64,000 bases of DNA from contig CAVPOC010000010.1 in NCBI GenBank assembly GCA_963706955.1, positions 224,001-288,000 on the forward strand, written 5' to 3'. A program made the translations under genes and the position numbers. A model generated the notes under the pieces. That model searched no databases and was not told the DNA's origin. It saw only the letters and a list, made by a program, of their open reading frames with translations. The stretch is from an uncultured Verrucomicrobiae bacterium (lineage in GTDB: Bacteria; Verrucomicrobiota; Verrucomicrobiia; Chthoniobacterales; Terrimicrobiaceae). Numbering within the stretch: position 1 is the stretch's first letter; each line of letters begins with the position of its first letter. This document shows, one piece after another, positions 1 to 64,000 of this stretch.

Positions 1-1458
1 ACGCATGAGATCAACGAGACCCGCTCCCTGGAAATAACGGTCTCGCTTGAGGTCGGTTGCCGTGGAGGTGAAAATCTCTTTGACGCGCTCCGGCTTGCCG
101 ATGAATTCGCCTCGAATGGAAAGGAACGCCGCGATGGCCCCGCTCACGTGCGGCGCCGCCGCACTTGTCCCACTCGTCTCGACGTAGTCGCACTCCTGGC
201 CGCGGGCGGCGTCAAGCTTTAGTTTTCCGGTGGCGCTGGAAATGATCTTTTCGCCCGGGGCGACGAGGTCGGGTTTCAGACGGCCGTCGCCAGTCGGCCC
301 TTTTGAGGAAAAGTAGGAGACCCCGTAGACATGAGGCATATAGCGGTGGGTGGATCCGACGGTGATAGCGAGATCGGCATTTCCAGGATCATTGATGCTC
401 AGACCCATACCCGACGAAAACGAGGCGCCCGTGGGCAAATCGAACGATCCATAACCAGTATTTCCGGCGGCGACGACAACGACAACACCCGAGCGGACCA
501 GCCTTTCCACTTCCACACAGAGCGGGCTCTGACCGCAGGCGAACCACTCGGGTTCAAAACTATGGCCCAAGCTCAGATTGACGCCATGAATATGGAGCCG
601 CCGGCCATTGCCGTTGACCTCCTGAACATAGTCTAAGTGCGCGGATAATGTTGCGGACCTTTCCCTTGCCGTCCTCATTGAGGACTCTTAGGCTCACCAG
701 CCAGCATTTTGGCGCTACTCCACTAATCGTATCGAGCCTCAATGATCTTAGGCACGATATCGTTATTTTCGTCGCGATGGATTTCCACAACGCGTAGCTT
801 TTCACCTTTCTGCGCGCTACGTTGGCCGGCGAGGATACCAGCGACATGTGTCCCGTGTCCGTTCGGATCCTTGAGCGGCTCGCCGGCGCTATCGTCCGGT
901 TGGGTGAAATCGCGATGCTGCACCGGACCTTTGAGATTCCCGTTTTGCTCGAAGTGCTTGTGAGTTGCGTCAATACCCGTATCGAGCACCGCCCATGTAA
1001 TATTCTCGCCAAGCGCGGAAAAGGAATTACGCGCCGCATCCGCTTTGACCGTCGCGATCGAGCGGGTAATGAAGGCGGAAACATCAAAGTCGGGCCAGAT
1101 TCGATAGATCGCTCTCACCTTGGCCTCGCCATCCAGGCGCGCTAGCTCACGAATGACCTTTCCGTTCAATGTTGCAAAAACATACTGATGTCGCACATCC
1201 GCCTCGGACTTTTCAACTTGGCCTTCTCGCACATCGAGCTTCCGTTGAGCCTGCTTGATATACTTCCGAATTTGTTGTTGCGCCGCCGCCGCGGCCTTTC
1301 GGAAATTCGAGGTTTAAGTCAATAATGACGTCGTGGAGCGCATCGGGTTGTTCATCGATCAGCTTCTGAAGTGGCAGGGCAATGACCGTCTTATCGAGGA
1401 CTTCTGGAAGAAATTGCTTAACGACCCGATTCGAATCCGGAGGCTGTTCAGCGGACAT
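1..1458 (-). pseudogene. S8 (subtilisin-like) serine peptidase split by three single-base frameshifts (~1290, ~737, ~635); runs off the left edge
   Basis: Joining frames gives AVLDTGID (Asp), HGTHVAGI (His), VNLSLG, VAAGN, KPDLVAPG and ETSGTSAAAPHVSG (Ser). The indels may be sequencing errors. Confidence 0.85.
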
Positions 1459-1906
1459 GGCAAATCACTTCAAGCAACTCTGAAAGCTTTTCATTCCGAA
1501 AGTCAACTCGTTTTGAAGGATCTGCCTTTCGAGATCGAACAGACTTAACTTCGTGCTGACCAGGCCTCCTCTCTCGAGAGTTCCCAGTTTACGTCTTGCC
1601 AAGCCTTTTGCACGCTCACCACGATAACCCCGGAACAACCTTGCTGAGGCTTCATCGCGTCTATTACTATTGCAGCTCCACCGGGCGCCAATCATCCTAG
1701 TTGTTGGGGTTTGGTAATTCGATGGACGCCCTGAAGCTACGTTGAGAGAGTTCGCTGCGATGTCCTTGACCTTAGCAAGGTTGGCCTTAGATAATGCTCC
1801 GTTTTGCGGCCGACTCGCTTCCCTGCGCCCGAGCCGTAAGGACAAATCATATCCGAGCCGTCTTCGAGATTCGTCTTAATGGCGGACGGACTGCCGAGGG
1901 CGATAG

Positions 1907-3460
1907 CTAAGCCTTCTCGCCGGCTGGGAAAATCAGATTGCGGCCGGTCATCTCGGCGGGCTGCTCAAGGCCGAGGAGAAACAGCAGCGTCGGCGCAACA
2001 TCGGCGAGAATTCCGCTCTCCACCCTAAAATGTCTTGCCCGCTCAGCAACGTAGATGAAGTGGACGAGATACGTGGTGTGAGCAGTATTCGGTGATCCGT
2101 CTCGATTGCGCATCTGCTCGCAATTGCCGTGGTCGGCCGTGATGAGAAGCTCCCCACCGAGCGAAAGGGTTTTTTCCACCACCACCTTGACGCACTGATC
2201 GATCGTTTCCACCGCCTGAACTCCGGCCTCAACGATTCCGGTGTGACCGACCATGTCGGGGTTGGCGAAGTTCAGGATAACGAGGTCATATTTTGGGAGG
2301 TTCTCGACGACTTTTGCGGTCACTTCCGGCGCGCTCATCTCAGGTTTGTAATCGTAGGTCGGCACATCCTTCGGCGACGGAACAATGACGCGATCTTCAC
2401 CGGGATACTGCTTCTCGAGACCACCGTTGAAAAAATAGGTCACGTGCGGATACTTCTCCGTCTCCGCGATGCGGAGCTGGGCGAGATTTGCCTTGCTGAC
2501 GACTTCTACCAGGATGTCGTCGAGCGATTGCGGCTTGAAAACGACCGGGCATCCATAGGTTTTGTCGTATTCGGTGAGGGTGACAAAATGCACCGCCGGG
2601 GTGACCTCCCGATTGAAGCCGGCGAAATCCTTTCTCAGGAACGCGATGGAAAGCTGCCGCGCCCGATCCGCGCGAAAATTGAACCAAATGATGACGTCAC
2701 CGTCCCGGACGCGTTGTTCGTTTGCGTTGTAGAAGATGATCGGCTCGAGGAACTCGTCGCCGCGCGGCTCGTGGGTGTAGGCTTCAGAGACTGCGGCCGC
2801 GGGAGCCTGATCCGCTTGCGCGCCACGTCCCAGGACGATGGCATCCCAAGCCAGCTTGTTGCGTTCCCACCGTTGATCGCGATCCATCGCATAATAACGA
2901 CCGATCACCGTGGCAATATGCGCGCCTGCGCGGCTAGTCTGAGCGGCGACCGTGGTCAGGTAATCGGCGGCGCCGGTGGGCGAAGTATCGCGCCCGTCGG
3001 TGATGGCGTGGATCATGATGTCGTCGACGCCGGCTTCCTTGGCCGCCTTCGTCAGGGCAATGAGGTGATTTTGATGACTATGCACGCCGCCATCCGAGAC
3101 GAGACCAAGAAAGTGAAGCCGGTGACCCCGCGCCTTGGCAAAAGCCTCTTGCAGAACCTTGTTCGACCTGAGCTCGCCATCGGCGATGGCCTTGTTAATG
3201 CGGGTGAGATCCTGATAAACAATCCGACCGGCCCCAAGATTCATATGGCCGACTTCCGAGTTGCCCATCTGCCCATCCGGGAGCCCAACATCCAAGCCAC
3301 TGGCGCTCAGGGTCGCTCGTGGATAAGTGGCATAGAGGTAATCGTGAAAGGGCGTGCTCGCGAGCATCGTGGCATCACCGTTTTCTTCAGCTTTTTCTCT
3401 CCCACCTGGATTGATCCCCCATCCATCGCGAATTATCAGAACAATCGGTCTCTTGGTCAT
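1907..3460 (-). CDS. gpmI: 2,3-bisphosphoglycerate-independent phosphoglycerate mutase
   Basis: LIIRDGWG, GQMGNSEVGH, DGGVHSH, DGRDT, AETEKYPHVTYFFNGG, NFANPDMVGHTG, TADHGN. Confidence 0.97.
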   Translation of the reverse strand: MTKRPIVLIIRDGWGINPGGREKAEENGDATMLASTPFHDYLYATYPRATLSASGLDVGLPDGQMGNSEVGHMNLGAGRIVYQDLTRINKAIADGELRSNKVLQEAFAKARGHRLHFLGLVSDGGVHSHQNHLIALTKAAKEAGVDDIMIHAITDGRDTSPTGAADYLTTVAAQTSRAGAHIATVIGRYYAMDRDQRWERNKLAWDAIVLGRGAQADQAPAAAVSEAYTHEPRGDEFLEPIIFYNANEQRVRDGDVIIWFNFRADRARQLSIAFLRKDFAGFNREVTPAVHFVTLTEYDKTYGCPVVFKPQSLDDILVEVVSKANLAQLRIAETEKYPHVTYFFNGGLEKQYPGEDRVIVPSPKDVPTYDYKPEMSAPEVTAKVVENLPKYDLVILNFANPDMVGHTGIVEAGVQAVETIDQCVKVVVEKTLSLGGELLITADHGNCEQMRNRDGSPNTAHTTYLVHFIYVAERARHFRVESGILADVAPTLLFLLGLEQPAEMTGRNLIFPAGEKA

Positions 3461-3529
3461 GGACAACAGATTCGACTCAAATTTCGCGACTTACGCCACA
3501 AAAATGATCCTTGCGCGAAGCGCAGTCCT

Positions 3530-3889
3530 CTATGAGACCGGCCCCTTTGGCCGTTCTGCGAAGGCCAAGAGCGCGTCCGCCTTGGAGACGGCGCCGAGCA
3601 GACGCTTCGAGCCGTCGGGGGCGACCACCGGAAGGCGTTCGTCGTCATGACGGGAAAAGCGCTCAAAGACCGTGGTCAGAAAATCGTTCAATAGCCAGTG
3701 CACTATCTCCGTTGCTCTCCGAAAAGCCAGCGAACCGACAGCACCAAAAAAACCCGCCACTCCAGCGAGCAGAAGCGTGATTTGCACCTCCCTGGGCCGC
3801 ACCCATTCGACCAGGCCGATCCACCAGCGAAGACACTGCCGTCCCGTGGGGAAAAAAGAGGACTTCGCCGGTTCGGAGGATGTCTTCAC
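3530..3889 (-). pseudogene. ClC/ClcB-type chloride channel remnant: first TM helix fused in frame to the C-terminal CBS segment
   Basis: LLLAGVAGFFGAVGSLAFRRATEIVHWLL followed directly by FERFSRHDDERLPVV...RLLGAVSKADALLA; GTG start overlaps the TGA of the PTS IIA gene. Confidence 0.6.
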
Positions 3890-4347
3890 GAACTCGCCGC
3901 AGCCATGATCCTTAGAAATGCCTCGGCGCTTTCGGCATGCATGAGGGTCTTTCGGGTCTCCAGGATTCGCACGCGTCTCGCCAACCAGGCAACACATCCC
4001 AAATATTCCGTTATCGCACTTGGCGGGGAGCCGATAAGAAAGACCAAGTGCACGACCGGGAGATCGCGACGGAACGACACTCCGCTCTCGCTCCGCCCAA
4101 TCAGTAGAAAAAGGCGCGACACCGCTTCCGTCCGGGCGTGAGGAAACGCGACATGATCCGTAGTTGCCGTGGAAACTGCTGCCTCGCGCGCGCGGACGCT
4201 CTCGATGAACACAGCTGCCTCGGACACGGCCGGATGCTCCTGAATGACGGGAGCGAAAATAGTCAGGCACTCGTCAAAGGTCGCTGCCCTAATGTTCATG
4301 AGGAGAGAAGCCGGATTCACTATTTTCGCAAGCTCCTCCGCTGTCAC
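3886..4347 (-). CDS. PTS system EIIA component (PtsN/fructose-mannitol-type IIA domain)
   Basis: VRAREAAVSTA...VAFPHAR (phospho-His), GRSESGVSF, VHLVFLI. Confidence 0.88.
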   Translation of the reverse strand: MTAEELAKIVNPASLLMNIRAATFDECLTIFAPVIQEHPAVSEAAVFIESVRAREAAVSTATTDHVAFPHARTEAVSRLFLLIGRSESGVSFRRDLPVVHLVFLIGSPPSAITEYLGCVAWLARRVRILETRKTLMHAESAEAFLRIMAAASS

Positions 4348-4464
4348 AGTCTGAATCTAGGTATGGGCGCATGCGGTGACCAGACCGTTTCTCACGCCGC
4401 CGGCGCTCAGAAACTCGTGGCGGAAAGTCATTTTCAAGGAAAAGCCTCGATCGCGAAGGCTTGA

Positions 4465-4512
4465 GGAGCACACGCGCCCCGCGCGTGTAATTGACCGGCG
4501 TCCCCGCCGGCC
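4465..4512. repeat. REP-like GC palindrome (GGAGCRCACGCG family), related to 63681-63951
   Basis: ggagcacacgcgccccgcgcgtgt...ccggcgtccccgccggcc resembles ggagcgcacgcgtccccgggtgt...ccggcgtccccgccgggc at 63685. Confidence 0.5.
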
Positions 4513-4814
4513 AACACCTCGAGGAGATGTGACGGAGTCGCCGCAGAGGTTTGGCGATGATAATGGTTACCTCATCAAAGCGAATGCGCGCTTTGTGCCC
4601 GGCGAGGCCGCCGTGCACCACACCCGGGGGATGACTGTGCTCCCCAAACCTTCGTTTTCGACCGCTGCATCATCCGTGAGACTTTTTTCAACGGGATTCG
4701 GCGACAAAACACTGCGCGCCCGCAACTCCTCGAAACCCAACACCACGACACTCTAAGACAACGTCACTGCCGATCGAAGCTAAGCTGCCCCGCCCCTCCG
4801 GCATGCCAGCGCGC

Positions 4815-4843
4815 TTGACAGCGACACGCCGAGCCGCTAAGCG
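4815..4843 (+). promoter_or_regulatory. Putative sigma70 promoter for the MFS gene
   Basis: TTGACA, 17-nt spacer, TAAGCG; 33 nt before the ATG at 4877; weak -10. Confidence 0.35.
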
Positions 4844-4876
4844 TGCAGCTCCCTAGCGGAAGCGACGCGGTGGCTA

Positions 4877-6421
4877 ATGACCATTCCTGAGACAGCCCGA
4901 AAACGCCTGGCACTTGCCGGCTTGAGCTTGAGCGCTTTTGTCGCCTATTTGGATTTTGCGATCGTCAACACCGCGCTTCCCTCCATTCAGCGAGACCTTA
5001 CCCTAACTTTTGTGCAGCTGCAGTGGGTCATGAATATCTTCGTGCTGGCCCTCTGCATTTTCATGGTAAACATGGGGCGCTTCGGTGACATCTTTGGGAG
5101 ACGCGTGCTCCTCTACACCGGTCTGGCGTGTTTCGCGGCCGCCTCACTTCTCGCAGGTCTGGCGCCGAATGGTCCAACCTTGATCGCTGCTCGGGCTTTT
5201 CAGGGATTTGCCATCACAATGATCGTCCCCTCTTCCCTGGCGCTTGTCTCTCATGGGGTCGCTCCCAGCGAGCGGGGTCGCGCGATCGGTATCTGGACAA
5301 GTGTAACCGGCGTCGGATTAGCGATCGGACCGGTTGCGGGCGGTCTTTTGACGAGCGTCCTCTCCTGGCGATGGATATTCTTTGTCAATATCCCGATCGT
5401 GGCGATCGCTTTTGTGCTCTGCTCGGTGAGCGTGAAGGACGTCGCACGAAGCGACACGGAACAGCGGGTCGACTGGGCCGGTTTTCTCTTGATGATCGTC
5501 GGCATTGGCTCTTTGGTCACCGCCGTCGTCCAAGGTCCGGAATGGGGATGGACCTCACTGCCAACAATCGCTCTAGCTCTCGTCGCCATCGTTTCTCTCA
5601 GCTGCCTTTATGTTGTCGAGTGCAATGTTAAGTCACCGATACTGAACCTGGCATTGTTTGCTAACCGGGGATTTCTTTCGGGTGCCTGCGCGAACTTCAC
5701 GCTGATGGCCTTCGCCTATTCCGCGTTCTTTCTCATGCCTCTATATCTGCGGAGCATCGTCGGCCAGGAGCCATTTGCGATCGGGTTTTTTATGCTCCCT
5801 ATCACGGTGTTGATTGTGATTGTCGCACCGATCGCTGGAAGGATCGTTGACACTCAGGGCGCCAAGCTACCGGTTCTCCTCGGCATCGTGTCCCTGGCAG
5901 TATCGGCGCTCGTTCAATCCATGCTACGGGTCGATAGTTCCTTATTCCACATGCTCACGGCGTTCGTCTTTGTCGGACTCGGTTGGGGGCTGATCTTGAG
6001 TTCGGCGGCCTTCTCCGCGATCTCCTCTCTCCCACAAACGCTAGCTGGAACGGCTTCGGGAGCGCTCTGGACGGCTCAAAACCTAGGTGGTTCCATCGGT
6101 CTTGCTCTTGCAGGGACCATCTTTCGACATGCAGAACGAACGTCCTTGATGAAGGGCCTCGCCGCGTCGGAGATCCATTTAACCCAGGACCAACAAAATC
6201 TAATAAGGAGTTTGTTAAGCGATTCGAATGAAGCCCAGCGCATTATCGGCGAGTTTCCGAGTGCCCTCGCCGAGAGCGTTTGGCCGCTCTTTCGGAACGC
6301 GTTTATGCACGGATACTCCTGCGCATTCCTCTTTCTCTTAGGTCTCTCGCTCGCAGCATTTCTGGTCGTCGCTGCCATGATGCAAAATATCGCGAGAAAG
6401 GAAGTCAAGGCCTCGCCTTGA
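4877..6421 (+). CDS. MFS efflux transporter, DHA2 (EmrB/QacA-like)
   Basis: LDFAIVNTALP, GRFGDIFGRR, AIGPVAGG, WRWIFFVNIP; about 14 hydrophobic segments. Confidence 0.92.
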   Translation: MTIPETARKRLALAGLSLSAFVAYLDFAIVNTALPSIQRDLTLTFVQLQWVMNIFVLALCIFMVNMGRFGDIFGRRVLLYTGLACFAAASLLAGLAPNGPTLIAARAFQGFAITMIVPSSLALVSHGVAPSERGRAIGIWTSVTGVGLAIGPVAGGLLTSVLSWRWIFFVNIPIVAIAFVLCSVSVKDVARSDTEQRVDWAGFLLMIVGIGSLVTAVVQGPEWGWTSLPTIALALVAIVSLSCLYVVECNVKSPILNLALFANRGFLSGACANFTLMAFAYSAFFLMPLYLRSIVGQEPFAIGFFMLPITVLIVIVAPIAGRIVDTQGAKLPVLLGIVSLAVSALVQSMLRVDSSLFHMLTAFVFVGLGWGLILSSAAFSAISSLPQTLAGTASGALWTAQNLGGSIGLALAGTIFRHAERTSLMKGLAASEIHLTQDQQNLIRSLLSDSNEAQRIIGEFPSALAESVWPLFRNAFMHGYSCAFLFLLGLSLAAFLVVAAMMQNIARKEVKASP

Positions 6422-6482
6422 TCGCAGGGCTGGCGTGGTGCGCACACAGCATCCCAGAATGAGCGCTGGCGGGTCTCCCAGA

Positions 6483-7229
6483 TCAGACAGCGCACCTCTC
6501 CTGGCTAACTGACGGCTGGAGACTCAGCACTTCCCGGAATCGCGCCGCCGGAGAACACGGCGATCCAGAAACATAAGACATGGACGCCATGTGGTCACGA
6601 ACAGTTATCTCGGTATAACTGACGGTCGCGGCATCCTCACGATGCATACAGAGCGAGAACGGCCCCGCGATCGGTAAATGACTGGCGTGCAGTTTCCTTA
6701 GAGTCGCCAGATCCTCCAGATCGCCAGAAAATTGTCCGCAGACTCCTCGCCGGACCTGAATCGCTTTGGCTTCGTCAAATCCAGAAGAAAACCAGTGGTG
6801 GCGCTGCCACGGACATACCTTGGAAGTGAGGACCTCGCTGCCGGAACGCCATTCCGCGAGTAAGCGTTCGGGCAGACTTACGGAAATTAACCGGAACGGG
6901 TTCATCCGTCTGAGGGGAAGTTCTTTTAAAATCGCCGCGGCCGCGCTGCTGCTCCGGCCAGAGAGAAGAGCGCGAACTACTTCCCCACGACTGATCAAAT
7001 CCTCCCCGGTGCGATCCGGCTGCGAGTGCCAATTGAGGAGCGAAAACGCCAGGCCCGCGCTGTTAACTCCTATCCATGTTCCGCCGCTCGGTTCGCTGGG
7101 ACAAAGCACTGCCAAGTCGCCCCGCTGGTGGACCCTTGGGGGCAGCGCAGGAACGCGCGAGATAAGTTCGTCCCGATTCATTGCCAGGACGAAGCCCTCT
7201 TCACGAGGGAGGAAAGTCACGCTGCACAT
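6483..7229 (-). CDS. NRDE-family (TANGO2-like, Ntn-fold) protein
   Basis: N-terminal MC, AMNRDE, GGTWIGVN, SRGEVV, NPFRL. Confidence 0.88.
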   Translation of the reverse strand: MCSVTFLPREEGFVLAMNRDELISRVPALPPRVHQRGDLAVLCPSEPSGGTWIGVNSAGLAFSLLNWHSQPDRTGEDLISRGEVVRALLSGRSSSAAAAILKELPLRRMNPFRLISVSLPERLLAEWRSGSEVLTSKVCPWQRHHWFSSGFDEAKAIQVRRGVCGQFSGDLEDLATLRKLHASHLPIAGPFSLCMHREDAATVSYTEITVRDHMASMSYVSGSPCSPAARFREVLSLQPSVSQERCAV

Positions 7230-7705
7230 GATCTACTCCTGTTTCGTGAACGGGCGCTACCCGCCAGAACGTTGTTCATGCCGGCCATTGCGGAAAAGCT
7301 TGGAAGCTGCATCACGCTGATATTCGTGTCACCCGTTTTCGACGCGAAGAGGAGCTCGCAGTGCTCGTTCAACATTGTCGAGCCACGACAATGACTTGCG
7401 GCAGTCATAGGTACACGTAGCCCGCGAGGCCGCTCTATTCAACCGGCGACTTCAAACCCTCCGCCTTTCCGGTAAACCTGGCGATGCGAACCTCATAGGA
7501 TTTCACCGGAATTGCTTTCGCTGCCAATGACGCGACCACGTTGGGTGGAAAAATTTTGCACACCGTTGCTGTTCCATTTGAGGCAGCGGGCATCCATCTC
7601 CTCAGATGGCATCCACGTAATACCCTCATTTGTGGAAAATTACGAACTCCGAAAGATCTGGCACGGGAACTGCGGCACAGACCCGCCCGTTGTCCCTCTA
7701 CCTTG

Positions 7706-8422
7706 ATGCAAACCAAATTATCCACCAACGACACGAGCAACGCTCGGTATGTCGAATCCGATCCTTACCCGTGGCCGTATGACGGCGATTTGCGTCCCGA
7801 CGTGACGGCCGTGCTCGTCATCGACATGCAAACCGACTTCTGTGGGAAGGGAGGATACGTAGACGCGATGGGTTATGATCTTTCCCTTACCCAAGCGCCC
7901 ATCGAGCCGATCAAGCGCGTCCTTGAAGCGGCGCGCGCGAGATCATTTCAAATTTTCCACACGCGCGAAGGTCATCGACCCGATCTTTCCGACCTCCCGG
8001 CTAACAAGCAGTGGCGCAGCAGGCGGATCGGAGCCGGCATCGGTGATCCCGGACCCTGTGGGCGAATCCTGACCCGCGGCGAAGCCGGCTGGGAGATCAT
8101 TCCCGATCTGGCACCACTGCCTGGTGAAAGCATCATCGACAAGCCAGGCAAGGGGTCATTCTACGGGACCGATCTCGACATGCTCTTCCGGCGAAAGGGC
8201 ATCCGGAACATAGTCCTCTGCGGCATCACCACAGACGTTTGTGTGCATACCACCATGCGAGAAGCGAATGATCGTGGTTACGAATGCCTTATCCTCTCCG
8301 ATTGCACCGCCGCCACCGATCCGGGCAACCATGCGGCAGCCCTGAAAATGGTCAAGATGCAAGGAGGAGTCTTCGGAGCGGTAGCCGACTCTACCGCTTT
8401 CGTCGAAGCCATCGCCCATTAG
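7706..8422 (+). CDS. biuH: Biuret amidohydrolase (isochorismatase-family cysteine hydrolase)
   Basis: [68 protein letters not shown] match rhizobial BiuH as I recall it. Confidence 0.88.
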
Positions 8423-8794
8423 CGTCCGCAGACCGACAGCTTTTCGGAATCGTCTCTGTAGACGTGCCGGATCTGTTCGGCGCGCGCCAACTCAAGAGCC
8501 GCCTATCTGAAAACCAGACAACTGGATGCGCGCACAGTGCGCCAGCTAATCTGTCTGCCCGCATGGTCCACTCACTCGTCGTAGGCCGTGGTCGATTCTT
8601 CCAACCTGCTCCCATTCAGAGCGATGAGTCCGATAAGCGCTGCGCTGATAATGATCATCAGACATAGGAGGATCGATCCGGTGACGACGACGGGATGTTT
8701 CATAGTATCGGCAGTATGGACCAAACAACGCCTGCTGCAAAGACTCACAAATCGTCAGACGCGTTTGTCCTTCTTACTCCCGCACCTCAGCTCG

Positions 8795-9325
8795 CTACCT
8801 GCTGGCCGTCTCGCGCAAAGGCGAGCCATTTCGCGCACCGCAAGCTCGATCTCCAGCGAGTATTCGGAAAGCGATATAGTGCGTCACGAGCAAGGCAGGC
8901 ACCCAGAAGGAAGGGATCCAATAGGCAGCGCCCATGTAAAAGCGCGCCTCGAAAAGGTTGGCCAATAAGATGGCGATGACCAGGTCCAGAACACCGAAAA
9001 TGTTGAACACCCAAAGCACCGCCTTGGCGGACTGAAAATCACGAAGGGTCAGTGGAATCGCCAGAAATGCCAGCAGAGCCGCGATAAAATCACCGATCGC
9101 TGCGGGCCAGGCAAATTGCACAGGCATGCCGGGATAGACTGCCCCGCTCGCCAAAAACATCAGGCCGAGATGGCGCTGCGAATGAAGTAACAAGATGGGA
9201 ACCAGAACGGTCTGGGGTCTCCAGGCGTTCAGCTTCGGCAGCAAATAGATCTTCGCCGCTGCCGCAAAGACCAACGTGCCAAAGACCAAATTCACCGTCA
9301 GCGCCTGGTCGCCGATCGTCTGCAT
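8795..9325 (-). CDS. Hypothetical multi-pass membrane protein
   Basis: About 5 hydrophobic helices; motifs LLLHSQRHLGL, PAAIGD, FNIFGVLD, WIPSFWVP look like a real protein. Confidence 0.7.
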   Translation of the reverse strand: MQTIGDQALTVNLVFGTLVFAAAAKIYLLPKLNAWRPQTVLVPILLLHSQRHLGLMFLASGAVYPGMPVQFAWPAAIGDFIAALLAFLAIPLTLRDFQSAKAVLWVFNIFGVLDLVIAILLANLFEARFYMGAAYWIPSFWVPALLVTHYIAFRILAGDRACGARNGSPLRETASR

Positions 9326-9500
9326 ATAGCCTACCTATCGTTTTACTTGCATTATGCAAGTAATATTCGCGGGCGCCTGTGCGCTGGGTTTCTTCGACGA
9401 AGGGAACAAGCTCGCGAGCGGTATGCAGACCCGAGCTTAGCCGGGCTGAGAAATGACGACGCGCCACGATAAAGTTTGAAGGTTTGGAGAGGTGCAGTCT

Positions 9501-9565
9501 TGTAGCGGCGATGTTCCCATCGCCGATGGGCTCTTCCGGCCGCCGGTGGGGACACCGGCGCTACA
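9501..9565. repeat. GTAG-type REP doublet (TGTAGCG...CGCTACA)
   Basis: Inverted ends tgtagcggcg / ggcgctaca with internal hairpins; related copies at 14303 and 21851. Confidence 0.6.
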
Positions 9566-9764
9566 ACTTCCGCAGACCACGGGCTCCGGAATTTGCCAGT
9601 GTCCGGCTGAGTCAAAAAACAAGAACCCTGCCTCTCGAAACAGGCGGCGTGGGATCACCAGGGTCTACACTGCGGCCTATATCCGGACCGCATTGCACAA
9701 CCGACAGAGCTAAGCGGAGGTGCCTCGCTGGCCGATTGCGATCGCAAGCTGGAAAGACCGGGCG

Positions 9765-10734
9765 CTACTGGTAAAAATTGCGATCCCAGCGATGGGCCTT
9801 CAACCTTCCGACGGTTTCCTCCGGCAGGCCCCGCCCATCACCGATCAGGCAGTTTCGCTCGACATTTCGCACCGTGCGCATCCCGGGAATGACCGTTGAG
9901 ACGGCGGGATGGCTGAGCACGTAGCGCAGCGCCGTTTCCGGCATGTCTTCCAGCGTGATCCCGAGATCGGAAGCCATCCGCGTGACGCGTTCGTAAACCT
10001 GCTGCTTTCGATCACCTCGAAAATAATTGTTGCGGAAGTCGTCGGCCGCAAAGGTCACGTCAGGGGTGATCTTGCCGGTCAAGCCTCCCTCATCGAGCGC
10101 CACACGGACAATCACGCCGATATCATGACGTTGGCAGGCAGGGAAGAGCTTCTCTTCCGGGTTTTGCTCGAAAATATTATAGATGACCTGAACCGTATCT
10201 AAGACGCCGCTCTCAATCAGCTTGATCGCGTTTTCGGGTTGATAGTCGTTTATCGAAACACCGAAGAACTTGATCTTACCCTGATCCTTGAGCTTCTGAA
10301 TGGCGCTGAGCCATTCTCCCTGGTCGACCCATTCGTCGGACCAGACGTGGAACTGCTGCACGTCGATAGTTTCCAAACCGAGATTCTTGAGACTCTTTTC
10401 GGTGCACTTGATAACGTGATCGGCTGGGAAGGTCTCCTCCACGGGAGTACCGGCCCTCGCCGGCCACACTTCGTTCTTGGGAGGTATCTTCGTAGCCACG
10501 TAGATCGTTTCCGACCGCTGTCTGACCAGCTGTCCCACGAGCTTTTCGCTATGGCCGTCGCCATAGCCCAAGGCCGTGTCGATGAAATTCAGTCCCAAAT
10601 CGATTGACCGATTGAGTGCTCTCAGGGATTGCATCGTCAGAAGCGCCAATCCACATGCTTTTGCCAATTCCCCAAGCGCCAAAGCCAATCTCCGAGACCT
10701 TAAGCCCTGTTCTGCCGAGCGCTCGATAATTCAT
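9765..10734 (-). CDS. Aldo/keto reductase with one frameshift near 10630
   Basis: [24 protein letters not shown] in one frame; [31 protein letters not shown] in the next. Confidence 0.9.
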
Positions 10735-10965
10735 GATTTTCCACTCTTTCAGATTCCTCTATCTCGGGCCAGAACTCTTGCCCTGAGTTTCGTGCTGGAG
10801 CCATTCCGACGAGGCCCGTGAGTCCAAAACGGCTAAGCGGAATCAGTTTTCCGGAATGCAATTTTTCCAATCGTCCACGGGCCTGGTGGTGCCAGTGGCG
10901 GGTGGGCGCCGTCATCCACCGTCCTTTCTCGACGCCGGAAGCTGAACCCGGAGAGAACCGACACC

Positions 10966-11361
10966 TCAGCTGGTAAATTGCCAGAGGCCGATGACTGCGC
11001 CTTGAGGGTCAGCAAGGATAGCGAATCTTCCCACCTGAATCGTAGTAATTTCCTTGTGAACTGTGGCGCCGAGGTCCTTGGCGCGAGCCACCGATGCTTC
11101 GAGGTCTTCGACGGTCACGTAAGGCATCCACATGTCGGGCATCGATTCCGCGTCCGGTGGAAGCGTGAACATCCCGCAAACCACGCGATCGCCAGATTTA
11201 AACATGCTGTAGGTGTAACCCTGCATATCCATCTCCTCACGCGACCAGCCAAACAGCTCGGTGTAGAATTTCGCACTTGCCGCCGCATCGCGGGTCATCA
11301 GCTCGTTCCAGCTAAATATCCCGGGAGTCTTATCCATTTCGTTTGATCCTTCTTCGCTCAT
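10966..11361 (-). CDS. VOC (glyoxalase/bleomycin resistance) family protein
   Basis: FSWNELMTRD, FYTELFGW, WMPYVTVED, GRFAILADPQGA. Confidence 0.9.
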   Translation of the reverse strand: MSEEGSNEMDKTPGIFSWNELMTRDAAASAKFYTELFGWSREEMDMQGYTYSMFKSGDRVVCGMFTLPPDAESMPDMWMPYVTVEDLEASVARAKDLGATVHKEITTIQVGRFAILADPQGAVIGLWQFTS

Positions 11362-11523
11362 AGTGTCTCAAGTCTATCCTTAACAGAGGGAATTGCCAGA
11401 GGCTCGATCGGCACCTGACCTCGATAACGACACCTTGATTACATTGAAGTCTGCCAGGCCACTGTCTTAGTGTCGCAAACGCTCGTAAGAAATTCCTCCG
11501 TGAACGACGAAACGAATTCTGCC

Positions 11524-14205
11524 ATGCACAGAGTCGATCTTCCCACTCAAGGCGAATTCCTCCGCATTGAAGAGGAGAAGCGCTACAAAGCGCAAAATGG
11601 TCTCTGGCGCAAATGGGGTCCCTACCTCAGCGAACGCCAATGGGGCACCGTGCGTGAGGACTATAGCCCAGACGGCAATGCCTGGGATTATCTTTCCCAC
11701 GAGCAGTCCCGCAGCCGCGCCTACCGTTGGGGCGAAGATGGAATTGCCGGATTCAGCGATCACCATCAACGGCTTTGTCTCTCGCTTGCGCTCTGGAACG
11801 GGCGTGATCCGATCCTCAAAGAACGTCTCTTTGGCCTCACCAACGCGGAGGGCAATCACGGCGAAGATTGCAAGGAGCTCTACTACTACCTGGACGCGAC
11901 GCCCACCCACGCCTACTTGAAAATGCTCTACAAATATCCACAGGCGGAATTTCCCTATGCGGATCTTGTGCAAACCAACCGCTCCAAGGGGAGGCTGGAG
12001 CGGGAATACGAGCTTATCGATACCGGGATCTTCGACGAGGACCGCTATTTTGACGTTTTCGTCGAGTATGCGCGGATCAACCCGACAGCGGTCAACGTCC
12101 TAGTTACCGTCTGGAACCGCGGACCAGAGGAGGCTACGCTTCACCTTTTGCCACAGCTGTGGTTTCGCAACACGTGGTCGTGGAAAATCGATGCGAAGAG
12201 GCCCCGCATCTCCGCAGGCGATCCGCAATCGGTCGACGTGATTCATCACGAGCTGGGTGCTTTTCAGTTCTTTGTCGAGAAAGCCGACGAATGGCTTTTT
12301 ACCGAAAATGAAACCAACGCGCGGCGACTTTTCGGGCAAGAGCTCGAAGGTTATTTCAAAGATGGATTTCACGAATATGTGGTGAATGGAAATGCCTCGG
12401 CAACGAATCCCGCACGCGCGGGAACCAAGGCCGCTGCCCTGCTCGTTCGCAGCGTTTCTCCCGGAGGCCGCCTTCAACTCCGCGCCTGCCTGCGGGAACC
12501 TTCCGAAGGCGACCCGTTCGAAACCTTCGATGAAATAGTCGAAACCAGGCGCGCGGAAGCGGACGCGTTCTACACAGAGCTCCAAACCGATCTTTCCGAT
12601 GACGACGCTCGCCTCGTGCAGCGACAGGCTCTCGCCGGCCTGATCTGGAGCAAGCAGTATTTCTACTACGACGTCCCCGAATGGTTGGACGGCGATCCTT
12701 CGCAGCCGCCGCCCCCTGTTGAACGCAGGCATGGCCGCAACTACGACTGGAAACACCTAAACAATGCGGACATCGTCTCGATGCCGGACAAATGGGAGTA
12801 TCCATGGTACGCCGCCTGGGATCTGGCGTTCCACGCGGTCGCCCTCGCCCTGGTCGACACCGAATTTGCCAAGTCCCAACTCCTGCTCATGACGCGGGAA
12901 TGGTATATGCACCCGAACGGCCAGTTGCCCGCCTACGAGTGGGCGTTCGGCGACGTCAATCCTCCGGTGCACGCTTGGGCAACTTGGCGCGTCTTCCAGA
13001 TGGATCGTGCGCGCCAGCCGCCAGGCGGCAAGACCAGCCTCGGGGACCTCGATTTCCTGGAGCGCGTCTTCCACAAGCTCATGTTGAACTTCACCTGGTG
13101 GGTCAATCGGAAGGACGCGCAGGGGCACAATATCTTCCAAGGCGGATTTCTCGGCCTGGACAACATCGGCGTATTTGACCGAAGCGCCTCGTTGCCGACC
13201 GGTGGGTTTATCAATCAAGCGGACGGCACCAGTTGGATGGCCATGTATTGCCTGAATCTTATGCGCATCGCCCTCGAACTTGCGCAGCACAACCCGGTCT
13301 ACGAAGACATCGCCACCAAGTTCTTCGAACATTTCCTGCACATCGCTGAGGCAATGAACAACATTGGCGATGTCGGGATCGGCCTCTGGGACGAGCAGGA
13401 CGAATTCTACTACGACGTTCTCAACCTCCCGGACGGACGCACGATTCCGCTGAAGGTGCGCTCGATGGTCGGGTTGATTCCCCTTTGCGCGGTTGAAGTT
13501 CTCGAACCGGAGAGCCTCGAACAGGCTCCGGAATTCGCTCGACGGCTGAAATGGTTCCTCAATTATCGTCCGGACCTTGCCCGGCTTGTCTCAAGATGGC
13601 AGGAGAGCGGTCAGGGAGAACGCCATTTGCTCTCGCTGCTTCGCGGTCACCGAATGAAATGTCTGCTCCGGCGTATGCTCGACGAGACCGAATTTCTCTC
13701 CGACTACGGGGTGCGCGCGCTTGCGAAGATCCACGAAACCAATCCGTACATATTCAGTTGTGGCGAGAGTGAGATGAGCGTCAGCTATCAGCCAGCGGAA
13801 TCCGATTCTGGACTCTTCGGTGGAAACTCAAATTGGCGCGGACCCATCTGGATGCCGGTAAACTACCTCTTGGTCGAATCGCTCGAGAAATTTCATAAGT
13901 ATTACGGAGACGACTTCACTGTCGAATGCCCGACCGGCTCGGGGATATACTTGACCATTCGCGAAGTCGCCAACGAGCTGGCCCGCCGCTTGGCTCGCAT
14001 TTTTCTAAAAGATGATTCAATGCGTCGTCCCGTTTTCAACGGGGAAGAGAAGATGCAAACTGATCCCCATTTCCGCGACCATGTGCTGTTCTACGAGTAT
14101 TTTCATGGGGAGAACGGTCGCGGAGTCGGCGCCTCACATCAGACCGGTTGGACCGGCCTGATCGCAAATCTCCTCAAGCCGAATCAAGGAGGGCTCCCGC
14201 TGTGA
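11524..14205 (+). CDS. GH63-like glucosidase (MGH1-like)
   Basis: WGPYLSERQWGTVREDYS, SRAYRWGEDG, MPDKWEYPWYAAWDLAFH, NWRGPIW, FYEYFHG, GASHQTGWT. Confidence 0.93.
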   Translation: MHRVDLPTQGEFLRIEEEKRYKAQNGLWRKWGPYLSERQWGTVREDYSPDGNAWDYLSHEQSRSRAYRWGEDGIAGFSDHHQRLCLSLALWNGRDPILKERLFGLTNAEGNHGEDCKELYYYLDATPTHAYLKMLYKYPQAEFPYADLVQTNRSKGRLEREYELIDTGIFDEDRYFDVFVEYARINPTAVNVLVTVWNRGPEEATLHLLPQLWFRNTWSWKIDAKRPRISAGDPQSVDVIHHELGAFQFFVEKADEWLFTENETNARRLFGQELEGYFKDGFHEYVVNGNASATNPARAGTKAAALLVRSVSPGGRLQLRACLREPSEGDPFETFDEIVETRRAEADAFYTELQTDLSDDDARLVQRQALAGLIWSKQYFYYDVPEWLDGDPSQPPPPVERRHGRNYDWKHLNNADIVSMPDKWEYPWYAAWDLAFHAVALALVDTEFAKSQLLLMTREWYMHPNGQLPAYEWAFGDVNPPVHAWATWRVFQMDRARQPPGGKTSLGDLDFLERVFHKLMLNFTWWVNRKDAQGHNIFQGGFLGLDNIGVFDRSASLPTGGFINQADGTSWMAMYCLNLMRIALELAQHNPVYEDIATKFFEHFLHIAEAMNNIGDVGIGLWDEQDEFYYDVLNLPDGRTIPLKVRSMVGLIPLCAVEVLEPESLEQAPEFARRLKWFLNYRPDLARLVSRWQESGQGERHLLSLLRGHRMKCLLRRMLDETEFLSDYGVRALAKIHETNPYIFSCGESEMSVSYQPAESDSGLFGGNSNWRGPIWMPVNYLLVESLEKFHKYYGDDFTVECPTGSGIYLTIREVANELARRLARIFLKDDSMRRPVFNGEEKMQTDPHFRDHVLFYEYFHGENGRGVGASHQTGWTGLIANLLKPNQGGLPL

Positions 14206-14302
14206 CGCAATCTTCAAAGACGTCACCGGCCTTTCCTCGGAAGGACAAAGAACCTTTTCGAAGTTATAGCAGCCCCTTCCCAAGAAGCGCCAGCGCCTTT
14301 GC

Positions 14303-14360
14303 TGTAGCGGCGGCGTCCCCGCCGCCGAGAAACCTCAACCGTGGGGACCCGGTCGCTACA
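14303..14360. repeat. GTAG-type REP doublet between convergent genes
   Basis: tgtagcggcggcgtccccgccgcc...gtcgctaca. Confidence 0.6.
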
Positions 14361-14398
14361 GGAGAGATGCCGCCGCAGCTTTAGCGCGTCCCACAACT

Positions 14399-16921
14399 TC
14401 AACCTTCCACCGATGGAAGAACGCACGTAAAAGTAGCGCCGGAACCTGGATTCTCTGATGCCGAAAGGCGGCCGCCGTGCGCCTCTACGATCGAGCGACT
14501 GATTCGCAGTCCCATTCCCATGCTTTTTGGCTTCGTGGAATAAAACGGGTCAAACATTTGATCTTTTTGAGCGGGATCAAATCCAGCGCCACTATCCTCC
14601 ACATCGATTCGGATTGCCCCTTTACCGTCGAGGGTATCCCGAGCTGTTCTCACCGTGAGAATGCGTTTGTCGCCGGTCTCTGCCGTCATCGCTTCGATTG
14701 CGTTGGTGATCACGTTGAAGAGCGCCTGCTGCAACTCGGTGCGGTCAGCGGAAACCTTCGGCAAATCCTCCGCGAATTCAGTTTGGACGGTGATTCTGTG
14801 TTGCCGCAGATCGCGGCTGGCCAGCGCCAAAACATCAAGCACCAGATCCCCGGGCTCCAAGACAGCAAGGTCTCGACTCGATTGTCCAGCACCTTCCCGC
14901 GCGCGCGCGAGGATTTCTTTCGCATGGGTAGCATCTTTGACGATGTTAAAGAGCGGTTCGCGAGACTCAAAAGGGAGCGCACGCGTCGCCTCTGCCAGGC
15001 GAAAGCAGAAATCCCCATTTTTTGCGATCGCCTCGAGTGACTCATCGATTTCCTGCGCGATGGAGGACGCATACTGTTCGATGGTCAGGCGTGCCACTCG
15101 CGCGAACTCCGCCTGGACGTTGCGAAAGACCTTCTCCGTAATCCTCTGTTCGGTGATATCGATTATCGCGCCGGAAAACTCCGCCAGCAGAGACGTCTCC
15201 AGGACTGGATGACCGATGCTTCGTAGATCCCTGGTCGATCCATTCGGGAGGACGATGCGAAACTCAACCTTGAAATCGCTCTTTTCACTCTTCGCCTTCT
15301 CGAGCGTTTGCTCGACGAGGACCCTGTCCTCTGGATGCACGAACTGCAGAAACAGCTGATAGGATGGTTTTACGTCGCCAGGATTAACGCCGAAGATCCG
15401 GAAGGTTTCCTGGGACCAGTAAACCTCGCCGCTCCCCACATTCCAGCCCCAGCTGCCGGTGTGGCTGAGCTTTTCAGCTTCGGCCAGATAGGCCTCGCTC
15501 AATCGTAATTCGTCTTCGGCCTTTTTCTGTTCGGTGACATCTCGAATCGCTCCGGCGAAACCTTGCAGATCTCCAGCATCGTCGTTCAGCGGAGTAAGGA
15601 TGAGGTTCGCCCAATAACGCTCCCCATCCTTTCGGACTCGGCTCACCTGGTCCTCAAATCGGCCCTCAGTCACCGCGCGCCGCAATGCCTCGCCGGATTT
15701 TTCAGCCTCGCGTTCTTGCGGCTCGAACAAGAGGGAGAAGTGTTTGCCGAGAATTTCCGGCGCGTCCCATCCCATGATGCGCTCTGCACCCTTATTCCAA
15801 CTAACGACTTTCCCCGCGGGATCGAGCATGAAGAGTCCGAGCTCGTTCAAGCCGCCGATCAGCTGGCGAAGGCGCAGATCGCGCTCGCTTTGAGCGGTCA
15901 GTGCTCGCTGACGCTCGATCGTCTCCGCCGCCTGCTCCGCATAGAGGCGAGCGTACCTCGTGTCGCGTTCATTGGGTTGACGCTGCTGTCGAAAATGCGT
16001 GGAAACAACACCGATAAATTCCTTATCTTGACTAACCAGCGGTGTCAGCTGGATGGCGCGAAAACCAGCGGAAGCGGCAACCGCCCAGTGCGGCTCGAAG
16101 GCCGCATCGGCGAGCGCATCTTCGACGATCACGCTCTCGCCACGACGAAGGGTTTCATTCCAGACCGGATTGGTGGAGAAAATATCCCTAAGTTTTTCCG
16201 GCACGTCGTGCTCGAATCCGTTTTGGGCTAGCACCTCCAATGTCCCTTTTTCGGCGTCGTAGAGTTGCAAACTACCCATGTCTGCCTTCTGAAGCCCGAT
16301 CATGCTCGTAACCACCTCGTGGCAGAGCAGCCGAAGTTCTCTGGGGACCAGCAATCGCAGCTTGAGCTCGTGGAGCCGGCTTGCCATCGCCTGTTCGTCT
16401 CCCAATGCGGTTCTCGCACTTTGCAATTCCCGCGCGCCTGTATCGATTTCACGCCGGAACCCCTCACGGTCGGTCGACCAGGCAGTGCGCTCACGCTCCC
16501 GGTCGGCCTTCTCGCTCTCCAACATTGAACTGGCCACGTTGAGTTCCTCAGAGGAGGGGAGGCTCAAGGCATCCGGAATCGCCTTCAGCAAGAGGACGGC
16601 GGTTGCGATCCCTGCCACACCGGCGATAGCTTTGACGATCCCGAAGAGCCGGAATGTTCCGTGCCAAACCGACCAAATCTCCATCAGATGCGTTACCGCG
16701 CACGCGAATACAAAAACGCCGAACAACGCGAAGGTTCCGCGCCAGGAGAGACCAGCCCTGTTCTTTACGAATGAAATCAGCGCCAGCAAGATTAAGAAGT
16801 AAGCCAGCGCGATCAGAGCGTCCGAGACGACATGAATCCAGAGGACTTCGGGCTGACCGACGAATGCCTGGCCGTGCGGCACAAAATCCGAGTCTAATAG
16901 CCTCTTAAAAAAATCGGTCAT
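14399..16921 (-). CDS. Sensor kinase-like protein: ETR1-like membrane domain, GAF, two PAS domains, degenerate H-box, HATPase
   Basis: SDALIALAYF...FACAVTHL; PAS WNKGAERIMGW and HPEDR; N box NVITNAIEA, G1 DSGAG, F/G2 FDPFYSTK..MGMGL; H-box reads SIAQEIDES. Confidence 0.9.
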   Translation of the reverse strand: MTDFFKRLLDSDFVPHGQAFVGQPEVLWIHVVSDALIALAYFLILLALISFVKNRAGLSWRGTFALFGVFVFACAVTHLMEIWSVWHGTFRLFGIVKAIAGVAGIATAVLLLKAIPDALSLPSSEELNVASSMLESEKADRERERTAWSTDREGFRREIDTGARELQSARTALGDEQAMASRLHELKLRLLVPRELRLLCHEVVTSMIGLQKADMGSLQLYDAEKGTLEVLAQNGFEHDVPEKLRDIFSTNPVWNETLRRGESVIVEDALADAAFEPHWAVAASAGFRAIQLTPLVSQDKEFIGVVSTHFRQQRQPNERDTRYARLYAEQAAETIERQRALTAQSERDLRLRQLIGGLNELGLFMLDPAGKVVSWNKGAERIMGWDAPEILGKHFSLLFEPQEREAEKSGEALRRAVTEGRFEDQVSRVRKDGERYWANLILTPLNDDAGDLQGFAGAIRDVTEQKKAEDELRLSEAYLAEAEKLSHTGSWGWNVGSGEVYWSQETFRIFGVNPGDVKPSYQLFLQFVHPEDRVLVEQTLEKAKSEKSDFKVEFRIVLPNGSTRDLRSIGHPVLETSLLAEFSGAIIDITEQRITEKVFRNVQAEFARVARLTIEQYASSIAQEIDESLEAIAKNGDFCFRLAEATRALPFESREPLFNIVKDATHAKEILARAREGAGQSSRDLAVLEPGDLVLDVLALASRDLRQHRITVQTEFAEDLPKVSADRTELQQALFNVITNAIEAMTAETGDKRILTVRTARDTLDGKGAIRIDVEDSGAGFDPAQKDQMFDPFYSTKPKSMGMGLRISRSIVEAHGGRLSASENPGSGATFTCVLPSVEG

Positions 16922-17261
16922 GGCAGCGCGTTCCCAAGAAGTTCCCTTCCTATCAAGCACCCTCGTTGAACGAGCGAAAACCAAAAAATCGCCTTATTTG
17001 CTCTCTGCTCGCGATCGTTCCGAATCTCCGGGTGCCGATTCGCTCTGATAAAGTTATGCGCCTCGCTGTGCGGCGCCGCCTCGTGGTCCGCATAACAGTA
17101 TCAGCGGAGCTCTTGGCACCGCCTTAGTCCGGCTGGAACTTCCGCGCTCTTGCTGAATTCACCGGCGCCAAGAGCGGCCCTGATCGCGTCATCAGGGAAG
17201 AGCATCTTCCGGTTTCGCCTTGCGACAAGCAGACGCCGGTGGCAAGATTTTAACCACTTCC

Positions 17262-18557
17262 ATGAATCTTTCCCCTCTTTCAGTTATTGCGGCGGCACTC
17301 GTGTTGCTGACTTCCTTCGGACACGCAAAGGAGATCGAACTCTGGTTTACTCCGATGTCGACAGAGGGGCCGCCGAAGGCGCCACTGCTGCAGTGGAACA
17401 AGGAGAATTTCCCGAAGCTGCTGCCAGGCATTACCGTGGGAGAAAACTATGGGCCTCCCATCTATCAGGACGCGCAGCAAAAATTAATCGTGCAGGGGCG
17501 AAGGGGGAAGCCGGACGTGATCGAAGGTGTGCTCGAGGGCATGATCGCCTACCAAAGAGCTGGGCTCCTCGAGCCGTTGGATGACTATTTTAGCAAATGG
17601 CCAGATCACACTCAGTTCATTCCAAGCACCATCAAGGCGCTCACCATTAACGGCAAACTTTACGGAGTCCCCTATAACACCAATGTCCGCGTCTTGCTGT
17701 ATCGCAAAGACCTTTTCGAAAAACATAACTTGGCTCCTCCGAAGACCTGGGAGGAGATGCTGCAAGCCGGTGCGACCATCTCCGCTAAAGAGCCGGGAGT
17801 GGCCGGTCTGGGATTGACAACCAAGAGCGGCAGTGTGCGCACTTTTCAAGAATTCATCTCCTGGTTTTTTCAGGTCAACGGCGGCGAGAATCCCTTCAAA
17901 TATGACGAGGCCAGCAAGAAATGGACGATGAACACGACACCGGAAAAACTGGCGCAGGTCTTAAAGCTCTACGAGGATATCTTTGCTAAAGACAATCCCT
18001 CTGCCGCCAATCAAAACACGCGGGGCAACGATTACCAGGCAACCGATACCGATTACGTTTCAGGGAAGAGCGCAATGGTTCCGATGGGCCCTTGGATCTA
18101 TTCTAATCGGACAACCGGCGAAGTAGCGAAAAAGATCTTGGAAGAGCAAACCGGAGTGGCCGCACTGCCGCTTCCTCCGGGGGGAACACAGGCCACCTAC
18201 CTTGAAGTGAAGCCCATTATGATCAATGCCAAGAGCAAGGAAAAGGAGGCCGGCTGGGAGGTGATCAAAGTCTTAGCGAGCAAAGATTTCGTCGCTTTGG
18301 AAAATAAGTTGGAAGGAGTCAATCCCCCGAGACAGGATGTGGCCGATCTTCCGGACTTCAAGAACGATTGGTGGCAACAAGCCTTCGTCGCTCAGTTACC
18401 CACCGGTGTCGCCTTGGCTCCAATCAATTGGGGACTGGTCGTCAATGACCTCACCGAAGCGCTCCAGAAGGTCATCTACAAGAAGAGTAGTCCGGAAGAG
18501 ACAGCTAAGGAACTTTACAACACGCTCGAGCAGCGGGCGAAGAATAACCAGCTTTAG
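17262..18557 (+). CDS. Sugar ABC transporter substrate-binding protein
   Basis: Signal peptide; PDV, GKLYGVP, LLYRKDLF, PPKTWEE. Confidence 0.92.
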   Translation: MNLSPLSVIAAALVLLTSFGHAKEIELWFTPMSTEGPPKAPLLQWNKENFPKLLPGITVGENYGPPIYQDAQQKLIVQGRRGKPDVIEGVLEGMIAYQRAGLLEPLDDYFSKWPDHTQFIPSTIKALTINGKLYGVPYNTNVRVLLYRKDLFEKHNLAPPKTWEEMLQAGATISAKEPGVAGLGLTTKSGSVRTFQEFISWFFQVNGGENPFKYDEASKKWTMNTTPEKLAQVLKLYEDIFAKDNPSAANQNTRGNDYQATDTDYVSGKSAMVPMGPWIYSNRTTGEVAKKILEEQTGVAALPLPPGGTQATYLEVKPIMINAKSKEKEAGWEVIKVLASKDFVALENKLEGVNPPRQDVADLPDFKNDWWQQAFVAQLPTGVALAPINWGLVVNDLTEALQKVIYKKSSPEETAKELYNTLEQRAKNNQL

Positions 18558-18593
18558 CTTCTCAGCGAGTCTCACAATTATCGCCAGCCCGTT

Positions 18594-19541
18594 GTGAGAG
18601 CTCAAGAACAGGACGTCGGCAGCCTCACTCAGGATCCCAAACGAAATTTTGGGACGAGGTGGAAAAGTTTCCGCCAGGCGTCGTTTGGATATATCCTGCT
18701 CGCTCCGGCGCTCATTATCATTCTCGGCCTGAACCTCTATCCGACGATCTCGGGCGTCCTCACCGCATTTACGAACCAATCTCTTCTCGATCCTTTCAAC
18801 TGGGCATTTGTCGGCTTTGCAAACTTCCAAAAGTTGTTTGGAGATCCAGTCTTTCGCATCTCTCTTGTTCATTCGCTAGTGCTGACCGGCTTAGCCGTCA
18901 GCCTACAAGTGGTCTTGGGCTTGATCCTTGCGCACTTGCTTATTGAGCAAGTGCCCGGCATCCAATTTTTCCGGAGTATCGGAATGATTGCGTGGGTGCT
19001 CCCGATTATCGCTTCGGTGGTCATGTTTCGGTTCATTACACTCCCGAACTATGGCTTTATTAACATTCTTCTGAACGATCTCGGCGTTGGGCATTTGGCG
19101 CGCAATTGGTTCGGCGATGAAAAGTACGCGTTCGTGCTGATTCTTATCATGCACCTTTGGCGGAATGTTCCCTTCTATGCGATTTCTTTCATGGCAGCGA
19201 TGCAGGCGATTCCCTCCGATCTCTACGAAGCCGCACGCATCGACGGGGCGTCCACCTGGCGACAATTCTATCACGTCACCCTGCCAAACTTGCGCTACAT
19301 CATTTTGGTGATGGTGGTCCTTCACGTCACTTTCACCTTCAACAACTTCGATTTCGTCTATCTATCGACGGGGGGTGGTCCGGTGAACTCCACCGAAGTT
19401 CTGCCTACCTTCATTTATAAACAGGCTTGGAACGGCTACGAGCTCGGATACGCCAGCGCTGGCGGCGTGGTCATGCTGATCGTCCTCGTCGTGTTGGCGC
19501 AGGGTTGCCGAAAATTTATCGGAGGATTCTCAGAGGAATGA
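18594..19541 (+). CDS. Sugar ABC transporter permease (MalF/UgpA-like)
   Basis: FVGFANF; EAA loop LYEAARIDGA..W.QF..VTLP. Confidence 0.93.
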   Translation: MRAQEQDVGSLTQDPKRNFGTRWKSFRQASFGYILLAPALIIILGLNLYPTISGVLTAFTNQSLLDPFNWAFVGFANFQKLFGDPVFRISLVHSLVLTGLAVSLQVVLGLILAHLLIEQVPGIQFFRSIGMIAWVLPIIASVVMFRFITLPNYGFINILLNDLGVGHLARNWFGDEKYAFVLILIMHLWRNVPFYAISFMAAMQAIPSDLYEAARIDGASTWRQFYHVTLPNLRYIILVMVVLHVTFTFNNFDFVYLSTGGGPVNSTEVLPTFIYKQAWNGYELGYASAGGVVMLIVLVVLAQGCRKFIGGFSEE

Positions 19542-20365
19542 AAAAGAGCAAACGGAGGCTGGTCATCGTCTACACTGGGCTGATCATCTTCTACGCGTTT
19601 CTCTTGCTGCCGATCGTCTGGCTCGTTCTTTCGAGTTTCCGCAATACGGATTCGATCCAAGCCGGCCGGCTCGTCCCGTATCCATCAGAACTAACGGTCA
19701 TGAATTACGTCGAGGCCTTCCGGATAGCCAATTTGACGACGTTTCTCATCAATTCATTCGTCATCGCCATCAGCGTGATGCTCGTCGTCGTCTTTATCGC
19801 GAGTCTGGGCGCCTATGCGCTGAGCCGATTTAAGCTCAGAGCAAAGAACCTGTTCATGATGTTGGCTCTCATGCCGCAATTTTTCCCCTACGTTCTGATC
19901 TTAATTCCATTTTACGTCTTGATGTCGAACATCGGGTTGGTCGATAGCCACCTCGGACTCATCCTTACGCACACTTCGATCACGCTTCCCTTCGCGCTCT
20001 GGATGCTGACCGGATATTTTAATGCGATTCCGCGTGATTTGGATCAAGCGGCCCTGATCGATGGTTGTTCGCGACTCGGGGTCTTATTCCGAATCATTTA
20101 CCCGATCGCCATTCCAGGCATGGTCGTGGCTGGCTTCTTCGCCTTTGTTGTCTCCTGGGGTGATTATCTCTTCGTCTCGATTCTCTCGCAGAGCCCCGAA
20201 ACGCAGACGCTCCCGATCGGTCTGCAAACCTTCATGAGCAGTCTGCAAGTAAGATGGGGCCTGATCACTGCCGGAACAGTCATTGCCATTGTGCCAACGA
20301 TTCTCTTTTTCGCAATCGTCCAGCGTCGCCTGGTTGCCGGCCTCACTGCTGGCGCAGTCAAATGA
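19538..20365 (+). CDS. Sugar ABC transporter permease (MalG/UgpE-like)
   Basis: ATGA overlap with the upstream gene; AYALSR, LDQAALIDG, TLPIGL, C-terminal GLTAGAVK. Confidence 0.93.
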   Translation: MKKSKRRLVIVYTGLIIFYAFLLLPIVWLVLSSFRNTDSIQAGRLVPYPSELTVMNYVEAFRIANLTTFLINSFVIAISVMLVVVFIASLGAYALSRFKLRAKNLFMMLALMPQFFPYVLILIPFYVLMSNIGLVDSHLGLILTHTSITLPFALWMLTGYFNAIPRDLDQAALIDGCSRLGVLFRIIYPIAIPGMVVAGFFAFVVSWGDYLFVSILSQSPETQTLPIGLQTFMSSLQVRWGLITAGTVIAIVPTILFFAIVQRRLVAGLTAGAVK

Positions 20366-20411
20366 GCATCAGCGCGGACTGGATCGGCTGAAGCAAACCA
20401 AATTACCCGCT

Positions 20412-21737
20412 ATGGCTAAAATCACGTTCATCGGGGCTGGCAGCCTTGTCTTCACTCATAATCTCTGCAACGACATTCTGCTGGCGCCGGCTCTGCAGGA
20501 TAGCACGATTATGCTCATGGATGTTGATCCGGAGCGGCTGGAACAATCCAAACAAATCGTTCAAGCCATCGTGGACAAACGGAAGCTGCCCGCACGAATT
20601 GAAGCTTCCACCGATCGCACGCAGGCAATCCGCAATGCGGACTACGTCGTTACCACCTTCCAACAAGGCGGTTTGGAAGCCTACCAGTCCGACATTGAAG
20701 TTCCGCGAAAGTATGGCGTGGAGCAATGTGTCGGTGACACCTTGGGACCTGGCGGCATTTTCCGCGCGCTCCGCACCATTCCTGTGCTCCTAGAGTTATG
20801 TGCGGAGATGGATAAGTTAGCTCCTGACGCCTTGCTGTTGAACTATGTCAATCCTATGGCGGCCAATTGTTGGGCCGTGGATGCCGGCACTGGCCGTCCG
20901 CATGTGGGGCTTTGTCATAGCGTTCAGGGAACGAGTGAAATGTTAGCTAAGTGGGTCGGAGTTCCCTACGAGGAGGTCAGATTTTTTTGCGCGGGAATTA
21001 ATCATCAGGCATTCTTTCTCGAATTTCTTCATTTTGATAAGGATCTTTATCCACGCATTCGCGAAGCAGTCGAAACCCCGGAGATCTACGGCGAAGAACC
21101 GGTGCGGATCGACCTGATGAAACATTTCGGCTACTTCGTCACCGAATCGAGCGGCCACGCGAGTGAGTATGGTCCTTATTTTCGGAAGAGTGCGAAAATG
21201 GTCGAAGAAGAATTAGTCCCTAAGTTTACCCACCAAGCCAATTACTGGTTGGAATTCGGACGGACCGGAGGATACCTGCACCACTGCCAGCGGCGGCTCG
21301 AGGAATTTCAGCGAGAACACGAAGCGATTCTGGCGGAGGATCCCACTCTCGAGCGGACTCATGAATATGGATCGTACATCATCGAAGCGATCGAGACGAA
21401 CATTCCGATTCGGATCAATGGAAACGTCCCGAATACCGGATTGATCGAAGATCTTCCCGAAGGTTGCTGCGTCGAAGTGCCGTGCCTGGTGGACAGCAAT
21501 GGCATCCAGCCGACCAAAGTGAGGGAGCTGCCTCCACAACTTGCCGCGCTTAACCGCACGAATATCAATGTCCAGCAGTTAATCGTGGAAGCAGCACTAA
21601 CAGGTAGCCGGGAGGCAATCCATCACGCCGCCATGCTCGATCCGCTAACGGCAGCCGTGTGCACATTGCCGCAAATCCGCAGCATGGTCGATGAGTTGCT
21701 CCAAGCCCAGCAACGCTGGCTGCCCAAAGCAAAATAA
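20412..21737 (+). CDS. melA: GH4 NAD+-dependent alpha-galactosidase/alpha-glucosidase (MelA-like)
   Basis: KITFIGAGS, GDTLGPGG, NYVNPMA, GLCHSVQ, AGINHQ, TESSGH, VEVPC. Confidence 0.85.
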   Translation: MAKITFIGAGSLVFTHNLCNDILLAPALQDSTIMLMDVDPERLEQSKQIVQAIVDKRKLPARIEASTDRTQAIRNADYVVTTFQQGGLEAYQSDIEVPRKYGVEQCVGDTLGPGGIFRALRTIPVLLELCAEMDKLAPDALLLNYVNPMAANCWAVDAGTGRPHVGLCHSVQGTSEMLAKWVGVPYEEVRFFCAGINHQAFFLEFLHFDKDLYPRIREAVETPEIYGEEPVRIDLMKHFGYFVTESSGHASEYGPYFRKSAKMVEEELVPKFTHQANYWLEFGRTGGYLHHCQRRLEEFQREHEAILAEDPTLERTHEYGSYIIEAIETNIPIRINGNVPNTGLIEDLPEGCCVEVPCLVDSNGIQPTKVRELPPQLAALNRTNINVQQLIVEAALTGSREAIHHAAMLDPLTAAVCTLPQIRSMVDELLQAQQRWLPKAK

Positions 21738-21850
21738 GCGGCACGCGATCGAGCCACAGACAAGTTTTCTGCGCATGAATTAAGGCGCCTCACGCATCGC
21801 GTCGCCCGTTCGGAAGGATCGTTCTCGTGGCAAGCCTGCGAAAGCATCTC

Positions 21851-21873
21851 GGCGGCGGGAGGCCGCCGCTACA
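21851..21873. repeat. Single GTAG-type REP
   Basis: ggcggcgggaggccgccgctaca hairpin ending CTACA. Confidence 0.5.
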
Positions 21874-21968
21874 AACGCGCCATGGTTGCCTCAGAAATGT
21901 TTGGAAGAGGCGCTATAACGATTGCTCGAGGAGACGATCTCTGAGAAAGGCTCAGAGAGGAAATTCGT

Positions 21969-23222
21969 ATGTCAAAATGGACGGAGAGATCTCGGTCGGA
22001 CGGCTCGCCGCTCGCGGTCGCGGTGATGTTCATTGGGAACGGCTTGGTGATGGGCTCCTCGCTCTCGAGGATGCCAGAAATCCGTGACCAGGTCGGCGCT
22101 ACTCCTACTTCCCTGGCATTTGCGCTCGTTTGCGTGGGAATCGGATCGATCGTTTCCATGCCGTTTACCGGCTTGCTGGCGGACCGCTACTCCTCGATGG
22201 TGGTCAGTCGGGTGGCCACGGTGATCTGTCTTGGCGCTTGGACACTCGTGCCACTAGCAAATTCGGTGCCGACATTGGCTCTGATCATGCTCGCTGCCGG
22301 GTTGGGGACTGGGGTGGGCGATGTTGCCATGAACATTCAAGGAAACGTGGTCGAGCAGCGTCGCAACAAGGTCCTCATGCCGTTTTGGCACGGACTCTTT
22401 TCGGTTGGCGGAGTGGCCGGCGCGATGGCGGGCGCTCTGGCCGCTTCACTCGGTCTACCACTCTCCTGGCAACTGTCGACAGTATCGCTTCTCTTGCTGG
22501 TGGCGATGTGGCTGGCGACAGCCTTCTACGTGCCGGACGCAAAATTGCATCCGGCAGCAAACAGGGCTCAACAGGAAGAACCGATCTTTGACGAGCCACA
22601 GCTGCTGGCTTGCGAGCGACCGCGGATCGCTGAGACGCAATCGTCGATCACCCGCGTGGAAATCCTCCTCGGAATAATTGTCTTTGGCACCGCTGTTGGC
22701 GAAGGAGCGGCGAATGATTGGCTCGCTCTCGTCCTGGTTGACAACCGGGGCGCGCCGGCTGCGCTCGGAGCGCTGACCTATGCGGGATTTAACTTAACGA
22801 TGGCTATCGGTCGCTTTGTCGGTGGAATCGTGATTGAACGCTTTGGAAGAGCTCCGGTCTTGAGGATTGCTGGCTTGCTGGGCAGCGCAGGGGTGGCGAC
22901 CGTATGCCTGATCCCTTCGACCACAGCCGCACTAATCGGTGCTCTTGCTTGGGGTCTTGGCCTTTCCGTCGTTTTCCCGTCAGCCATGTCGGCGGCGGGA
23001 GAAGTGCCCGGGCGGGGCTCTCGGGCGATCACGGTCGTCTCGACCATCGGCTATGGCGGGTTCTTGCTCGGCGCGCCGCTGATCGGGTTTCTCGCTCACA
23101 GTGTGCCACTCGATCGAGCTCTGCTATCCGTGGCGTTCCTCATCTTGCCAGTTGCGATTTTGGCTTCTGTGGCTCGCGAACGCGGCTCGCAAATGGAGCC
23201 TGCGCCCAGCGCTGCGAAATAG
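21969..23222 (+). CDS. MFS transporter (YbjJ-like)
   Basis: SRMPEIRD, DVAMN, HGLFSVG, EGAANDW, GRFVG...RFG; about 12 TM segments. Confidence 0.88.
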   Translation: MSKWTERSRSDGSPLAVAVMFIGNGLVMGSSLSRMPEIRDQVGATPTSLAFALVCVGIGSIVSMPFTGLLADRYSSMVVSRVATVICLGAWTLVPLANSVPTLALIMLAAGLGTGVGDVAMNIQGNVVEQRRNKVLMPFWHGLFSVGGVAGAMAGALAASLGLPLSWQLSTVSLLLLVAMWLATAFYVPDAKLHPAANRAQQEEPIFDEPQLLACERPRIAETQSSITRVEILLGIIVFGTAVGEGAANDWLALVLVDNRGAPAALGALTYAGFNLTMAIGRFVGGIVIERFGRAPVLRIAGLLGSAGVATVCLIPSTTAALIGALAWGLGLSVVFPSAMSAAGEVPGRGSRAITVVSTIGYGGFLLGAPLIGFLAHSVPLDRALLSVAFLILPVAILASVARERGSQMEPAPSAAK

Positions 23223-23249
23223 CCTTCGACTGGAAAGCAGATCTATCGC

Positions 23250-25745
23250 TTAAAGAGCGATGACCTCTCTAAGCATGATTTGGCGTGAAGAGACGCCGAC
23301 CTCGATGACAAACTCGCCCGGCTCGATCTTCCAATCCCCCGTTTGCTCACTCCAATACGCGAAAGCGCGCTTTGGAAGATCAACGCTAATGTGGCGAGAT
23401 TCGGAAGGTTCGAGATAGATCTTGGCAAAACCCTTGAGTTCGCGCAGCGGACGCTCAACGGAACAGGAAACTTGCCCGGCATATACTTGCACCACCTCGG
23501 CTCCTGCTCTCTGGCCGACGTTGGATATGCTCACCGCAACGCAAACGCCTTTGGCAGTTTTTGCCACTTTCAGGCTAGCCAAATCAAACTTCGTGTAACT
23601 CAATCCGTGCCCGAAGGGAAAGAGCGGCTCAATACGCTGGGCATCGAACCACCGGTAACCGACAAAGATTCCCTCCATGTAGGCGCAAACGTCGGGGTGA
23701 TAATCGTTCAGCGCATGGGCCGGGGAATCCGCCAACACCCGCGGAAAAGTTATCGGTAGCTTGCCCGACGGATTAACATCACCCAGCAATACATCAGCGA
23801 TGGCGTGACCACCTTCCATTCCCGAGTACCACATTTGGACAATGGCGGGAACTTGGTTTATCCATGGCATCTCGACCGAAGAACCGCTCATTAGCACGAC
23901 AGCAGTCTTTGCGTTCACCTCGGCAATGCGCGCGATCAATTCATTCTGCCCCTCGTGCAGGGCCAGGTCCTTTCGATCGGTGCCCTCGAGATCATACTGG
24001 TGACTTAGGCCACCAAAAAACAGCACCACGTCCGCTCTCTCAGCCGCAGCAAGAAGCGCTTCGTCATCCTCTTTCGCGTCTCGCACCCATGGCGGAATCC
24101 AACCCAGCTTGATGCGGAGGTCCGGCCGTGACGGCCAAAGCTCGACCCGCAGCTGGTAGTTGACGCCAGCTTGGAGTTCAAGCGATTTGCCAGTCGTTTC
24201 TGCGCCTCCTTCAAAGCGATGAAGAACCACGATGCCATCGATGAGCAAGCAAGCTTGATGCGAGCCGACGAGAATGAACTCGTAAAAGCCCGTCTCTGGC
24301 GGAACGAGCACGGTTTCCCATGTCGCGGAAAATTGACCTGCTTCGCTACCGGGGACCGGCGCCACGTGATCCCATTCGAAGTCAATCGCTACTTCCGCCC
24401 GCCGGATGACTTCTCCCGCAAAAGAGCGCTTCTGCCAATAGTGAGCCTTCCAACCGCGCGTGCCGGAGCCCTCGTCGGCGATGCTGAGGTAGTGCGGATC
24501 TATGGCTTCGAACTCTCCACGACGCGTCGGATAACCTTGAAAAAACTCGATCTCGCTCGATTCCCCTAGTTTATGGCGAAGTCCTTCGAGCGGCGTGACC
24601 TCATAGAGCGCCTTGACGCCGGAGCTGTGACCGCCGGGCGCGTGTCGGGTAACTGCATTGTCACCCACGATAACTAGCCGCTTGAGCTTGCTGGCATCAA
24701 GCGGAAGGAACTCGCCCTCGTTCTTCAGGAGGACAATCGCTTCCCGCGCGATTTCCAAAGCGACTTGTTGATGACGGGGGGTGTTGCGCTCGCCGGCAGA
24801 GCGATCCGGATCAAAGACTCCCGCGCGAAACATCGCGCGCAGATTGCGCCTCACCTTTTCATTCAGGAGATCTTCGGGCAACTCGCCTCGCTCGATTGCC
24901 TCCCGGAATGATCGGCCAAGAAAGAACTCGTCGTAGGCGTCGGAAGTCCCCATCTCGAGATCGCAGCCGAATTTTGCAGCCTCCATCGTGTCATGGACTC
25001 CGGCCCAATCCGATATGTAGCTGCCGTCAAACTTCCACTCGCCTTTGAGAATCCGGTTAACGAGGTGCTCGTTGTGACAGCAATACTGACCGCGAAACTT
25101 GTTATACGCTCCCATGACTGTGATGCAGTTCCCCTCTTTGACAGCCGCTTCGAAGCCTGGAAGATAGATCTCGCGCAACGTCCGTTCGTCCATTTGCGCG
25201 TCCACTCCGTTGCGATTCAGTTCCTGGTTGTTGGCGGCAAAGTGCTTTACGCAGGCCGCGACGTGCTTACTTTGGATTCCCTGAATTTCCGGCGCGACCA
25301 GCGCTGCGATTAGGTGCGGGTCTTCGCCAAAGTATTCGAAATTGCGCCCGCAAAGCGGCGTCCGGGCAATGTTGATGCCGGGTCCCAAGATGACGTCCTT
25401 GCCACGGTGCCGTGCCTCCGCGCCAAGAACCGTTCCAAAGCGATAAGCAGCGTCGGGATTCCAGGTCGCTGCCAGGGCTATCCCCGTCGGTAGATAAGTG
25501 GAGCGATCCTCTTCGGTATCGACGGGATCCCAACTGTCGCGGCAGATCTCGTGGCGAACGCCATGCGGTCCATCCGACATCCAGAACTCCGGAATGCCAA
25601 GCCTGGGAATAGCGTCCACGGCAAACTTTGAACCAGCATGGCAGAGGCTCACTTTCTCTGCGAGCGTCATTTGCACCATTAAGTTGGTGATGCGCTGTTC
25701 GATAACGTCTGCGGTAAACTCAACTTCAAGAACGGAGGAAGACAT
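23250..25745 (-). CDS. GH3 beta-glucosidase with PA14 insertion and Fn3-like C-terminus
   Basis: SDGPHG, GRNFEYFGEDP, KHFAAN, ISDW (nucleophile), VLLKN, PSGKLP, FPFGHGLSYT, ELKGF. Confidence 0.95.
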   Translation of the reverse strand: MSSSVLEVEFTADVIEQRITNLMVQMTLAEKVSLCHAGSKFAVDAIPRLGIPEFWMSDGPHGVRHEICRDSWDPVDTEEDRSTYLPTGIALAATWNPDAAYRFGTVLGAEARHRGKDVILGPGINIARTPLCGRNFEYFGEDPHLIAALVAPEIQGIQSKHVAACVKHFAANNQELNRNGVDAQMDERTLREIYLPGFEAAVKEGNCITVMGAYNKFRGQYCCHNEHLVNRILKGEWKFDGSYISDWAGVHDTMEAAKFGCDLEMGTSDAYDEFFLGRSFREAIERGELPEDLLNEKVRRNLRAMFRAGVFDPDRSAGERNTPRHQQVALEIAREAIVLLKNEGEFLPLDASKLKRLVIVGDNAVTRHAPGGHSSGVKALYEVTPLEGLRHKLGESSEIEFFQGYPTRRGEFEAIDPHYLSIADEGSGTRGWKAHYWQKRSFAGEVIRRAEVAIDFEWDHVAPVPGSEAGQFSATWETVLVPPETGFYEFILVGSHQACLLIDGIVVLHRFEGGAETTGKSLELQAGVNYQLRVELWPSRPDLRIKLGWIPPWVRDAKEDDEALLAAAERADVVLFFGGLSHQYDLEGTDRKDLALHEGQNELIARIAEVNAKTAVVLMSGSSVEMPWINQVPAIVQMWYSGMEGGHAIADVLLGDVNPSGKLPITFPRVLADSPAHALNDYHPDVCAYMEGIFVGYRWFDAQRIEPLFPFGHGLSYTKFDLASLKVAKTAKGVCVAVSISNVGQRAGAEVVQVYAGQVSCSVERPLRELKGFAKIYLEPSESRHISVDLPKRAFAYWSEQTGDWKIEPGEFVIEVGVSSRQIMLREVIAL

Positions 25746-25948
25746 GTCGATGCTTTGAAGTCGGGAATAAGATGCGTTAGATCGACGCTTCGCGAGATCT
25801 TTTTCCTCACATAAGCTACCGTATAATTCCGATCCGAAGAGAGCCCCCTATCGACCTTGGCCTGCGGGAACAATGCTTCGGCTATCTCAACGAGTGTTGA
25901 AGAAACTCGGAAACTTTCCTCCTTGGATGTCTTTTTACCTCATTGAAC

Positions 25949-26530
25949 ATGACTACCGGCCGCAAACTCGTCGATTGCCCCTTTTATCCACGACGCGCGG
26001 TCTTGAGCGACTTTCGTTGGTTTGCCGTTCACTGCCATCCCGGTATGGAGACCGTCGTAGATTTCACCTTGCGCACCATGTTGATCGAAACGCTCCTGCC
26101 GATGGCGAAACAAGCAGTCCCGCATTCACGCCATACCGCGTGCCCGTTGATGCGCCCATTATTTGCAGGCTATCTTTTCGCTAATTTCTGTGCCGCCAAC
26201 TCGCTCCGCACGGTGGCGCTCAGCCGCGGCGTCTTGCACGTGGTCAGCGCGAAGGGTAAACCGGTGCCGGTAAGCGATGCAATCATCGCAAGCCTCCGTC
26301 AACGATTGGGTCCGGATGGCTCCGTCGAACTTTGTGGTTGCCCACGCCTTGACCGACCGCAAGTTGCACCCGGTCCGCTTCAATATTGGCCGACCGTCTT
26401 CGAACGGCGACTTAGCGACAAGCGCCGTATCGAAATTCTTATTCAGACTCTCCAGGAGTCGTTTGGAATCTCAGGCGACAGCCACAAAGAACCGAATGCT
26501 ATGCAGCTGCAAACGGCGGCACTATCCTGA
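25949..26530 (+). CDS. NusG paralogue (RfaH/UpxY-like antiterminator) with degenerate KOW domain
   Basis: WFAVHCHPG.E, PLFAGYLF, RGVLHVV, PVPVSDAII; GPL...VF.R...RRIEIL. Confidence 0.75.
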   Translation: MTTGRKLVDCPFYPRRAVLSDFRWFAVHCHPGMETVVDFTLRTMLIETLLPMAKQAVPHSRHTACPLMRPLFAGYLFANFCAANSLRTVALSRGVLHVVSAKGKPVPVSDAIIASLRQRLGPDGSVELCGCPRLDRPQVAPGPLQYWPTVFERRLSDKRRIEILIQTLQESFGISGDSHKEPNAMQLQTAALS

Positions 26531-26577
26531 AGAGCTGACCTCTCGCAACCTAAGAACTCAGCATCTTCTGCCAAGGA

Positions 26578-27045
26578 TCAGTCTGGGCGCGGTGTGTCGT
26601 TCTCAAGCAGCTCGATAATCACCTTGAGATCCCTTAGCGTGTCGATGTACGCATATCGACCTCCCGTGTATTCGCCTTTTTGCAGGAGCGGCATTCCTTT
26701 ATCTTCAAGTGCCGTCACCTTCTCCTTCAAACCCTCCACGACAAAAGCAATGTGATGCGGACCTTCTCCATCCTTGTCGAGCGACTCTCGCCAAGTGCTG
26801 GCGTTATGGTCTGGTTCAATTAGCTCCAACTGGAGCGATCCCAAGTTGAAAAATGCGAGCTTTGCGCGCGCTTCCGAGGATCTACCTCTAAACTCAGTCT
26901 GCGCCTTATCCGGGGTATCCGTAAGAGACCAGCTTGGTTTCTCAACGCCCAAAAAGTCAGCAAACGCTTGCGCCGTTTTCTCGATATCGTGAACGAGAAT
27001 GCCAATTTGCGTTACGAATTTGGTTCCAAGAACGTTCGTTTCCAT
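26578..27045 (-). CDS. VOC family protein (methylmalonyl-CoA epimerase-like)
   Basis: QIGILVHD, AKLAFF, QLELIEP, GEGPHHIAF, IIELLE. Confidence 0.88.
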   Translation of the reverse strand: METNVLGTKFVTQIGILVHDIEKTAQAFADFLGVEKPSWSLTDTPDKAQTEFRGRSSEARAKLAFFNLGSLQLELIEPDHNASTWRESLDKDGEGPHHIAFVVEGLKEKVTALEDKGMPLLQKGEYTGGRYAYIDTLRDLKVIIELLENDTPRPD

Positions 27046-27129
27046 CGATTCTTATCTTGCCAAGCGGGCAATTCGAGCACCAGCCCCGTTAAACCAACGC
27101 CCTGTGACTGCAGGGCGTTTTCGTCCCGT

Positions 27130-27311
27130 TGTTGCGCGGTATAGCCTCCGTTAATGAAAATGTCTTGACCTGTAGTAAATGCCGCTCCGGGTGGACAGAG
27201 CCAGAGCACGGCACTGGCGATCTCAGGCGTACCAATGCGCCCGATTGGATTTTGTGTCGCCATGGCTTCTCCCATGCTAACGCCACTTGGGCCAAAAGCG
27301 CGGTCGAGCAT
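27130..27311 (-). pseudogene. C-terminal remnant of an SDR oxidoreductase
   Basis: PIGRIGTPEIASAVLWLC...FTTGQ...INGGYTAQ with no Rossmann N-terminus or YxxxK. Confidence 0.7.
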
Positions 27312-27693
27312 GTCTGCGTACTCACGAATTTTGCCATGACGCTCTGCCTTTCTACGCTTTAATTTTCCTTCTGCCCCGCGCAGACACCCTCTCTTTTCTG
27401 ACTCTGAAACTCTTCACAGGTCAAGCCAAAAGCACACACAAGTCTTTCCGGATGCCCGCTCTAAGAACACCTCATCGTCTTGGAATCGCATCTGGCGAGC
27501 TCCCGTCTGCGGGCGACCTCCCTAAGGGCGATTTGGGTAAGCAACGCGCCTAGAGCACAGCGCCGGGATGCCTGTTCGGTGCTTGGGATTCGCGAAGGAT
27601 CAGCATCACAGCAGCCGATAGAAAGCCGGGGAATTGGTTGCAGCTCATCCTAAATCACGCCCGCTGCGCGGCTCAAGGGCACCTCAACAAAAC

Positions 27694-28839
27694 TTATCTG
27701 CCTCTTCCGCGATCGGCAGCGTAGTCAACCGACAATTCCCTACGCAACATGCCGAGCGTGAGAGCCTGGAGCGGCGGAGGAGTGGGTTGCGCCAACTCTG
27801 CCTTTCGAAGCCATCCATCAACCAAACCACGTCGTGGCGAAAGCTCACACACGGGATCCGGCTCATCCAGGTTTCCGCCAAAGAGGGCGACCTGACATCG
27901 ACAACCGCCACGATCGACTTCCCGGAACGAGCAACTGTGGCAAGGCTCAGCGAGCCATTCCGTGCCTCGAAACCGCTCAAACGCCGGACTGCTCGCCCAA
28001 ATCCAGGACAGCGTCCTCTTCGTAACGTTGTCAAATTTCAAGCCAGGGATAGCCGATGCGGCTTGGCAGGGCAAAACATCTCCCCGTGGGTTCACAGTTA
28101 GGCTGCGGCTGCCCCAGCCATACAGGCATGCCTTCGGACGTCTCTCGTAGTAGTCACAGGCGACATAGACCAATTGCAACTGTCCATTAAGACGAGTTCT
28201 CTCGCGATCGACGATCTCTTGCGCTCGTCGCAACTGCTCACGTGTCGGAAGCAAATGCGGTCTGTTTTCGAGCGCCCACCCATAAAACTGAGTGTTAGCG
28301 AGCTCGACGCGGAAGGCCCGGAGGCGTTCCGCCAGTTTAATAAAGTTGGCTATTCGATCGATATTGCTTCGATGCAGGACGAAGTTCGCGCTCCATGGCA
28401 AATCAACGTCGCATGCGGCTTCGACCGCTTGCAGCTTCTTTAGATGCGCTCTCGTGCCAGCGATGGCATCCGCTAATTCGGCCTCGTCGGCTTGAAAACT
28501 GATCTGGACGGTATCGAGACCGGCCGCTTTGAGTTCCTTGGCTTTTCGCGAATCGAGGCCAAGCCCACTGGTGATGAGATTGGAATATAATCCGTTTTCT
28601 CGCGCGACGTTGATCAACTCGGCGATGGACGAGCAGTGCAGCGGTTCGCCGCCCGAAAACCCTACTTGTAAAACTCCCATTTCCGCAGCCTCACGGATGA
28701 CCCGCTTCCAGACAGAAACAGGCAATTCGCTCTCCGGTGCTGTTAGCTTAAGAGGATTAGAGCAATAGGGACAATGCAACGGACACCGGTGGCTTAGTTC
28801 CAGTAGGATGCCCAATGGGCGGTAGAGTTCTGCAGTCAT
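27694..28839 (-). CDS. pqqE: PQQ biosynthesis radical SAM/SPASM protein
   Basis: ELSHRCPLHCPYCSNP, FSGGEP, ELANTQFYGWA, RPKAC..GWG, C..C..RE.D.GGCRCQ. Confidence 0.96.
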   Translation of the reverse strand: MTAELYRPLGILLELSHRCPLHCPYCSNPLKLTAPESELPVSVWKRVIREAAEMGVLQVGFSGGEPLHCSSIAELINVARENGLYSNLITSGLGLDSRKAKELKAAGLDTVQISFQADEAELADAIAGTRAHLKKLQAVEAACDVDLPWSANFVLHRSNIDRIANFIKLAERLRAFRVELANTQFYGWALENRPHLLPTREQLRRAQEIVDRERTRLNGQLQLVYVACDYYERRPKACLYGWGSRSLTVNPRGDVLPCQAASAIPGLKFDNVTKRTLSWIWASSPAFERFRGTEWLAEPCHSCSFREVDRGGCRCQVALFGGNLDEPDPVCELSPRRGLVDGWLRKAELAQPTPPPLQALTLGMLRRELSVDYAADRGRGR

Positions 28840-29123
28840 GGCTCGATGAGACGGATCAGTCCCCTTGCTTCCAACCCGTGCAAGCATTCCGCGACGTCGC
28901 CGGCAATCTCCTCAGGGGAGCCCTCATAACGTTCCATGAGTCGTGCTGTAATCTCGGCAACGCTCGATTTGCCCTTGCAAAGCGACAAGATGGTGGCCGT
29001 AGTCTCTTCGAGTTCGAGAACTCCTTCTGGGTAAAGAAGCAGAGGACGACCCGTGAGCGGATCGGTATGCAGCCTGGCGTAATCGGCGAGCTTCGGTTTA
29101 CAGCGTTCAATGGGTAACGGCAT
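28836..29123 (-). CDS. pqqD: PQQ peptide chaperone
   Basis: LLLYPEGVLEL..TA..ILSLC.G; lies between pqqC and pqqE. Confidence 0.92.
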   Translation of the reverse strand: MPLPIERCKPKLADYARLHTDPLTGRPLLLYPEGVLELEETTATILSLCKGKSSVAEITARLMERYEGSPEEIAGDVAECLHGLEARGLIRLIEP

Positions 29124-29781
29124 CGATTGCATCTAGCATACTCCAGAGAACGTCGCATTTGAAGTGGAGGGCTTGGATGGCGGCCGTCTGCAAGTCAGCG
29201 TTGTCGCACCACTTGAGGGTAATCGCCAGCGCTTCCTCTGAATCTTGAGGCGCTTGAACAAGCCGCTTGCGAAAATAATCAAATCCCCATTCGGGGACCC
29301 ACGGATAATGTTTCTGGAAAGCGGCCAGTCGCTGCGCCATGAGATCAGGCGCAAACATCTCGGTCAACGATGAGGCTATGGCGACTGGCCAGGGAGCCGT
29401 GCGAGCGAAATGAACGTAAGCGCCCACCGCGAATCGCACTCCAGGTAGAGGGTCGGCTCCCAATTGAGCCCGATCAACTCCGCAAGCTTCGGCCAGGCGG
29501 AGCCAAGCCCCAATTCCGCCCTCGTCTCCTCTTTGGCCGTCGTGATCGACGATCCGATGCAACCAGATTCGTCGCACTTCGCGTAACGGGCAATTGCTGA
29601 CGATAGCAGCATCTTTGAGCGGGATGCTTTCCTGATAGTGGAAGCGATTCGCCACCCACGTCCGTATTGCCTGGGGAGAAAGTTCGCCTGCGTTCATCCG
29701 CTGATGAAAAGGATGGAGGTGGTGGTATTTTCCTCGTCCGACTTGATGCAAAGCTTCGAGGAATTGTTCACGCGACATCAT
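29107..29781 (-). CDS. pqqC: PQQ synthase
   Basis: YHHLHPFH, WVANRFHYQ..IPLKDAA, RIVDHDG, SSLTEMFAP, FKCDVLWSMLD. Confidence 0.96.
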   Translation of the reverse strand: MMSREQFLEALHQVGRGKYHHLHPFHQRMNAGELSPQAIRTWVANRFHYQESIPLKDAAIVSNCPLREVRRIWLHRIVDHDGQRGDEGGIGAWLRLAEACGVDRAQLGADPLPGVRFAVGAYVHFARTAPWPVAIASSLTEMFAPDLMAQRLAAFQKHYPWVPEWGFDYFRKRLVQAPQDSEEALAITLKWCDNADLQTAAIQALHFKCDVLWSMLDAIDAVTH

Positions 29782-30698
29782 AACGTTAGCGACATTCCAT
29801 CCTCAGCGACGAGAATTCCTAGCTTTTCGATCGCTTGGCGTTCCGGCGAATTCGGTAACAAAATCGGATTGGTATTATTGATGTGGATGTAGGCGCAGAC
29901 TGACCTCTGCAAGGGAGCGACTTTCATCAAGCTTCCCGTCTCGCCCGAAATAGGAAGATGGCCCATTTCCGTGGCCAAAGACTGCGAGATTTTAAGATCC
30001 TGCATTTCACTCGCGGACCAGAATGTTCCATCTAAGAATAGCACATCGCAACGACTGAAGACGGCAAGCAAATCGTCATCCAGATGACTGATATCTGGAA
30101 AGAAGCCGGCCATTCGCTTAGTGGCTGGTTCAGTAACTACGTAACCCACCACGTCGCTCTCCGACTGCTCGGTATAGCGCGGCGGTTTCCGATATTTCAG
30201 GGCCACACATCGAATCTGCAAGCCGCCAACGATCTCGCATTCATCTGCTCCTATGTCCGTCCATTCGATACCGCAAAAGGAGTTCAAGACAGGTCCAATG
30301 GGAAACTCTTCACATAAGATCCGCCTGACCGAGGCGGGAGCCATTACTTCCAGCGGCTTATCATTCTCTCTCATCAGCAAAAGGCCAATCACGTGGTCGA
30401 GATCGGCACTAGTCAGCAGCACGTTCGAGACCGGCGATGAGCGAGTTGCGGCGGATGGATCGGATAAATAGCGATCAATCTGGATCGGGATATCCGGCGA
30501 CGCATTGAGCAACACCCAAGAATCGCCTTCCCTGGAAACGGCAATGCCACTCTGCAATCGAGCGGGCGTCTCGCCCCGTCGGGCCGCCTGACAGCACCGA
30601 CACCGGCAATTCCATTGCGGGAATCCCCCTCCGGCGGCGGTTCCGAGAACTCGGATCTCGATAAGCTTACCGGCTACCTGCGTATAAGCAGACCTCAA
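29778..30698 (-). CDS. pqqB: PQQ biosynthesis MBL-fold protein (start codon uncertain)
   Basis: VLGTAAGGGFPQWNC.C..C, LLNASPD, DLDH, DGTFW, MGHL, IHINNTNPIL. Confidence 0.94.
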   Translation of the reverse strand: MRSAYTQVAGKLIEIRVLGTAAGGGFPQWNCRCRCCQAARRGETPARLQSGIAVSREGDSWVLLNASPDIPIQIDRYLSDPSAATRSSPVSNVLLTSADLDHVIGLLLMRENDKPLEVMAPASVRRILCEEFPIGPVLNSFCGIEWTDIGADECEIVGGLQIRCVALKYRKPPRYTEQSESDVVGYVVTEPATKRMAGFFPDISHLDDDLLAVFSRCDVLFLDGTFWSASEMQDLKISQSLATEMGHLPISGETGSLMKVAPLQRSVCAYIHINNTNPILLPNSPERQAIEKLGILVAEDGMSLTL

Positions 30699-30765
30699 AA
30701 AAGATCGGCAGATCCTTAAACGAGGGCTTCACCCAGATTGGCTTCTTAACCTTACGCGTGTTCAT
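30667..30765 (-). CDS. pqqA: PQQ precursor peptide, 32 aa: MNTRKVKKPIWVKPSFKDLPIFFEVCLYAGSR
   Basis: Hand-translated; W-x-K-P...F-E-V-x-L-Y motif, directly upstream of pqqB; below the ORF-track size cut-off. Confidence 0.93.
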   Translation of the reverse strand: MNTRKVKKPIWVKPSFKDLPIFFEVCLYAGSR

Positions 30766-31117
30766 AGCTCGGGCGCGTTCCATCTCATTGAAAAAACTAT
30801 TCAGGAACAAACACCGCCCGCCTACCTCCGTCCAATTTTTTTTGAGCTATTTCGTAGCATTTGGCCACCTCCTCGAGAGGTTGATGTGCTTCGCACTTAT
30901 TGCCCTTTCCCCGTGGCTATTTCGGATTCACAGATCGGGTCCACTTGCCACCTCTGATTGCGGCTTCTCGAATATCGGCCGGACACATGATGCGCACCGC
31001 TCCGGCTTGCAGCGACACAGTCGCGCCTCGCCCTGCCGGTAGACGTTATCTCATCGGGGCCGCCGGAAAGGTTTTATCTCATCTCGAAATTACGCGATCT
31101 CTCGCGGCCGTTCGGCC

Positions 31118-31606
31118 TCAAACTTCCCGTGCGGTTTCCAGATACATCGAAGTGATCAGGGGGATCGCTTCAATCAGCCGATCAGCCATGTCCTGCTCGT
31201 CACTGAGGATACTTTCCAGGACGGGAACGATTTCATTGAGGCCAAGATCTTCTGCGGCGGTAATCAGGGATGTGTAGCAGGCTATCTCGAAATTCTCCGC
31301 CGTAAATTCCGCAAGCGCGTTTTTCACAAGAGTGTCGTCAGCGAGCGATGTGGGAAGCCCGGAAACCAAGCCACTGAATCGCGCCATAGCTGTCTTCAGA
31401 GCTGGCCTATCCTCGCCAAGTTGCTCGAGCAGAGTGGCGATTTTATCTGAATGCTCTTCCGTAACTTTGCGATGCTCTTCGATAGGATTGCGAACTTCGG
31501 GATGCTCTTTAGCGTCTTCGGCATGCTTCTTGAGGGTATCTTCCAGGGCTCGCTCCATTGCGTAAGCGTCGCGAAGCCAGGCTATAAATTGATCTTTTGA
31601 TTCCAT
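31118..31606 (-). CDS. Ferritin-like DUF892 (YciE/YciF) protein
   Basis: WLRDAYAME, EHR..TEEH, ENFEIACYTSL...A, ILSDE..MA. Confidence 0.9.
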   Translation of the reverse strand: MESKDQFIAWLRDAYAMERALEDTLKKHAEDAKEHPEVRNPIEEHRKVTEEHSDKIATLLEQLGEDRPALKTAMARFSGLVSGLPTSLADDTLVKNALAEFTAENFEIACYTSLITAAEDLGLNEIVPVLESILSDEQDMADRLIEAIPLITSMYLETAREV

Positions 31607-32487
31607 GTCTAGCTTAGATTCGTTGCGAGCAGCAAAGCCAGCGGTCGGGCCGCTTACTTACTCCGCACTCAGGGCGAAAGGCTCGGCGCAGAAACCAAAC
31701 GAAACGATAGAATATTAGCAATCGTATCGCGTCTACGCTCACCGATGGGACAATCAGGAGCTCTCCCGATTGGAAGAAAGAAGCGTCCGGTGTTAACTAC
31801 CTCTTGTTCACGCAAAGTAGGCGAAATCCTACGCCTGCGGCCAGGACGGGCTGGCAAGTCTACTCGCCGGATCGACAGGGCAGCCCGCCTCTTTTTGGCA
31901 GGCACACCCATTCGTTCTCGTGCCCTGGCAAGGTTTTCAAACGGAAATCCGACTGCGCAATTTGCCGGGCGCCTCGCGGGCTCGTCATCTTACCAGTTCG
32001 CATTCAAGCTGTAGAGAAACGGAACCAAGGGCGTTTAGATCTCACGTTCTCCGTGTTCGTCGGCATAGTCCCAGTGAGCGTTGTGACAGTGACGGTTGGA
32101 TGATTCACAAGCGGATGCAGGCAGACTTCCCTCGATTCTCATCCCGCGTTATTTGCCGCTGCCACTCACCGCAAACGTGCCGGAACCAGTCCGGCCGCGC
32201 ATTGCGTTCGTGCCAGTCTTCACGAAGACAGGGCGCAGACGCGAGCTCCTCCCAGCGATCAAAGCCGCCTGAGACCGCCGTGAGGGGTCGCCGGGGAAAG
32301 GACCCCGAGCGGCAAAAGCAGTGCCACGATCATTAGCATAGTTCCTCGCTACTTTTGAGTTAGTCCTCGTGCAAACTCAGAGAGTTTCGTGTGCTCTGGA
32401 AGCCGCCAAATCGTGAACACTCCGCTGAACTCAGCGGAGGCGCGATTTGCGATTGCCCTGGTGCGGCAAGTTGATCTAGGAGAGCTG

Positions 32488-34677
32488 ATGCCCATCGAAT
32501 ACTCTTCTGCAGACAGAACTTTCTTTCTGCACGCCGGCGATGCGACTTACGCCATGAAAGTGCTCACGCATGGGTTTCTCGCGCATCTTTATTGGGGAAA
32601 AAGGATCGCTACCCAGGATTTGGACTTCGTCTTGCAGTTGCGAGAGCGTGCCTTCAGTGCAAATCCCGACGGATTGGGCCAGGAATTCAGTCTTGACACC
32701 CTGCCGTTGGAATACCCGGTTTACGGAACGACCGATTTTAGGTCACCGGCGCTCGAGGTTTTTCAGCCTGAAGACGGATCGCGACTCGTGGACCTGCGGT
32801 TCAAGGATCATCGGATTATCGCCGGGAAGCCTGGTCTCTCAGGTCTTCCTTCCACCTGGATTGAAGACAAGAGGGAAGCGCAAACACTCATCATTGGACT
32901 TGAGGATTCAAAAGTCGGTCTGCGCGTCGAGCTTTCCTACAGCGCCTTCGCCGATCACTCTGTAATCACCCGGTCGGCACTCATTCTGCATCAAGGAAAG
33001 CCTCCTCTCATTGTTCGTCGAGCATTGTCTTGTTCAGTTGACTTTGCGGCGAAGGAAACGAAGTCGAATTTCCTGCATCTTTTCGGCGCGCACATTCGTG
33101 AACGCGAAGTCTGCTGCACGCCTCTTCGCCCGGGCATCCAATCGGTGGAAAGCCGTCGTGGCGCCAGCAGCCATCATCACAATCCATTCTACGCACTCAC
33201 GGAACTGGGCACAGATGAGGATCACGGATCCGTTTACGGCTTCAATCTCGTTTACAGCGGAAACTTTCTCGGACTCGCCGAATGCGATGCCGATTACGGT
33301 TGCCGCGCCCAGTTGGGAATCAATCCGTTTGATTTTTCCTGGACGCTCGAGCCTGGAACCGAATTCCAAACTCCCGAGGCGGTGCTGGTCTTCTCGGCCG
33401 AAGGTCTTGGCGGAATGTCCCGCGCTTACCATCGCCTCTATCGCCAGCATCTCTGCCGTGGGGAATGGCGGGACAAGCCACGCCCGATCGTGATCAATAA
33501 TTGGGAGGCGACCTACTTCGATTTTGACGCGACTAAACTAAACGAGATCGCTGCTGCCGCGGCGAGCTTGGGTATCGAACTATTTGTCCTCGACGACGGG
33601 TGGTTTGGCTGCCGCGATAACGATCGCTCTTCGTTGGGGGACTGGTTCGTGCACCGGACAAAACTGCCGCGAGGGCTGGCAGAGCTCGCGGGACAAATCC
33701 AAAAGAAGGGACTTAGCTTTGGTCTCTGGTTCGAACCGGAAATGATTTCGGTCGACAGCGAACTTTATCGTGCACATCCCGATTGGTGCTTGCACGTCAC
33801 CGGACGCTCCCGAAGTGAAGGACGCCATCAGCTCGTTCTCGATTTCTCGCGCAAGGAAGTTCGGGAGAATGTCTATCAGCAGATGAAGGAAATCCTCACC
33901 GCTGCGCCGATCACCTATGTGAAGTGGGATATGAATCGCAACATGACTGAGATTGGCTCCGCTGCCCTCGACGCCGGTCGTCAGCCAGAAACCGCCCACC
34001 GCTATATGCTTGGACTTTACGAGTTCATGGAGCGGCTCATTGGCGAATTTCCACATATCCTTTTCGAAGGGTGTGCCGGCGGAGGAGGCCGCTTCGACCC
34101 GGGCATCCTCTATTACATGCCGCAAATTTGGACGAGCGACGACACGGATGCGATCTGCCGTCTAAAAATCCAGCATGGCACGAGTTTGGTCTATCCCTGG
34201 AGTGCTATATCGGCTCACGTCTCGGTGGTTCCGAATCATCAGCTTGGTCGCCTCACACCGCTTCGAACCCGCGGCGACGTCGCCTTCACTGGAGCATTCG
34301 GTTATGAACTCGATGTCTCCCTCCTCGAAGCCGACGAGCGCGAAGAGATCAAACGACAGACGGCCTTCTATAAGCAGGTGCGCCAACTATTACTGAACGG
34401 TGACCTCTACCGGCTACGCAGTCCGTTCGAGTGCAACGAAGCAGCTTGGCTGGTTGTTTCACCGACGAAGGAGGAGGCACTCGTTACGCACGTAACCATC
34501 CTCGCTTTACCCAACGCAGCCCAGCGGTTCCTCCCCCTAAAAGGCCTCGACCCAAGTGCAAAATACAAGATTGACAACCTTGTTTATCGCGGAGACGCGC
34601 TCATGAACATCGGGCTCCCGATCCCTTATGCTTCAGAGGACTTTGTCAGTTGCCAATGGCATTTGAATAGGTCGTAG
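32488..34677 (+). CDS. GH36 alpha-galactosidase
   Basis: INNWEATYF, FVLDDGWFG, SLGDW, FGLWFEPEM, YVKWDMNR, CAGGGGRFD, WTSDDTD. Confidence 0.96.
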   Translation: MPIEYSSADRTFFLHAGDATYAMKVLTHGFLAHLYWGKRIATQDLDFVLQLRERAFSANPDGLGQEFSLDTLPLEYPVYGTTDFRSPALEVFQPEDGSRLVDLRFKDHRIIAGKPGLSGLPSTWIEDKREAQTLIIGLEDSKVGLRVELSYSAFADHSVITRSALILHQGKPPLIVRRALSCSVDFAAKETKSNFLHLFGAHIREREVCCTPLRPGIQSVESRRGASSHHHNPFYALTELGTDEDHGSVYGFNLVYSGNFLGLAECDADYGCRAQLGINPFDFSWTLEPGTEFQTPEAVLVFSAEGLGGMSRAYHRLYRQHLCRGEWRDKPRPIVINNWEATYFDFDATKLNEIAAAAASLGIELFVLDDGWFGCRDNDRSSLGDWFVHRTKLPRGLAELAGQIQKKGLSFGLWFEPEMISVDSELYRAHPDWCLHVTGRSRSEGRHQLVLDFSRKEVRENVYQQMKEILTAAPITYVKWDMNRNMTEIGSAALDAGRQPETAHRYMLGLYEFMERLIGEFPHILFEGCAGGGGRFDPGILYYMPQIWTSDDTDAICRLKIQHGTSLVYPWSAISAHVSVVPNHQLGRLTPLRTRGDVAFTGAFGYELDVSLLEADEREEIKRQTAFYKQVRQLLLNGDLYRLRSPFECNEAAWLVVSPTKEEALVTHVTILALPNAAQRFLPLKGLDPSAKYKIDNLVYRGDALMNIGLPIPYASEDFVSCQWHLNRS

Positions 34678-35110
34678 TTACTCACGCCGATGCCCGGCCG
34701 ACTTTCCAGGTTTTGAAGCTCGGTCTCAACCGCCAAGTCGAATCCTTCACCGGGCGTGCTGGTATTGCACAGCCGGCGGGACATCCTAGCCTGTTGGTCG
34801 GCCGCTCAGCCCAAGACCGCTCCTGTCCCAATTTTTCGAAATCCAGCGAATTCCCCGCCAGGAAACGATGCGTCTTGCCCGTCATCTCCCAAACGTAGCC
34901 TCGGGGACGTAAAGGCGCCTGCGAGCGGCAACAGCATTGTCTCGCACCAGCAAGCTCGTCTTTTCATTTTTTACGTCGCTCGCGGTAAACGCAGAGTTCA
35001 TGCACGTAATGAATGGCTTTCGTCTGAGGCAAGCAGACGAGACAGTAGCGATCTTGTCTGGCAAATTGCGTATTTCATAGTTCAGGATTAATACCTTCAA
35101 CAACCACGTC

Positions 35111-35494
35111 ATGAGTTCGTACAAGCCAGAAAACTACCCGTCGGTCTCGCCCTACTTAATCGTCACAAATGCCGGGGCGGCTATTGATTTTCTGATCGCT
35201 GTTTTCGATGCGGTCGAGGTTCGGCGATTTGCGGATACCGATGGCCGAGTGATGCACGCTGAAGTTCGCCTCGACGACACGGTTATCATGCTGGGCGACT
35301 CCGCCGATCAATGGCCTGCCGTGGAATCACATGTTCACGTCTATGTTCCGGATGTTGACGTCGCTTATGCACGAGCCTTGCAACACGGCGCCACCTCTGT
35401 GCAGTCGCCAGAGAAGAAAGACGACGACGATAAGCGAGGCGGGGCAAAAGATCCGTGGGGCACCACTTGGTGGATTGCCACCAGGATCGCATAG
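35111..35494 (+). CDS. VOC/PhnB-like glyoxalase family protein
   Basis: VSPYLIV..A..AIDF, MHAEV, HVYVPDVD, KDPWGTTWWIAT. Confidence 0.9.
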   Translation: MSSYKPENYPSVSPYLIVTNAGAAIDFLIAVFDAVEVRRFADTDGRVMHAEVRLDDTVIMLGDSADQWPAVESHVHVYVPDVDVAYARALQHGATSVQSPEKKDDDDKRGGAKDPWGTTWWIATRIA

Positions 35495-36141
35495 CTCCGT
35501 TCGCGGTAGAAAAGTGCCTTCCGTTTCGGGCCGGAACGGGCAAATCTTCTACGAGCCCGAACCGCGGCTAGTGAGGATGCACGCTTTCCGTCTCCGCAAT
35601 GCTTTGCCTGCTTCGTGGCAGAGGGTTGGGCAATTCGTTTTATCGCGCAGCGATTCGTGCCGGATCATCTAAGCGCGTGTGCGGCGGGACGTCTCCACGA
35701 GCGGGTTGAGCAACAATTCTTATCTTCCGTTTATCGAGCTAGATGCGACGCTTACTAGGCCTCGACGGCGAGGAGGCGAGTCGATAGCATAGAGTTTAAC
35801 GCTACTTCCCTTTAGCCAAGCAGCGGAGTTCCACAGGTAGGCTTCGGCTCTGAAAAAAAGCGGTGTGCGTGCAGCGACTACGCTGCGGATAATCTCGAGC
35901 GGTGTTGATACGGGCTTTCGCTGGGCGGATTAACTGACGTACGCCTTTCAATTTTACCAACCAGGCCGGTCTCCCAAGGCCTTAGGTATCTCTATACTGC
36001 TAACGGATCCGTCCTATGCTCCGATATCGAGCAAAGGGACGGCACTCTCGAGTGTCGTTTGAAAACAACTTAAATAAGCAGAGAAGTCTCTTCAAAAAGT
36101 CGGGCATCTGTTGCATACTTTGATAGGGAGGTTTCCACTAT

Positions 36142-36170
36142 ACTATATCGACTTCCTTAGGCACTGTCAA
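36142..36170 (-). promoter_or_regulatory. Near-consensus sigma70 promoter pointing into an ORF-poor region
   Basis: Minus strand TTGACA (36170-36165), 17 nt, TATAGT (36147-36142). Confidence 0.55.
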
Positions 36171-36274
36171 GCCCTGGTGGCTGCCCGCAGCGCGCACGCA
36201 CCTTTTACATGCGGCGAGCCACTCTCTCACAACGTTCTTTGTTTTACCTGGCCCTATTGACTAATAGCTGCGGT

Positions 36275-36773
36275 TTAGGCTGGGGCGATAACCGTGACCG
36301 TGCTTCTGAACCTCGATACCTCAAAGCGCCGTCCTCGACAAACAAGATCCCGCCGTCGCGTGGATTCACCGAGGCGCAAGGACCGCATTAGCAATTGCAA
36401 TAACGCCTCGCGCCGCGCCAAATTGGCTGCCTGTTCTAAACCCGATATTGCCGCCTGCGGCTAACCGCTGCACAACCAAGATCGTCTCGAACGCAGAGTT
36501 AGTCGCGTTGCGGCCGTTGATCTGGAACTCGTCGGACTGAACCGCAATCTCGTACTTTCCCTTGGCTGGATCGTTCGGATCCTGACTGGTCTCGACGAAC
36601 TCGATGTCGGGATTCGGATCATCGATCCTGATCGAGGCCGCGCCTCCACAGCTGCTTACCTGTCTGATACGCAATGCGGGTTGGTTATATTCTGGGTTTG
36701 TGGCAGTCACTTCGAGCACAGCAGAAGCCGAGTCAAGGGTGCCATCGTTTGATGTGATGGATATTGTCGCCAT
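36275..36773 (-). CDS. Hypothetical beta-rich protein with phage tail-fibre/hyaluronidase-like C-terminal motif; two frameshifts near the end
   Basis: RBS AGGAGA before ATG; frame-corrected end FG...GVIAIANAVLAPSVNP..GGILFVEDGALRYRGS..TVTVIAPA*. Confidence 0.55.
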
Positions 36774-37209
36774 CCTATTTCTCCTAATAGTGGTTTTGGC
36801 AAGAACTAGATCGATGCCAATTTGGGTGGACCCTTTTGACGTCGCTTTAAAGCCTCTGCCTTCATGATCAAGATGGGCCAAAGAAAGCAGCATCCACTTA
36901 GGAAACACGGCCCACGCCGATCTCATGGGCGCGTCCAGCGCCCACGCTCGGGTGGAACCAAAAGGTTAGCAATACGCCGAGCGCCACTCAGCACCTTTTA
37001 GAAAAAGCTTCCCACAAGCTGCACAACGGCTTTGTCTGGCATACATTCTCGTCGAGCATTTGTTTGTGGAGTCTTGGTTTTCTGCCAGCCACGGTCCCAC
37101 TTTGTCGCCCTTGCTAGTTACCTCGGATTCTCCGCGAGTTCGTCGAACCCTCTTGGCGAATATACGCACATGCTGATCCCCTTATTGCTCTTCGGTCGTT
37201 TGGTTTCCA

Positions 37210-38433
37210 CTAGCTCGCCCGTCTCTTTCTCGGTTCTCCGCTCCTTTTTCGTGTGTTCGAGGTTTGCACAGTAAGACCCGCTTCCGGTCCCCGCGTTTCC
37301 ACTTCCTCGAGATGTTCTTCAATAAAACTCTCCAGTTCCTCAGCGGCTTCGATCTTTGCCGCGAGGGCGCCTTCCTTTGCTCGGAACGCGCGGTGTTTCG
37401 CGATCGCCCTCTCGACGTCAAGCGGGCCGATAGCGAGATCCTTGCTGAGCGACTGAGTCAACTCGGTTCTGGCTGCCGCGCGTCGCGCTTTTAGGTCCCG
37501 GACAAAATTGCAGAACAGTAATCGCCGACGCGAAGCGAATACCCTGGCAACTGCCACGGCGATTTGTTGTCGGAATTCCTCCCTGGCTCTACGCGACTGT
37601 TCAAGCTGGATGCCACGCGTGGCCAACCGATTGATAATGTTCTCTGGACTAAAGCCTTGAAATTTGGGCTTGTCATTGCAAGTGCTGATCTTGACTTCGA
37701 TCGACAGATTCAAATCGTTCAATGCCTGCTCGACGGCTCTCTTTAGTGGCAGCGAAGCTCCTCCGCCGATATAAACATCGGCTTCATCCTCTTTACGGTC
37801 GAAACCGTGAAAGGCCACTCCGTAGCAGAAGGTCCGCGACGCAAGAGGCTGGAGCAGTGGAAAGCACGCCGGCTGAATATCTTCCGAAGTGATGTGCCAG
37901 CGGTCGAAGGCGTCTTTGTCCCGATCGCCGTCGCCTTTGCAGAGCCAGAATGATGCCGGGAAAGAGGCAGCCTTCAGTTCCGTGAAAACATTGGGCGCTT
38001 GTAGATCGGTGTGCGGCTCGATTTCTCCGCCATGGGGCGCAATGGCAAGGAAGTAAGCTTGTTTCCCATCGTCATCGGCCAGTTCAAAAAAGCTGAAAGT
38101 TCCCGACCGCGGCGCGTCATCGACGACTTTGGCTTGGACTATTCCTCCCATTGCTTCGGCCGTACCAAGCCGCTCCCGCCCCGTTTGGCCAGTGCGAACG
38201 ACATTGGCCAGCTCAGGATTGCCCAGATCGGCGTCGGGATTGGCCTGTTTCACCGTAAAGACGGCCACGAAATTAGGACTTTCGCTTCGCGTGACTCGAA
38301 CCTGTTGGCCGAGAGAACGGCCGATGGAATTCAACATGGCTGGGTCCGCCGAGCAACGTTCGGACTCATTCTTCAGATCGTCCTGCTCAGGGAGCTGAAG
38401 CTTCAATATCTGTGCGGAGTATTCAGATGACAT
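37210..38433 (-). CDS. Poly-gamma-glutamate hydrolase family (PghP/DUF867) protein with N- and C-terminal extensions
   Basis: IAPHGGEIEPHT, WHITS, VAFHGF, VYIGG, G.SPENIINR, GIQLEQ. Confidence 0.85.
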   Translation of the reverse strand: MSSEYSAQILKLQLPEQDDLKNESERCSADPAMLNSIGRSLGQQVRVTRSESPNFVAVFTVKQANPDADLGNPELANVVRTGQTGRERLGTAEAMGGIVQAKVVDDAPRSGTFSFFELADDDGKQAYFLAIAPHGGEIEPHTDLQAPNVFTELKAASFPASFWLCKGDGDRDKDAFDRWHITSEDIQPACFPLLQPLASRTFCYGVAFHGFDRKEDEADVYIGGGASLPLKRAVEQALNDLNLSIEVKISTCNDKPKFQGFSPENIINRLATRGIQLEQSRRAREEFRQQIAVAVARVFASRRRLLFCNFVRDLKARRAAARTELTQSLSKDLAIGPLDVERAIAKHRAFRAKEGALAAKIEAAEELESFIEEHLEEVETRGPEAGLTVQTSNTRKRSGEPRKRRAS

Positions 38434-38540
38434 AATGGTTTATTTTGCTGCTGGCGGAATAACAACCCGGCGGCGGACACGGCGGCAATCCTGCAGATGG
38501 CGGTTAAGGGGCAGCTGATTTCAGGCCGTAGGTGTCAGAT

Positions 38541-38741
38541 GGGGTCGGTCCTATAATTTACACATGCCGGCACGGGTTGCCCTGCATGCTCTGCTTAACT
38601 CCCTCAGGGAAGCGAGTAGGAAATCGATTGTCTTCGTTTGCCAATCGCTCCTGCAAACGCCAAATTCGGCTTCGCAGCGATCTCTCGGGTAGCCATCTAC
38701 TGCCTTCGGAGTATCCGGATGTATATTATAGGACTGACCCC
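38541..38741 (+). repeat. ~200-bp element copy A (ends GGGGTCGGTCCTATAAT...ATTATAGGACTGACCCC)
   Basis: Core aatcgattgtcttcgt...gccaaattcggcttcgcagcgatctc shared with copies B-G. Confidence 0.92.
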
Positions 38742-38752
38742 TTGCCCCCGCA

Positions 38753-39230
38753 CCTCGGGTGGCCTTCCCGCAGATGTGCACCTTTGCAATCAGGTTGGCG
38801 CGCAGCAGATCGGCCAGAATGCGGGCCATCCACCTTGTCGGTCTTGATCTGCGCCTCGACGATAATGCGGGTTCTTAAAATGGATTCGCTAACACGATGT
38901 CCTCTCGCGGCATCGCCTCTTCCAGAATCTCAAGCAACCAGTGCCAGTTCATGCAGGCCTCAAAGACTACCCGACACCCGGGCGCATCGCCGCACCAGCG
39001 ATACAAATTGCTCCGGGCAGAGGTGATCGATGCGCCCCCTTTCCAGAATCATTCCCTGCGCCTCGAGCACACAGAAGACACTGTAGCGCTTGTGATAGTC
39101 GATGCCGATGAAGCTCGACTCCGCTTTTAGGATAGGTTGTGTTCTCTCACACAATCTACACCCTTCGATTTTCTGCGGATTGCCAGACCATCCCACCCGC
39201 AGATCAAGCAACCATCAGCCTTTCATGTCG
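38753..39230 (-). mobile_element. IS110-family element, 5' half only, frameshifted
   Basis: FIGIDYHKRYSVFCV (DEDD RuvC-like N-terminus), remnants of the KTDKVDA motif; end GACATGAAAGGC abuts GGGGTCAGGC. Confidence 0.85.
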
Positions 39231-39289
39231 CCTGACCCCTTGCCTAACATGATATTACTTTCAGGCATCAAACACAGTTTCCAAGAGAA

Positions 39290-39700
39290 ATGCTTTTGAA
39301 GATAAAGAAGATCACAATCGACCCGGATCCGTACGAGCCCTTCCGCCTCGCGCAGGGCTATCGCGTCGGCGAGCTTCTCTTTATCTCGGGCCAGGCGGCG
39401 ATCGACGCGAGCGGACAACTCGTCGGCGTCGGCAACTTCGATGTCCAGGCCGAGCAGGTCTTCGCGAACCTCGAGCGGGTTCTCCGTGCTGGTGGCTCAA
39501 GCCTCGCGAACATCATCAAGGTCACCATCTTCCTTCGGGATATGTCGAACTTTCCGAAGATCGTCGAGCTTCGGGGTCGCTACTTCACGCCTCCGTATCC
39601 GGCCGACACGATCGTCGAGGTCACGTCCCTCTACTCCCCCGAGGCGCTGATCGAGATTGAGGCGATCGCCGTAGTGGACGAGGCGGTGGAGCGGACGTGA
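39290..39700 (+). CDS. RidA/YjgF family protein
   Basis: LLFISGQ, QAEQVFANL, IIKVTIFL, P.DTIVEV, LIEIEAIA. Confidence 0.92.
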   Translation: MLLKIKKITIDPDPYEPFRLAQGYRVGELLFISGQAAIDASGQLVGVGNFDVQAEQVFANLERVLRAGGSSLANIIKVTIFLRDMSNFPKIVELRGRYFTPPYPADTIVEVTSLYSPEALIEIEAIAVVDEAVERT

Positions 39701-39750
39701 GAGCGGAGAAGGGGAAAATGAGCAGGCAAGTTCGTCAATTCATCTGCTTC

Positions 39751-39824
39751 GTTCAACACGTCATTGCAGCAGTCGGAAGAAACACTGGCGCGTTTCCCTC
39801 CGCCGCTGAATTCCAGCGTTAGTC
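39751..39824 (+). other. Integron attC recombination site
   Basis: R'' GTTCAAC, 5 nt, L'' ATTGCAGC, paired centre, L' GCTGAAT (pairs with L'' leaving one extra G), 6 nt, R' GTTAGTC; ATG follows 5 nt later. Confidence 0.8.
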
Positions 39825-39829
39825 ATTCT

Positions 39830-40330
39830 ATGAGCAATTCATGGGCACAACAACTACTCACAAAAACCTCATTATCCTCTTACTTGATTGAGGACATCCT
39901 TCGGGAGACAGGAGGGCTTGATCACGATCTCCAAAAGAAGCTTGCTCTGAAGATTGAAACCAAGGCCGACCTCAAAAATCTGCGGGAAGCAGCAAAACTC
40001 TTAAAGAACAACATCTCCCGCGAAACCTCAGAGACTTTGAAGGAGGAAATCCAGGAAATCGCTAAAGATTTCAAATGGTCAGGAACGACTCGTGGTAAAT
40101 ACATCATGACAATCAATAATTGGATACACACTTTTCATTCCGAATTTCGAGCCATGAAGGAATTTGAAGATGCCTTGATCGGTGGCCACACTGAGATGAT
40201 GGTCGTCTTCGTCTGTGGGAAGGTGAAATCAAATGATGTTCGAGAAAAATTACTGAAATATGTTCAGTCAAAGAATCCTCCATTCAAGATTCACGTTAAG
40301 TTAGACGTGATAGATAGGATGCATGACTAG
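39830..40330 (+). CDS. AT-rich hypothetical protein forming an integron gene cassette
   Basis: Starts just after GTTAGTC and ends in the complementary GACTA; lower GC than its neighbours. Confidence 0.75.
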   Translation: MSNSWAQQLLTKTSLSSYLIEDILRETGGLDHDLQKKLALKIETKADLKNLREAAKLLKNNISRETSETLKEEIQEIAKDFKWSGTTRGKYIMTINNWIHTFHSEFRAMKEFEDALIGGHTEMMVVFVCGKVKSNDVREKLLKYVQSKNPPFKIHVKLDVIDRMHD

Positions 40331-40515
40331 TCGGGTCCCCGTGACTAAGTATTAGTCAGCCACGGGTCCCACACCACCGGACGTGCGGGTCCGCATCCGG
40401 CGGTTCCGATCGGACTCGGGCTTTTGGCCCCGTAGTGAAGTTTGATCCACAATGTGCGCATGTCGGGAACTCCCTGCTGTTCCAGCCAGCTGTTGTTGAG
40501 CGCTTGTTGCAATTC
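40330..40515 (-). mobile_element. 3' fragment of a group IIC (attC-targeting) intron: maturase C-terminus, DV and DVI
   Basis: Minus strand LQQALNNSWLEQQGVPDMRTLWIKLHYG; DV GAACCGCCGGATGCGGACCCGCACGTCCGGTGGTGTGG with CGC triad; DVI hairpin; terminal AC joined to TAGTC. Confidence 0.88.
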
Positions 40516-40569
40516 AGTTGCTATCCGCTACGCATCCGGAGCAGCCAGCCAGCACGAGCGGATGCAGAT

Positions 40570-40765
40570 GGGGTCGGTCCCATAATTTACATGTTGCCGC
40601 GCGAACTAGCTTGCATGCTCTGCTTAACTTCCTCAGGGAAGCGAGTAGGAAATCGATTGTCTTCGTTGCCAATCGCTCCTGCAAACGCCAAATTCGGCTT
40701 CGCAGCGATCTCCCGGGTAGCATCTACTGCCATCGGAGTATAAGGATGTATATAGGACTGATCCC
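40570..40765 (+). repeat. ~200-bp element copy B
   Basis: ggggtcggtcccataatttac...tataggactgatccc, same core. Confidence 0.92.
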
Positions 40766-40813
40766 TTTTGCCTGGCCCGTTCTACGCGAAAGGGCGGGAG
40801 TTACAGTTTGCTC

Positions 40814-42748
40814 TTAGACGGCGTCCGGGAGGATCCCTTTGGTGAGCCGTTCGACTCCCTGCCTGGCGAAGTCACTTGGCGGATATACGTTCCGGGCCTT
40901 CAGGTACCAGGCGAGGCTGGAACCGGACTGGTCTTTCTGCTCCAGTTCCTCCGCTTGCCGGATCGCGTGGACGAAGTCCGCGGCTCTTGTGGTCAGGTTG
41001 GCTCGGACTTGGTTGAGCTTGTTATCGTTGGGATAGCTGCGGAAGGCCCTCTCGGCGCTTTCCCAAGCTCCAGCAAAGTCGCCGCGCTTTTCGATCTCCT
41101 GGGCCTGAATGAGCGCGGTCTCGATGACCTGCATGTCTTCAAGCACCTTGCGCAATTGCTCCTGCTTTTCCGGATGCATGGCGCTGGCGGCAATGAAACG
41201 CATCCTGTTCTCGTAAATTTGTCTGTAGTTCTTCTGGCTGAGAAGCTGATCAAAATCGACCATGGCCCGGGACTGGACATCGGCTTGAGAGAAGATGACT
41301 TTTGAGACCTCGGCCAGCGAGGGGTTGCGCGGCCAGATTTCGGTGGCGGCTTTCAACTCGGTTTCCAGCGTGGCCTTGTCGCCGCTTACCGCGGCATTGC
41401 GCGCCTTTGCGATGTGCATCGCGGAAATCTGCTTTGCGGTTTCTACGGCAGCCATCGGTTTGGAGGCATCGAAATCCTTGGCGGTTTCACCTAGTTGGGT
41501 CACCAACTTCTCCGCAAGGGCATAGTCTTTGACCTCAATCGCGCTGATGAGCTGGTTTGACTTGTGGACGAAAGCCAGCGCCTTCCGCTTGTCTTTCCGG
41601 TCGAGTGTCCGGACCTCCGGGAGGTATTCGCCAAGCATGAAGGTTTCCGCGAGCCGTTTCGTCGCGCTTTCGAGCTCGTTTTTCTCGAGCAGAAATTTGA
41701 AAGCCTGGATACCCTCACGCACGTCGCCCATGATTTCATTGGCCAGCGAATCGATTGTGCCCATGTTGGGCGGCAAGCCACTGGTCTTGGCGACCAGGCT
41801 CTTTGCATCTTCGCCGATGCGCAGCCGGCTATCACCATCAGCAAAGATATTGCGATAGAATCGGGTCCCAATGATGGCGTGCTCGAACCGCCTCTGAAGG
41901 AAATGCTGAACGATGAGGGATTGGAAGTCGATCTTCACCTGAAGCTCGGCGACCTCGCGCTTGAGCTGATTCGCCCGGATCAACGCATTGACCTCCGCGA
42001 GCCTCGTTACGATAGGCTGCATTTGCATGTCACGGCTGAGCTGCTGTGCTTGTTGCTGAGGGTTTGGCCCGCCCTCCTTCGATTTGTTGGAACCACCGCT
42101 GTCCATCTTGGTGCCCTCGGCGGTTAAACGCGCGTTCCACTCCAAGCGCTTCCTTTCATCCTCAAGGCTCTTGCTCGCCGCGTTCAGCCGGTCATTACTC
42201 TTTCGTGAAAGCCAGGCCGAGTAGACCTGGCTCGCGATGGAGTCGCAAAGGTGAGCGTCCTGTTCAAATTGGGAGGCCTTGGCGAGGCACTGGAAGGCTT
42301 GGTCTATGGACTGCAGCCTGACCCTGCCCGGCGCGAGCAAATCCCTAATTTCACCGAGGAGCGCCTGGTACTCATTATCGGATTCTGTCGTCGCCGCCGG
42401 AGCGTTGAGGTATTTCTCGAAGCGGGCCTGAAAGAGCGCGTTGTTGCTGACGTTCCAGCTCTTGCCGTCCCACATCGCTGTGTTGCTCCCGGGATCAAAA
42501 AACGGGATGCCCTTGCCAAGAAAGATTGAGCCGCCAGCAGGGGCGGCCGATTGCGATTGGCCACCCGAACCTTCAGCAGGCGCGGCCGGCGGGGCGGCTT
42601 GTGGCTGCTGGGGGAAGACTTGGATGGACTGCTGGGGTGCAGCCGCTTGAGGAGGAGCTTGCTGGACCGGATCTTGAGACGCGGGGGGATTTTGTTGGGC
42701 CGCCGCGAGCGCTAAGGAAAGGAGCCACGCAGGAAACGCGTATTTCAT
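40814..42748 (-). CDS. Secreted alpha-helical hypothetical protein with TPR-like C-terminus
   Basis: Signal peptide, Q/P/A-rich linker, coiled coil, TPR-like ends (WESAERAF..YP, WYLKA...YP). Confidence 0.75.
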   Translation of the reverse strand: MKYAFPAWLLSLALAAAQQNPPASQDPVQQAPPQAAAPQQSIQVFPQQPQAAPPAAPAEGSGGQSQSAAPAGGSIFLGKGIPFFDPGSNTAMWDGKSWNVSNNALFQARFEKYLNAPAATTESDNEYQALLGEIRDLLAPGRVRLQSIDQAFQCLAKASQFEQDAHLCDSIASQVYSAWLSRKSNDRLNAASKSLEDERKRLEWNARLTAEGTKMDSGGSNKSKEGGPNPQQQAQQLSRDMQMQPIVTRLAEVNALIRANQLKREVAELQVKIDFQSLIVQHFLQRRFEHAIIGTRFYRNIFADGDSRLRIGEDAKSLVAKTSGLPPNMGTIDSLANEIMGDVREGIQAFKFLLEKNELESATKRLAETFMLGEYLPEVRTLDRKDKRKALAFVHKSNQLISAIEVKDYALAEKLVTQLGETAKDFDASKPMAAVETAKQISAMHIAKARNAAVSGDKATLETELKAATEIWPRNPSLAEVSKVIFSQADVQSRAMVDFDQLLSQKNYRQIYENRMRFIAASAMHPEKQEQLRKVLEDMQVIETALIQAQEIEKRGDFAGAWESAERAFRSYPNDNKLNQVRANLTTRAADFVHAIRQAEELEQKDQSGSSLAWYLKARNVYPPSDFARQGVERLTKGILPDAV

Positions 42749-43143
42749 GATTTGGTCATGTCTTTAGTTCGCACTATGCCTTTGTCGCCGACTTCGAGCA
42801 GAAAAACAAATCGTTGGCCTCTCTGGATGTTGATGTGGCTGAAACTCGTTGTGACAAGGACAGGGATGACTTGCTTGTCGCCGTCGACACCTACAGCGAT
42901 CAGCCGCCCCTTGGTTGGTGACCATCCCAAGGAGTTGAGAACTTCGCCTTGGATCTTATAAACATTTCCTCTCAGACTATTTGCGTTTTCCAAGTAGGTC
43001 GCGACATCGAGTGGTGCCGCGGTCCGGAAGGACTGCAATGTCGTCGTGATAAGAAATCGTGAGCCAACAAATGCCGCCAGGATCAGGACAATGGCAACCA
43101 CAATTCCCATGGGGAGTCGGGATTTCTTACTACGCCGGGTCAC
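42745..43143 (-). CDS. Membrane-anchored hypothetical protein (possible OB-fold)
   Basis: Basic N-terminus, one TM helix, YLENANSLRGNVY; ATGA overlap with the downstream gene. Confidence 0.75.
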   Translation of the reverse strand: MTRRSKKSRLPMGIVVAIVLILAAFVGSRFLITTTLQSFRTAAPLDVATYLENANSLRGNVYKIQGEVLNSLGWSPTKGRLIAVGVDGDKQVIPVLVTTSFSHINIQRGQRFVFLLEVGDKGIVRTKDMTKS

Positions 43144-43347
43144 GCCTGCAGCTCCTAGGGAAAGTTAAATGGCCCGGGTTCTTCGCGTCATGCGAAGGTT
43201 CAACCAGAGATTCCGTACAAACGATTCGATCGGCTACGCCTACGGTATTGATCACGGCACAGCCGGCATGGAGAAGACTTGTCCGCCCTAGACGTAGAAT
43301 AGAGCCTTCGGGTTCCCTGGTCTGGTTTGCGAGCGAGGAATTCACAA

Positions 43348-43986
43348 TCATGGCGACGAGGGCAATTCAACTGCATTTGCGACCGATTGGATCCCTGAAT
43401 ATCCTGAGTGAGACAAAGTTTGGGGAAGTGGATTTCCCATGGTCGGCTGGGAAAACATGGGCCTGAAGGGTACATTGGAACTTTGACTGCTATCCCCGGG
43501 CTTTTTTGCGCTTTCCTTGGGAGGAAGCGTCTTTTCATAGGTCGCGATGAAAGGTTGAAATGCTGAGATTTCGGCCAACCGGATTTCCCCAGTGGACTTT
43601 TCACCGGATTTTGCCTCGTTCTTAGATTTCGGATCTTCTTTGAGCTCTTTAAGCGCCTCTTTCCGCTCGTACCAAAAACGTCCGTCCTTGGACCGATCTT
43701 TCTTAAACCCGTATTTTCGAAAGTCGGCATCACCGAGCTCGGCGATTGGAAGCCTTATAATTCCCGAATCATTCGAAACGCGGATCGTGTAATCATCAGT
43801 AATCTCAACGAATCCGAACTGTTTTGTTCCGTCTAGTTGCTTTACCGTGCGCTTTTCGGTCTTTGCAGAATTGCTTCCTTTTTTGGCTCCGCTTTGTGAG
43901 TTGATTGTTTGTGACTGGAGGGCGGGACAGAGCGCTATCGCGCAAGCCAGCGCAAGAAGCCAGGTGCGTGTATTCACGCTGTTCAT
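43348..43986 (-). CDS. Secreted hypothetical protein
   Basis: Signal peptide; co-oriented with the two genes downstream. Confidence 0.65.
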   Translation of the reverse strand: MNSVNTRTWLLALACAIALCPALQSQTINSQSGAKKGSNSAKTEKRTVKQLDGTKQFGFVEITDDYTIRVSNDSGIIRLPIAELGDADFRKYGFKKDRSKDGRFWYERKEALKELKEDPKSKNEAKSGEKSTGEIRLAEISAFQPFIATYEKTLPPKESAKKPGDSSQSSNVPFRPMFSQPTMGNPLPQTLSHSGYSGIQSVANAVELPSSP

Positions 43987-44378
43987 TTCTCTATGATGTT
44001 AGGCGAGTTGTTAGCATCCAAAGGAGATCCGCGTATTGAACGTAAGATCGCCGCGCCCTCTAATGACTCCAGCCAACAGCTGTAAATTGGCTCTCGCACC
44101 CTTCTTTTGCGCAAGGAGCGGCGATGAGGTTTTGCACGTTTCGCTCGTGATTGCCCGCCAGATGCCTCGGAAATGCCAGCCCATCTTCCAGTCGCGTAGC
44201 AAGCACCGAAAATGCAGTCTGATCTGAAGCCTCCTTGTCATATTACATCTACCATTACGTCTAGCGTCCGGGAACGGAGCGCACGTCGTGGAGATTGTTG
44301 CGGTTTTTGCAGTTCGTCCCCGGCAACAGGAGCCAGGCTAGATGCGCCGACCTAGCTGCCACCTGCGCAGAGGGGCGA

Positions 44379-44703
44379 ACAAGAGGGGGTCAGCCATTTA
44401 ATATTGACTATCGTTTGCCGTCGGCATCGGACACCTGCGGTTTTATTACGAGCAGACATTCGACTGTTTGGTCGGGTCGTGCCGCCTCGCCGGGTCGATG
44501 TCGGCTTCGACAACGGGTGCTTCTAAGGCTGAAGCCGGACGGACACGCTTGGCATTCGTCACTAAATTATCAAAGCTCTGGATTGCCAAAGTCGCGCTGA
44601 AAGAAGAAGAGCGCAACGCGAAACCACGGCGTGGACCTAAACCTGCTTCTCGTTACAATCACGCGCGCAAGAATCCCAACACTAAATGACTGACCCCTCT
44701 TGT
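44379..44703. repeat. ~325-bp element with GGGGTCAG-containing inverted ends (second family)
   Basis: acaagagggggtcagccatttaatattg ... caacactaaatgactgacccctcttgt. Confidence 0.75.
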
Positions 44704-45275
44704 AGGCTTTCCAGGGCACTTATCTGCGGGAGCAGCTCATTGCTTTTTACGATAAAGGAACCATCGTTGCCAATACTCTGGGAGCACGGGCTCGTTCGGA
44801 TATCGCAGCCGCGCGATTGATCATCCCCAATAGACCTTAAAGGCCCGACGACCAGATGCACTAACGAGCTCCGGAAAGTGCGCAATATTCTGATTAGATT
44901 GATGATGCGCCAAATGCAGGGCCACGAAGCACTTGTATTTTGCAGACAATCTGGTCCTAAAACGGTGGCGGGATCCTTCCGAATCACTAGTCAATGCGCT
45001 CACGAGCGCCGAAATGGTCTGCTCCACGACTGGTCTACTAAGAAGTGCGTTCACAGTGTGATAATGGTTTACTAAGCGATTACGATTCATGCAGCGCACC
45101 GGTGCTTTTTTTCGGCAACTGTTTCTTTGGTTGAGATTTCGAGCACGAGCTGACTCTTCACTGCGCAGGACAAAAGAGGTCGGCCACAGAACGCCCACGC
45201 CGGAGCGGACATCAATAATTAGTGGTTTACCCTTTTGCTTCTCCCTCTCTTGGCTGCAATCGCGTAGTACAGGAC

Positions 45276-45481
45276 GGGGTCGGTCCTATAATTTACGCAT
45301 GCGGCCTGGCTTAGGCTTGCATGCTCTCCTCAACTTTCTCAGGAAAGCGAGTAGGAATCGATTGTCTTCGTCGCCATCGCTCCTGCAAACCTGCCAACGC
45401 CAAATTCGGCTTCGCAGCGATCTCCCGGGTAGCCATCTACTGCGATAGGAACATAAGGATGTATATTATAGGACTGACTCC
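45276..45481 (+). repeat. ~200-bp element copy C
   Basis: ggggtcggtcctataattta...attataggactgactcc. Confidence 0.92.
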
Positions 45482-45561
45482 TTCCCCCCGCACAAGGCAG
45501 CTTTGGCGGCAGTCGTACCTACATCAATTCCAAGCAGTAATTGATCTTCGAGCGATCAGAT

Positions 45562-45665
45562 GAGGTCGGTCCCGTAATGTAGACACACCGGTCTGCGTGC
45601 TCTCCTTGACTTCCTCAGGAAAGCGAGCGGGAGATCGATTGTCTTCGTTGCCGATCGCTCCTGCA
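45562..45665 (+). repeat. Partial element copy D (left half)
   Basis: gaggtcggtcccgtaatgta...ttcctcaggaaagcgag...atcgattgtcttcgttgccgatcgctcctgca; another ggggtca follows at 45676. Confidence 0.8.
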
Positions 45666-46064
45666 GGTCCGCGAGGGGTCAAGGAGTCGGTCAACAATTC
45701 TTGACGAAATACCATTTCGCTGCGTGCGTGGATTGCGGTCTCAACGGCCAGTTGCGGACTCCCTCGCTGTGTCCGAATCGCGGCAGGGCACGGACTCTGG
45801 AGGCTCACGGCTACAATTGGAGGTCACATATAAGGGGTCCACATCAGCGTCATGACACAGATCTTCGTGGAGGTGGCAATCGACTCTACCAGCTATATCA
45901 ACGTGCCATCCCTCTGCGATGGACAGAAAATCGCCGCAGCAGCAATCTGCGACTTTCCGCTGGAGAGCCTGAAAAGCCTTTTCAGTTTTCAAGGGGAAAC
46001 TTATTGTTACGACTTCGGCTCGTGTCCGTTTCCGCGCAGAGCGCGACTGGTAACAGGATTAAAG

Positions 46065-47354
46065 ATGCCCAAAAAAAACCATCTTGGACTCATTCGGCAA
46101 GGAGTAGATGCCTGGAATACGTGGCGTGAACGTGCTGCTGCGCAGCCCGATTTGAGCAGGGCAGACCTCACCAAAGCGGACCTCAGGGAAGCAGACCTCA
46201 GAAAAGCGAACCTCTACAAAGCAAACCTCAGCGAAGCGGACCTCAGCAAAGCGAACCTTGGCGGGGCGAACCTTGGCGAGGCGAATCTCGTGAGTGCGTA
46301 TCTCGGCGGGACGATTTTCACCAGTGCCGACCTCGGCCTTGCAGATTTCAGCGGGGCGTTTCTCAGCGGGGCGTTTCTCGGCGGGGCCGATGTCAGAGGG
46401 GCAACGCTCGTCAAGGCGGATCTTCAGCACGCGGTTCTCGACGGCGCCAACTTCGGGGGGGCGAACCTCAGCCAGGCCGACCTCAGCGTGGCGAAGTGCA
46501 GCCGGGCGAATTTCAGCGGGGCGAATCTCAGCGGGGCATTTCTCGGCCAGGCTTATTTCGGGCAGGCGAACCTCAGTGGGGCGGACTTTAGCGGGGCATA
46601 TCTCGGCGGGGCGGACCTTAGCTGGGCGAATCTCAGCGGGGCAAACTTCAGCGGGGCGAATCTCAGCGGGGCGATACTGGAAGGCGCCACCTTGATAGAA
46701 ACTAATCTGGAAAACGCGGATTTAAATGGCTGCCGAATTTATGGAATTTCCGCATGGAACATAAAAGCAAATCAAGAAACAAAGCAAACCTCTTTGATAA
46801 TTGCCCCGCGAGGCGAAGCCAGCATCACGGTTGACGATATCCAGGTCGCGCAATTCATCCATTTGATCCTAAAGTATGAAAACCTTAGAACGGTGCTTAA
46901 CACCGTAACAAAACGTGGCGTTTTGATCTTAGGCAGGTTTGGAGGTGGAGGTCTTCAGGTTCTGCGTGAGGTAGCAGAGGCTCTACGGCAGTGCGGCTAC
47001 TTGCCCATGATTTTTGATTTCGAAAGGCCGGAAGGTCGAAACTATACGGAGACTATTCGAACACTTGCCGGACTCGCCCGTTTTGTTGTGGTGGATCTCA
47101 GTGGACCTTCCGTGCCGCAAGAGCTTTACGCAACCGTGCCGCACTTGAAGATTCCTTTTGTGCCTATTCTCGAAAAAGGAAGGCGACCATACGCGATGTT
47201 CGTCGATCTCCTGGAGTATGAGTGGGTCCTAAAGCCAATAGTGGAATTCGATTCAACCTCGGCGCTCATTCAAGAGCTGCAGGACCAAATCGTGAGTCCA
47301 GCTGAGAAGCGAATTGAGATGAGACAGGCCAAACTCAAGGAACTGTTTGGTTAG
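46065..47354 (+). CDS. Pentapeptide-repeat protein with a C-terminal Rossmann-like (TIR/deoxyribosyltransferase-like) domain
   Basis: GVDAWNTWR cap, long A(N/D)LxX run, then VLILGRF, GYLPMIFDF, RFVVVDLS, SVPQEL, PFVPI. Confidence 0.85.
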   Translation: MPKKNHLGLIRQGVDAWNTWRERAAAQPDLSRADLTKADLREADLRKANLYKANLSEADLSKANLGGANLGEANLVSAYLGGTIFTSADLGLADFSGAFLSGAFLGGADVRGATLVKADLQHAVLDGANFGGANLSQADLSVAKCSRANFSGANLSGAFLGQAYFGQANLSGADFSGAYLGGADLSWANLSGANFSGANLSGAILEGATLIETNLENADLNGCRIYGISAWNIKANQETKQTSLIIAPRGEASITVDDIQVAQFIHLILKYENLRTVLNTVTKRGVLILGRFGGGGLQVLREVAEALRQCGYLPMIFDFERPEGRNYTETIRTLAGLARFVVVDLSGPSVPQELYATVPHLKIPFVPILEKGRRPYAMFVDLLEYEWVLKPIVEFDSTSALIQELQDQIVSPAEKRIEMRQAKLKELFG

Positions 47355-47512
47355 AGCGCTTCATCCTGTCTTGTTTATATAGCCCAGCCGCGATGGCCTC
47401 GATTCTGACGGGTAAAGAAGGGGTCAGGACTTGAATCTTGCACAGACCACAGGGGACAAATTCATCCGTTTCTTTTTCTCGTTGCTTATCTCACATGTGG
47501 GAGCAAGCAATA

Positions 47513-47661
47513 GGGGTCAGTGGGCAAAAATTGCATGTCAAGGGCCACGAGCGGGCGCTTAGAAGGTGGAGATGGTGGCGAGGAGCTTGCGGATTGAGTA
47601 TGCGGGCGCCTACTACCATGTGATGGCACGAGGAAACCGCTGTGAAAGGCGCACTGACCCC
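47513..47661 (+). mobile_element. Miniature remnant of a REP-associated tyrosine transposase (Y1/RAYT) between inverted GGGGTCAGTG / CACTGACCCC
   Basis: ATG 47572 encodes MVARSLRIEYAGAYYHVMARGNR, the typical Y1 N-terminus, then breaks at CACTGACCCC; extra ggggtcagg at 47420. Confidence 0.8.
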
Positions 47662-47750
47662 CAACTACCAGCTCGTTAAACCGAATGCATGGCTGAATTC
47701 ACGTATCCGATTGACCGACCTGGTCCGCGTGCCTTCACTATGGCTCGCTG

Positions 47751-49619
47751 GTGAGCTTACCGTATTTCAAATCGATCATCCCTCCTGCCGGTTTTACCCC
47801 TCTGACGCGCGCTGGTCTGGCGGGCTCAATCCCTGACCGGTTCAACGAGATTGCGGCGCACGATCCGCAGAAAATGGCCGTTTGCGACCATGTAAAATCA
47901 CTCACCTATCTGGAGCTGCATCGCCTGGTAAACAAGGCGGCGGCGATCATCCGGCGGACCGCGGAGCCCTCCGCCTTGGCGAAAGGTGTCGGCCTGATGT
48001 TTGAGCCCACCGTGGAAAGCGTTGTCGGCATTCTCGGTGTGCTGGCGAGCGGCAACTTCATTTGTCCGATCTCGCCGCGCGATCCTCCCGCAAGAGTCAA
48101 AATCCTCCTCGAGGATGCCGGGATCAACGTCATCCTGACGACCCGGGAAGCATTTCCGAATCGGCTGCAATCCGAGCTACACTCCGAGCACGTTGTCTTC
48201 GTCGACGAACTCGCGGAAAACGATGTTGAAACCGTCATTCCGGCGATCCTGAATCCCCATCAACTCGCCGCCATCCTGTATACCTCGGGCTCAACCGACA
48301 TACCCAAGGGAGTGACTCATACCCACAAAACGTTAATGCAGATGGTCAGGATCAAAGGGAATACGCTGGGTATTTCCCCTTCCGATATGATTGCCGGATT
48401 ATCCACCTTCACCTTCGGCAGCTATTATTGGAACGTTTTCGCAACCGTGGTGACTGGTGCCACGCTTCACCTTTACGACTTTTACCGTTTCCCGTTTGAA
48501 AACCTGAAAAGCTGGCTGATCGACCGGCGCATCACTCACTTTCACTGCACTCCGACCACCTTGCGTCAGTTCCTGGCTGCGCTAGACGAACCTACGGTTC
48601 TTGCGGACCTGCGGCTCGTGTCGCTCGGCGGGGAAACCGTCTATCCAAACGACGTCTATCAGTTTCAAAGAAAGCTTTCACAAGCAACGGCGCTCTGCAC
48701 CACAGGCGCGACGATCGAGACCTGGTTTTATGGCTGCACGTTTTTTCAGACACCATTCCCGGACGGAGTTGATGAAATCCCGATGGGGTTCATCCATCCG
48801 GAATGCCGTGTCGAGGTGCGGGATGACCAGGGGGGCAAACTTCCGCCCGGTCAAACGGGGGAAATTACCGTCAGGAGCGAATGCCTTTCTCCGGGCTATT
48901 GGAAGCGCGCAGAGCTCAATGCCGCGAAGTATGTCGTCGGTGAGGACCAGAAGCGTTACTTCCATTCGGGCGATTTGGGAACCTTTAGCCCGGATGGACT
49001 GCTCTATCAGAAAGGCCGATCCGACTTTCAAGTCAAGATCCGGGGGATGCGGATCGACCTCGCCGGTGTCGAAGCAGTTTTACACGATCACCCCGGAGTC
49101 AAACAAGCCGTGGTCGTGGGGCGAGCCCGGAAGGACAACCAGATGGAATTGGTCGCCTATATCGTCGCAACTGGCCATCGCACCACTGGCCGAAGCGAAA
49201 TCTACCAATTCCTGGCTACGAAGTTACCGCCCGACCAAATTCCCGCGCGCCTCGTTTTTCTCGAGTCCTTTCCCCTCACCCACACGCACAAGGTGGACCG
49301 AAATGCGCTTCCTGATCCGGACGAAATCGAAATAACAAGAGATCTGCAATGGATCGCACCACGGAACGATGTCGAGGCCCTTCTGCACGGAATTTGGGCC
49401 GAGATTCTGGGCCACGAGAACTTCGGCGTCACTGAGCCGTTCTTGCAACTCGGAGGCGACTCCCTTGGGGCCATGCGCGTTCGCAATCATATTGAAGCGG
49501 AATTCGGGGTGTGGATCCCGTTGAGTGACCTCTTAACGGCGGCGACTATCGAATCGCTCGCCGACGTGGTCCAGTCTCTAAGCACTGAGGAAGTGACAAC
49601 CCGCGCCCGGACCACTTAA
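47751..49619 (+). CDS. Stand-alone NRPS-like adenylation-thiolation didomain
   Basis: LTYLEL (A1), YTSGSTDIPKG (A3), FHSGDL (A7), GRSDFQVKIRGMRI (A8), HKVDR (A10), carrier FLQLGGDSL. Confidence 0.92.
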   Translation: MSLPYFKSIIPPAGFTPLTRAGLAGSIPDRFNEIAAHDPQKMAVCDHVKSLTYLELHRLVNKAAAIIRRTAEPSALAKGVGLMFEPTVESVVGILGVLASGNFICPISPRDPPARVKILLEDAGINVILTTREAFPNRLQSELHSEHVVFVDELAENDVETVIPAILNPHQLAAILYTSGSTDIPKGVTHTHKTLMQMVRIKGNTLGISPSDMIAGLSTFTFGSYYWNVFATVVTGATLHLYDFYRFPFENLKSWLIDRRITHFHCTPTTLRQFLAALDEPTVLADLRLVSLGGETVYPNDVYQFQRKLSQATALCTTGATIETWFYGCTFFQTPFPDGVDEIPMGFIHPECRVEVRDDQGGKLPPGQTGEITVRSECLSPGYWKRAELNAAKYVVGEDQKRYFHSGDLGTFSPDGLLYQKGRSDFQVKIRGMRIDLAGVEAVLHDHPGVKQAVVVGRARKDNQMELVAYIVATGHRTTGRSEIYQFLATKLPPDQIPARLVFLESFPLTHTHKVDRNALPDPDEIEITRDLQWIAPRNDVEALLHGIWAEILGHENFGVTEPFLQLGGDSLGAMRVRNHIEAEFGVWIPLSDLLTAATIESLADVVQSLSTEEVTTRARTT

Positions 49620-49658
49620 AGCAGGACACTCGTCCGTAAAGGCCAGCAATCAGCGAGC

Positions 49659-50768
49659 ATGAAAGTTCAATATTTTAACAACCTCAGAGAACTGAAGCAG
49701 ATTGACCCAGCAACCATAACGGGGGTCGATCCGGTGAGCGCCAAATTCAGCTTCAGGACCAACAGCTACTACAACTCCCTCATTGACTGGGACGATCCGG
49801 ATGACCCGCTCAAAAAACTGATCATGCCGGATCTCCAGGAGTTGAATGATCATCTGGCGTCCGACTCCCTAAACGAAATCAAATACCACGACATTCCAGG
49901 GATCCAATACAAGTACGGCGATCAAATCAACCTGTTGGTCACGAGCACCTGCGCCGCTATCTGCCGCTATTGTTTTAGGAAAAATCTGCTCCATCAAGGG
50001 AATACCATCACCGCAACGAACATGTCGAAGGTCCGGGAATGGCTGGAAGCGCATCCTAACGTGAAGAGCGTCGTCGTGACCGGAGGCGAACCGCTCATTC
50101 TTTCGACTTCGAAGCTGAACTCGATCCTGACGACCCTCCAGGAAGTCGAATCGGTCGAACACATCCGGATCTCGGCAAAGATCTGCTCGTTTAATCCCTA
50201 TCGAATTCTGGATGATCCCGGCTTGCTAAAGATGTTTCGGGAACGATGCCAGGCGCGCCCTGGGAATACCATTTGGATCGGAAACCACTTCTCTCACCCG
50301 AACGAATTCACCGACTCATCGCGTGAAGCGGTAAGACTGCTGAAGGCGACCGGAGTCGGCATGTTGAATAACGTCCCAATCGTCAGGGGTATCAACGCGG
50401 ACCCGGACATCCTCGCCTCGGTCTTCAGCGGAGTTTACAAAATGGGCATTTCAAACTACTACGCCTGCGTCCTCACTGAAACCGAAGGCAATAAGGCGCT
50501 CACCTTGCCCCTGGAGGAGATCTCGCGGATCTACCTCGCCGCGCGCAAAAAGGTTCCCGGCTCCGCCAAAACTGCCAGGCTAACCATCAAAAGGGAACGA
50601 GGAAACGTATCGGTATTGGGCGTTAGCGAAGGAAGAATCTACTTCGAGCTGATTCACTCTGAATACAAGGATCAGGAGGGAAAGATATTCTCGTTTAAAA
50701 GTAATCCGGACGCTTACTTCCTCGAAGATTATGACGAAGTCAAAGGGGGCGCCTGTGACTGGATCTAA
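49659..50768 (+). CDS. KamA (lysine 2,3-aminomutase)-family radical SAM protein, divergent
   Basis: YYNSLIDW..P.DPL, QYKY, CAAICRYCFRK, TGGEPL, HFSHPNE, RGIN. Confidence 0.88.
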   Translation: MKVQYFNNLRELKQIDPATITGVDPVSAKFSFRTNSYYNSLIDWDDPDDPLKKLIMPDLQELNDHLASDSLNEIKYHDIPGIQYKYGDQINLLVTSTCAAICRYCFRKNLLHQGNTITATNMSKVREWLEAHPNVKSVVVTGGEPLILSTSKLNSILTTLQEVESVEHIRISAKICSFNPYRILDDPGLLKMFRERCQARPGNTIWIGNHFSHPNEFTDSSREAVRLLKATGVGMLNNVPIVRGINADPDILASVFSGVYKMGISNYYACVLTETEGNKALTLPLEEISRIYLAARKKVPGSAKTARLTIKRERGNVSVLGVSEGRIYFELIHSEYKDQEGKIFSFKSNPDAYFLEDYDEVKGGACDWI

Positions 50769-50877
50769 AACGGCAAGGGATTGCCACGCCGTAACGATAA
50801 TCGCCGAAGGTGTGCCACCCAGCATTCGGATCGAGTTCGGGCCCGTTCTCACATCACGTGCCGCACGCGGCCGAGAC

Positions 50878-51064
50878 AGGATCGATCCTATAATTTGCAC
50901 ATGCGGCCTGGCTTAGCTTGCATGCTCTGCTTAACCTCCTCAGAAAATCGATTGTCTTCGTCGCCATCGCTCCTGCAAACGCCAAAAGTCGGCTTGGCAG
51001 CGATCTCTCGGGTAGCCATCTACTGCCATCGGAGTATAAGGATGTATATTATAGGACTGACCCC
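50878..51064 (+). repeat. ~200-bp element copy E
   Basis: aggatcgatcctataatttg...attataggactgacccc. Confidence 0.9.
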
Positions 51065-51105
51065 TTTTGCTCTGGCTGACCCCTTTTGCTCTGGCCCTTT
51101 GCTGG
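51057..51105 (+). repeat. Tandem 19-bp duplication of the element's right end
   Basis: ctgaccccttttgctctgg twice, plus a partial third unit. Confidence 0.85.
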
Positions 51106-51171
51106 CCATTTAGATGGAGAGATATTACAAAGCGTGCACGCCTTAGCACCTCTCTTATCGTGGGTCTTTCT

Positions 51172-51978
51172 TCAAATATTGTTTTCCCAGGCTTCCTTTT
51201 GGTCTGTCTTTATAAACTCCTCGAATGCCTTGGGCACAACATTGCGGAAGAAGCCGGTATCGGCGGGGACGATCGACACCATCGCCTCAATCACTTCCTT
51301 TGGATCATGTCGTTCGTCCTCCTCCCCAAAAAAGGCAAAATAGTTCTCGATGTCTGCTCGCTTGATGAAGTTCCTGCTGTCATCCTGCCAGTGAAGGGCG
51401 GACTCGCACATCGTCTCATTGAACCCCGTCAGGAAGGCCTTCGGATTGATGGTCTGTACCTGGATCTGGAATGGCTTCAGTTCTCGCTGAAGCGACTCGG
51501 CGATGCATTGCAGAGCGTGCTTGCTCGCGGCATAGGGGGCTAGACCCGGAGCCGGCGTGAGCAGCCCCGCGACCGAACTAGTAAAGACCACTTTACCGGG
51601 CCGTTTCTGGTCGATCCACTTCCGGATGAACTTTTGGGCCAGTTCCAGAGGCGCGAAAACGTTGCTCTCAAACGTCCGGCGGACGAGATCGACCGGAATT
51701 TCACAGACTGGACCGTTTTCGCCGATTCCGGCGTTGCTGAAAAGAATGTCAATGTCCCATTTCAGCGCGTTGGCCACGTCGTAGGGATGAAGGAGCTCTA
51801 ACTTCTCGACGCGGAGATTGTTCAGCCCGAGCGATTTTACTTTCTGTCGCAGGCTGGTCACTTGCGGCCAGATTTGAACGCCAGCAATAACATCATGTCC
51901 GTTCTGGGCGAGACCGATCGCAGTGCCCTCGCCAAAGCCCGAGCCTGCTCCAGTAATCAAAATTCGTTTCTTGCTCAT
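51172..51978 (-). CDS. Short-chain dehydrogenase/reductase
   Basis: ITGAGSGFG, SNAG, SS, YAASK. Confidence 0.93.
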   Translation of the reverse strand: MSKKRILITGAGSGFGEGTAIGLAQNGHDVIAGVQIWPQVTSLRQKVKSLGLNNLRVEKLELLHPYDVANALKWDIDILFSNAGIGENGPVCEIPVDLVRRTFESNVFAPLELAQKFIRKWIDQKRPGKVVFTSSVAGLLTPAPGLAPYAASKHALQCIAESLQRELKPFQIQVQTINPKAFLTGFNETMCESALHWQDDSRNFIKRADIENYFAFFGEEDERHDPKEVIEAMVSIVPADTGFFRNVVPKAFEEFIKTDQKEAWENNI

Positions 51979-52253
51979 ATGACTTGCTTTTTTGTTTATG
52001 TCATAGGCTTCAACTCACGAAACGAATAAATCGTACTCCAAAAACGGGAACGGGCGAAGAGGTCTGAATTTTACCGCTTCCCACACGCGCCGCTTCTGAC
52101 ACCAGACGTAATCGCCTGTGAGATTGATATTCCAGAATCTGGCGCGCTCATCGCGCAAGCCGGGGCCACTTTTGTCACTCTGCGCCCATGGAAATACAAG
52201 CTTTCGGCTTCAGACTCCAGGCCACGCGCTGGAGAGTCAAAAGCGATTTCCTA

Positions 52254-52619
52254 TCAGTCAGGTCCAGTGCTCTTACCGCCTCCGACTTCATGGTGGCCTA
52301 CCTGTCTTAACTCCCAGTTGATCGAGAAACTGATCACGGTTCGGATCGCGACGATCGCGCCGAGGATCGCGAGGTCAGCGAGTGTTGGTGTCAGCACCGT
52401 GTGGATGATATCGGCCGCGATCAGGAACTCGAGGCCGAGCAGGAGATAATACCCGAGGTGATGCCGCAGGTCCTCACGTTCGACAAGAATATTTCGTCCG
52501 CTGAGGCTCGCCCATTCAAGACGCAGGAGGCGCAACACGCCGAGAAGAACGCCCCACAGAATTACAGTTAGGCCGATCACACCGATCACCAGACTGATGT
52601 GCTCGACAAGCATATGCAT
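52254..52619 (-). CDS. DUF1622-type membrane protein
   Basis: R..LG.YLLLGLEFLIAADII.T...PT..DL.ILG.IV.IRT. Confidence 0.88.
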   Translation of the reverse strand: MHMLVEHISLVIGVIGLTVILWGVLLGVLRLLRLEWASLSGRNILVEREDLRHHLGYYLLLGLEFLIAADIIHTVLTPTLADLAILGAIVAIRTVISFSINWELRQVGHHEVGGGKSTGPD

Positions 52620-53286
52620 CGTTAATCCGCTTACATGCCAATCGCATCAGAAGCGATATTTTTTTAACGGAACACACCCCGGCGCTTCGCGCCACCCCGT
52701 CTCGACAAACCGAAAGTCCAACCGAACGATATTCACGTGTTTGCCAACCAGCCTGGGAATACTGGAAAGTCGGAGCGCCAGTTAATGGAAGCAAGGCGGA
52801 CATTCGCGCGGAGGTGGAGGCTTTGACACTCCCATCGTTCCAGCCCGCCTGGAAAGTCGGTTCGTCGTTTGACGCGCGGAAGCCCAGGATGACTGCAGAA
52901 GGCCTGACGCGTCAAACCCTGCCAGCAGAGACGGGAGGGGGGTTCTACGGCGAGGCAATACGCGGCCGGAGCGCGCCAACTCTTACAGAACCCGCATCCT
53001 CTAACCAGAGTCGAGCATTGATAAAATCTACTCTAAACTGCTTGTGTGACAGCTCAACAGGTCTAGAGGAACTGCTCCGGGAACGGCCGGAACGTCTGGC
53101 CAAACCGAACGCGCCGCCGCAGGGCGCTTCGGTAAAGGAGCGCGAACTGTCGCGATTGTAATGCTCGCCATTGAAAAAGGAGCTGGGTGACAACGCAAAA
53201 GATGCAGGCTAGCTTGGAGACTAATATCTAGTCCACGTCAATCACATGGCGCTTAACGGCCCCTGTGCAACGTTAAGAATACAAGC

Positions 53287-53493
53287 ATGATTATCCTTTT
53301 CTTCTTAGAAATAGTGATAGCAGGTGCTTTCCTTGGCTCGCTCATGCTTGCTCTATTGAAAAACCTTCAGCCCGAACGCACCGGATTGATCAATCGGTGG
53401 CATTACTTTTTTTGGCATTTTTGGATCCCGAGACTCATTCCCTGGACTCTGGTAATTCTTATTCTCTTCTTTGCCAGAATTCTCATGCTATGA
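53287..53493 (+). CDS. Small AT-rich two-TM protein, cassette-like
   Basis: Hydrophobic 68 aa; preceded by GTTAAGAAT and followed by near-complement ATTCTTATC. Confidence 0.5.
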   Translation: MIILFFLEIVIAGAFLGSLMLALLKNLQPERTGLINRWHYFFWHFWIPRLIPWTLVILILFFARILML

Positions 53494-53680
53494 AGATTCT
53501 TATCGTTTTGACATTCACGCCAATTCGCTTGCCTTGCCGGCAGGCGATTCTCGCCGCCGAAACCCGGGACGGGCCGCCAAGTTGGGCGACAGACAGGTGG
53601 TTCCTCCAGCCCCTACACTCGCCGTGCAGATGTCGCTGGGATCAGATCTTGACCTATGACATTTCCGCGTGCAGTGGGAT

Positions 53681-53874
53681 GGGGTCGGTCCTATAATTTA
53701 CACATGCCGGCACGGGTTGGCTTGCATGCTCTCCTTAACTTCCTCAGGGAAGCGAGTAGGAAATCGATTGTCTTCGTTGCCAATCGCTCCTGCAAACGCC
53801 AAATTCGGCTTCGCAGCGATCTCTCGGGTAGCCATCTACTGCTATCGGCGCATAAGGATGTATAATATAGGACT
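53681..53874 (+). repeat. ~200-bp element copy F (right end clipped)
   Basis: ggggtcggtcctataatttacacatgccggcacgggttg...tataggact; very similar to copy A. Confidence 0.92.
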
Positions 53875-54039
53875 TCTCTGAAAGAATGTGAAAGTGGCTG
53901 TCAAGGGCGAATTTCCAAGCGAAGTGCTAGCTAAGGGACGTGCGAAGACTAAGGGCGAAAAAATAGCATATTCTGCTCCAGCAGAGGCTAGGGATCAGCC
54001 TGGGGGACTGCTGCCCCGATGCAACAAATGGCTGCGCTG

Positions 54040-54529
54040 GGCATCTCTTTGAGGTCTCGGGTGGCCTTCCCGCAGATGTGCACCTTTGCAATCAGGTTGG
54101 CGCGCAGCAGATCGGCCAGAATGCGGGCATCCACCTTGTCGGTCTTGATCTGCGCCTCGGCGATAATGCGGGTCTTAAATGGATTGGCTAACACGATGTC
54201 CTCTCGCGGCATCACCTCTTCCAGAATCTCAATCAACCAGTGCCAGTTCATGCAGGCCTCAAAGACCACCCGACATCCAGGCCATCGTCGCACCAGCCAA
54301 ACAAATTGCTCCGGGCAGAGGTGATCGATGCGTCCCCTTTCCAGAATCATTCCCTGCGCGTCGAGCACACAGAAGACACTCTAGCGCTTGTGATAGTCGA
54401 TGCCGATGAAGCTCAACTCCGCTTTGAGGATAGGTTGTGTTTTCATCACACAATCTACACCCCTCGATTTTATGCAGCTCCCCAGACCATCCCGCCCGCA
54501 GATTAAGCTTCTATCAGCCTTTCATGTCG
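54040..54529 (-). mobile_element. IS110-family element, 5' half only, with internal stop (TAG at 54383-54381)
   Basis: ATG 54446 MKTQPILKAELSFIGIDYHKR*, VVFEACMNW, LANP, IKTDKVDARILA; end abuts GGGGTCAGGC. Confidence 0.9.
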
Positions 54530-54555
54530 CCTGACCCCCGTGCTGCCGCCACGAG

Positions 54556-55356
54556 CTACGGTCGCTCCGACAGCACCAGATTGCGGATGTGCGAAGCGAC
54601 GCCAACTATATCCGGGAAGATACTCAACTCATTGAGGCTGGAAAACTGTAAGAACTCTAGCGCACCCCTTCTCGCCGACTTAGGTAGCAGCACTTTCCGA
54701 ACACAGCTGGGACACTGTTCTTCCAGGCTACGTTCGTCATCACCATGGATCGTGAACATTCCTCGCTGAGCGAATAGTCTTCCGTTTTGAAACGGCGGAT
54801 CTAGAGCGATCGGCAAGCGCGGAGCAAACGGCTCCTTCTTCCAGTATACGGAGCGGTAAGAGAAGCTCGGGTCGTCTGCATGCTTGAGTTGCGGCGTGCC
54901 AGTGGCTAGACGATTGAGCGCCATCGGGTCGAGGACATACACAGCAGCCTCGGATGGCTCTGTGCCCAAGGCGAAGAACACAGCCACGCCGAGCGTCTCG
55001 GTCCAATCCAAGAGTCGGGTCGGGATACCGTAGTGCTGCATGTCGAACACGGTTTCCCAGTCGGACTCGCGCGCCTTCAGCAAGTAGGTAGCGGCCTGAC
55101 GATACTTGTGAAACAGCTCCTGCTCTTTGCTTAGACCTCGGGATGTCCGAAGCAAGGACGGGAATAGTGAATACGTACTATGCCAGTGCCCTCGGTACCA
55201 TACTGTCGCCGGGTTCTTGAGCTGTGCACGGGCGTTCCTGATTCCGGAAAGGAAGACATCCCATGATTCACCTGCTTCTGAGCTACTGCGGTTGTCTCGC
55301 CGCCCGGACCTATCCATCGATCGTGGCATTTTGCTGCTCCCTGTTTCTGACAACAT
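54556..55356 (-). CDS. FRG-domain protein
   Basis: WYRGH, LFPSLLR, MQHYGIPTRLLDWT, VAVFFA, RLFAQRGMFT. Confidence 0.9.
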   Translation of the reverse strand: MLSETGSSKMPRSMDRSGRRDNRSSSEAGESWDVFLSGIRNARAQLKNPATVWYRGHWHSTYSLFPSLLRTSRGLSKEQELFHKYRQAATYLLKARESDWETVFDMQHYGIPTRLLDWTETLGVAVFFALGTEPSEAAVYVLDPMALNRLATGTPQLKHADDPSFSYRSVYWKKEPFAPRLPIALDPPFQNGRLFAQRGMFTIHGDDERSLEEQCPSCVRKVLLPKSARRGALEFLQFSSLNELSIFPDIVGVASHIRNLVLSERP

Positions 55357-55466
55357 AACGCCTAACAAGCAAAATGGAAGAGGTCCGCCTGGGAAATTCC
55401 GACCATTAACGCAGCGATGGCCGCTGTGAGGTTTTTCTTTGGGGGGAAATAAGCCGGAGTGCAGAT

Positions 55467-55665
55467 GGGGTCGGTCCTATAATTTACATGTCGCCGCGCG
55501 CATTAGCTTTGCATGCCCTTCTTTACCTCTTCACGGGGAGAACTAGGCGATCGAATACCTTCGTTGCTAATCACTCCTTCAAACGCCAGGCTCGGCATGG
55601 TAGCGATCTCACCACGGCCATCTAATTTCATCGCAGAATAGAGGTGAAATTATGGGGCTGACCCC
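55467..55665 (+). repeat. ~200-bp element copy G (most diverged)
   Basis: ggggtcggtcctataatttac...ttatggggctgacccc with recognisable core. Confidence 0.8.
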
Positions 55666-55819
55666 TGTAATGACGCGAGTGAGCGCACACGACATTGCCG
55701 GCCTGCGGCGGCATTCACTCTCTACCCATCGGAGTTTGTCTTTAGCAGCTCATATGGGCTTGCCTGCTGTGGGATTCTGTACGGTATAGGACCTTCATCG
55801 CCTGCCCTGGTGATTCTAT

Positions 55820-56173
55820 TTAGAGTTTGATCTTGATGATAAAACCATCCCCCGTCGGACGGCTGTTACCTGAGGCGCTGGCTTGCGTACCCAGCCCATA
55901 GCCACCATCCATCGAAGCAAGCGGGCCCGGATAGACCTGATTCGGATAGGCAGGAGGCGGGCTCGGATAGGTGGGATAGGTCGGCGATTGACGGTTATTA
56001 CCGGTTACTCCTCCCGGCATCTTATCAGGCTTTAATTCGATGGTGCAACCGGTTAGCAGGGCCAATACGATAATGCCAAGAATATGTGCCGCGCGAGCTA
56101 GGGACCGCTGTGGAAGACGACCAAGAAGACTCCTTTGATTCTTCAGTTGGCACATTGCGTTTAGTATTCTCAT
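55820..56173 (-). CDS. Putative proline-rich lipoprotein
   Basis: RBS GAAGGAG; hydrophobic stretch ending in lipobox-like LTGC; P/Y-rich body. Confidence 0.5.
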   Translation of the reverse strand: MRILNAMCQLKNQRSLLGRLPQRSLARAAHILGIIVLALLTGCTIELKPDKMPGGVTGNNRQSPTYPTYPSPPPAYPNQVYPGPLASMDGGYGLGTQASASGNSRPTGDGFIIKIKL

Positions 56174-57295
56174 TACTACTCCTTCTGTTAACTTTGCTAA
56201 GGAATGCTGTCTGCCGGAGTTCATGAGCGGAGCGACCGCTTTGTTCAAGAGGCTCGCTAATGGTTCTGCCCGTTCTATGTCGTTCCTCCCAGCGTGGTTA
56301 GCATTGCTTTATTAGTTTCCGAATTCATCGGCGTTCACATGGTTACAAAGGCATTTTCAAGGTCTGGTTTCATGTTATTTGGCAAGGGTCTTGCTGCTCG
56401 TTTTCCGCGGCGGCTAAATGTCGCGAACGCCGTCACCCGCGACAGCGCACAAGGCTGCCATAAGCCCAAGCGGGCTGCGCTCCACCACATCCGATTTCTT
56501 CAGGGTATGGCAACAATTTACCATTCCACCCAGGCTCTCGTGGCTGGGCGACCTTGATGCCAACTAATCGGCTCCGAGTGCGTCATCTACACCGCCCTTA
56601 ACGAAAAACGGCGACGCTTTACGAAGGCGGCGAAGAGTTGTCGCTAGGCAGGAACTCGTTGAGGCTATCCGAACACGATGACAGATAGATTCACCCCTTC
56701 TCCCTTTTTGCTTTCGCCTTACAGGCTACTAGCAAACTTTGTGTTATTTATATACCACGGGCGCACCGTTGATCGTCTTTTCGTTACCAACCGATTATTA
56801 TGGCGAGGGGCCGCGCCCACCTCGCCCTCCTTGGCGCTATTCGCCATCAGCATCAATGTGTACGGGTATTCGTTTGCACGTGACGTTACGGGTCTCTGCT
56901 AACGACTTGGTATCCTCAGGTTCCGACTGATTTGGAGGATGCAATCTTGAGCGGGTTATCACTCGCCAATTGCATCCCTCCGTTCCGGCCACGACTTATA
57001 CCGCTCCAAGCGGAGACTGGTTTGGCCGTCGAATTGGATATGATTTCCCGTGCTCGTGAGGGAGATTGCCTGGCGGAGTGGAAGTGGCAGGATCCGCTGT
57101 GCCTTTGGCCAAGCCGCCTTGACGTCGAGGTAAAACGTAGTTGCCGGCAGGAATCCGCACATATAAAGGGTCCTTTGTTAGCTGGTCCGGAGGATGCCTG
57201 AAGTAGCCTGAATCTCCAGCTTGAAGCGTCCCGGAAAGACGCATTCCCGGGAATGCACGGTTGAAATTTCCGCCATCTCGGCCAAGTAGGCCATC

Positions 57296-57547
57296 TTAGC
57301 GCATCGGAAAGTTAAGTGTGATACGGCTTCCGGCATCGACCGTGATTGTGCGTGATTGCGATGCAAAGCCGTCCGCGTAACACGCAACGCGATAAATCCC
57401 TGCAACAGGCGCGGTCAGACTGAATGTGCCGTTCGCCGCCGTCAGCGCGGCGATATCTGGAAGAGGTATAGGACTCTCGACGAAGGAGATCCGAGCTCCC
57501 GCGACTGCGCGACCCTTTAGATCGCGCACGGTGCCGGTGATCACCAT
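57296..57547 (-). CDS. Carboxypeptidase-regulatory-like beta-sandwich protein
   Basis: ITGTVRD..G..VAGA.I...ALT..NG.F.L....G.Y.V...ADGF. Confidence 0.85.
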   Translation of the reverse strand: MVITGTVRDLKGRAVAGARISFVESPIPLPDIAALTAANGTFSLTAPVAGIYRVACYADGFASQSRTITVDAGSRITLNFPMR

Positions 57548-57559
57548 AGGACTTCAATC

Positions 57560-58516
57560 CTAGGCTTTCCAGGCAACCATATTGTTATAGACGTCCTGCA
57601 CGATACGGGTAGCTGAGTTCGTGGTCGCTCCCCCGTAGGCGTGCATGCCCATTGCGAAGGGATTTCCGTTGATCTCTCGGTAAAGGGCGCTTCCGCTTTG
57701 ACCGCCAAAACTGTCAATATCGTAGAAGATTTTGCGGCCATTTACAGACGCAATCTTGTGGTGGTCATACCACTGTGTGCCGGCTGGCTTATCACCAGGA
57801 TATCCCGAGATGTTACCAGTGGAAGCCACGATATCAGCATCCGAATAGAGGCCAAAGCCGAACCACCCGACGGTGTCCCCGAGATTTGTTGGGACGATAA
57901 TGGCGCCGTAATCGAAGTTTTCGTCACCGCTAGGGCTGTTGGTCCACCCCGTCACGGAACGGAAGTTGTTGCTCATGACCGATCCAAAGGGAAGGGATGC
58001 GCCGTTGCGACCCGGCATGACGTTTATGTTTTTAACCCAGCCGTCGCGTCCGGGCACTCCGCTGCCCTTGATGAATACGACGTGTCCGGCGGTGACAAGC
58101 GTATGGGGTCCGATAAACCATCCTGTCCCGATCCATTGTGAATTGTCTGCTGCGGTGATTAGCAGCGAGGCATGTACGCACCAAGGATAACCAGGGGTAT
58201 TGGTGATCTGCACCCGATTATCTGGGCCATGAACAGTCCTTGCAAGCGGCTGGGGCTCGCCGAAGGAAGCCTCGCCGATGTCCCGCAGTTGTCCAGTGTG
58301 GGGTGCCGTGAATAGTTCGCTGAGCATGCCGACCGTCTTCTCGTGACCTTTAACCTCCTCCATCCCCTCATGCACTCGATTGGAGTGCCCCGCGGATCCC
58401 ACCGAACCCGGCTGGCTGATTGATGTGTGCATCTTCTCTACCGCCTCGTATCCAGGATGGTTGGCAACCGGCGCATGTAGGTTTTGGACTTTGTCGGACT
58501 GTGATATTGTAGACAT
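57560..58516 (-). CDS. Trypsin-like (V8/glutamyl endopeptidase-type) serine protease
   Basis: GTGWFIG, VTAGH (His), FDYG (Asp), SGYPGD, GGQSGS (Ser); RBS AAGGA. Confidence 0.92.
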   Translation of the reverse strand: MSTISQSDKVQNLHAPVANHPGYEAVEKMHTSISQPGSVGSAGHSNRVHEGMEEVKGHEKTVGMLSELFTAPHTGQLRDIGEASFGEPQPLARTVHGPDNRVQITNTPGYPWCVHASLLITAADNSQWIGTGWFIGPHTLVTAGHVVFIKGSGVPGRDGWVKNINVMPGRNGASLPFGSVMSNNFRSVTGWTNSPSGDENFDYGAIIVPTNLGDTVGWFGFGLYSDADIVASTGNISGYPGDKPAGTQWYDHHKIASVNGRKIFYDIDSFGGQSGSALYREINGNPFAMGMHAYGGATTNSATRIVQDVYNNMVAWKA

Positions 58517-59411
58517 AATATTCCTTACTATTCTGTTTTGATTTGGTTTCCTCTTAGTGACTAGGGAAGAAAAGCGCGTAGGCGTATGGGATGTTTTCGA
58601 ATTGGTTTTGCGAACCGTGCTACCGGCTAAAGCATTCGATCTGGCCATATGATGATCCCGGAGGGATCATCTTGAAGCCTGTCGGCCGATCATGACACGT
58701 TGCCTTAGATAGCTACAACGGCATCGCATGCGTGAAGTTTCAAATTATCGCAGGAAATTCTATCCCACTGAGCATTCATTCTCCGAGGACATCCGGCCTC
58801 CTCTTTACCACGCGCCGAAGAGACACTTTGCTGGCAGATCCCGAAGGAGAGAACCAGGGACGGGAAACTGTGACGCTCCCAACAGGGAAACTACTTCAAT
58901 TGATCTTTCGGGGGTGGAGACTATGGATCGGGCCGGCAGTGAAGCGACCCTTACTGGCACCTCGCAGCCGCCAAAGTATGCGGGCAGCATCGACTGGTAG
59001 ACTAGGGTGTCCTCGTTAGGTGTGCTGGAGAACGAGGTCATGACGCATGTCGAGAGCTTGTTTTCCCGCTTCACGGTCACTGCCCGTTTTTCGGTGGACG
59101 TTACGAAATTAAATACCGCTCTTTCGCGGGCTGCGAAGTGAAGGGGAGCAGGAGTGAAGATCGTCATACTTGGGATGAGGCTTTCTGATTTGGGACTATT
59201 CGCGCGCTTCAGATGCTTGGCGAATGGAAAGGGGAGGTCCGCTCATTGCCGTCGACTTTTCCCGAATCTAAAAATGCTCGACGACTTCGCTTGGTCGTCG
59301 AGGAAAGAGATAGCGTAGCTGTGTATACGCGATTCGCGGTAAGTGGAGCTGCAAGATTAAGATCGTGCACTCACGCGGAAGATTTGCTTCAAATTTTGGC
59401 GTGGAACGAAT

Positions 59412-59554
59412 ACTTTAGCCCTGGGGGTGTTGACAGTTGAAGCAGAAACAGACCTCGGTGGGGAGCGACCGGTATCGATTTCATACGATTCAATGCAGTC
59501 TGGTGCTCTCGACCGAAACTCAGGCCCTGGGGCTTCAGCCCGAGCGGAGTGGAC
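59412..59554 (-). mobile_element. Possible non-autonomous IS200/IS605-type remnant (two end-like motifs)
   Basis: Minus strand GTCCACTCCGCTCGGGCTGAAGCCCC and GTCAACACCCCCAGGGCTAAAG, about 120 nt apart. Confidence 0.35.
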
Positions 59555-59870
59555 TCCACAAGATCTATCGGTATGGGCTTTACGCATATAAACGTCTCAG
59601 AGTTCACTCCCCCGAAAAGGCCCATGTTTTTACGCCCAGGTCTTTTATCCATGTTATTGCAGATAAGACACTAGGACGTGTTGATCCGCTCGTGGGCAGG
59701 CTTCGCTTTTTTTTGCAATATCCGCAAGGCTTGAAACACTACCTTCGACCTGCTGGCGCATATCTCGCGTCCCGTAGCGCTCTTGTTCCGCCTCACTTGC
59801 AAGGACGTGTTGCCGTGAACCGAGCAATCATCCCATGAACACCCACTCCCGAGGTAGGCGCAAGAGAGGG

Positions 59871-62800
59871 ATGCAGGTGGACTTATCCGCTCTGGAAACA
59901 TGTATTTGCCCTGTTTGCGATACTAAGTTTCAAGCTAGCAGGGACCGCCAATTCTGTCCTGCTTGTATGTTGCGCAGGGCTCTCGATGCCGGTGTTGAGT
60001 ATGAGACCTCCTCTTCTGAAGATATTCTTGAGCCGCCAGCCCAACAGGTGGGGCAACGTTTCGACCACTATGAACTAATAATGGACGAGCACGGACGACC
60101 GCTTGAGTTGGGTCGAGGTGCGATGGGAGTCACTTATAAGGCTTTTGATGTCAACCTTGGATGTGCTGTGACGCTGAAGTTGATTACGGAACGGCACCTC
60201 GGCGATGAAGTGGCTCGACTTCGTTTCTTGCGTGAAGCTCGGACAGCAGCCAGCATCCGTCACTCGAATGTTGCGTCTGTCTTCCATCTTGGGAAAACCG
60301 GCGAAAACTACTTCTATGCGATGGAGTTTGTGGAGGGAGAAACGCTCCACAGCCTTATTAAACGCTTAGGTCGGCTTGAGATAACGGTAGCCCTGGAAAT
60401 CGTCACGCAAGTCGCATCCGGTTTAGCTGCGGTGCACAAACAAAGGCTCGTCCATCGGGATATTAAGCCAAGCAATATCATGGTCCGGTTTGAGGACGAC
60501 GGCACCCTGATCGTGAAAATTATTGACCTTGGCTTGGCCAGAATTCTCACCGAGGCAACTTCTGAGAGCCCGCTGTCAAGTCCAGGCATCTTTGCTGGAA
60601 CCCCGGAATTTGCCAGTCCCGAGCAATTTGCAGGAATCGCTGTGGACATCCGTTCGGACCTATATTCGCTCGGTGCGACACTCTGGGAGATGGTAACTGG
60701 CCATCCGCTGTTTGCCGGCGCTGCTGCTGATATTATGTATCAGGCTCAGCACACGCCTTTACCGTTAGGGCAACTCCCAGCACTATCACAGCCCGTCGTT
60801 GCTCTGCTCGAGGTGCTCCTTGAGAAGGATCCGAAGCTGCGTTTTCAAAGCCCAGCCGAGCTTCTGAGAGCTCTGCCAATCGTAAAAAGCGCTATCGCTG
60901 AAGGTATTACGGTCACGCATCAGAGCTTGCGTCAGATGCCAACCGGACATGCCGGGGCCCTACCTCGCAATCTGATAAAAACGAGTCGCCCGGAAAAGAT
61001 TTCAGTAGCCAAACTGCCCATTACAGGAAGCCATCTTTTTGGGCGAGAGGAGGATATCGCTTTCCTCAATGGCGCGTGGGCGAGCGAAGATACTAATATC
61101 GTCACGATTGTGGCTTGGGCCGGTGTGGGCAAGTCCACGCTCATTAATCATTGGCTTCGAGCGATGGCTGCCCAGCACTATTGTTCGGCAGAGCTTGTCT
61201 TTGGCTGGTCCTTTTACAAACAAAGTAGCAGCGGAGGCACTTCGTCGGCCGATGAATTTCTTCATGCGGCGCTTGGTTGGTTTGGAGATCCGGATCCGCG
61301 CGTTGGAACAGCTTGGGAGAAAGGCGAACGATTGGCCAACCTGACTGCGGCTCGTCGAACACTACTGATTCTAGACGGCTTGGAGCCACTCCAATTCCGG
61401 CCCGGACCCCAAGAGGGCCGTCTCCGCGATTCTTCCATTCAGGCGCTGGTCTGCGAGCTGGCGGCATTCAACAAGGGGCTTTGCGTCATTACTACCCGGC
61501 TGCCAATTGCCGATATAGCAGATCACGAGCGCACATCAGCCTGGCGTCGCGATCTTGAACAATTAACCCATGAGGCAGGAGCGAGGCTGCTGCGAGCCTT
61601 GGGTGTCAAGGGACAGGAGACGGAACTGGAAAGCACCAGCGATGAATTTGGGGGCCATTGTCTTGCCCTGACGCTCCTCGGAAGCTACTTGACGGACGCC
61701 TACGATGGGGACGTCCGTTTCCGAAAGGAGGTCTCAGAACGTCTCACCCACGACGTGCGCCAGGGAGTTCACGCTCTAAAAGTGATGGAGTCTTACCAAA
61801 CCTGGTTTGGTGAGGGACGCGAGCTGGCATTGCTACGCATGTTAGGCTTATTTGACCGACCCGTTAGTGAGCATGTGCTTGAAGTCCTGCTGCAATCACC
61901 TGCTATCCCAGGCCTAACAGAGTGCTTAGCAGATTTGAGCCAGGGGGAGTGGCGAGCGATCCTTGCCAGATTGAGGAGGTCAAGACTGCTGGCGGAAGCC
62001 GATCCCCACAATCAAGGGCATCTCGACATGCATCCTTTGGTTCGTGAGTACTTTGGGGAACAGCTTCGGCGCCACCAAACTGAAGCTTGGAAGGAATGCA
62101 ACAGGCGGCTCTATCGTTTATTATCGAGCCCTTGCACCGCAGCTACCGGCTAACATCAGGGAGATGGAGCCGCTTTTCTTGGCCGTCATCTGCGGCTGCA
62201 ATGCCGGCTTGTTTCACGAAGCGCTCCACGAAGTTTATATTCCACGGATCCAGCGCGGAGAGTTTTCATTTTCCGCGAATGTTCTGGGAGCTAGAGGAGC
62301 GTTGCTCGCGGTGCTGGCCCATTTTTTCGAAGGTGGCCGTTGGGGTTCTCTCGTCCAAACGGGCGTCGAGGGCCAAGGTCTCACCGCGGAGGATCAACTC
62401 TTCATTCTCCTTCAGGCAGCGCTTAACATTACTGCCCTGCGTGAGTCAGCGCCGGAGGCCAAGACCTGCTACGAGCGCGCGGAGTCCTTGTGTCATTCCC
62501 TTGATCGGCCGCTTCTTCTGTATGTGGCACTGATGGGTCAATTGCGTTATTCAGTGGTCGCGGGCAAACTCGGGGCGGCGATGCCGCTCGCCAAACGGGT
62601 CTTCTCACTAGCGCAAGAGCAAAATGACCCCACGCTGATGATAGGAGCGTGTACGGCGGTGGGAGGAGCGCACTACTATTTGGGCGATTTTGAAACCGCG
62701 CGGCAGTACATTGGTCGTGCTCTGCAGATTTGGCGCTCAGGTGGCGTCCACTCCCCATTTCAAGAAGTCGACGCGCAACCTGTCGCCTGTCTGTCTAATG

Positions 62801-63465
62801 AAGCCCTCCTCGAGTGGCATTTTGCAGAGACCGCCTCCTGCCATGCGACCATGGCGGAGGCGATAGCACTGGCTAGGGAACTCAATGATATGCACGGACT
62901 AGCTGTCGCACTAGGTTATGCAGCGCAGCTTGCCTATTTTGAGCGTAGCGCTGCGGAGTTGGAACAATTAGCCTCGGAGTTGACTGAGCTCGCCACTCGG
63001 CACAGTTTTGCCCACTGGCGGGCTATCGGAGAGGTTTTTCGTGGCTGGACGCGCAGCGCCACCGGGAACACCGCGGAAGGCCTCCTTTTGATCGAAGAGG
63101 GCATGGAGGACTACCGCGCAACCGGATCAATCGTGTGGGTGCCGCTCTTCCTGGCCCTCAAGGCTGAGGCCCTCCGCCTCGCCGGTCAGACCTCGGAGGC
63201 TCTCCAGGCGATAACGGAAGCGGAGCGACTGGTCGAAAGATCTGAAGCGAACTGCTGGTCGGCCGAGTTGTCTCTGCTTCGCGGTGTCGTTCTCACGGAG
63301 ATGGGTGCCGACGACGCCCAGATCGAGGCTGCGTTCTCGGCAGCCATCCGGACCGCAGAGCAGCAAAAGTCGATTTCTTTGCTCAATCGCGCGAAAGCAA
63401 CCTCCGCAGAATACCGCAACCAAAGAATTCGAGCGAAAGAATCACGGCTTCCGACTGCCTCCTAA
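59871..63465 (+). CDS. Ser/Thr kinase - P-loop (STAND-like) ATPase - TPR protein, +1 frameshift at the T-run 62117-62119
   Basis: C-terminal to a CxxC...CxxC motif: LGRGAMG, HRDIKPSN, DLG, SPE; WAGVGKS Walker A, LILDGLE Walker B, HPLVREYF; TPR helices continue in the next frame. Confidence 0.9.
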
Positions 63466-63680
63466 GCTTAGTTTTAATTCGACCGGGTCCCGGACTTGTG
63501 ATAACCGGTTTTGGTAGCGTCTCCCGCTTAGAGCTCAGGGTCTTTATCTCAGGACAAGGAAAAACGAGCGCTTACACGAATATATCAAATACCGAAAGAC
63601 TTTTCCGAAAGACGAAGGCGAAGCAGTCTGTTGTGGCACCCCAGAGCTCGTCGAACTCGGGAGTGGCGAGGTCCTGGTCT

Positions 63681-63951
63681 CTGGGGAGCGCACGCGTCCC
63701 CGGGTGTAGTGCCCGGCGTCCCCGCCGGGCACAGGTGTCGGATGGCCTAACGGCAGCTGGAGGCGCCCGACATTTTGCTCGTCAAGGTCACGATGGTTAA
63801 TGTCCCATCCTCGTCGCCAAGGTTTGTTCGGCGGAGATGCCGAATAAAACACCCGGGACGGGGCGGGACGCGTGTGGTGTTCAGCGTCTCGCCGAACAGG
63901 TTTTCCAGCGAGACGCTGGAAATTGCACGCGAGGACGCGTGCGCTCCCCAG
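63681..63951. repeat. REP mosaic/REPIN-like palindromic element
   Basis: 19-bp perfect inverted ends ctggggagcgcacgcgtcc / ggacgcgtgcgctccccag with several internal hairpins. Confidence 0.75.
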
Positions 63952-64000
63952 ACCCTGGCGCAAACAGCCTCGGCTGAGAACTACTGCGACCCGCAAAATC

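Follow-up and report, generated by a model that had tools for sequence, protein, structure and literature searches.

Co-oriented MITEs of a TIR-flanked Y1/HUH element lying between unrelated gene modules in a Verrucomicrobiae genome

The seven repeats of about 200 bp in the 64-kb stretch of DNA analysed here (the window) are MITEs, which by sequence comparison are non-coding copies of a TIR-flanked Y1/HUH element (TIRtron). They all point in one direction and separate unrelated gene modules, and the best reading of this layout is local, orientation-keeping joining of ends that would give IS26-like stacks, with gene capture as a possible consequence. In this genome the array is probably mostly inert today.

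Coordinates given below are positions within the window, and the strand of a MITE is the sense of the parent transposase gene. Copies 1 (38541..38741), 2 (40570..40765), 3 (45276..45481), 4 (45562..45665, partial, right-end half only), 5 (50878..51064), 6 (53681..53874, with its TIR split by IS110 at a CT dinucleotide) and 7 (55467..55665, the most diverged) were all on the minus strand. Identity to copy 1 was 73-94% among the full-length copies, and the 12-nt outer flank of copy 3 equalled that of copy 1 at 11/12 positions. The sequence-only reading had described these seven copies, their inverted ends of about 17 bp and a CAGAT/GGAT-type flank, which was found on the left side of most copies; as it had also noted, no further copies exist in the window. 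Its remark that target-site duplications are lacking extends to the whole genome, where the duplication typical of DDE-mobilised MITEs was absent from 12/12 copies, and at related parent loci a duplication of at least 3 nt was seen in 0/48 and one of 2 nt in 3/48, which is the expected behaviour of a HUH enzyme.

The parent element is 991 bp long and carries a 304-aa PF01797 (Y1_Tnp) gene, "TIRYT", between GGGGTCAG inverted repeats. All MITEs represented one internal deletion, in which the first ~97 bp and the last ~99 bp of the ~990-bp TIRtron were joined at a GCGAT-type microhomology. Copy c3 aligned with bases 1-103 (80/98) and 893-991 (72/97) of the parent, by which the entire MITE was covered, and both arms scored above the best of 100 shuffles in 11/11 copies tested. 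In the alignments the start codon of the parent was lost (ATG to ATC); the copies are short non-coding internal deletions with both ends of an autonomous element kept, as in a MITE. GGGGTCAG formed both ends of the parent and the left end of the MITEs, while the right MITE end was GGGGTCGG, one change from GGGGTCAG; the GGGGWSAS motif was present at the TIR tip. Both TIRs were recovered at 48 related loci, with 71-100% identity per position over 24 nt. An intact parent with these very ends was revealed in genomes of the same genus, which bears out the proposed link to a Y1/HUH RAYT-family enzyme, while an intact cognate TIRYT was not found in the 92.5% complete assembly of the genome studied, where only fragments were left on contig C5. 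REP hairpins and att-like sites were rejected as identities of the repeats, and a GTAG foot was sought in them and not found; the parent scored 54.8 bits against NF047646, below the cut-off of 80.

TIRtron and TIRYT were described in 2013 (Di Nocera et al., PMC3733652), and correspond to TnpA-Y1 subclass 2.1 (Quentin et al. 2018, PMC6006769) and RAYT group 1 (Bertels et al. 2017, PMC5581495). The TIRYT protein contained NHYH at 58 and YIHLNP at 118 (HUH and class-2 Y---NP motifs), with N58, H59, H61 and Y118-P123 invariant in 36 aligned relatives, and a match to PDB 4ER8 (E=2.7e-4) placed it in the same superfamily as RAYT/TnpA-REP. A C-terminal extension of ~180 aa was conserved among the relatives, and 0/36 of them matched a Pfam HTH at E<=0.1; a C-terminal helix-turn-helix extension (Bac_DnaA_C, HTH_23, HTH_28) is given as a trait of subclass 2.1, whose enzymes were present in roughly 15% of the strains surveyed in 2018 (PMC6006769). 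TIRYT relatives were found in 103/251 genomes of the order. Neighbouring TIRYT genes of any family faced the same direction at 7 loci and opposite directions at 2, and neighbour pairs were 4 same and 1 opposite among the 150 of 211 matches listed, the two counts overlapping in part. For subclass 2.1, the sections of the cited literature that deal with these enzymes give neither mechanism nor biochemistry (PMC3733652, PMC6006769, PMC5581495).

The genome held 12 MITE copies in two clusters only, seven in the window and five co-oriented copies on contig C8 (150.5-167.5 kb). Each cluster was fully co-oriented, and 12/12 copies lay inside about 35 kb of the 4.16-Mb genome. The genome-wide check of copy number, clustering and orientation thus sustains the earlier view that both clustering and orientation are non-random. 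GGGGTCAG was counted 11 times in 19 kb of the window against 0.34 expected, and 12 times in 27 kb of C8 against 0.48 expected (Poisson p ~1e-13 for each, with windows chosen after the clusters were known). MITE subfamilies were common to both clusters, and a tree with the window copies forced into one clade was rejected (AU p=0.003), so each region received MITEs repeatedly or the two traded copies. Both clusters were in variable regions of the genome.

The MITEs were nested together with the ends of four further TIR families. The second family was represented by a 312-bp element with GGGGTCAGCCATTTA ends (44386..44697, polarity uncertain), which has intact parents in a related genome (G011), and the third by an end at 47415..47486, 97% identical to C8:156997-157068. 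A 149-bp mini-element of the fourth family (47513..47661, plus strand) kept the first 22 TIRYT codons and has an intact parent in genome G001; fourth-family fragments were opposite in polarity to the MITEs in both clusters. A truncated end of the fifth family (53638..53675), like C8:156816, abutted MITE copy 6. IS110, which targets the TIR, occurred as a 5' third (38754..39231, minus), whose left end was abutted by an outer TIR half (GGGGTCAG, 39232..39239, minus); in a near-identical strain contig (L039) it was full-length and inside the TIR of copy 1. An internally deleted IS110 (53873..54532, minus) had CT at both ends and stood with its left end beside the outer half of the copy 6 TIR (54531..54538, minus). 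Since IS110 inserts into the TIR at CT, TIRs are landing pads as REPs are, and REP repeats are reported IS110 targets (PMC11208160). Of the additional junction motifs proposed from the sequence, many could be assigned to ends of other TIRtron families or to IS110-split TIR halves, and not every one is a junction. The motif at 53990 was within the IS110 right-end segment, tracing those at 37173 and 45676 to any element found none, and the 7-mer GGGRTCA occurred 32 times in the window versus 17 by chance, so that chance can account for about 5 of the 19 within the array. Breakpoints of broken elements did lie near the motif.

The DNA between the MITEs was diverse, and the identities first given for it hold by Pfam and NCBIfam. 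A RidA-family gene (39290..39700, plus, PF01042) was followed by a degenerate attC-like site (39751..39824, plus), whose end boxes were judged by eye and whose folding formed no single long hairpin, and by a cassette-like hypothetical gene (39830..40330, plus) without a match in Pfam or NCBIfam. Next to it the 3' end of a group II intron (40330..40560, minus) was cut off by MITE copy 2; RF00029 matched at 40330-40405 with 38.4 bits, slightly below the Rfam cut-off of 40, and the intron homologue in G017 continues further. Three exported hypotheticals of 644, 132 and 212 aa (40814..43986, minus) have paralogues on contigs C1 and C4. A pentapeptide-repeat protein (45852..47354, plus, PF00805) carried a C-terminal domain without a family, and was followed by an NRPS (A-PCP) and KamA-like radical SAM module (47673..50794, plus), by SDR and DUF1622 genes (51172..52619, minus) and by an FRG-domain gene (54556..55368, minus, PF08867). 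The modules were multi-gene and in both orientations. The genome contained seven matches to PF00589 (tyrosine recombinase), none of them on contig C10 and the nearest on C8, ~55 kb from the cluster there, and none was found within 50 kb of either cluster.

Footprints were observed at the junctions. Tandem copies of outer flank and TIR tip, here called stutter, were found beside copy 5 (51065..51100), and were strongly enriched at element ends, occurring at 17/55 left and 11/56 right ends versus 85/3120 random windows, or in a stricter test at 15/106 ends versus 146/20000. The stutter unit comprised 8-13 flank bases and 0-7 TIR bases in 14 of 15 cases, and stutter was seen beside intact elements in Verrucomicrobia and Planctomycetes alike. 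The base at position -2 outside the TIR was A at 52/55 left and 51/56 right ends, and the outer flank motif, about 5 nt long, was family-specific. Foreign homology began 10-12 bp outside the TIR at three junctions; one is that of the NRPS and KamA module, where homology begins 12 bp beyond the TIR that lies at 47661. Two flanking elements, the intron and the fifth-family end, were cut off at MITEs. A search for the empty sites of 96 elements with flanks, over a small search space, found none, so no single insertion event could be read.

Relatives had nests of the same kind: G017 carried three same-direction TIRtrons within 14 kb, and G003 two within 8 kb. In G004 and G011, where 19/52 ends of the second family could not be polarised, all polarised ends were concordant in 7 of 8 multi-element clusters of that family; the remaining cluster, in G004, was discordant with weak polarity calls. 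Two clusters of this family in G004 (C7) were ~40 kb apart on one replichore with opposite directions, so orientation is set locally.

It seems likely, though far from assured, that TIRYT stacked the MITEs in one direction by cutting and re-joining DNA near resident ends on the same strand. A now-lost cognate TIRYT would have moved the MITEs, cutting single-stranded DNA at or just outside the GGGGTCAG ends, and the cut ends would be re-joined on that strand near ends already present, at junctions about 8-13 nt outside the TIR or within its first 7 nt. The one-way pile-up would then likely arise because the enzyme re-joins ends beside existing ones. Each event may add, delete or trap adjacent DNA, by which DNA of a kind usual in islands (integron cassettes, intron, operons) would become fenced by direct repeats. 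The earlier term integron-like describes the layout, but an IS26-like stack is closer, and capture is at present a candidate process.

True capture and stacking, in which cargo with one MITE or end leaves as a circle and, like an IS26 translocatable unit, inserts directly oriented beside a resident end, is a tentative alternative. On C8, a 2,093-bp unit of ASCH, NYN and MITE was present twice (98.9%); each copy ended precisely at the TIR tip, and one of them began ~10 bp past the TIR of another family, although one-ended transposition or recombination could also give this duplicate. A right end was repeated over ~75 bp at a distance of 2.9 kb in direct orientation in G011, and in the genome studied a DUF2270 gene lay between two directly repeated left ends. 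Upstream of rfbB, G004 had a TIR nest that held different cargo, at the same site at which seven other genus members had no nest, and in two runs a contig linked NYN to the CAGAT flank of a MITE through a different short spacer, a weak signal of one low-depth contig per run with a 30-letter side. Against this, the link between cargo and motif is not stable: 5/5 pieces traced elsewhere (NRPS+KamA, SDR, DUF1622, NYN and part of ASCH) had no TIR at their ends there, including a 92% copy of the NRPS and KamA module in G017, with the C8 duplicate inside the genome as the one exception. In the data compared, modules were not seen to be cleanly gained or lost between two TIRs, and no joint skipping a module was seen between two TIRs in four runs on the window and four on 3.2 kb of C8, in a search whose unitigs are interrupted by repeats; irregular spacing and junction distances were noted as well. 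The broadest form of capture is similarly speculative. TIRYTs, which are very widespread, would be gene-stacking machines that nick just outside GGGGTCAG, release captured DNA with one end and insert it directly beside resident ends, building integron-like arrays free of integrase, attC and DDE enzyme at fixed spots, with MITEs as portable sites and stutter as the footprint of the cycle.

Ordinary MITE insertion with lagging-strand bias, followed by survival only in dispensable islands, would ascribe clustering to purifying selection and orientation to replication, and is improbable. Both cluster contigs had G<C on the plus strand (14/15 and 51/55 20-kb windows), so all 12 copies have the same direction relative to the fork; skew was positive in gene sense at 31/45 related loci (p=0.016, kin not independent), and IS200/IS605 enzymes act on the lagging-strand template (PMC6006769). 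But many other accessory regions of the genome had no copy, second-family clusters faced the skew four one way and two the other (one on a single 20-kb window), and the opposite polarity of fourth-family fragments, the G004 clusters opposed on one replichore and the lack of a clean insertion (empty site) do not fit such a bias. Very improbable is a course in which host recombination (tandem duplication, gene conversion, inter-island exchange) multiplied one or two founder MITEs and a transposase had no role after the founder. It would agree with the lack of an intact cognate enzyme in the assembly, with the direct repeats that unequal recombination yields and with the 12-nt flank common to copies 1 and 3, but shared sequence ended at or within ~12 nt of TIRs rather than randomly in cargo, the cargo between copies was unrelated, and the stutter beside intact elements speaks for an enzyme acting on the ends.

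In integrons and CALINs, co-oriented repeats lie between unrelated accessory genes. The array resembles them in this respect, and attC-like cassettes are among the DNA between its copies, but it differs in that no integrase is nearby, the repeats are not attC, the modules are multi-gene and bidirectional, and cargo homologues travel without the repeat. As in published TIRtrons, a Y1/HUH gene stands between TIRs with GGGGWSAS and REP hairpins are lacking, and TIRtron TIR repeat families were called moderately abundant and "organized in dimers or clusters" (PMC3733652), whereas the TIRtron passages of the published descriptions do not include an internal-deletion MITE, same-direction cargo arrays, end stutter or a mechanism (PMC3733652, PMC6006769, PMC5581495). 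REP/BIME (REPIN) sequences with RAYT/TnpA-REP share the enzyme superfamily, and in that system the enzyme has been shown to cut on the 5' or 3' side of the site it recognises and then to transfer the strand; REP/REPIN are 20-65 nt hairpins with a GTAG foot, hundreds genome-wide (PMC6006769, PMC8266576), unlike the 200-bp TIR element here, which derives from the transposase gene itself and has 12 copies in two clusters. Prochlorosin arrays are interspersed with subclass 2.1 tnpA-REP genes and fragments, and share with this array the subclass, full and truncated copies, fixed orientation and variable gene clusters, but no inverted repeats were found in them, strong evidence of causation was later lacking, and their cargo is one gene family (bioRxiv 10.1101/2020.03.09.984088).

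A closer likeness is to IS26 translocatable-unit arrays, in which direct copies lie between unique segments without target duplication (Harmer, Moran, Hall 2014, PMC4196232). A preference for insertion beside an existing copy is demonstrated for IS26 and presumed here, and IS26 has a DDE transposase (IS6 family) and requires intact genes in both copies (PMC4196232), whereas the array here has a HUH/Y1 enzyme, non-coding copies and imprecise junctions. The locus gives a matched enzyme, a minimal substrate and footprints predicting the cut position, so TIRYT function becomes directly testable. If stacking is not targeted, the locus would be a well-resolved MITE graveyard; if it is targeted, IS26 arrays would have a counterpart built by an HUH enzyme, and soil bacteria one more route to accessory islands.

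The seven repeats of the window (copies 1-7 at 38541, 40570, 45276, 45562 (partial), 50878, 53681 and 55467) were present as the sequence-only reading had described them. Judged from sequence, they are almost certainly MITEs of TIRtrons, that is, non-coding internal-deletion copies of elements in which a Y1/HUH transposase gene (TIRYT) lies between terminal inverted repeats (TIRs), because both of their arms derive from intact elements of TIRtron type. In a DNA search of 61 genomes, the repeat matched six of the 18 from the same genus and none of 42 others. These matches were the ends of intact elements of about 990 bp, in which inverted repeats of 17-24 bp beginning GGGGTCAGTCCTA enclose a 304-aa gene; this is the intact enzyme with the same ends that the reading had sought, and one intact cognate gene lies at L009:624-1538 on the minus strand. 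The parent protein has a Y1 domain with NHYH and YIHLNP, and its profile matched E. coli TnpA-REP (PDB 4ER8, E=2.7e-4). The MITE consists of the parent's first ~97 bp (TIR, leader and about 13 codons, with the ATG changed to ATC) joined to its last ~99 bp. One copy (c3) could be aligned to the parent along the full MITE length (80/98 and 72/97), and both arms scored above the best of 100 shuffles in 11/11 copies tested. The proposed RAYT/REP link thus held for the enzyme, which is of Y1 type and matches TnpA-REP, and failed for the repeats, whose REP-type reading was rejected since they carry no GTAG hairpin. TIRtrons are an already known class, for which Di Nocera et al. 2013 (PMC3733652) give the consensus GGGGWSAS and which Quentin et al. 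2018 (PMC6006769) identify with subclass 2.1, in the available parts of both papers. Rfam gave no match over the window at gathering threshold; the MITE does not belong to any known RNA family. No sigma-70-like promoter was found in copy 1, leaving a promoter-supplying role without support.

The cognate TIRYT gene was represented in the genome (G000) by pieces only, on contig C5. The sole intact TIRYT there (349 aa, C8:542119-543165, within locus C8:542108-544150, L001) belongs to another family with its own TIRs and 36% identity to the MITE parent, and its TIR has the first 10 nt in common with the MITE TIR. At this locus two left ends in direct repeat enclose a DUF2270 gene, and in G015 (L018) a DUF2270 homologue is found next to a deleted TIRtron. 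The intact TIRtron of G014 (L009/L016) has a diverged direct repeat of ~85 bp on either side, tens of bases away from its TIRs. Relatives of the parent's TIRYT occurred in 103/251 genomes of the order, a tally taking in the unpublished genome G248, on which no other result rests.

When the assembly (4.16 Mb in 15 contigs) was searched by BLAST with six copies, 12 MITE copies came up at two places only, seven in the window and five in the stretch 150.5-167.5 kb of contig C8, every one on the + strand. Judged by its relatives, the genome may be that of a soil Verrucomicrobium of the Chthoniobacterales. The copies are therefore clustered on one strand and not scattered, and target duplications, which the sequence-only reading had also failed to see, were found in 0/12. 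MITE subfamilies extended across both clusters, and a single clade for the window copies was rejected (AU p=0.003; 11 rows, partial copy excluded). The C8 nest (G000:C8:147000-178000; L005, L006) holds its five MITE copies together with ends of the four further TIR families seen in the window. It sits at the same site upstream of rfbB as a TIR nest of G004 with different cargo, and seven further genus members have no nest there. GGGGTCAG occurred 11 and 12 times in the two MITE regions, picked after the fact, where 0.34 and 0.48 were expected, a density ~30x that of the other DNA. An internal MITE 25-mer was found at one locus only in a metagenome scan, L039, a near-identical strain contig. 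A separate repeat of ~100 bp (window 52160-52260) has seven matches in G000 and dozens across the genus.

The further motifs that had been listed as junctions were partly noise, with 32 matches of the looser motif in the window against 17 by chance; several were TIR ends or halves, and those at 37173 and 45676 were not traced to any element. Ends of a second to a fifth TIR family lie at 44386-44697, 47420, 47513-47661 and 53638; the C8 cluster has a counterpart of every one, and intact parents for two of these four families were identified in G011 and G001. At 39232 and 54531 the motif is the outer half of a TIR split by IS110 insertion, and at 53990 it falls inside an IS110 right-end segment. 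IS110 had inserted at the AG/CT dinucleotide of GGGGTCAG at 5/5 left and 3/3 right junctions; the IS110 loci are window 53873-54532 and 38754-39239, G000:C5:174808-176350, and L039. In L039 a full-length IS110 lies inside the TIR of copy 1; in the window this TIR is whole and meets the IS110 interior 12 nt further out. The 12-nt joining flank matched the flank of copy 3 at 11/12 bases (0/5000 by chance at score >=10; 45 pairs looked at). Between the two strains, one breakpoint thus lies close to the motif. Logan contigs of four runs on window 36800-56500 gave nine joints, none of which left out a module between one TIR and the next, and two of them (44370-44713, 50767-50882) placed other sequence beside a TIR in one run; for run X1, about half of which was read, uncovered bins were disregarded. 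Seventeen public runs contain at least half of the sequence words of the locus. Two new MITE flanks from other runs had no match in G000 at <=3 mismatches and so could not be mapped to empty sites.

Footprints at element ends were collected from 78 related loci (best 80 of 219 matches), in which kin are not independent. Duplication of >=3 nt was found in 0/48 elements with both TIRs, and A stood at position -2 outside the TIR at 52/55 left and 51/56 right ends. The outer ~5 nt of an element's two ends were alike in inverted sense, more than in shuffled pairings, again among kin that are not independent. A stutter, in which outer flank and TIR tip are repeated in tandem, was present at 17/55 left and 11/56 right ends against 85/3120 random windows, and by a stricter test at 15/106 ends against 146/20000; its unit comprised 8-13 flank bases and 0-7 TIR bases in 14/15. 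It was seen at window copy 5 and, at about 10-20x background, across Verrucomicrobia and Planctomycetes TIRtron ends (L040-L117, L131-L151). In addition, foreign homology started 10-12 bp outside the TIR at three junctions, one at the NRPS module and two at the ASCH starts on C8. TnpA-REP cuts 5' or 3' of its site and joins the free 3'-OH to the tyrosine-linked end (PMC8266576, accessible portion); by analogy, the TIRYT would nick at or just outside the TIR and re-join nearby.

Ordinary island debris is also present in the region, in the form of attC-like boxes at three places (39751-40560, 38440-38520 and 55350-55420) and the end of a group II intron. These are integron cassettes without integrase; the intron end lies at the stop of a cassette-like gene, the point at which an inverse core would be expected to start, and this position fits attC-targeting introns. 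The pentapeptide-repeat protein (45852-47354), whose C-terminal domain has no Pfam or NCBIfam name, is possibly a defence or signalling protein. The stand-alone adenylation-PCP gene with a KamA-like radical SAM (47673-50794), possibly a beta-amino-acid pathway, is 92% identical to G017:C13:54483-57604 of another species, where a tRNA-like sequence was read by eye nearby; neither the window nor the 40 kb surrounding the C8 cluster contains a tRNA. A Ser/Thr kinase-ATPase gene in two overlapping frames (59835-63465) has at least eight paralogues in the genome, itself included.

Same-direction TIRtron groups also occurred in relatives: G017 has three TIRtrons within 14 kb, and G003 two within 8 kb. 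Polarity of the second TIR family, assigned by alignment with 19/52 ends over all regions undecided, was concordant in 7/8 multi-element clusters of G004 and G011; its by-eye polarity within G000 was dropped, the alignment test giving one weak call and four undecided. Extra TIRYT matches within 10 kb were 12 on the same strand and 2 on the opposite (7 and 2 loci of 78). Among the 150 listed of 211 matches, four TIRYT pairs less than 20 kb apart had the same orientation and one had opposite orientations; these loci overlap in part with the 10-kb count, and a G203 pair was excluded as pieces of one gene. Fourth-family fragments faced opposite to the MITEs in both clusters; across TIRYT families the same-orientation rule is looser than within a family.

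On balance, the array was probably built by local, orientation-keeping end-joining, in which a cognate TIRYT now lost from the assembly would join ends. That replication bias with purging produced the array is improbable, and that host recombination alone did so is more improbable still. G is rarer than C on the + strand of the contigs that carry the two clusters, and skew was positive in gene sense at 31/45 related loci, so replication accounts for part of the orientation. However, relative to skew the second family faces either way, and on a single replichore of G004 two clusters separated by ~40 kb have opposite directions, for which reason pure replication bias was demoted. Orientation is thus determined cluster by cluster and family by family, an indication of local copying or of insertion next to a resident end.

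True capture, with cargo and end stacked together by the same chemistry as end-joining, is a tentative and rather unlikely account. An ASCH+NYN+MITE unit occurs twice on C8 (2,093 bp, 98.9%), both copies stopping exactly at the TIR tip and one starting ~10 bp after another TIR, and unique DNA lies between directly repeated ends in G011 and around DUF2270 in G000, a layout that is that of IS26 translocatable-unit arrays. However, five cargo pieces were found elsewhere without a TIR at their ends (NRPS+KamA, 92% in G017; SDR; DUF1622; NYN; an ASCH piece), and no tyrosine recombinase lies near the array, the seven matches in the genome including none on the window's contig C10; on this last ground the integron reading was rejected. 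In a small search space, an empty site was found for 0/96 elements. TIR-to-TIR module loss was seen neither in contigs of four runs on the window nor in four runs on 3.2 kb of C8; as unitigs end within repeats, such contigs are no proof of absence. The neighbours truncated at MITEs, a group II intron and a fifth-family end, fit end-adjacent deletion as well as capture.

The literature, mostly open-access main texts, gave no account of co-oriented TIRtron or TIR-MITE arrays or of TIRYT biochemistry, nor of the MITE derivation, family-specific same-direction stacks at shared chromosomal spots or end stutter; TIR sequences are listed in Figure 9 and the Additional files of PMC3733652, and the MITE family may be among them. 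The locus renders a widespread enzyme class directly assayable, with gene capture still hypothetical. Among known systems, the TIR-targeting IS110 is like IS621, which inserts at REPs with a CT core (PMC11208160, in the part available), whereas here the TIR is the target, at AG/CT. IS26 translocatable-unit arrays have, in the available part of their description (PMC4196232), direct repeated ends around unique DNA, as do the C8 unit, G011 and the DUF2270 locus.
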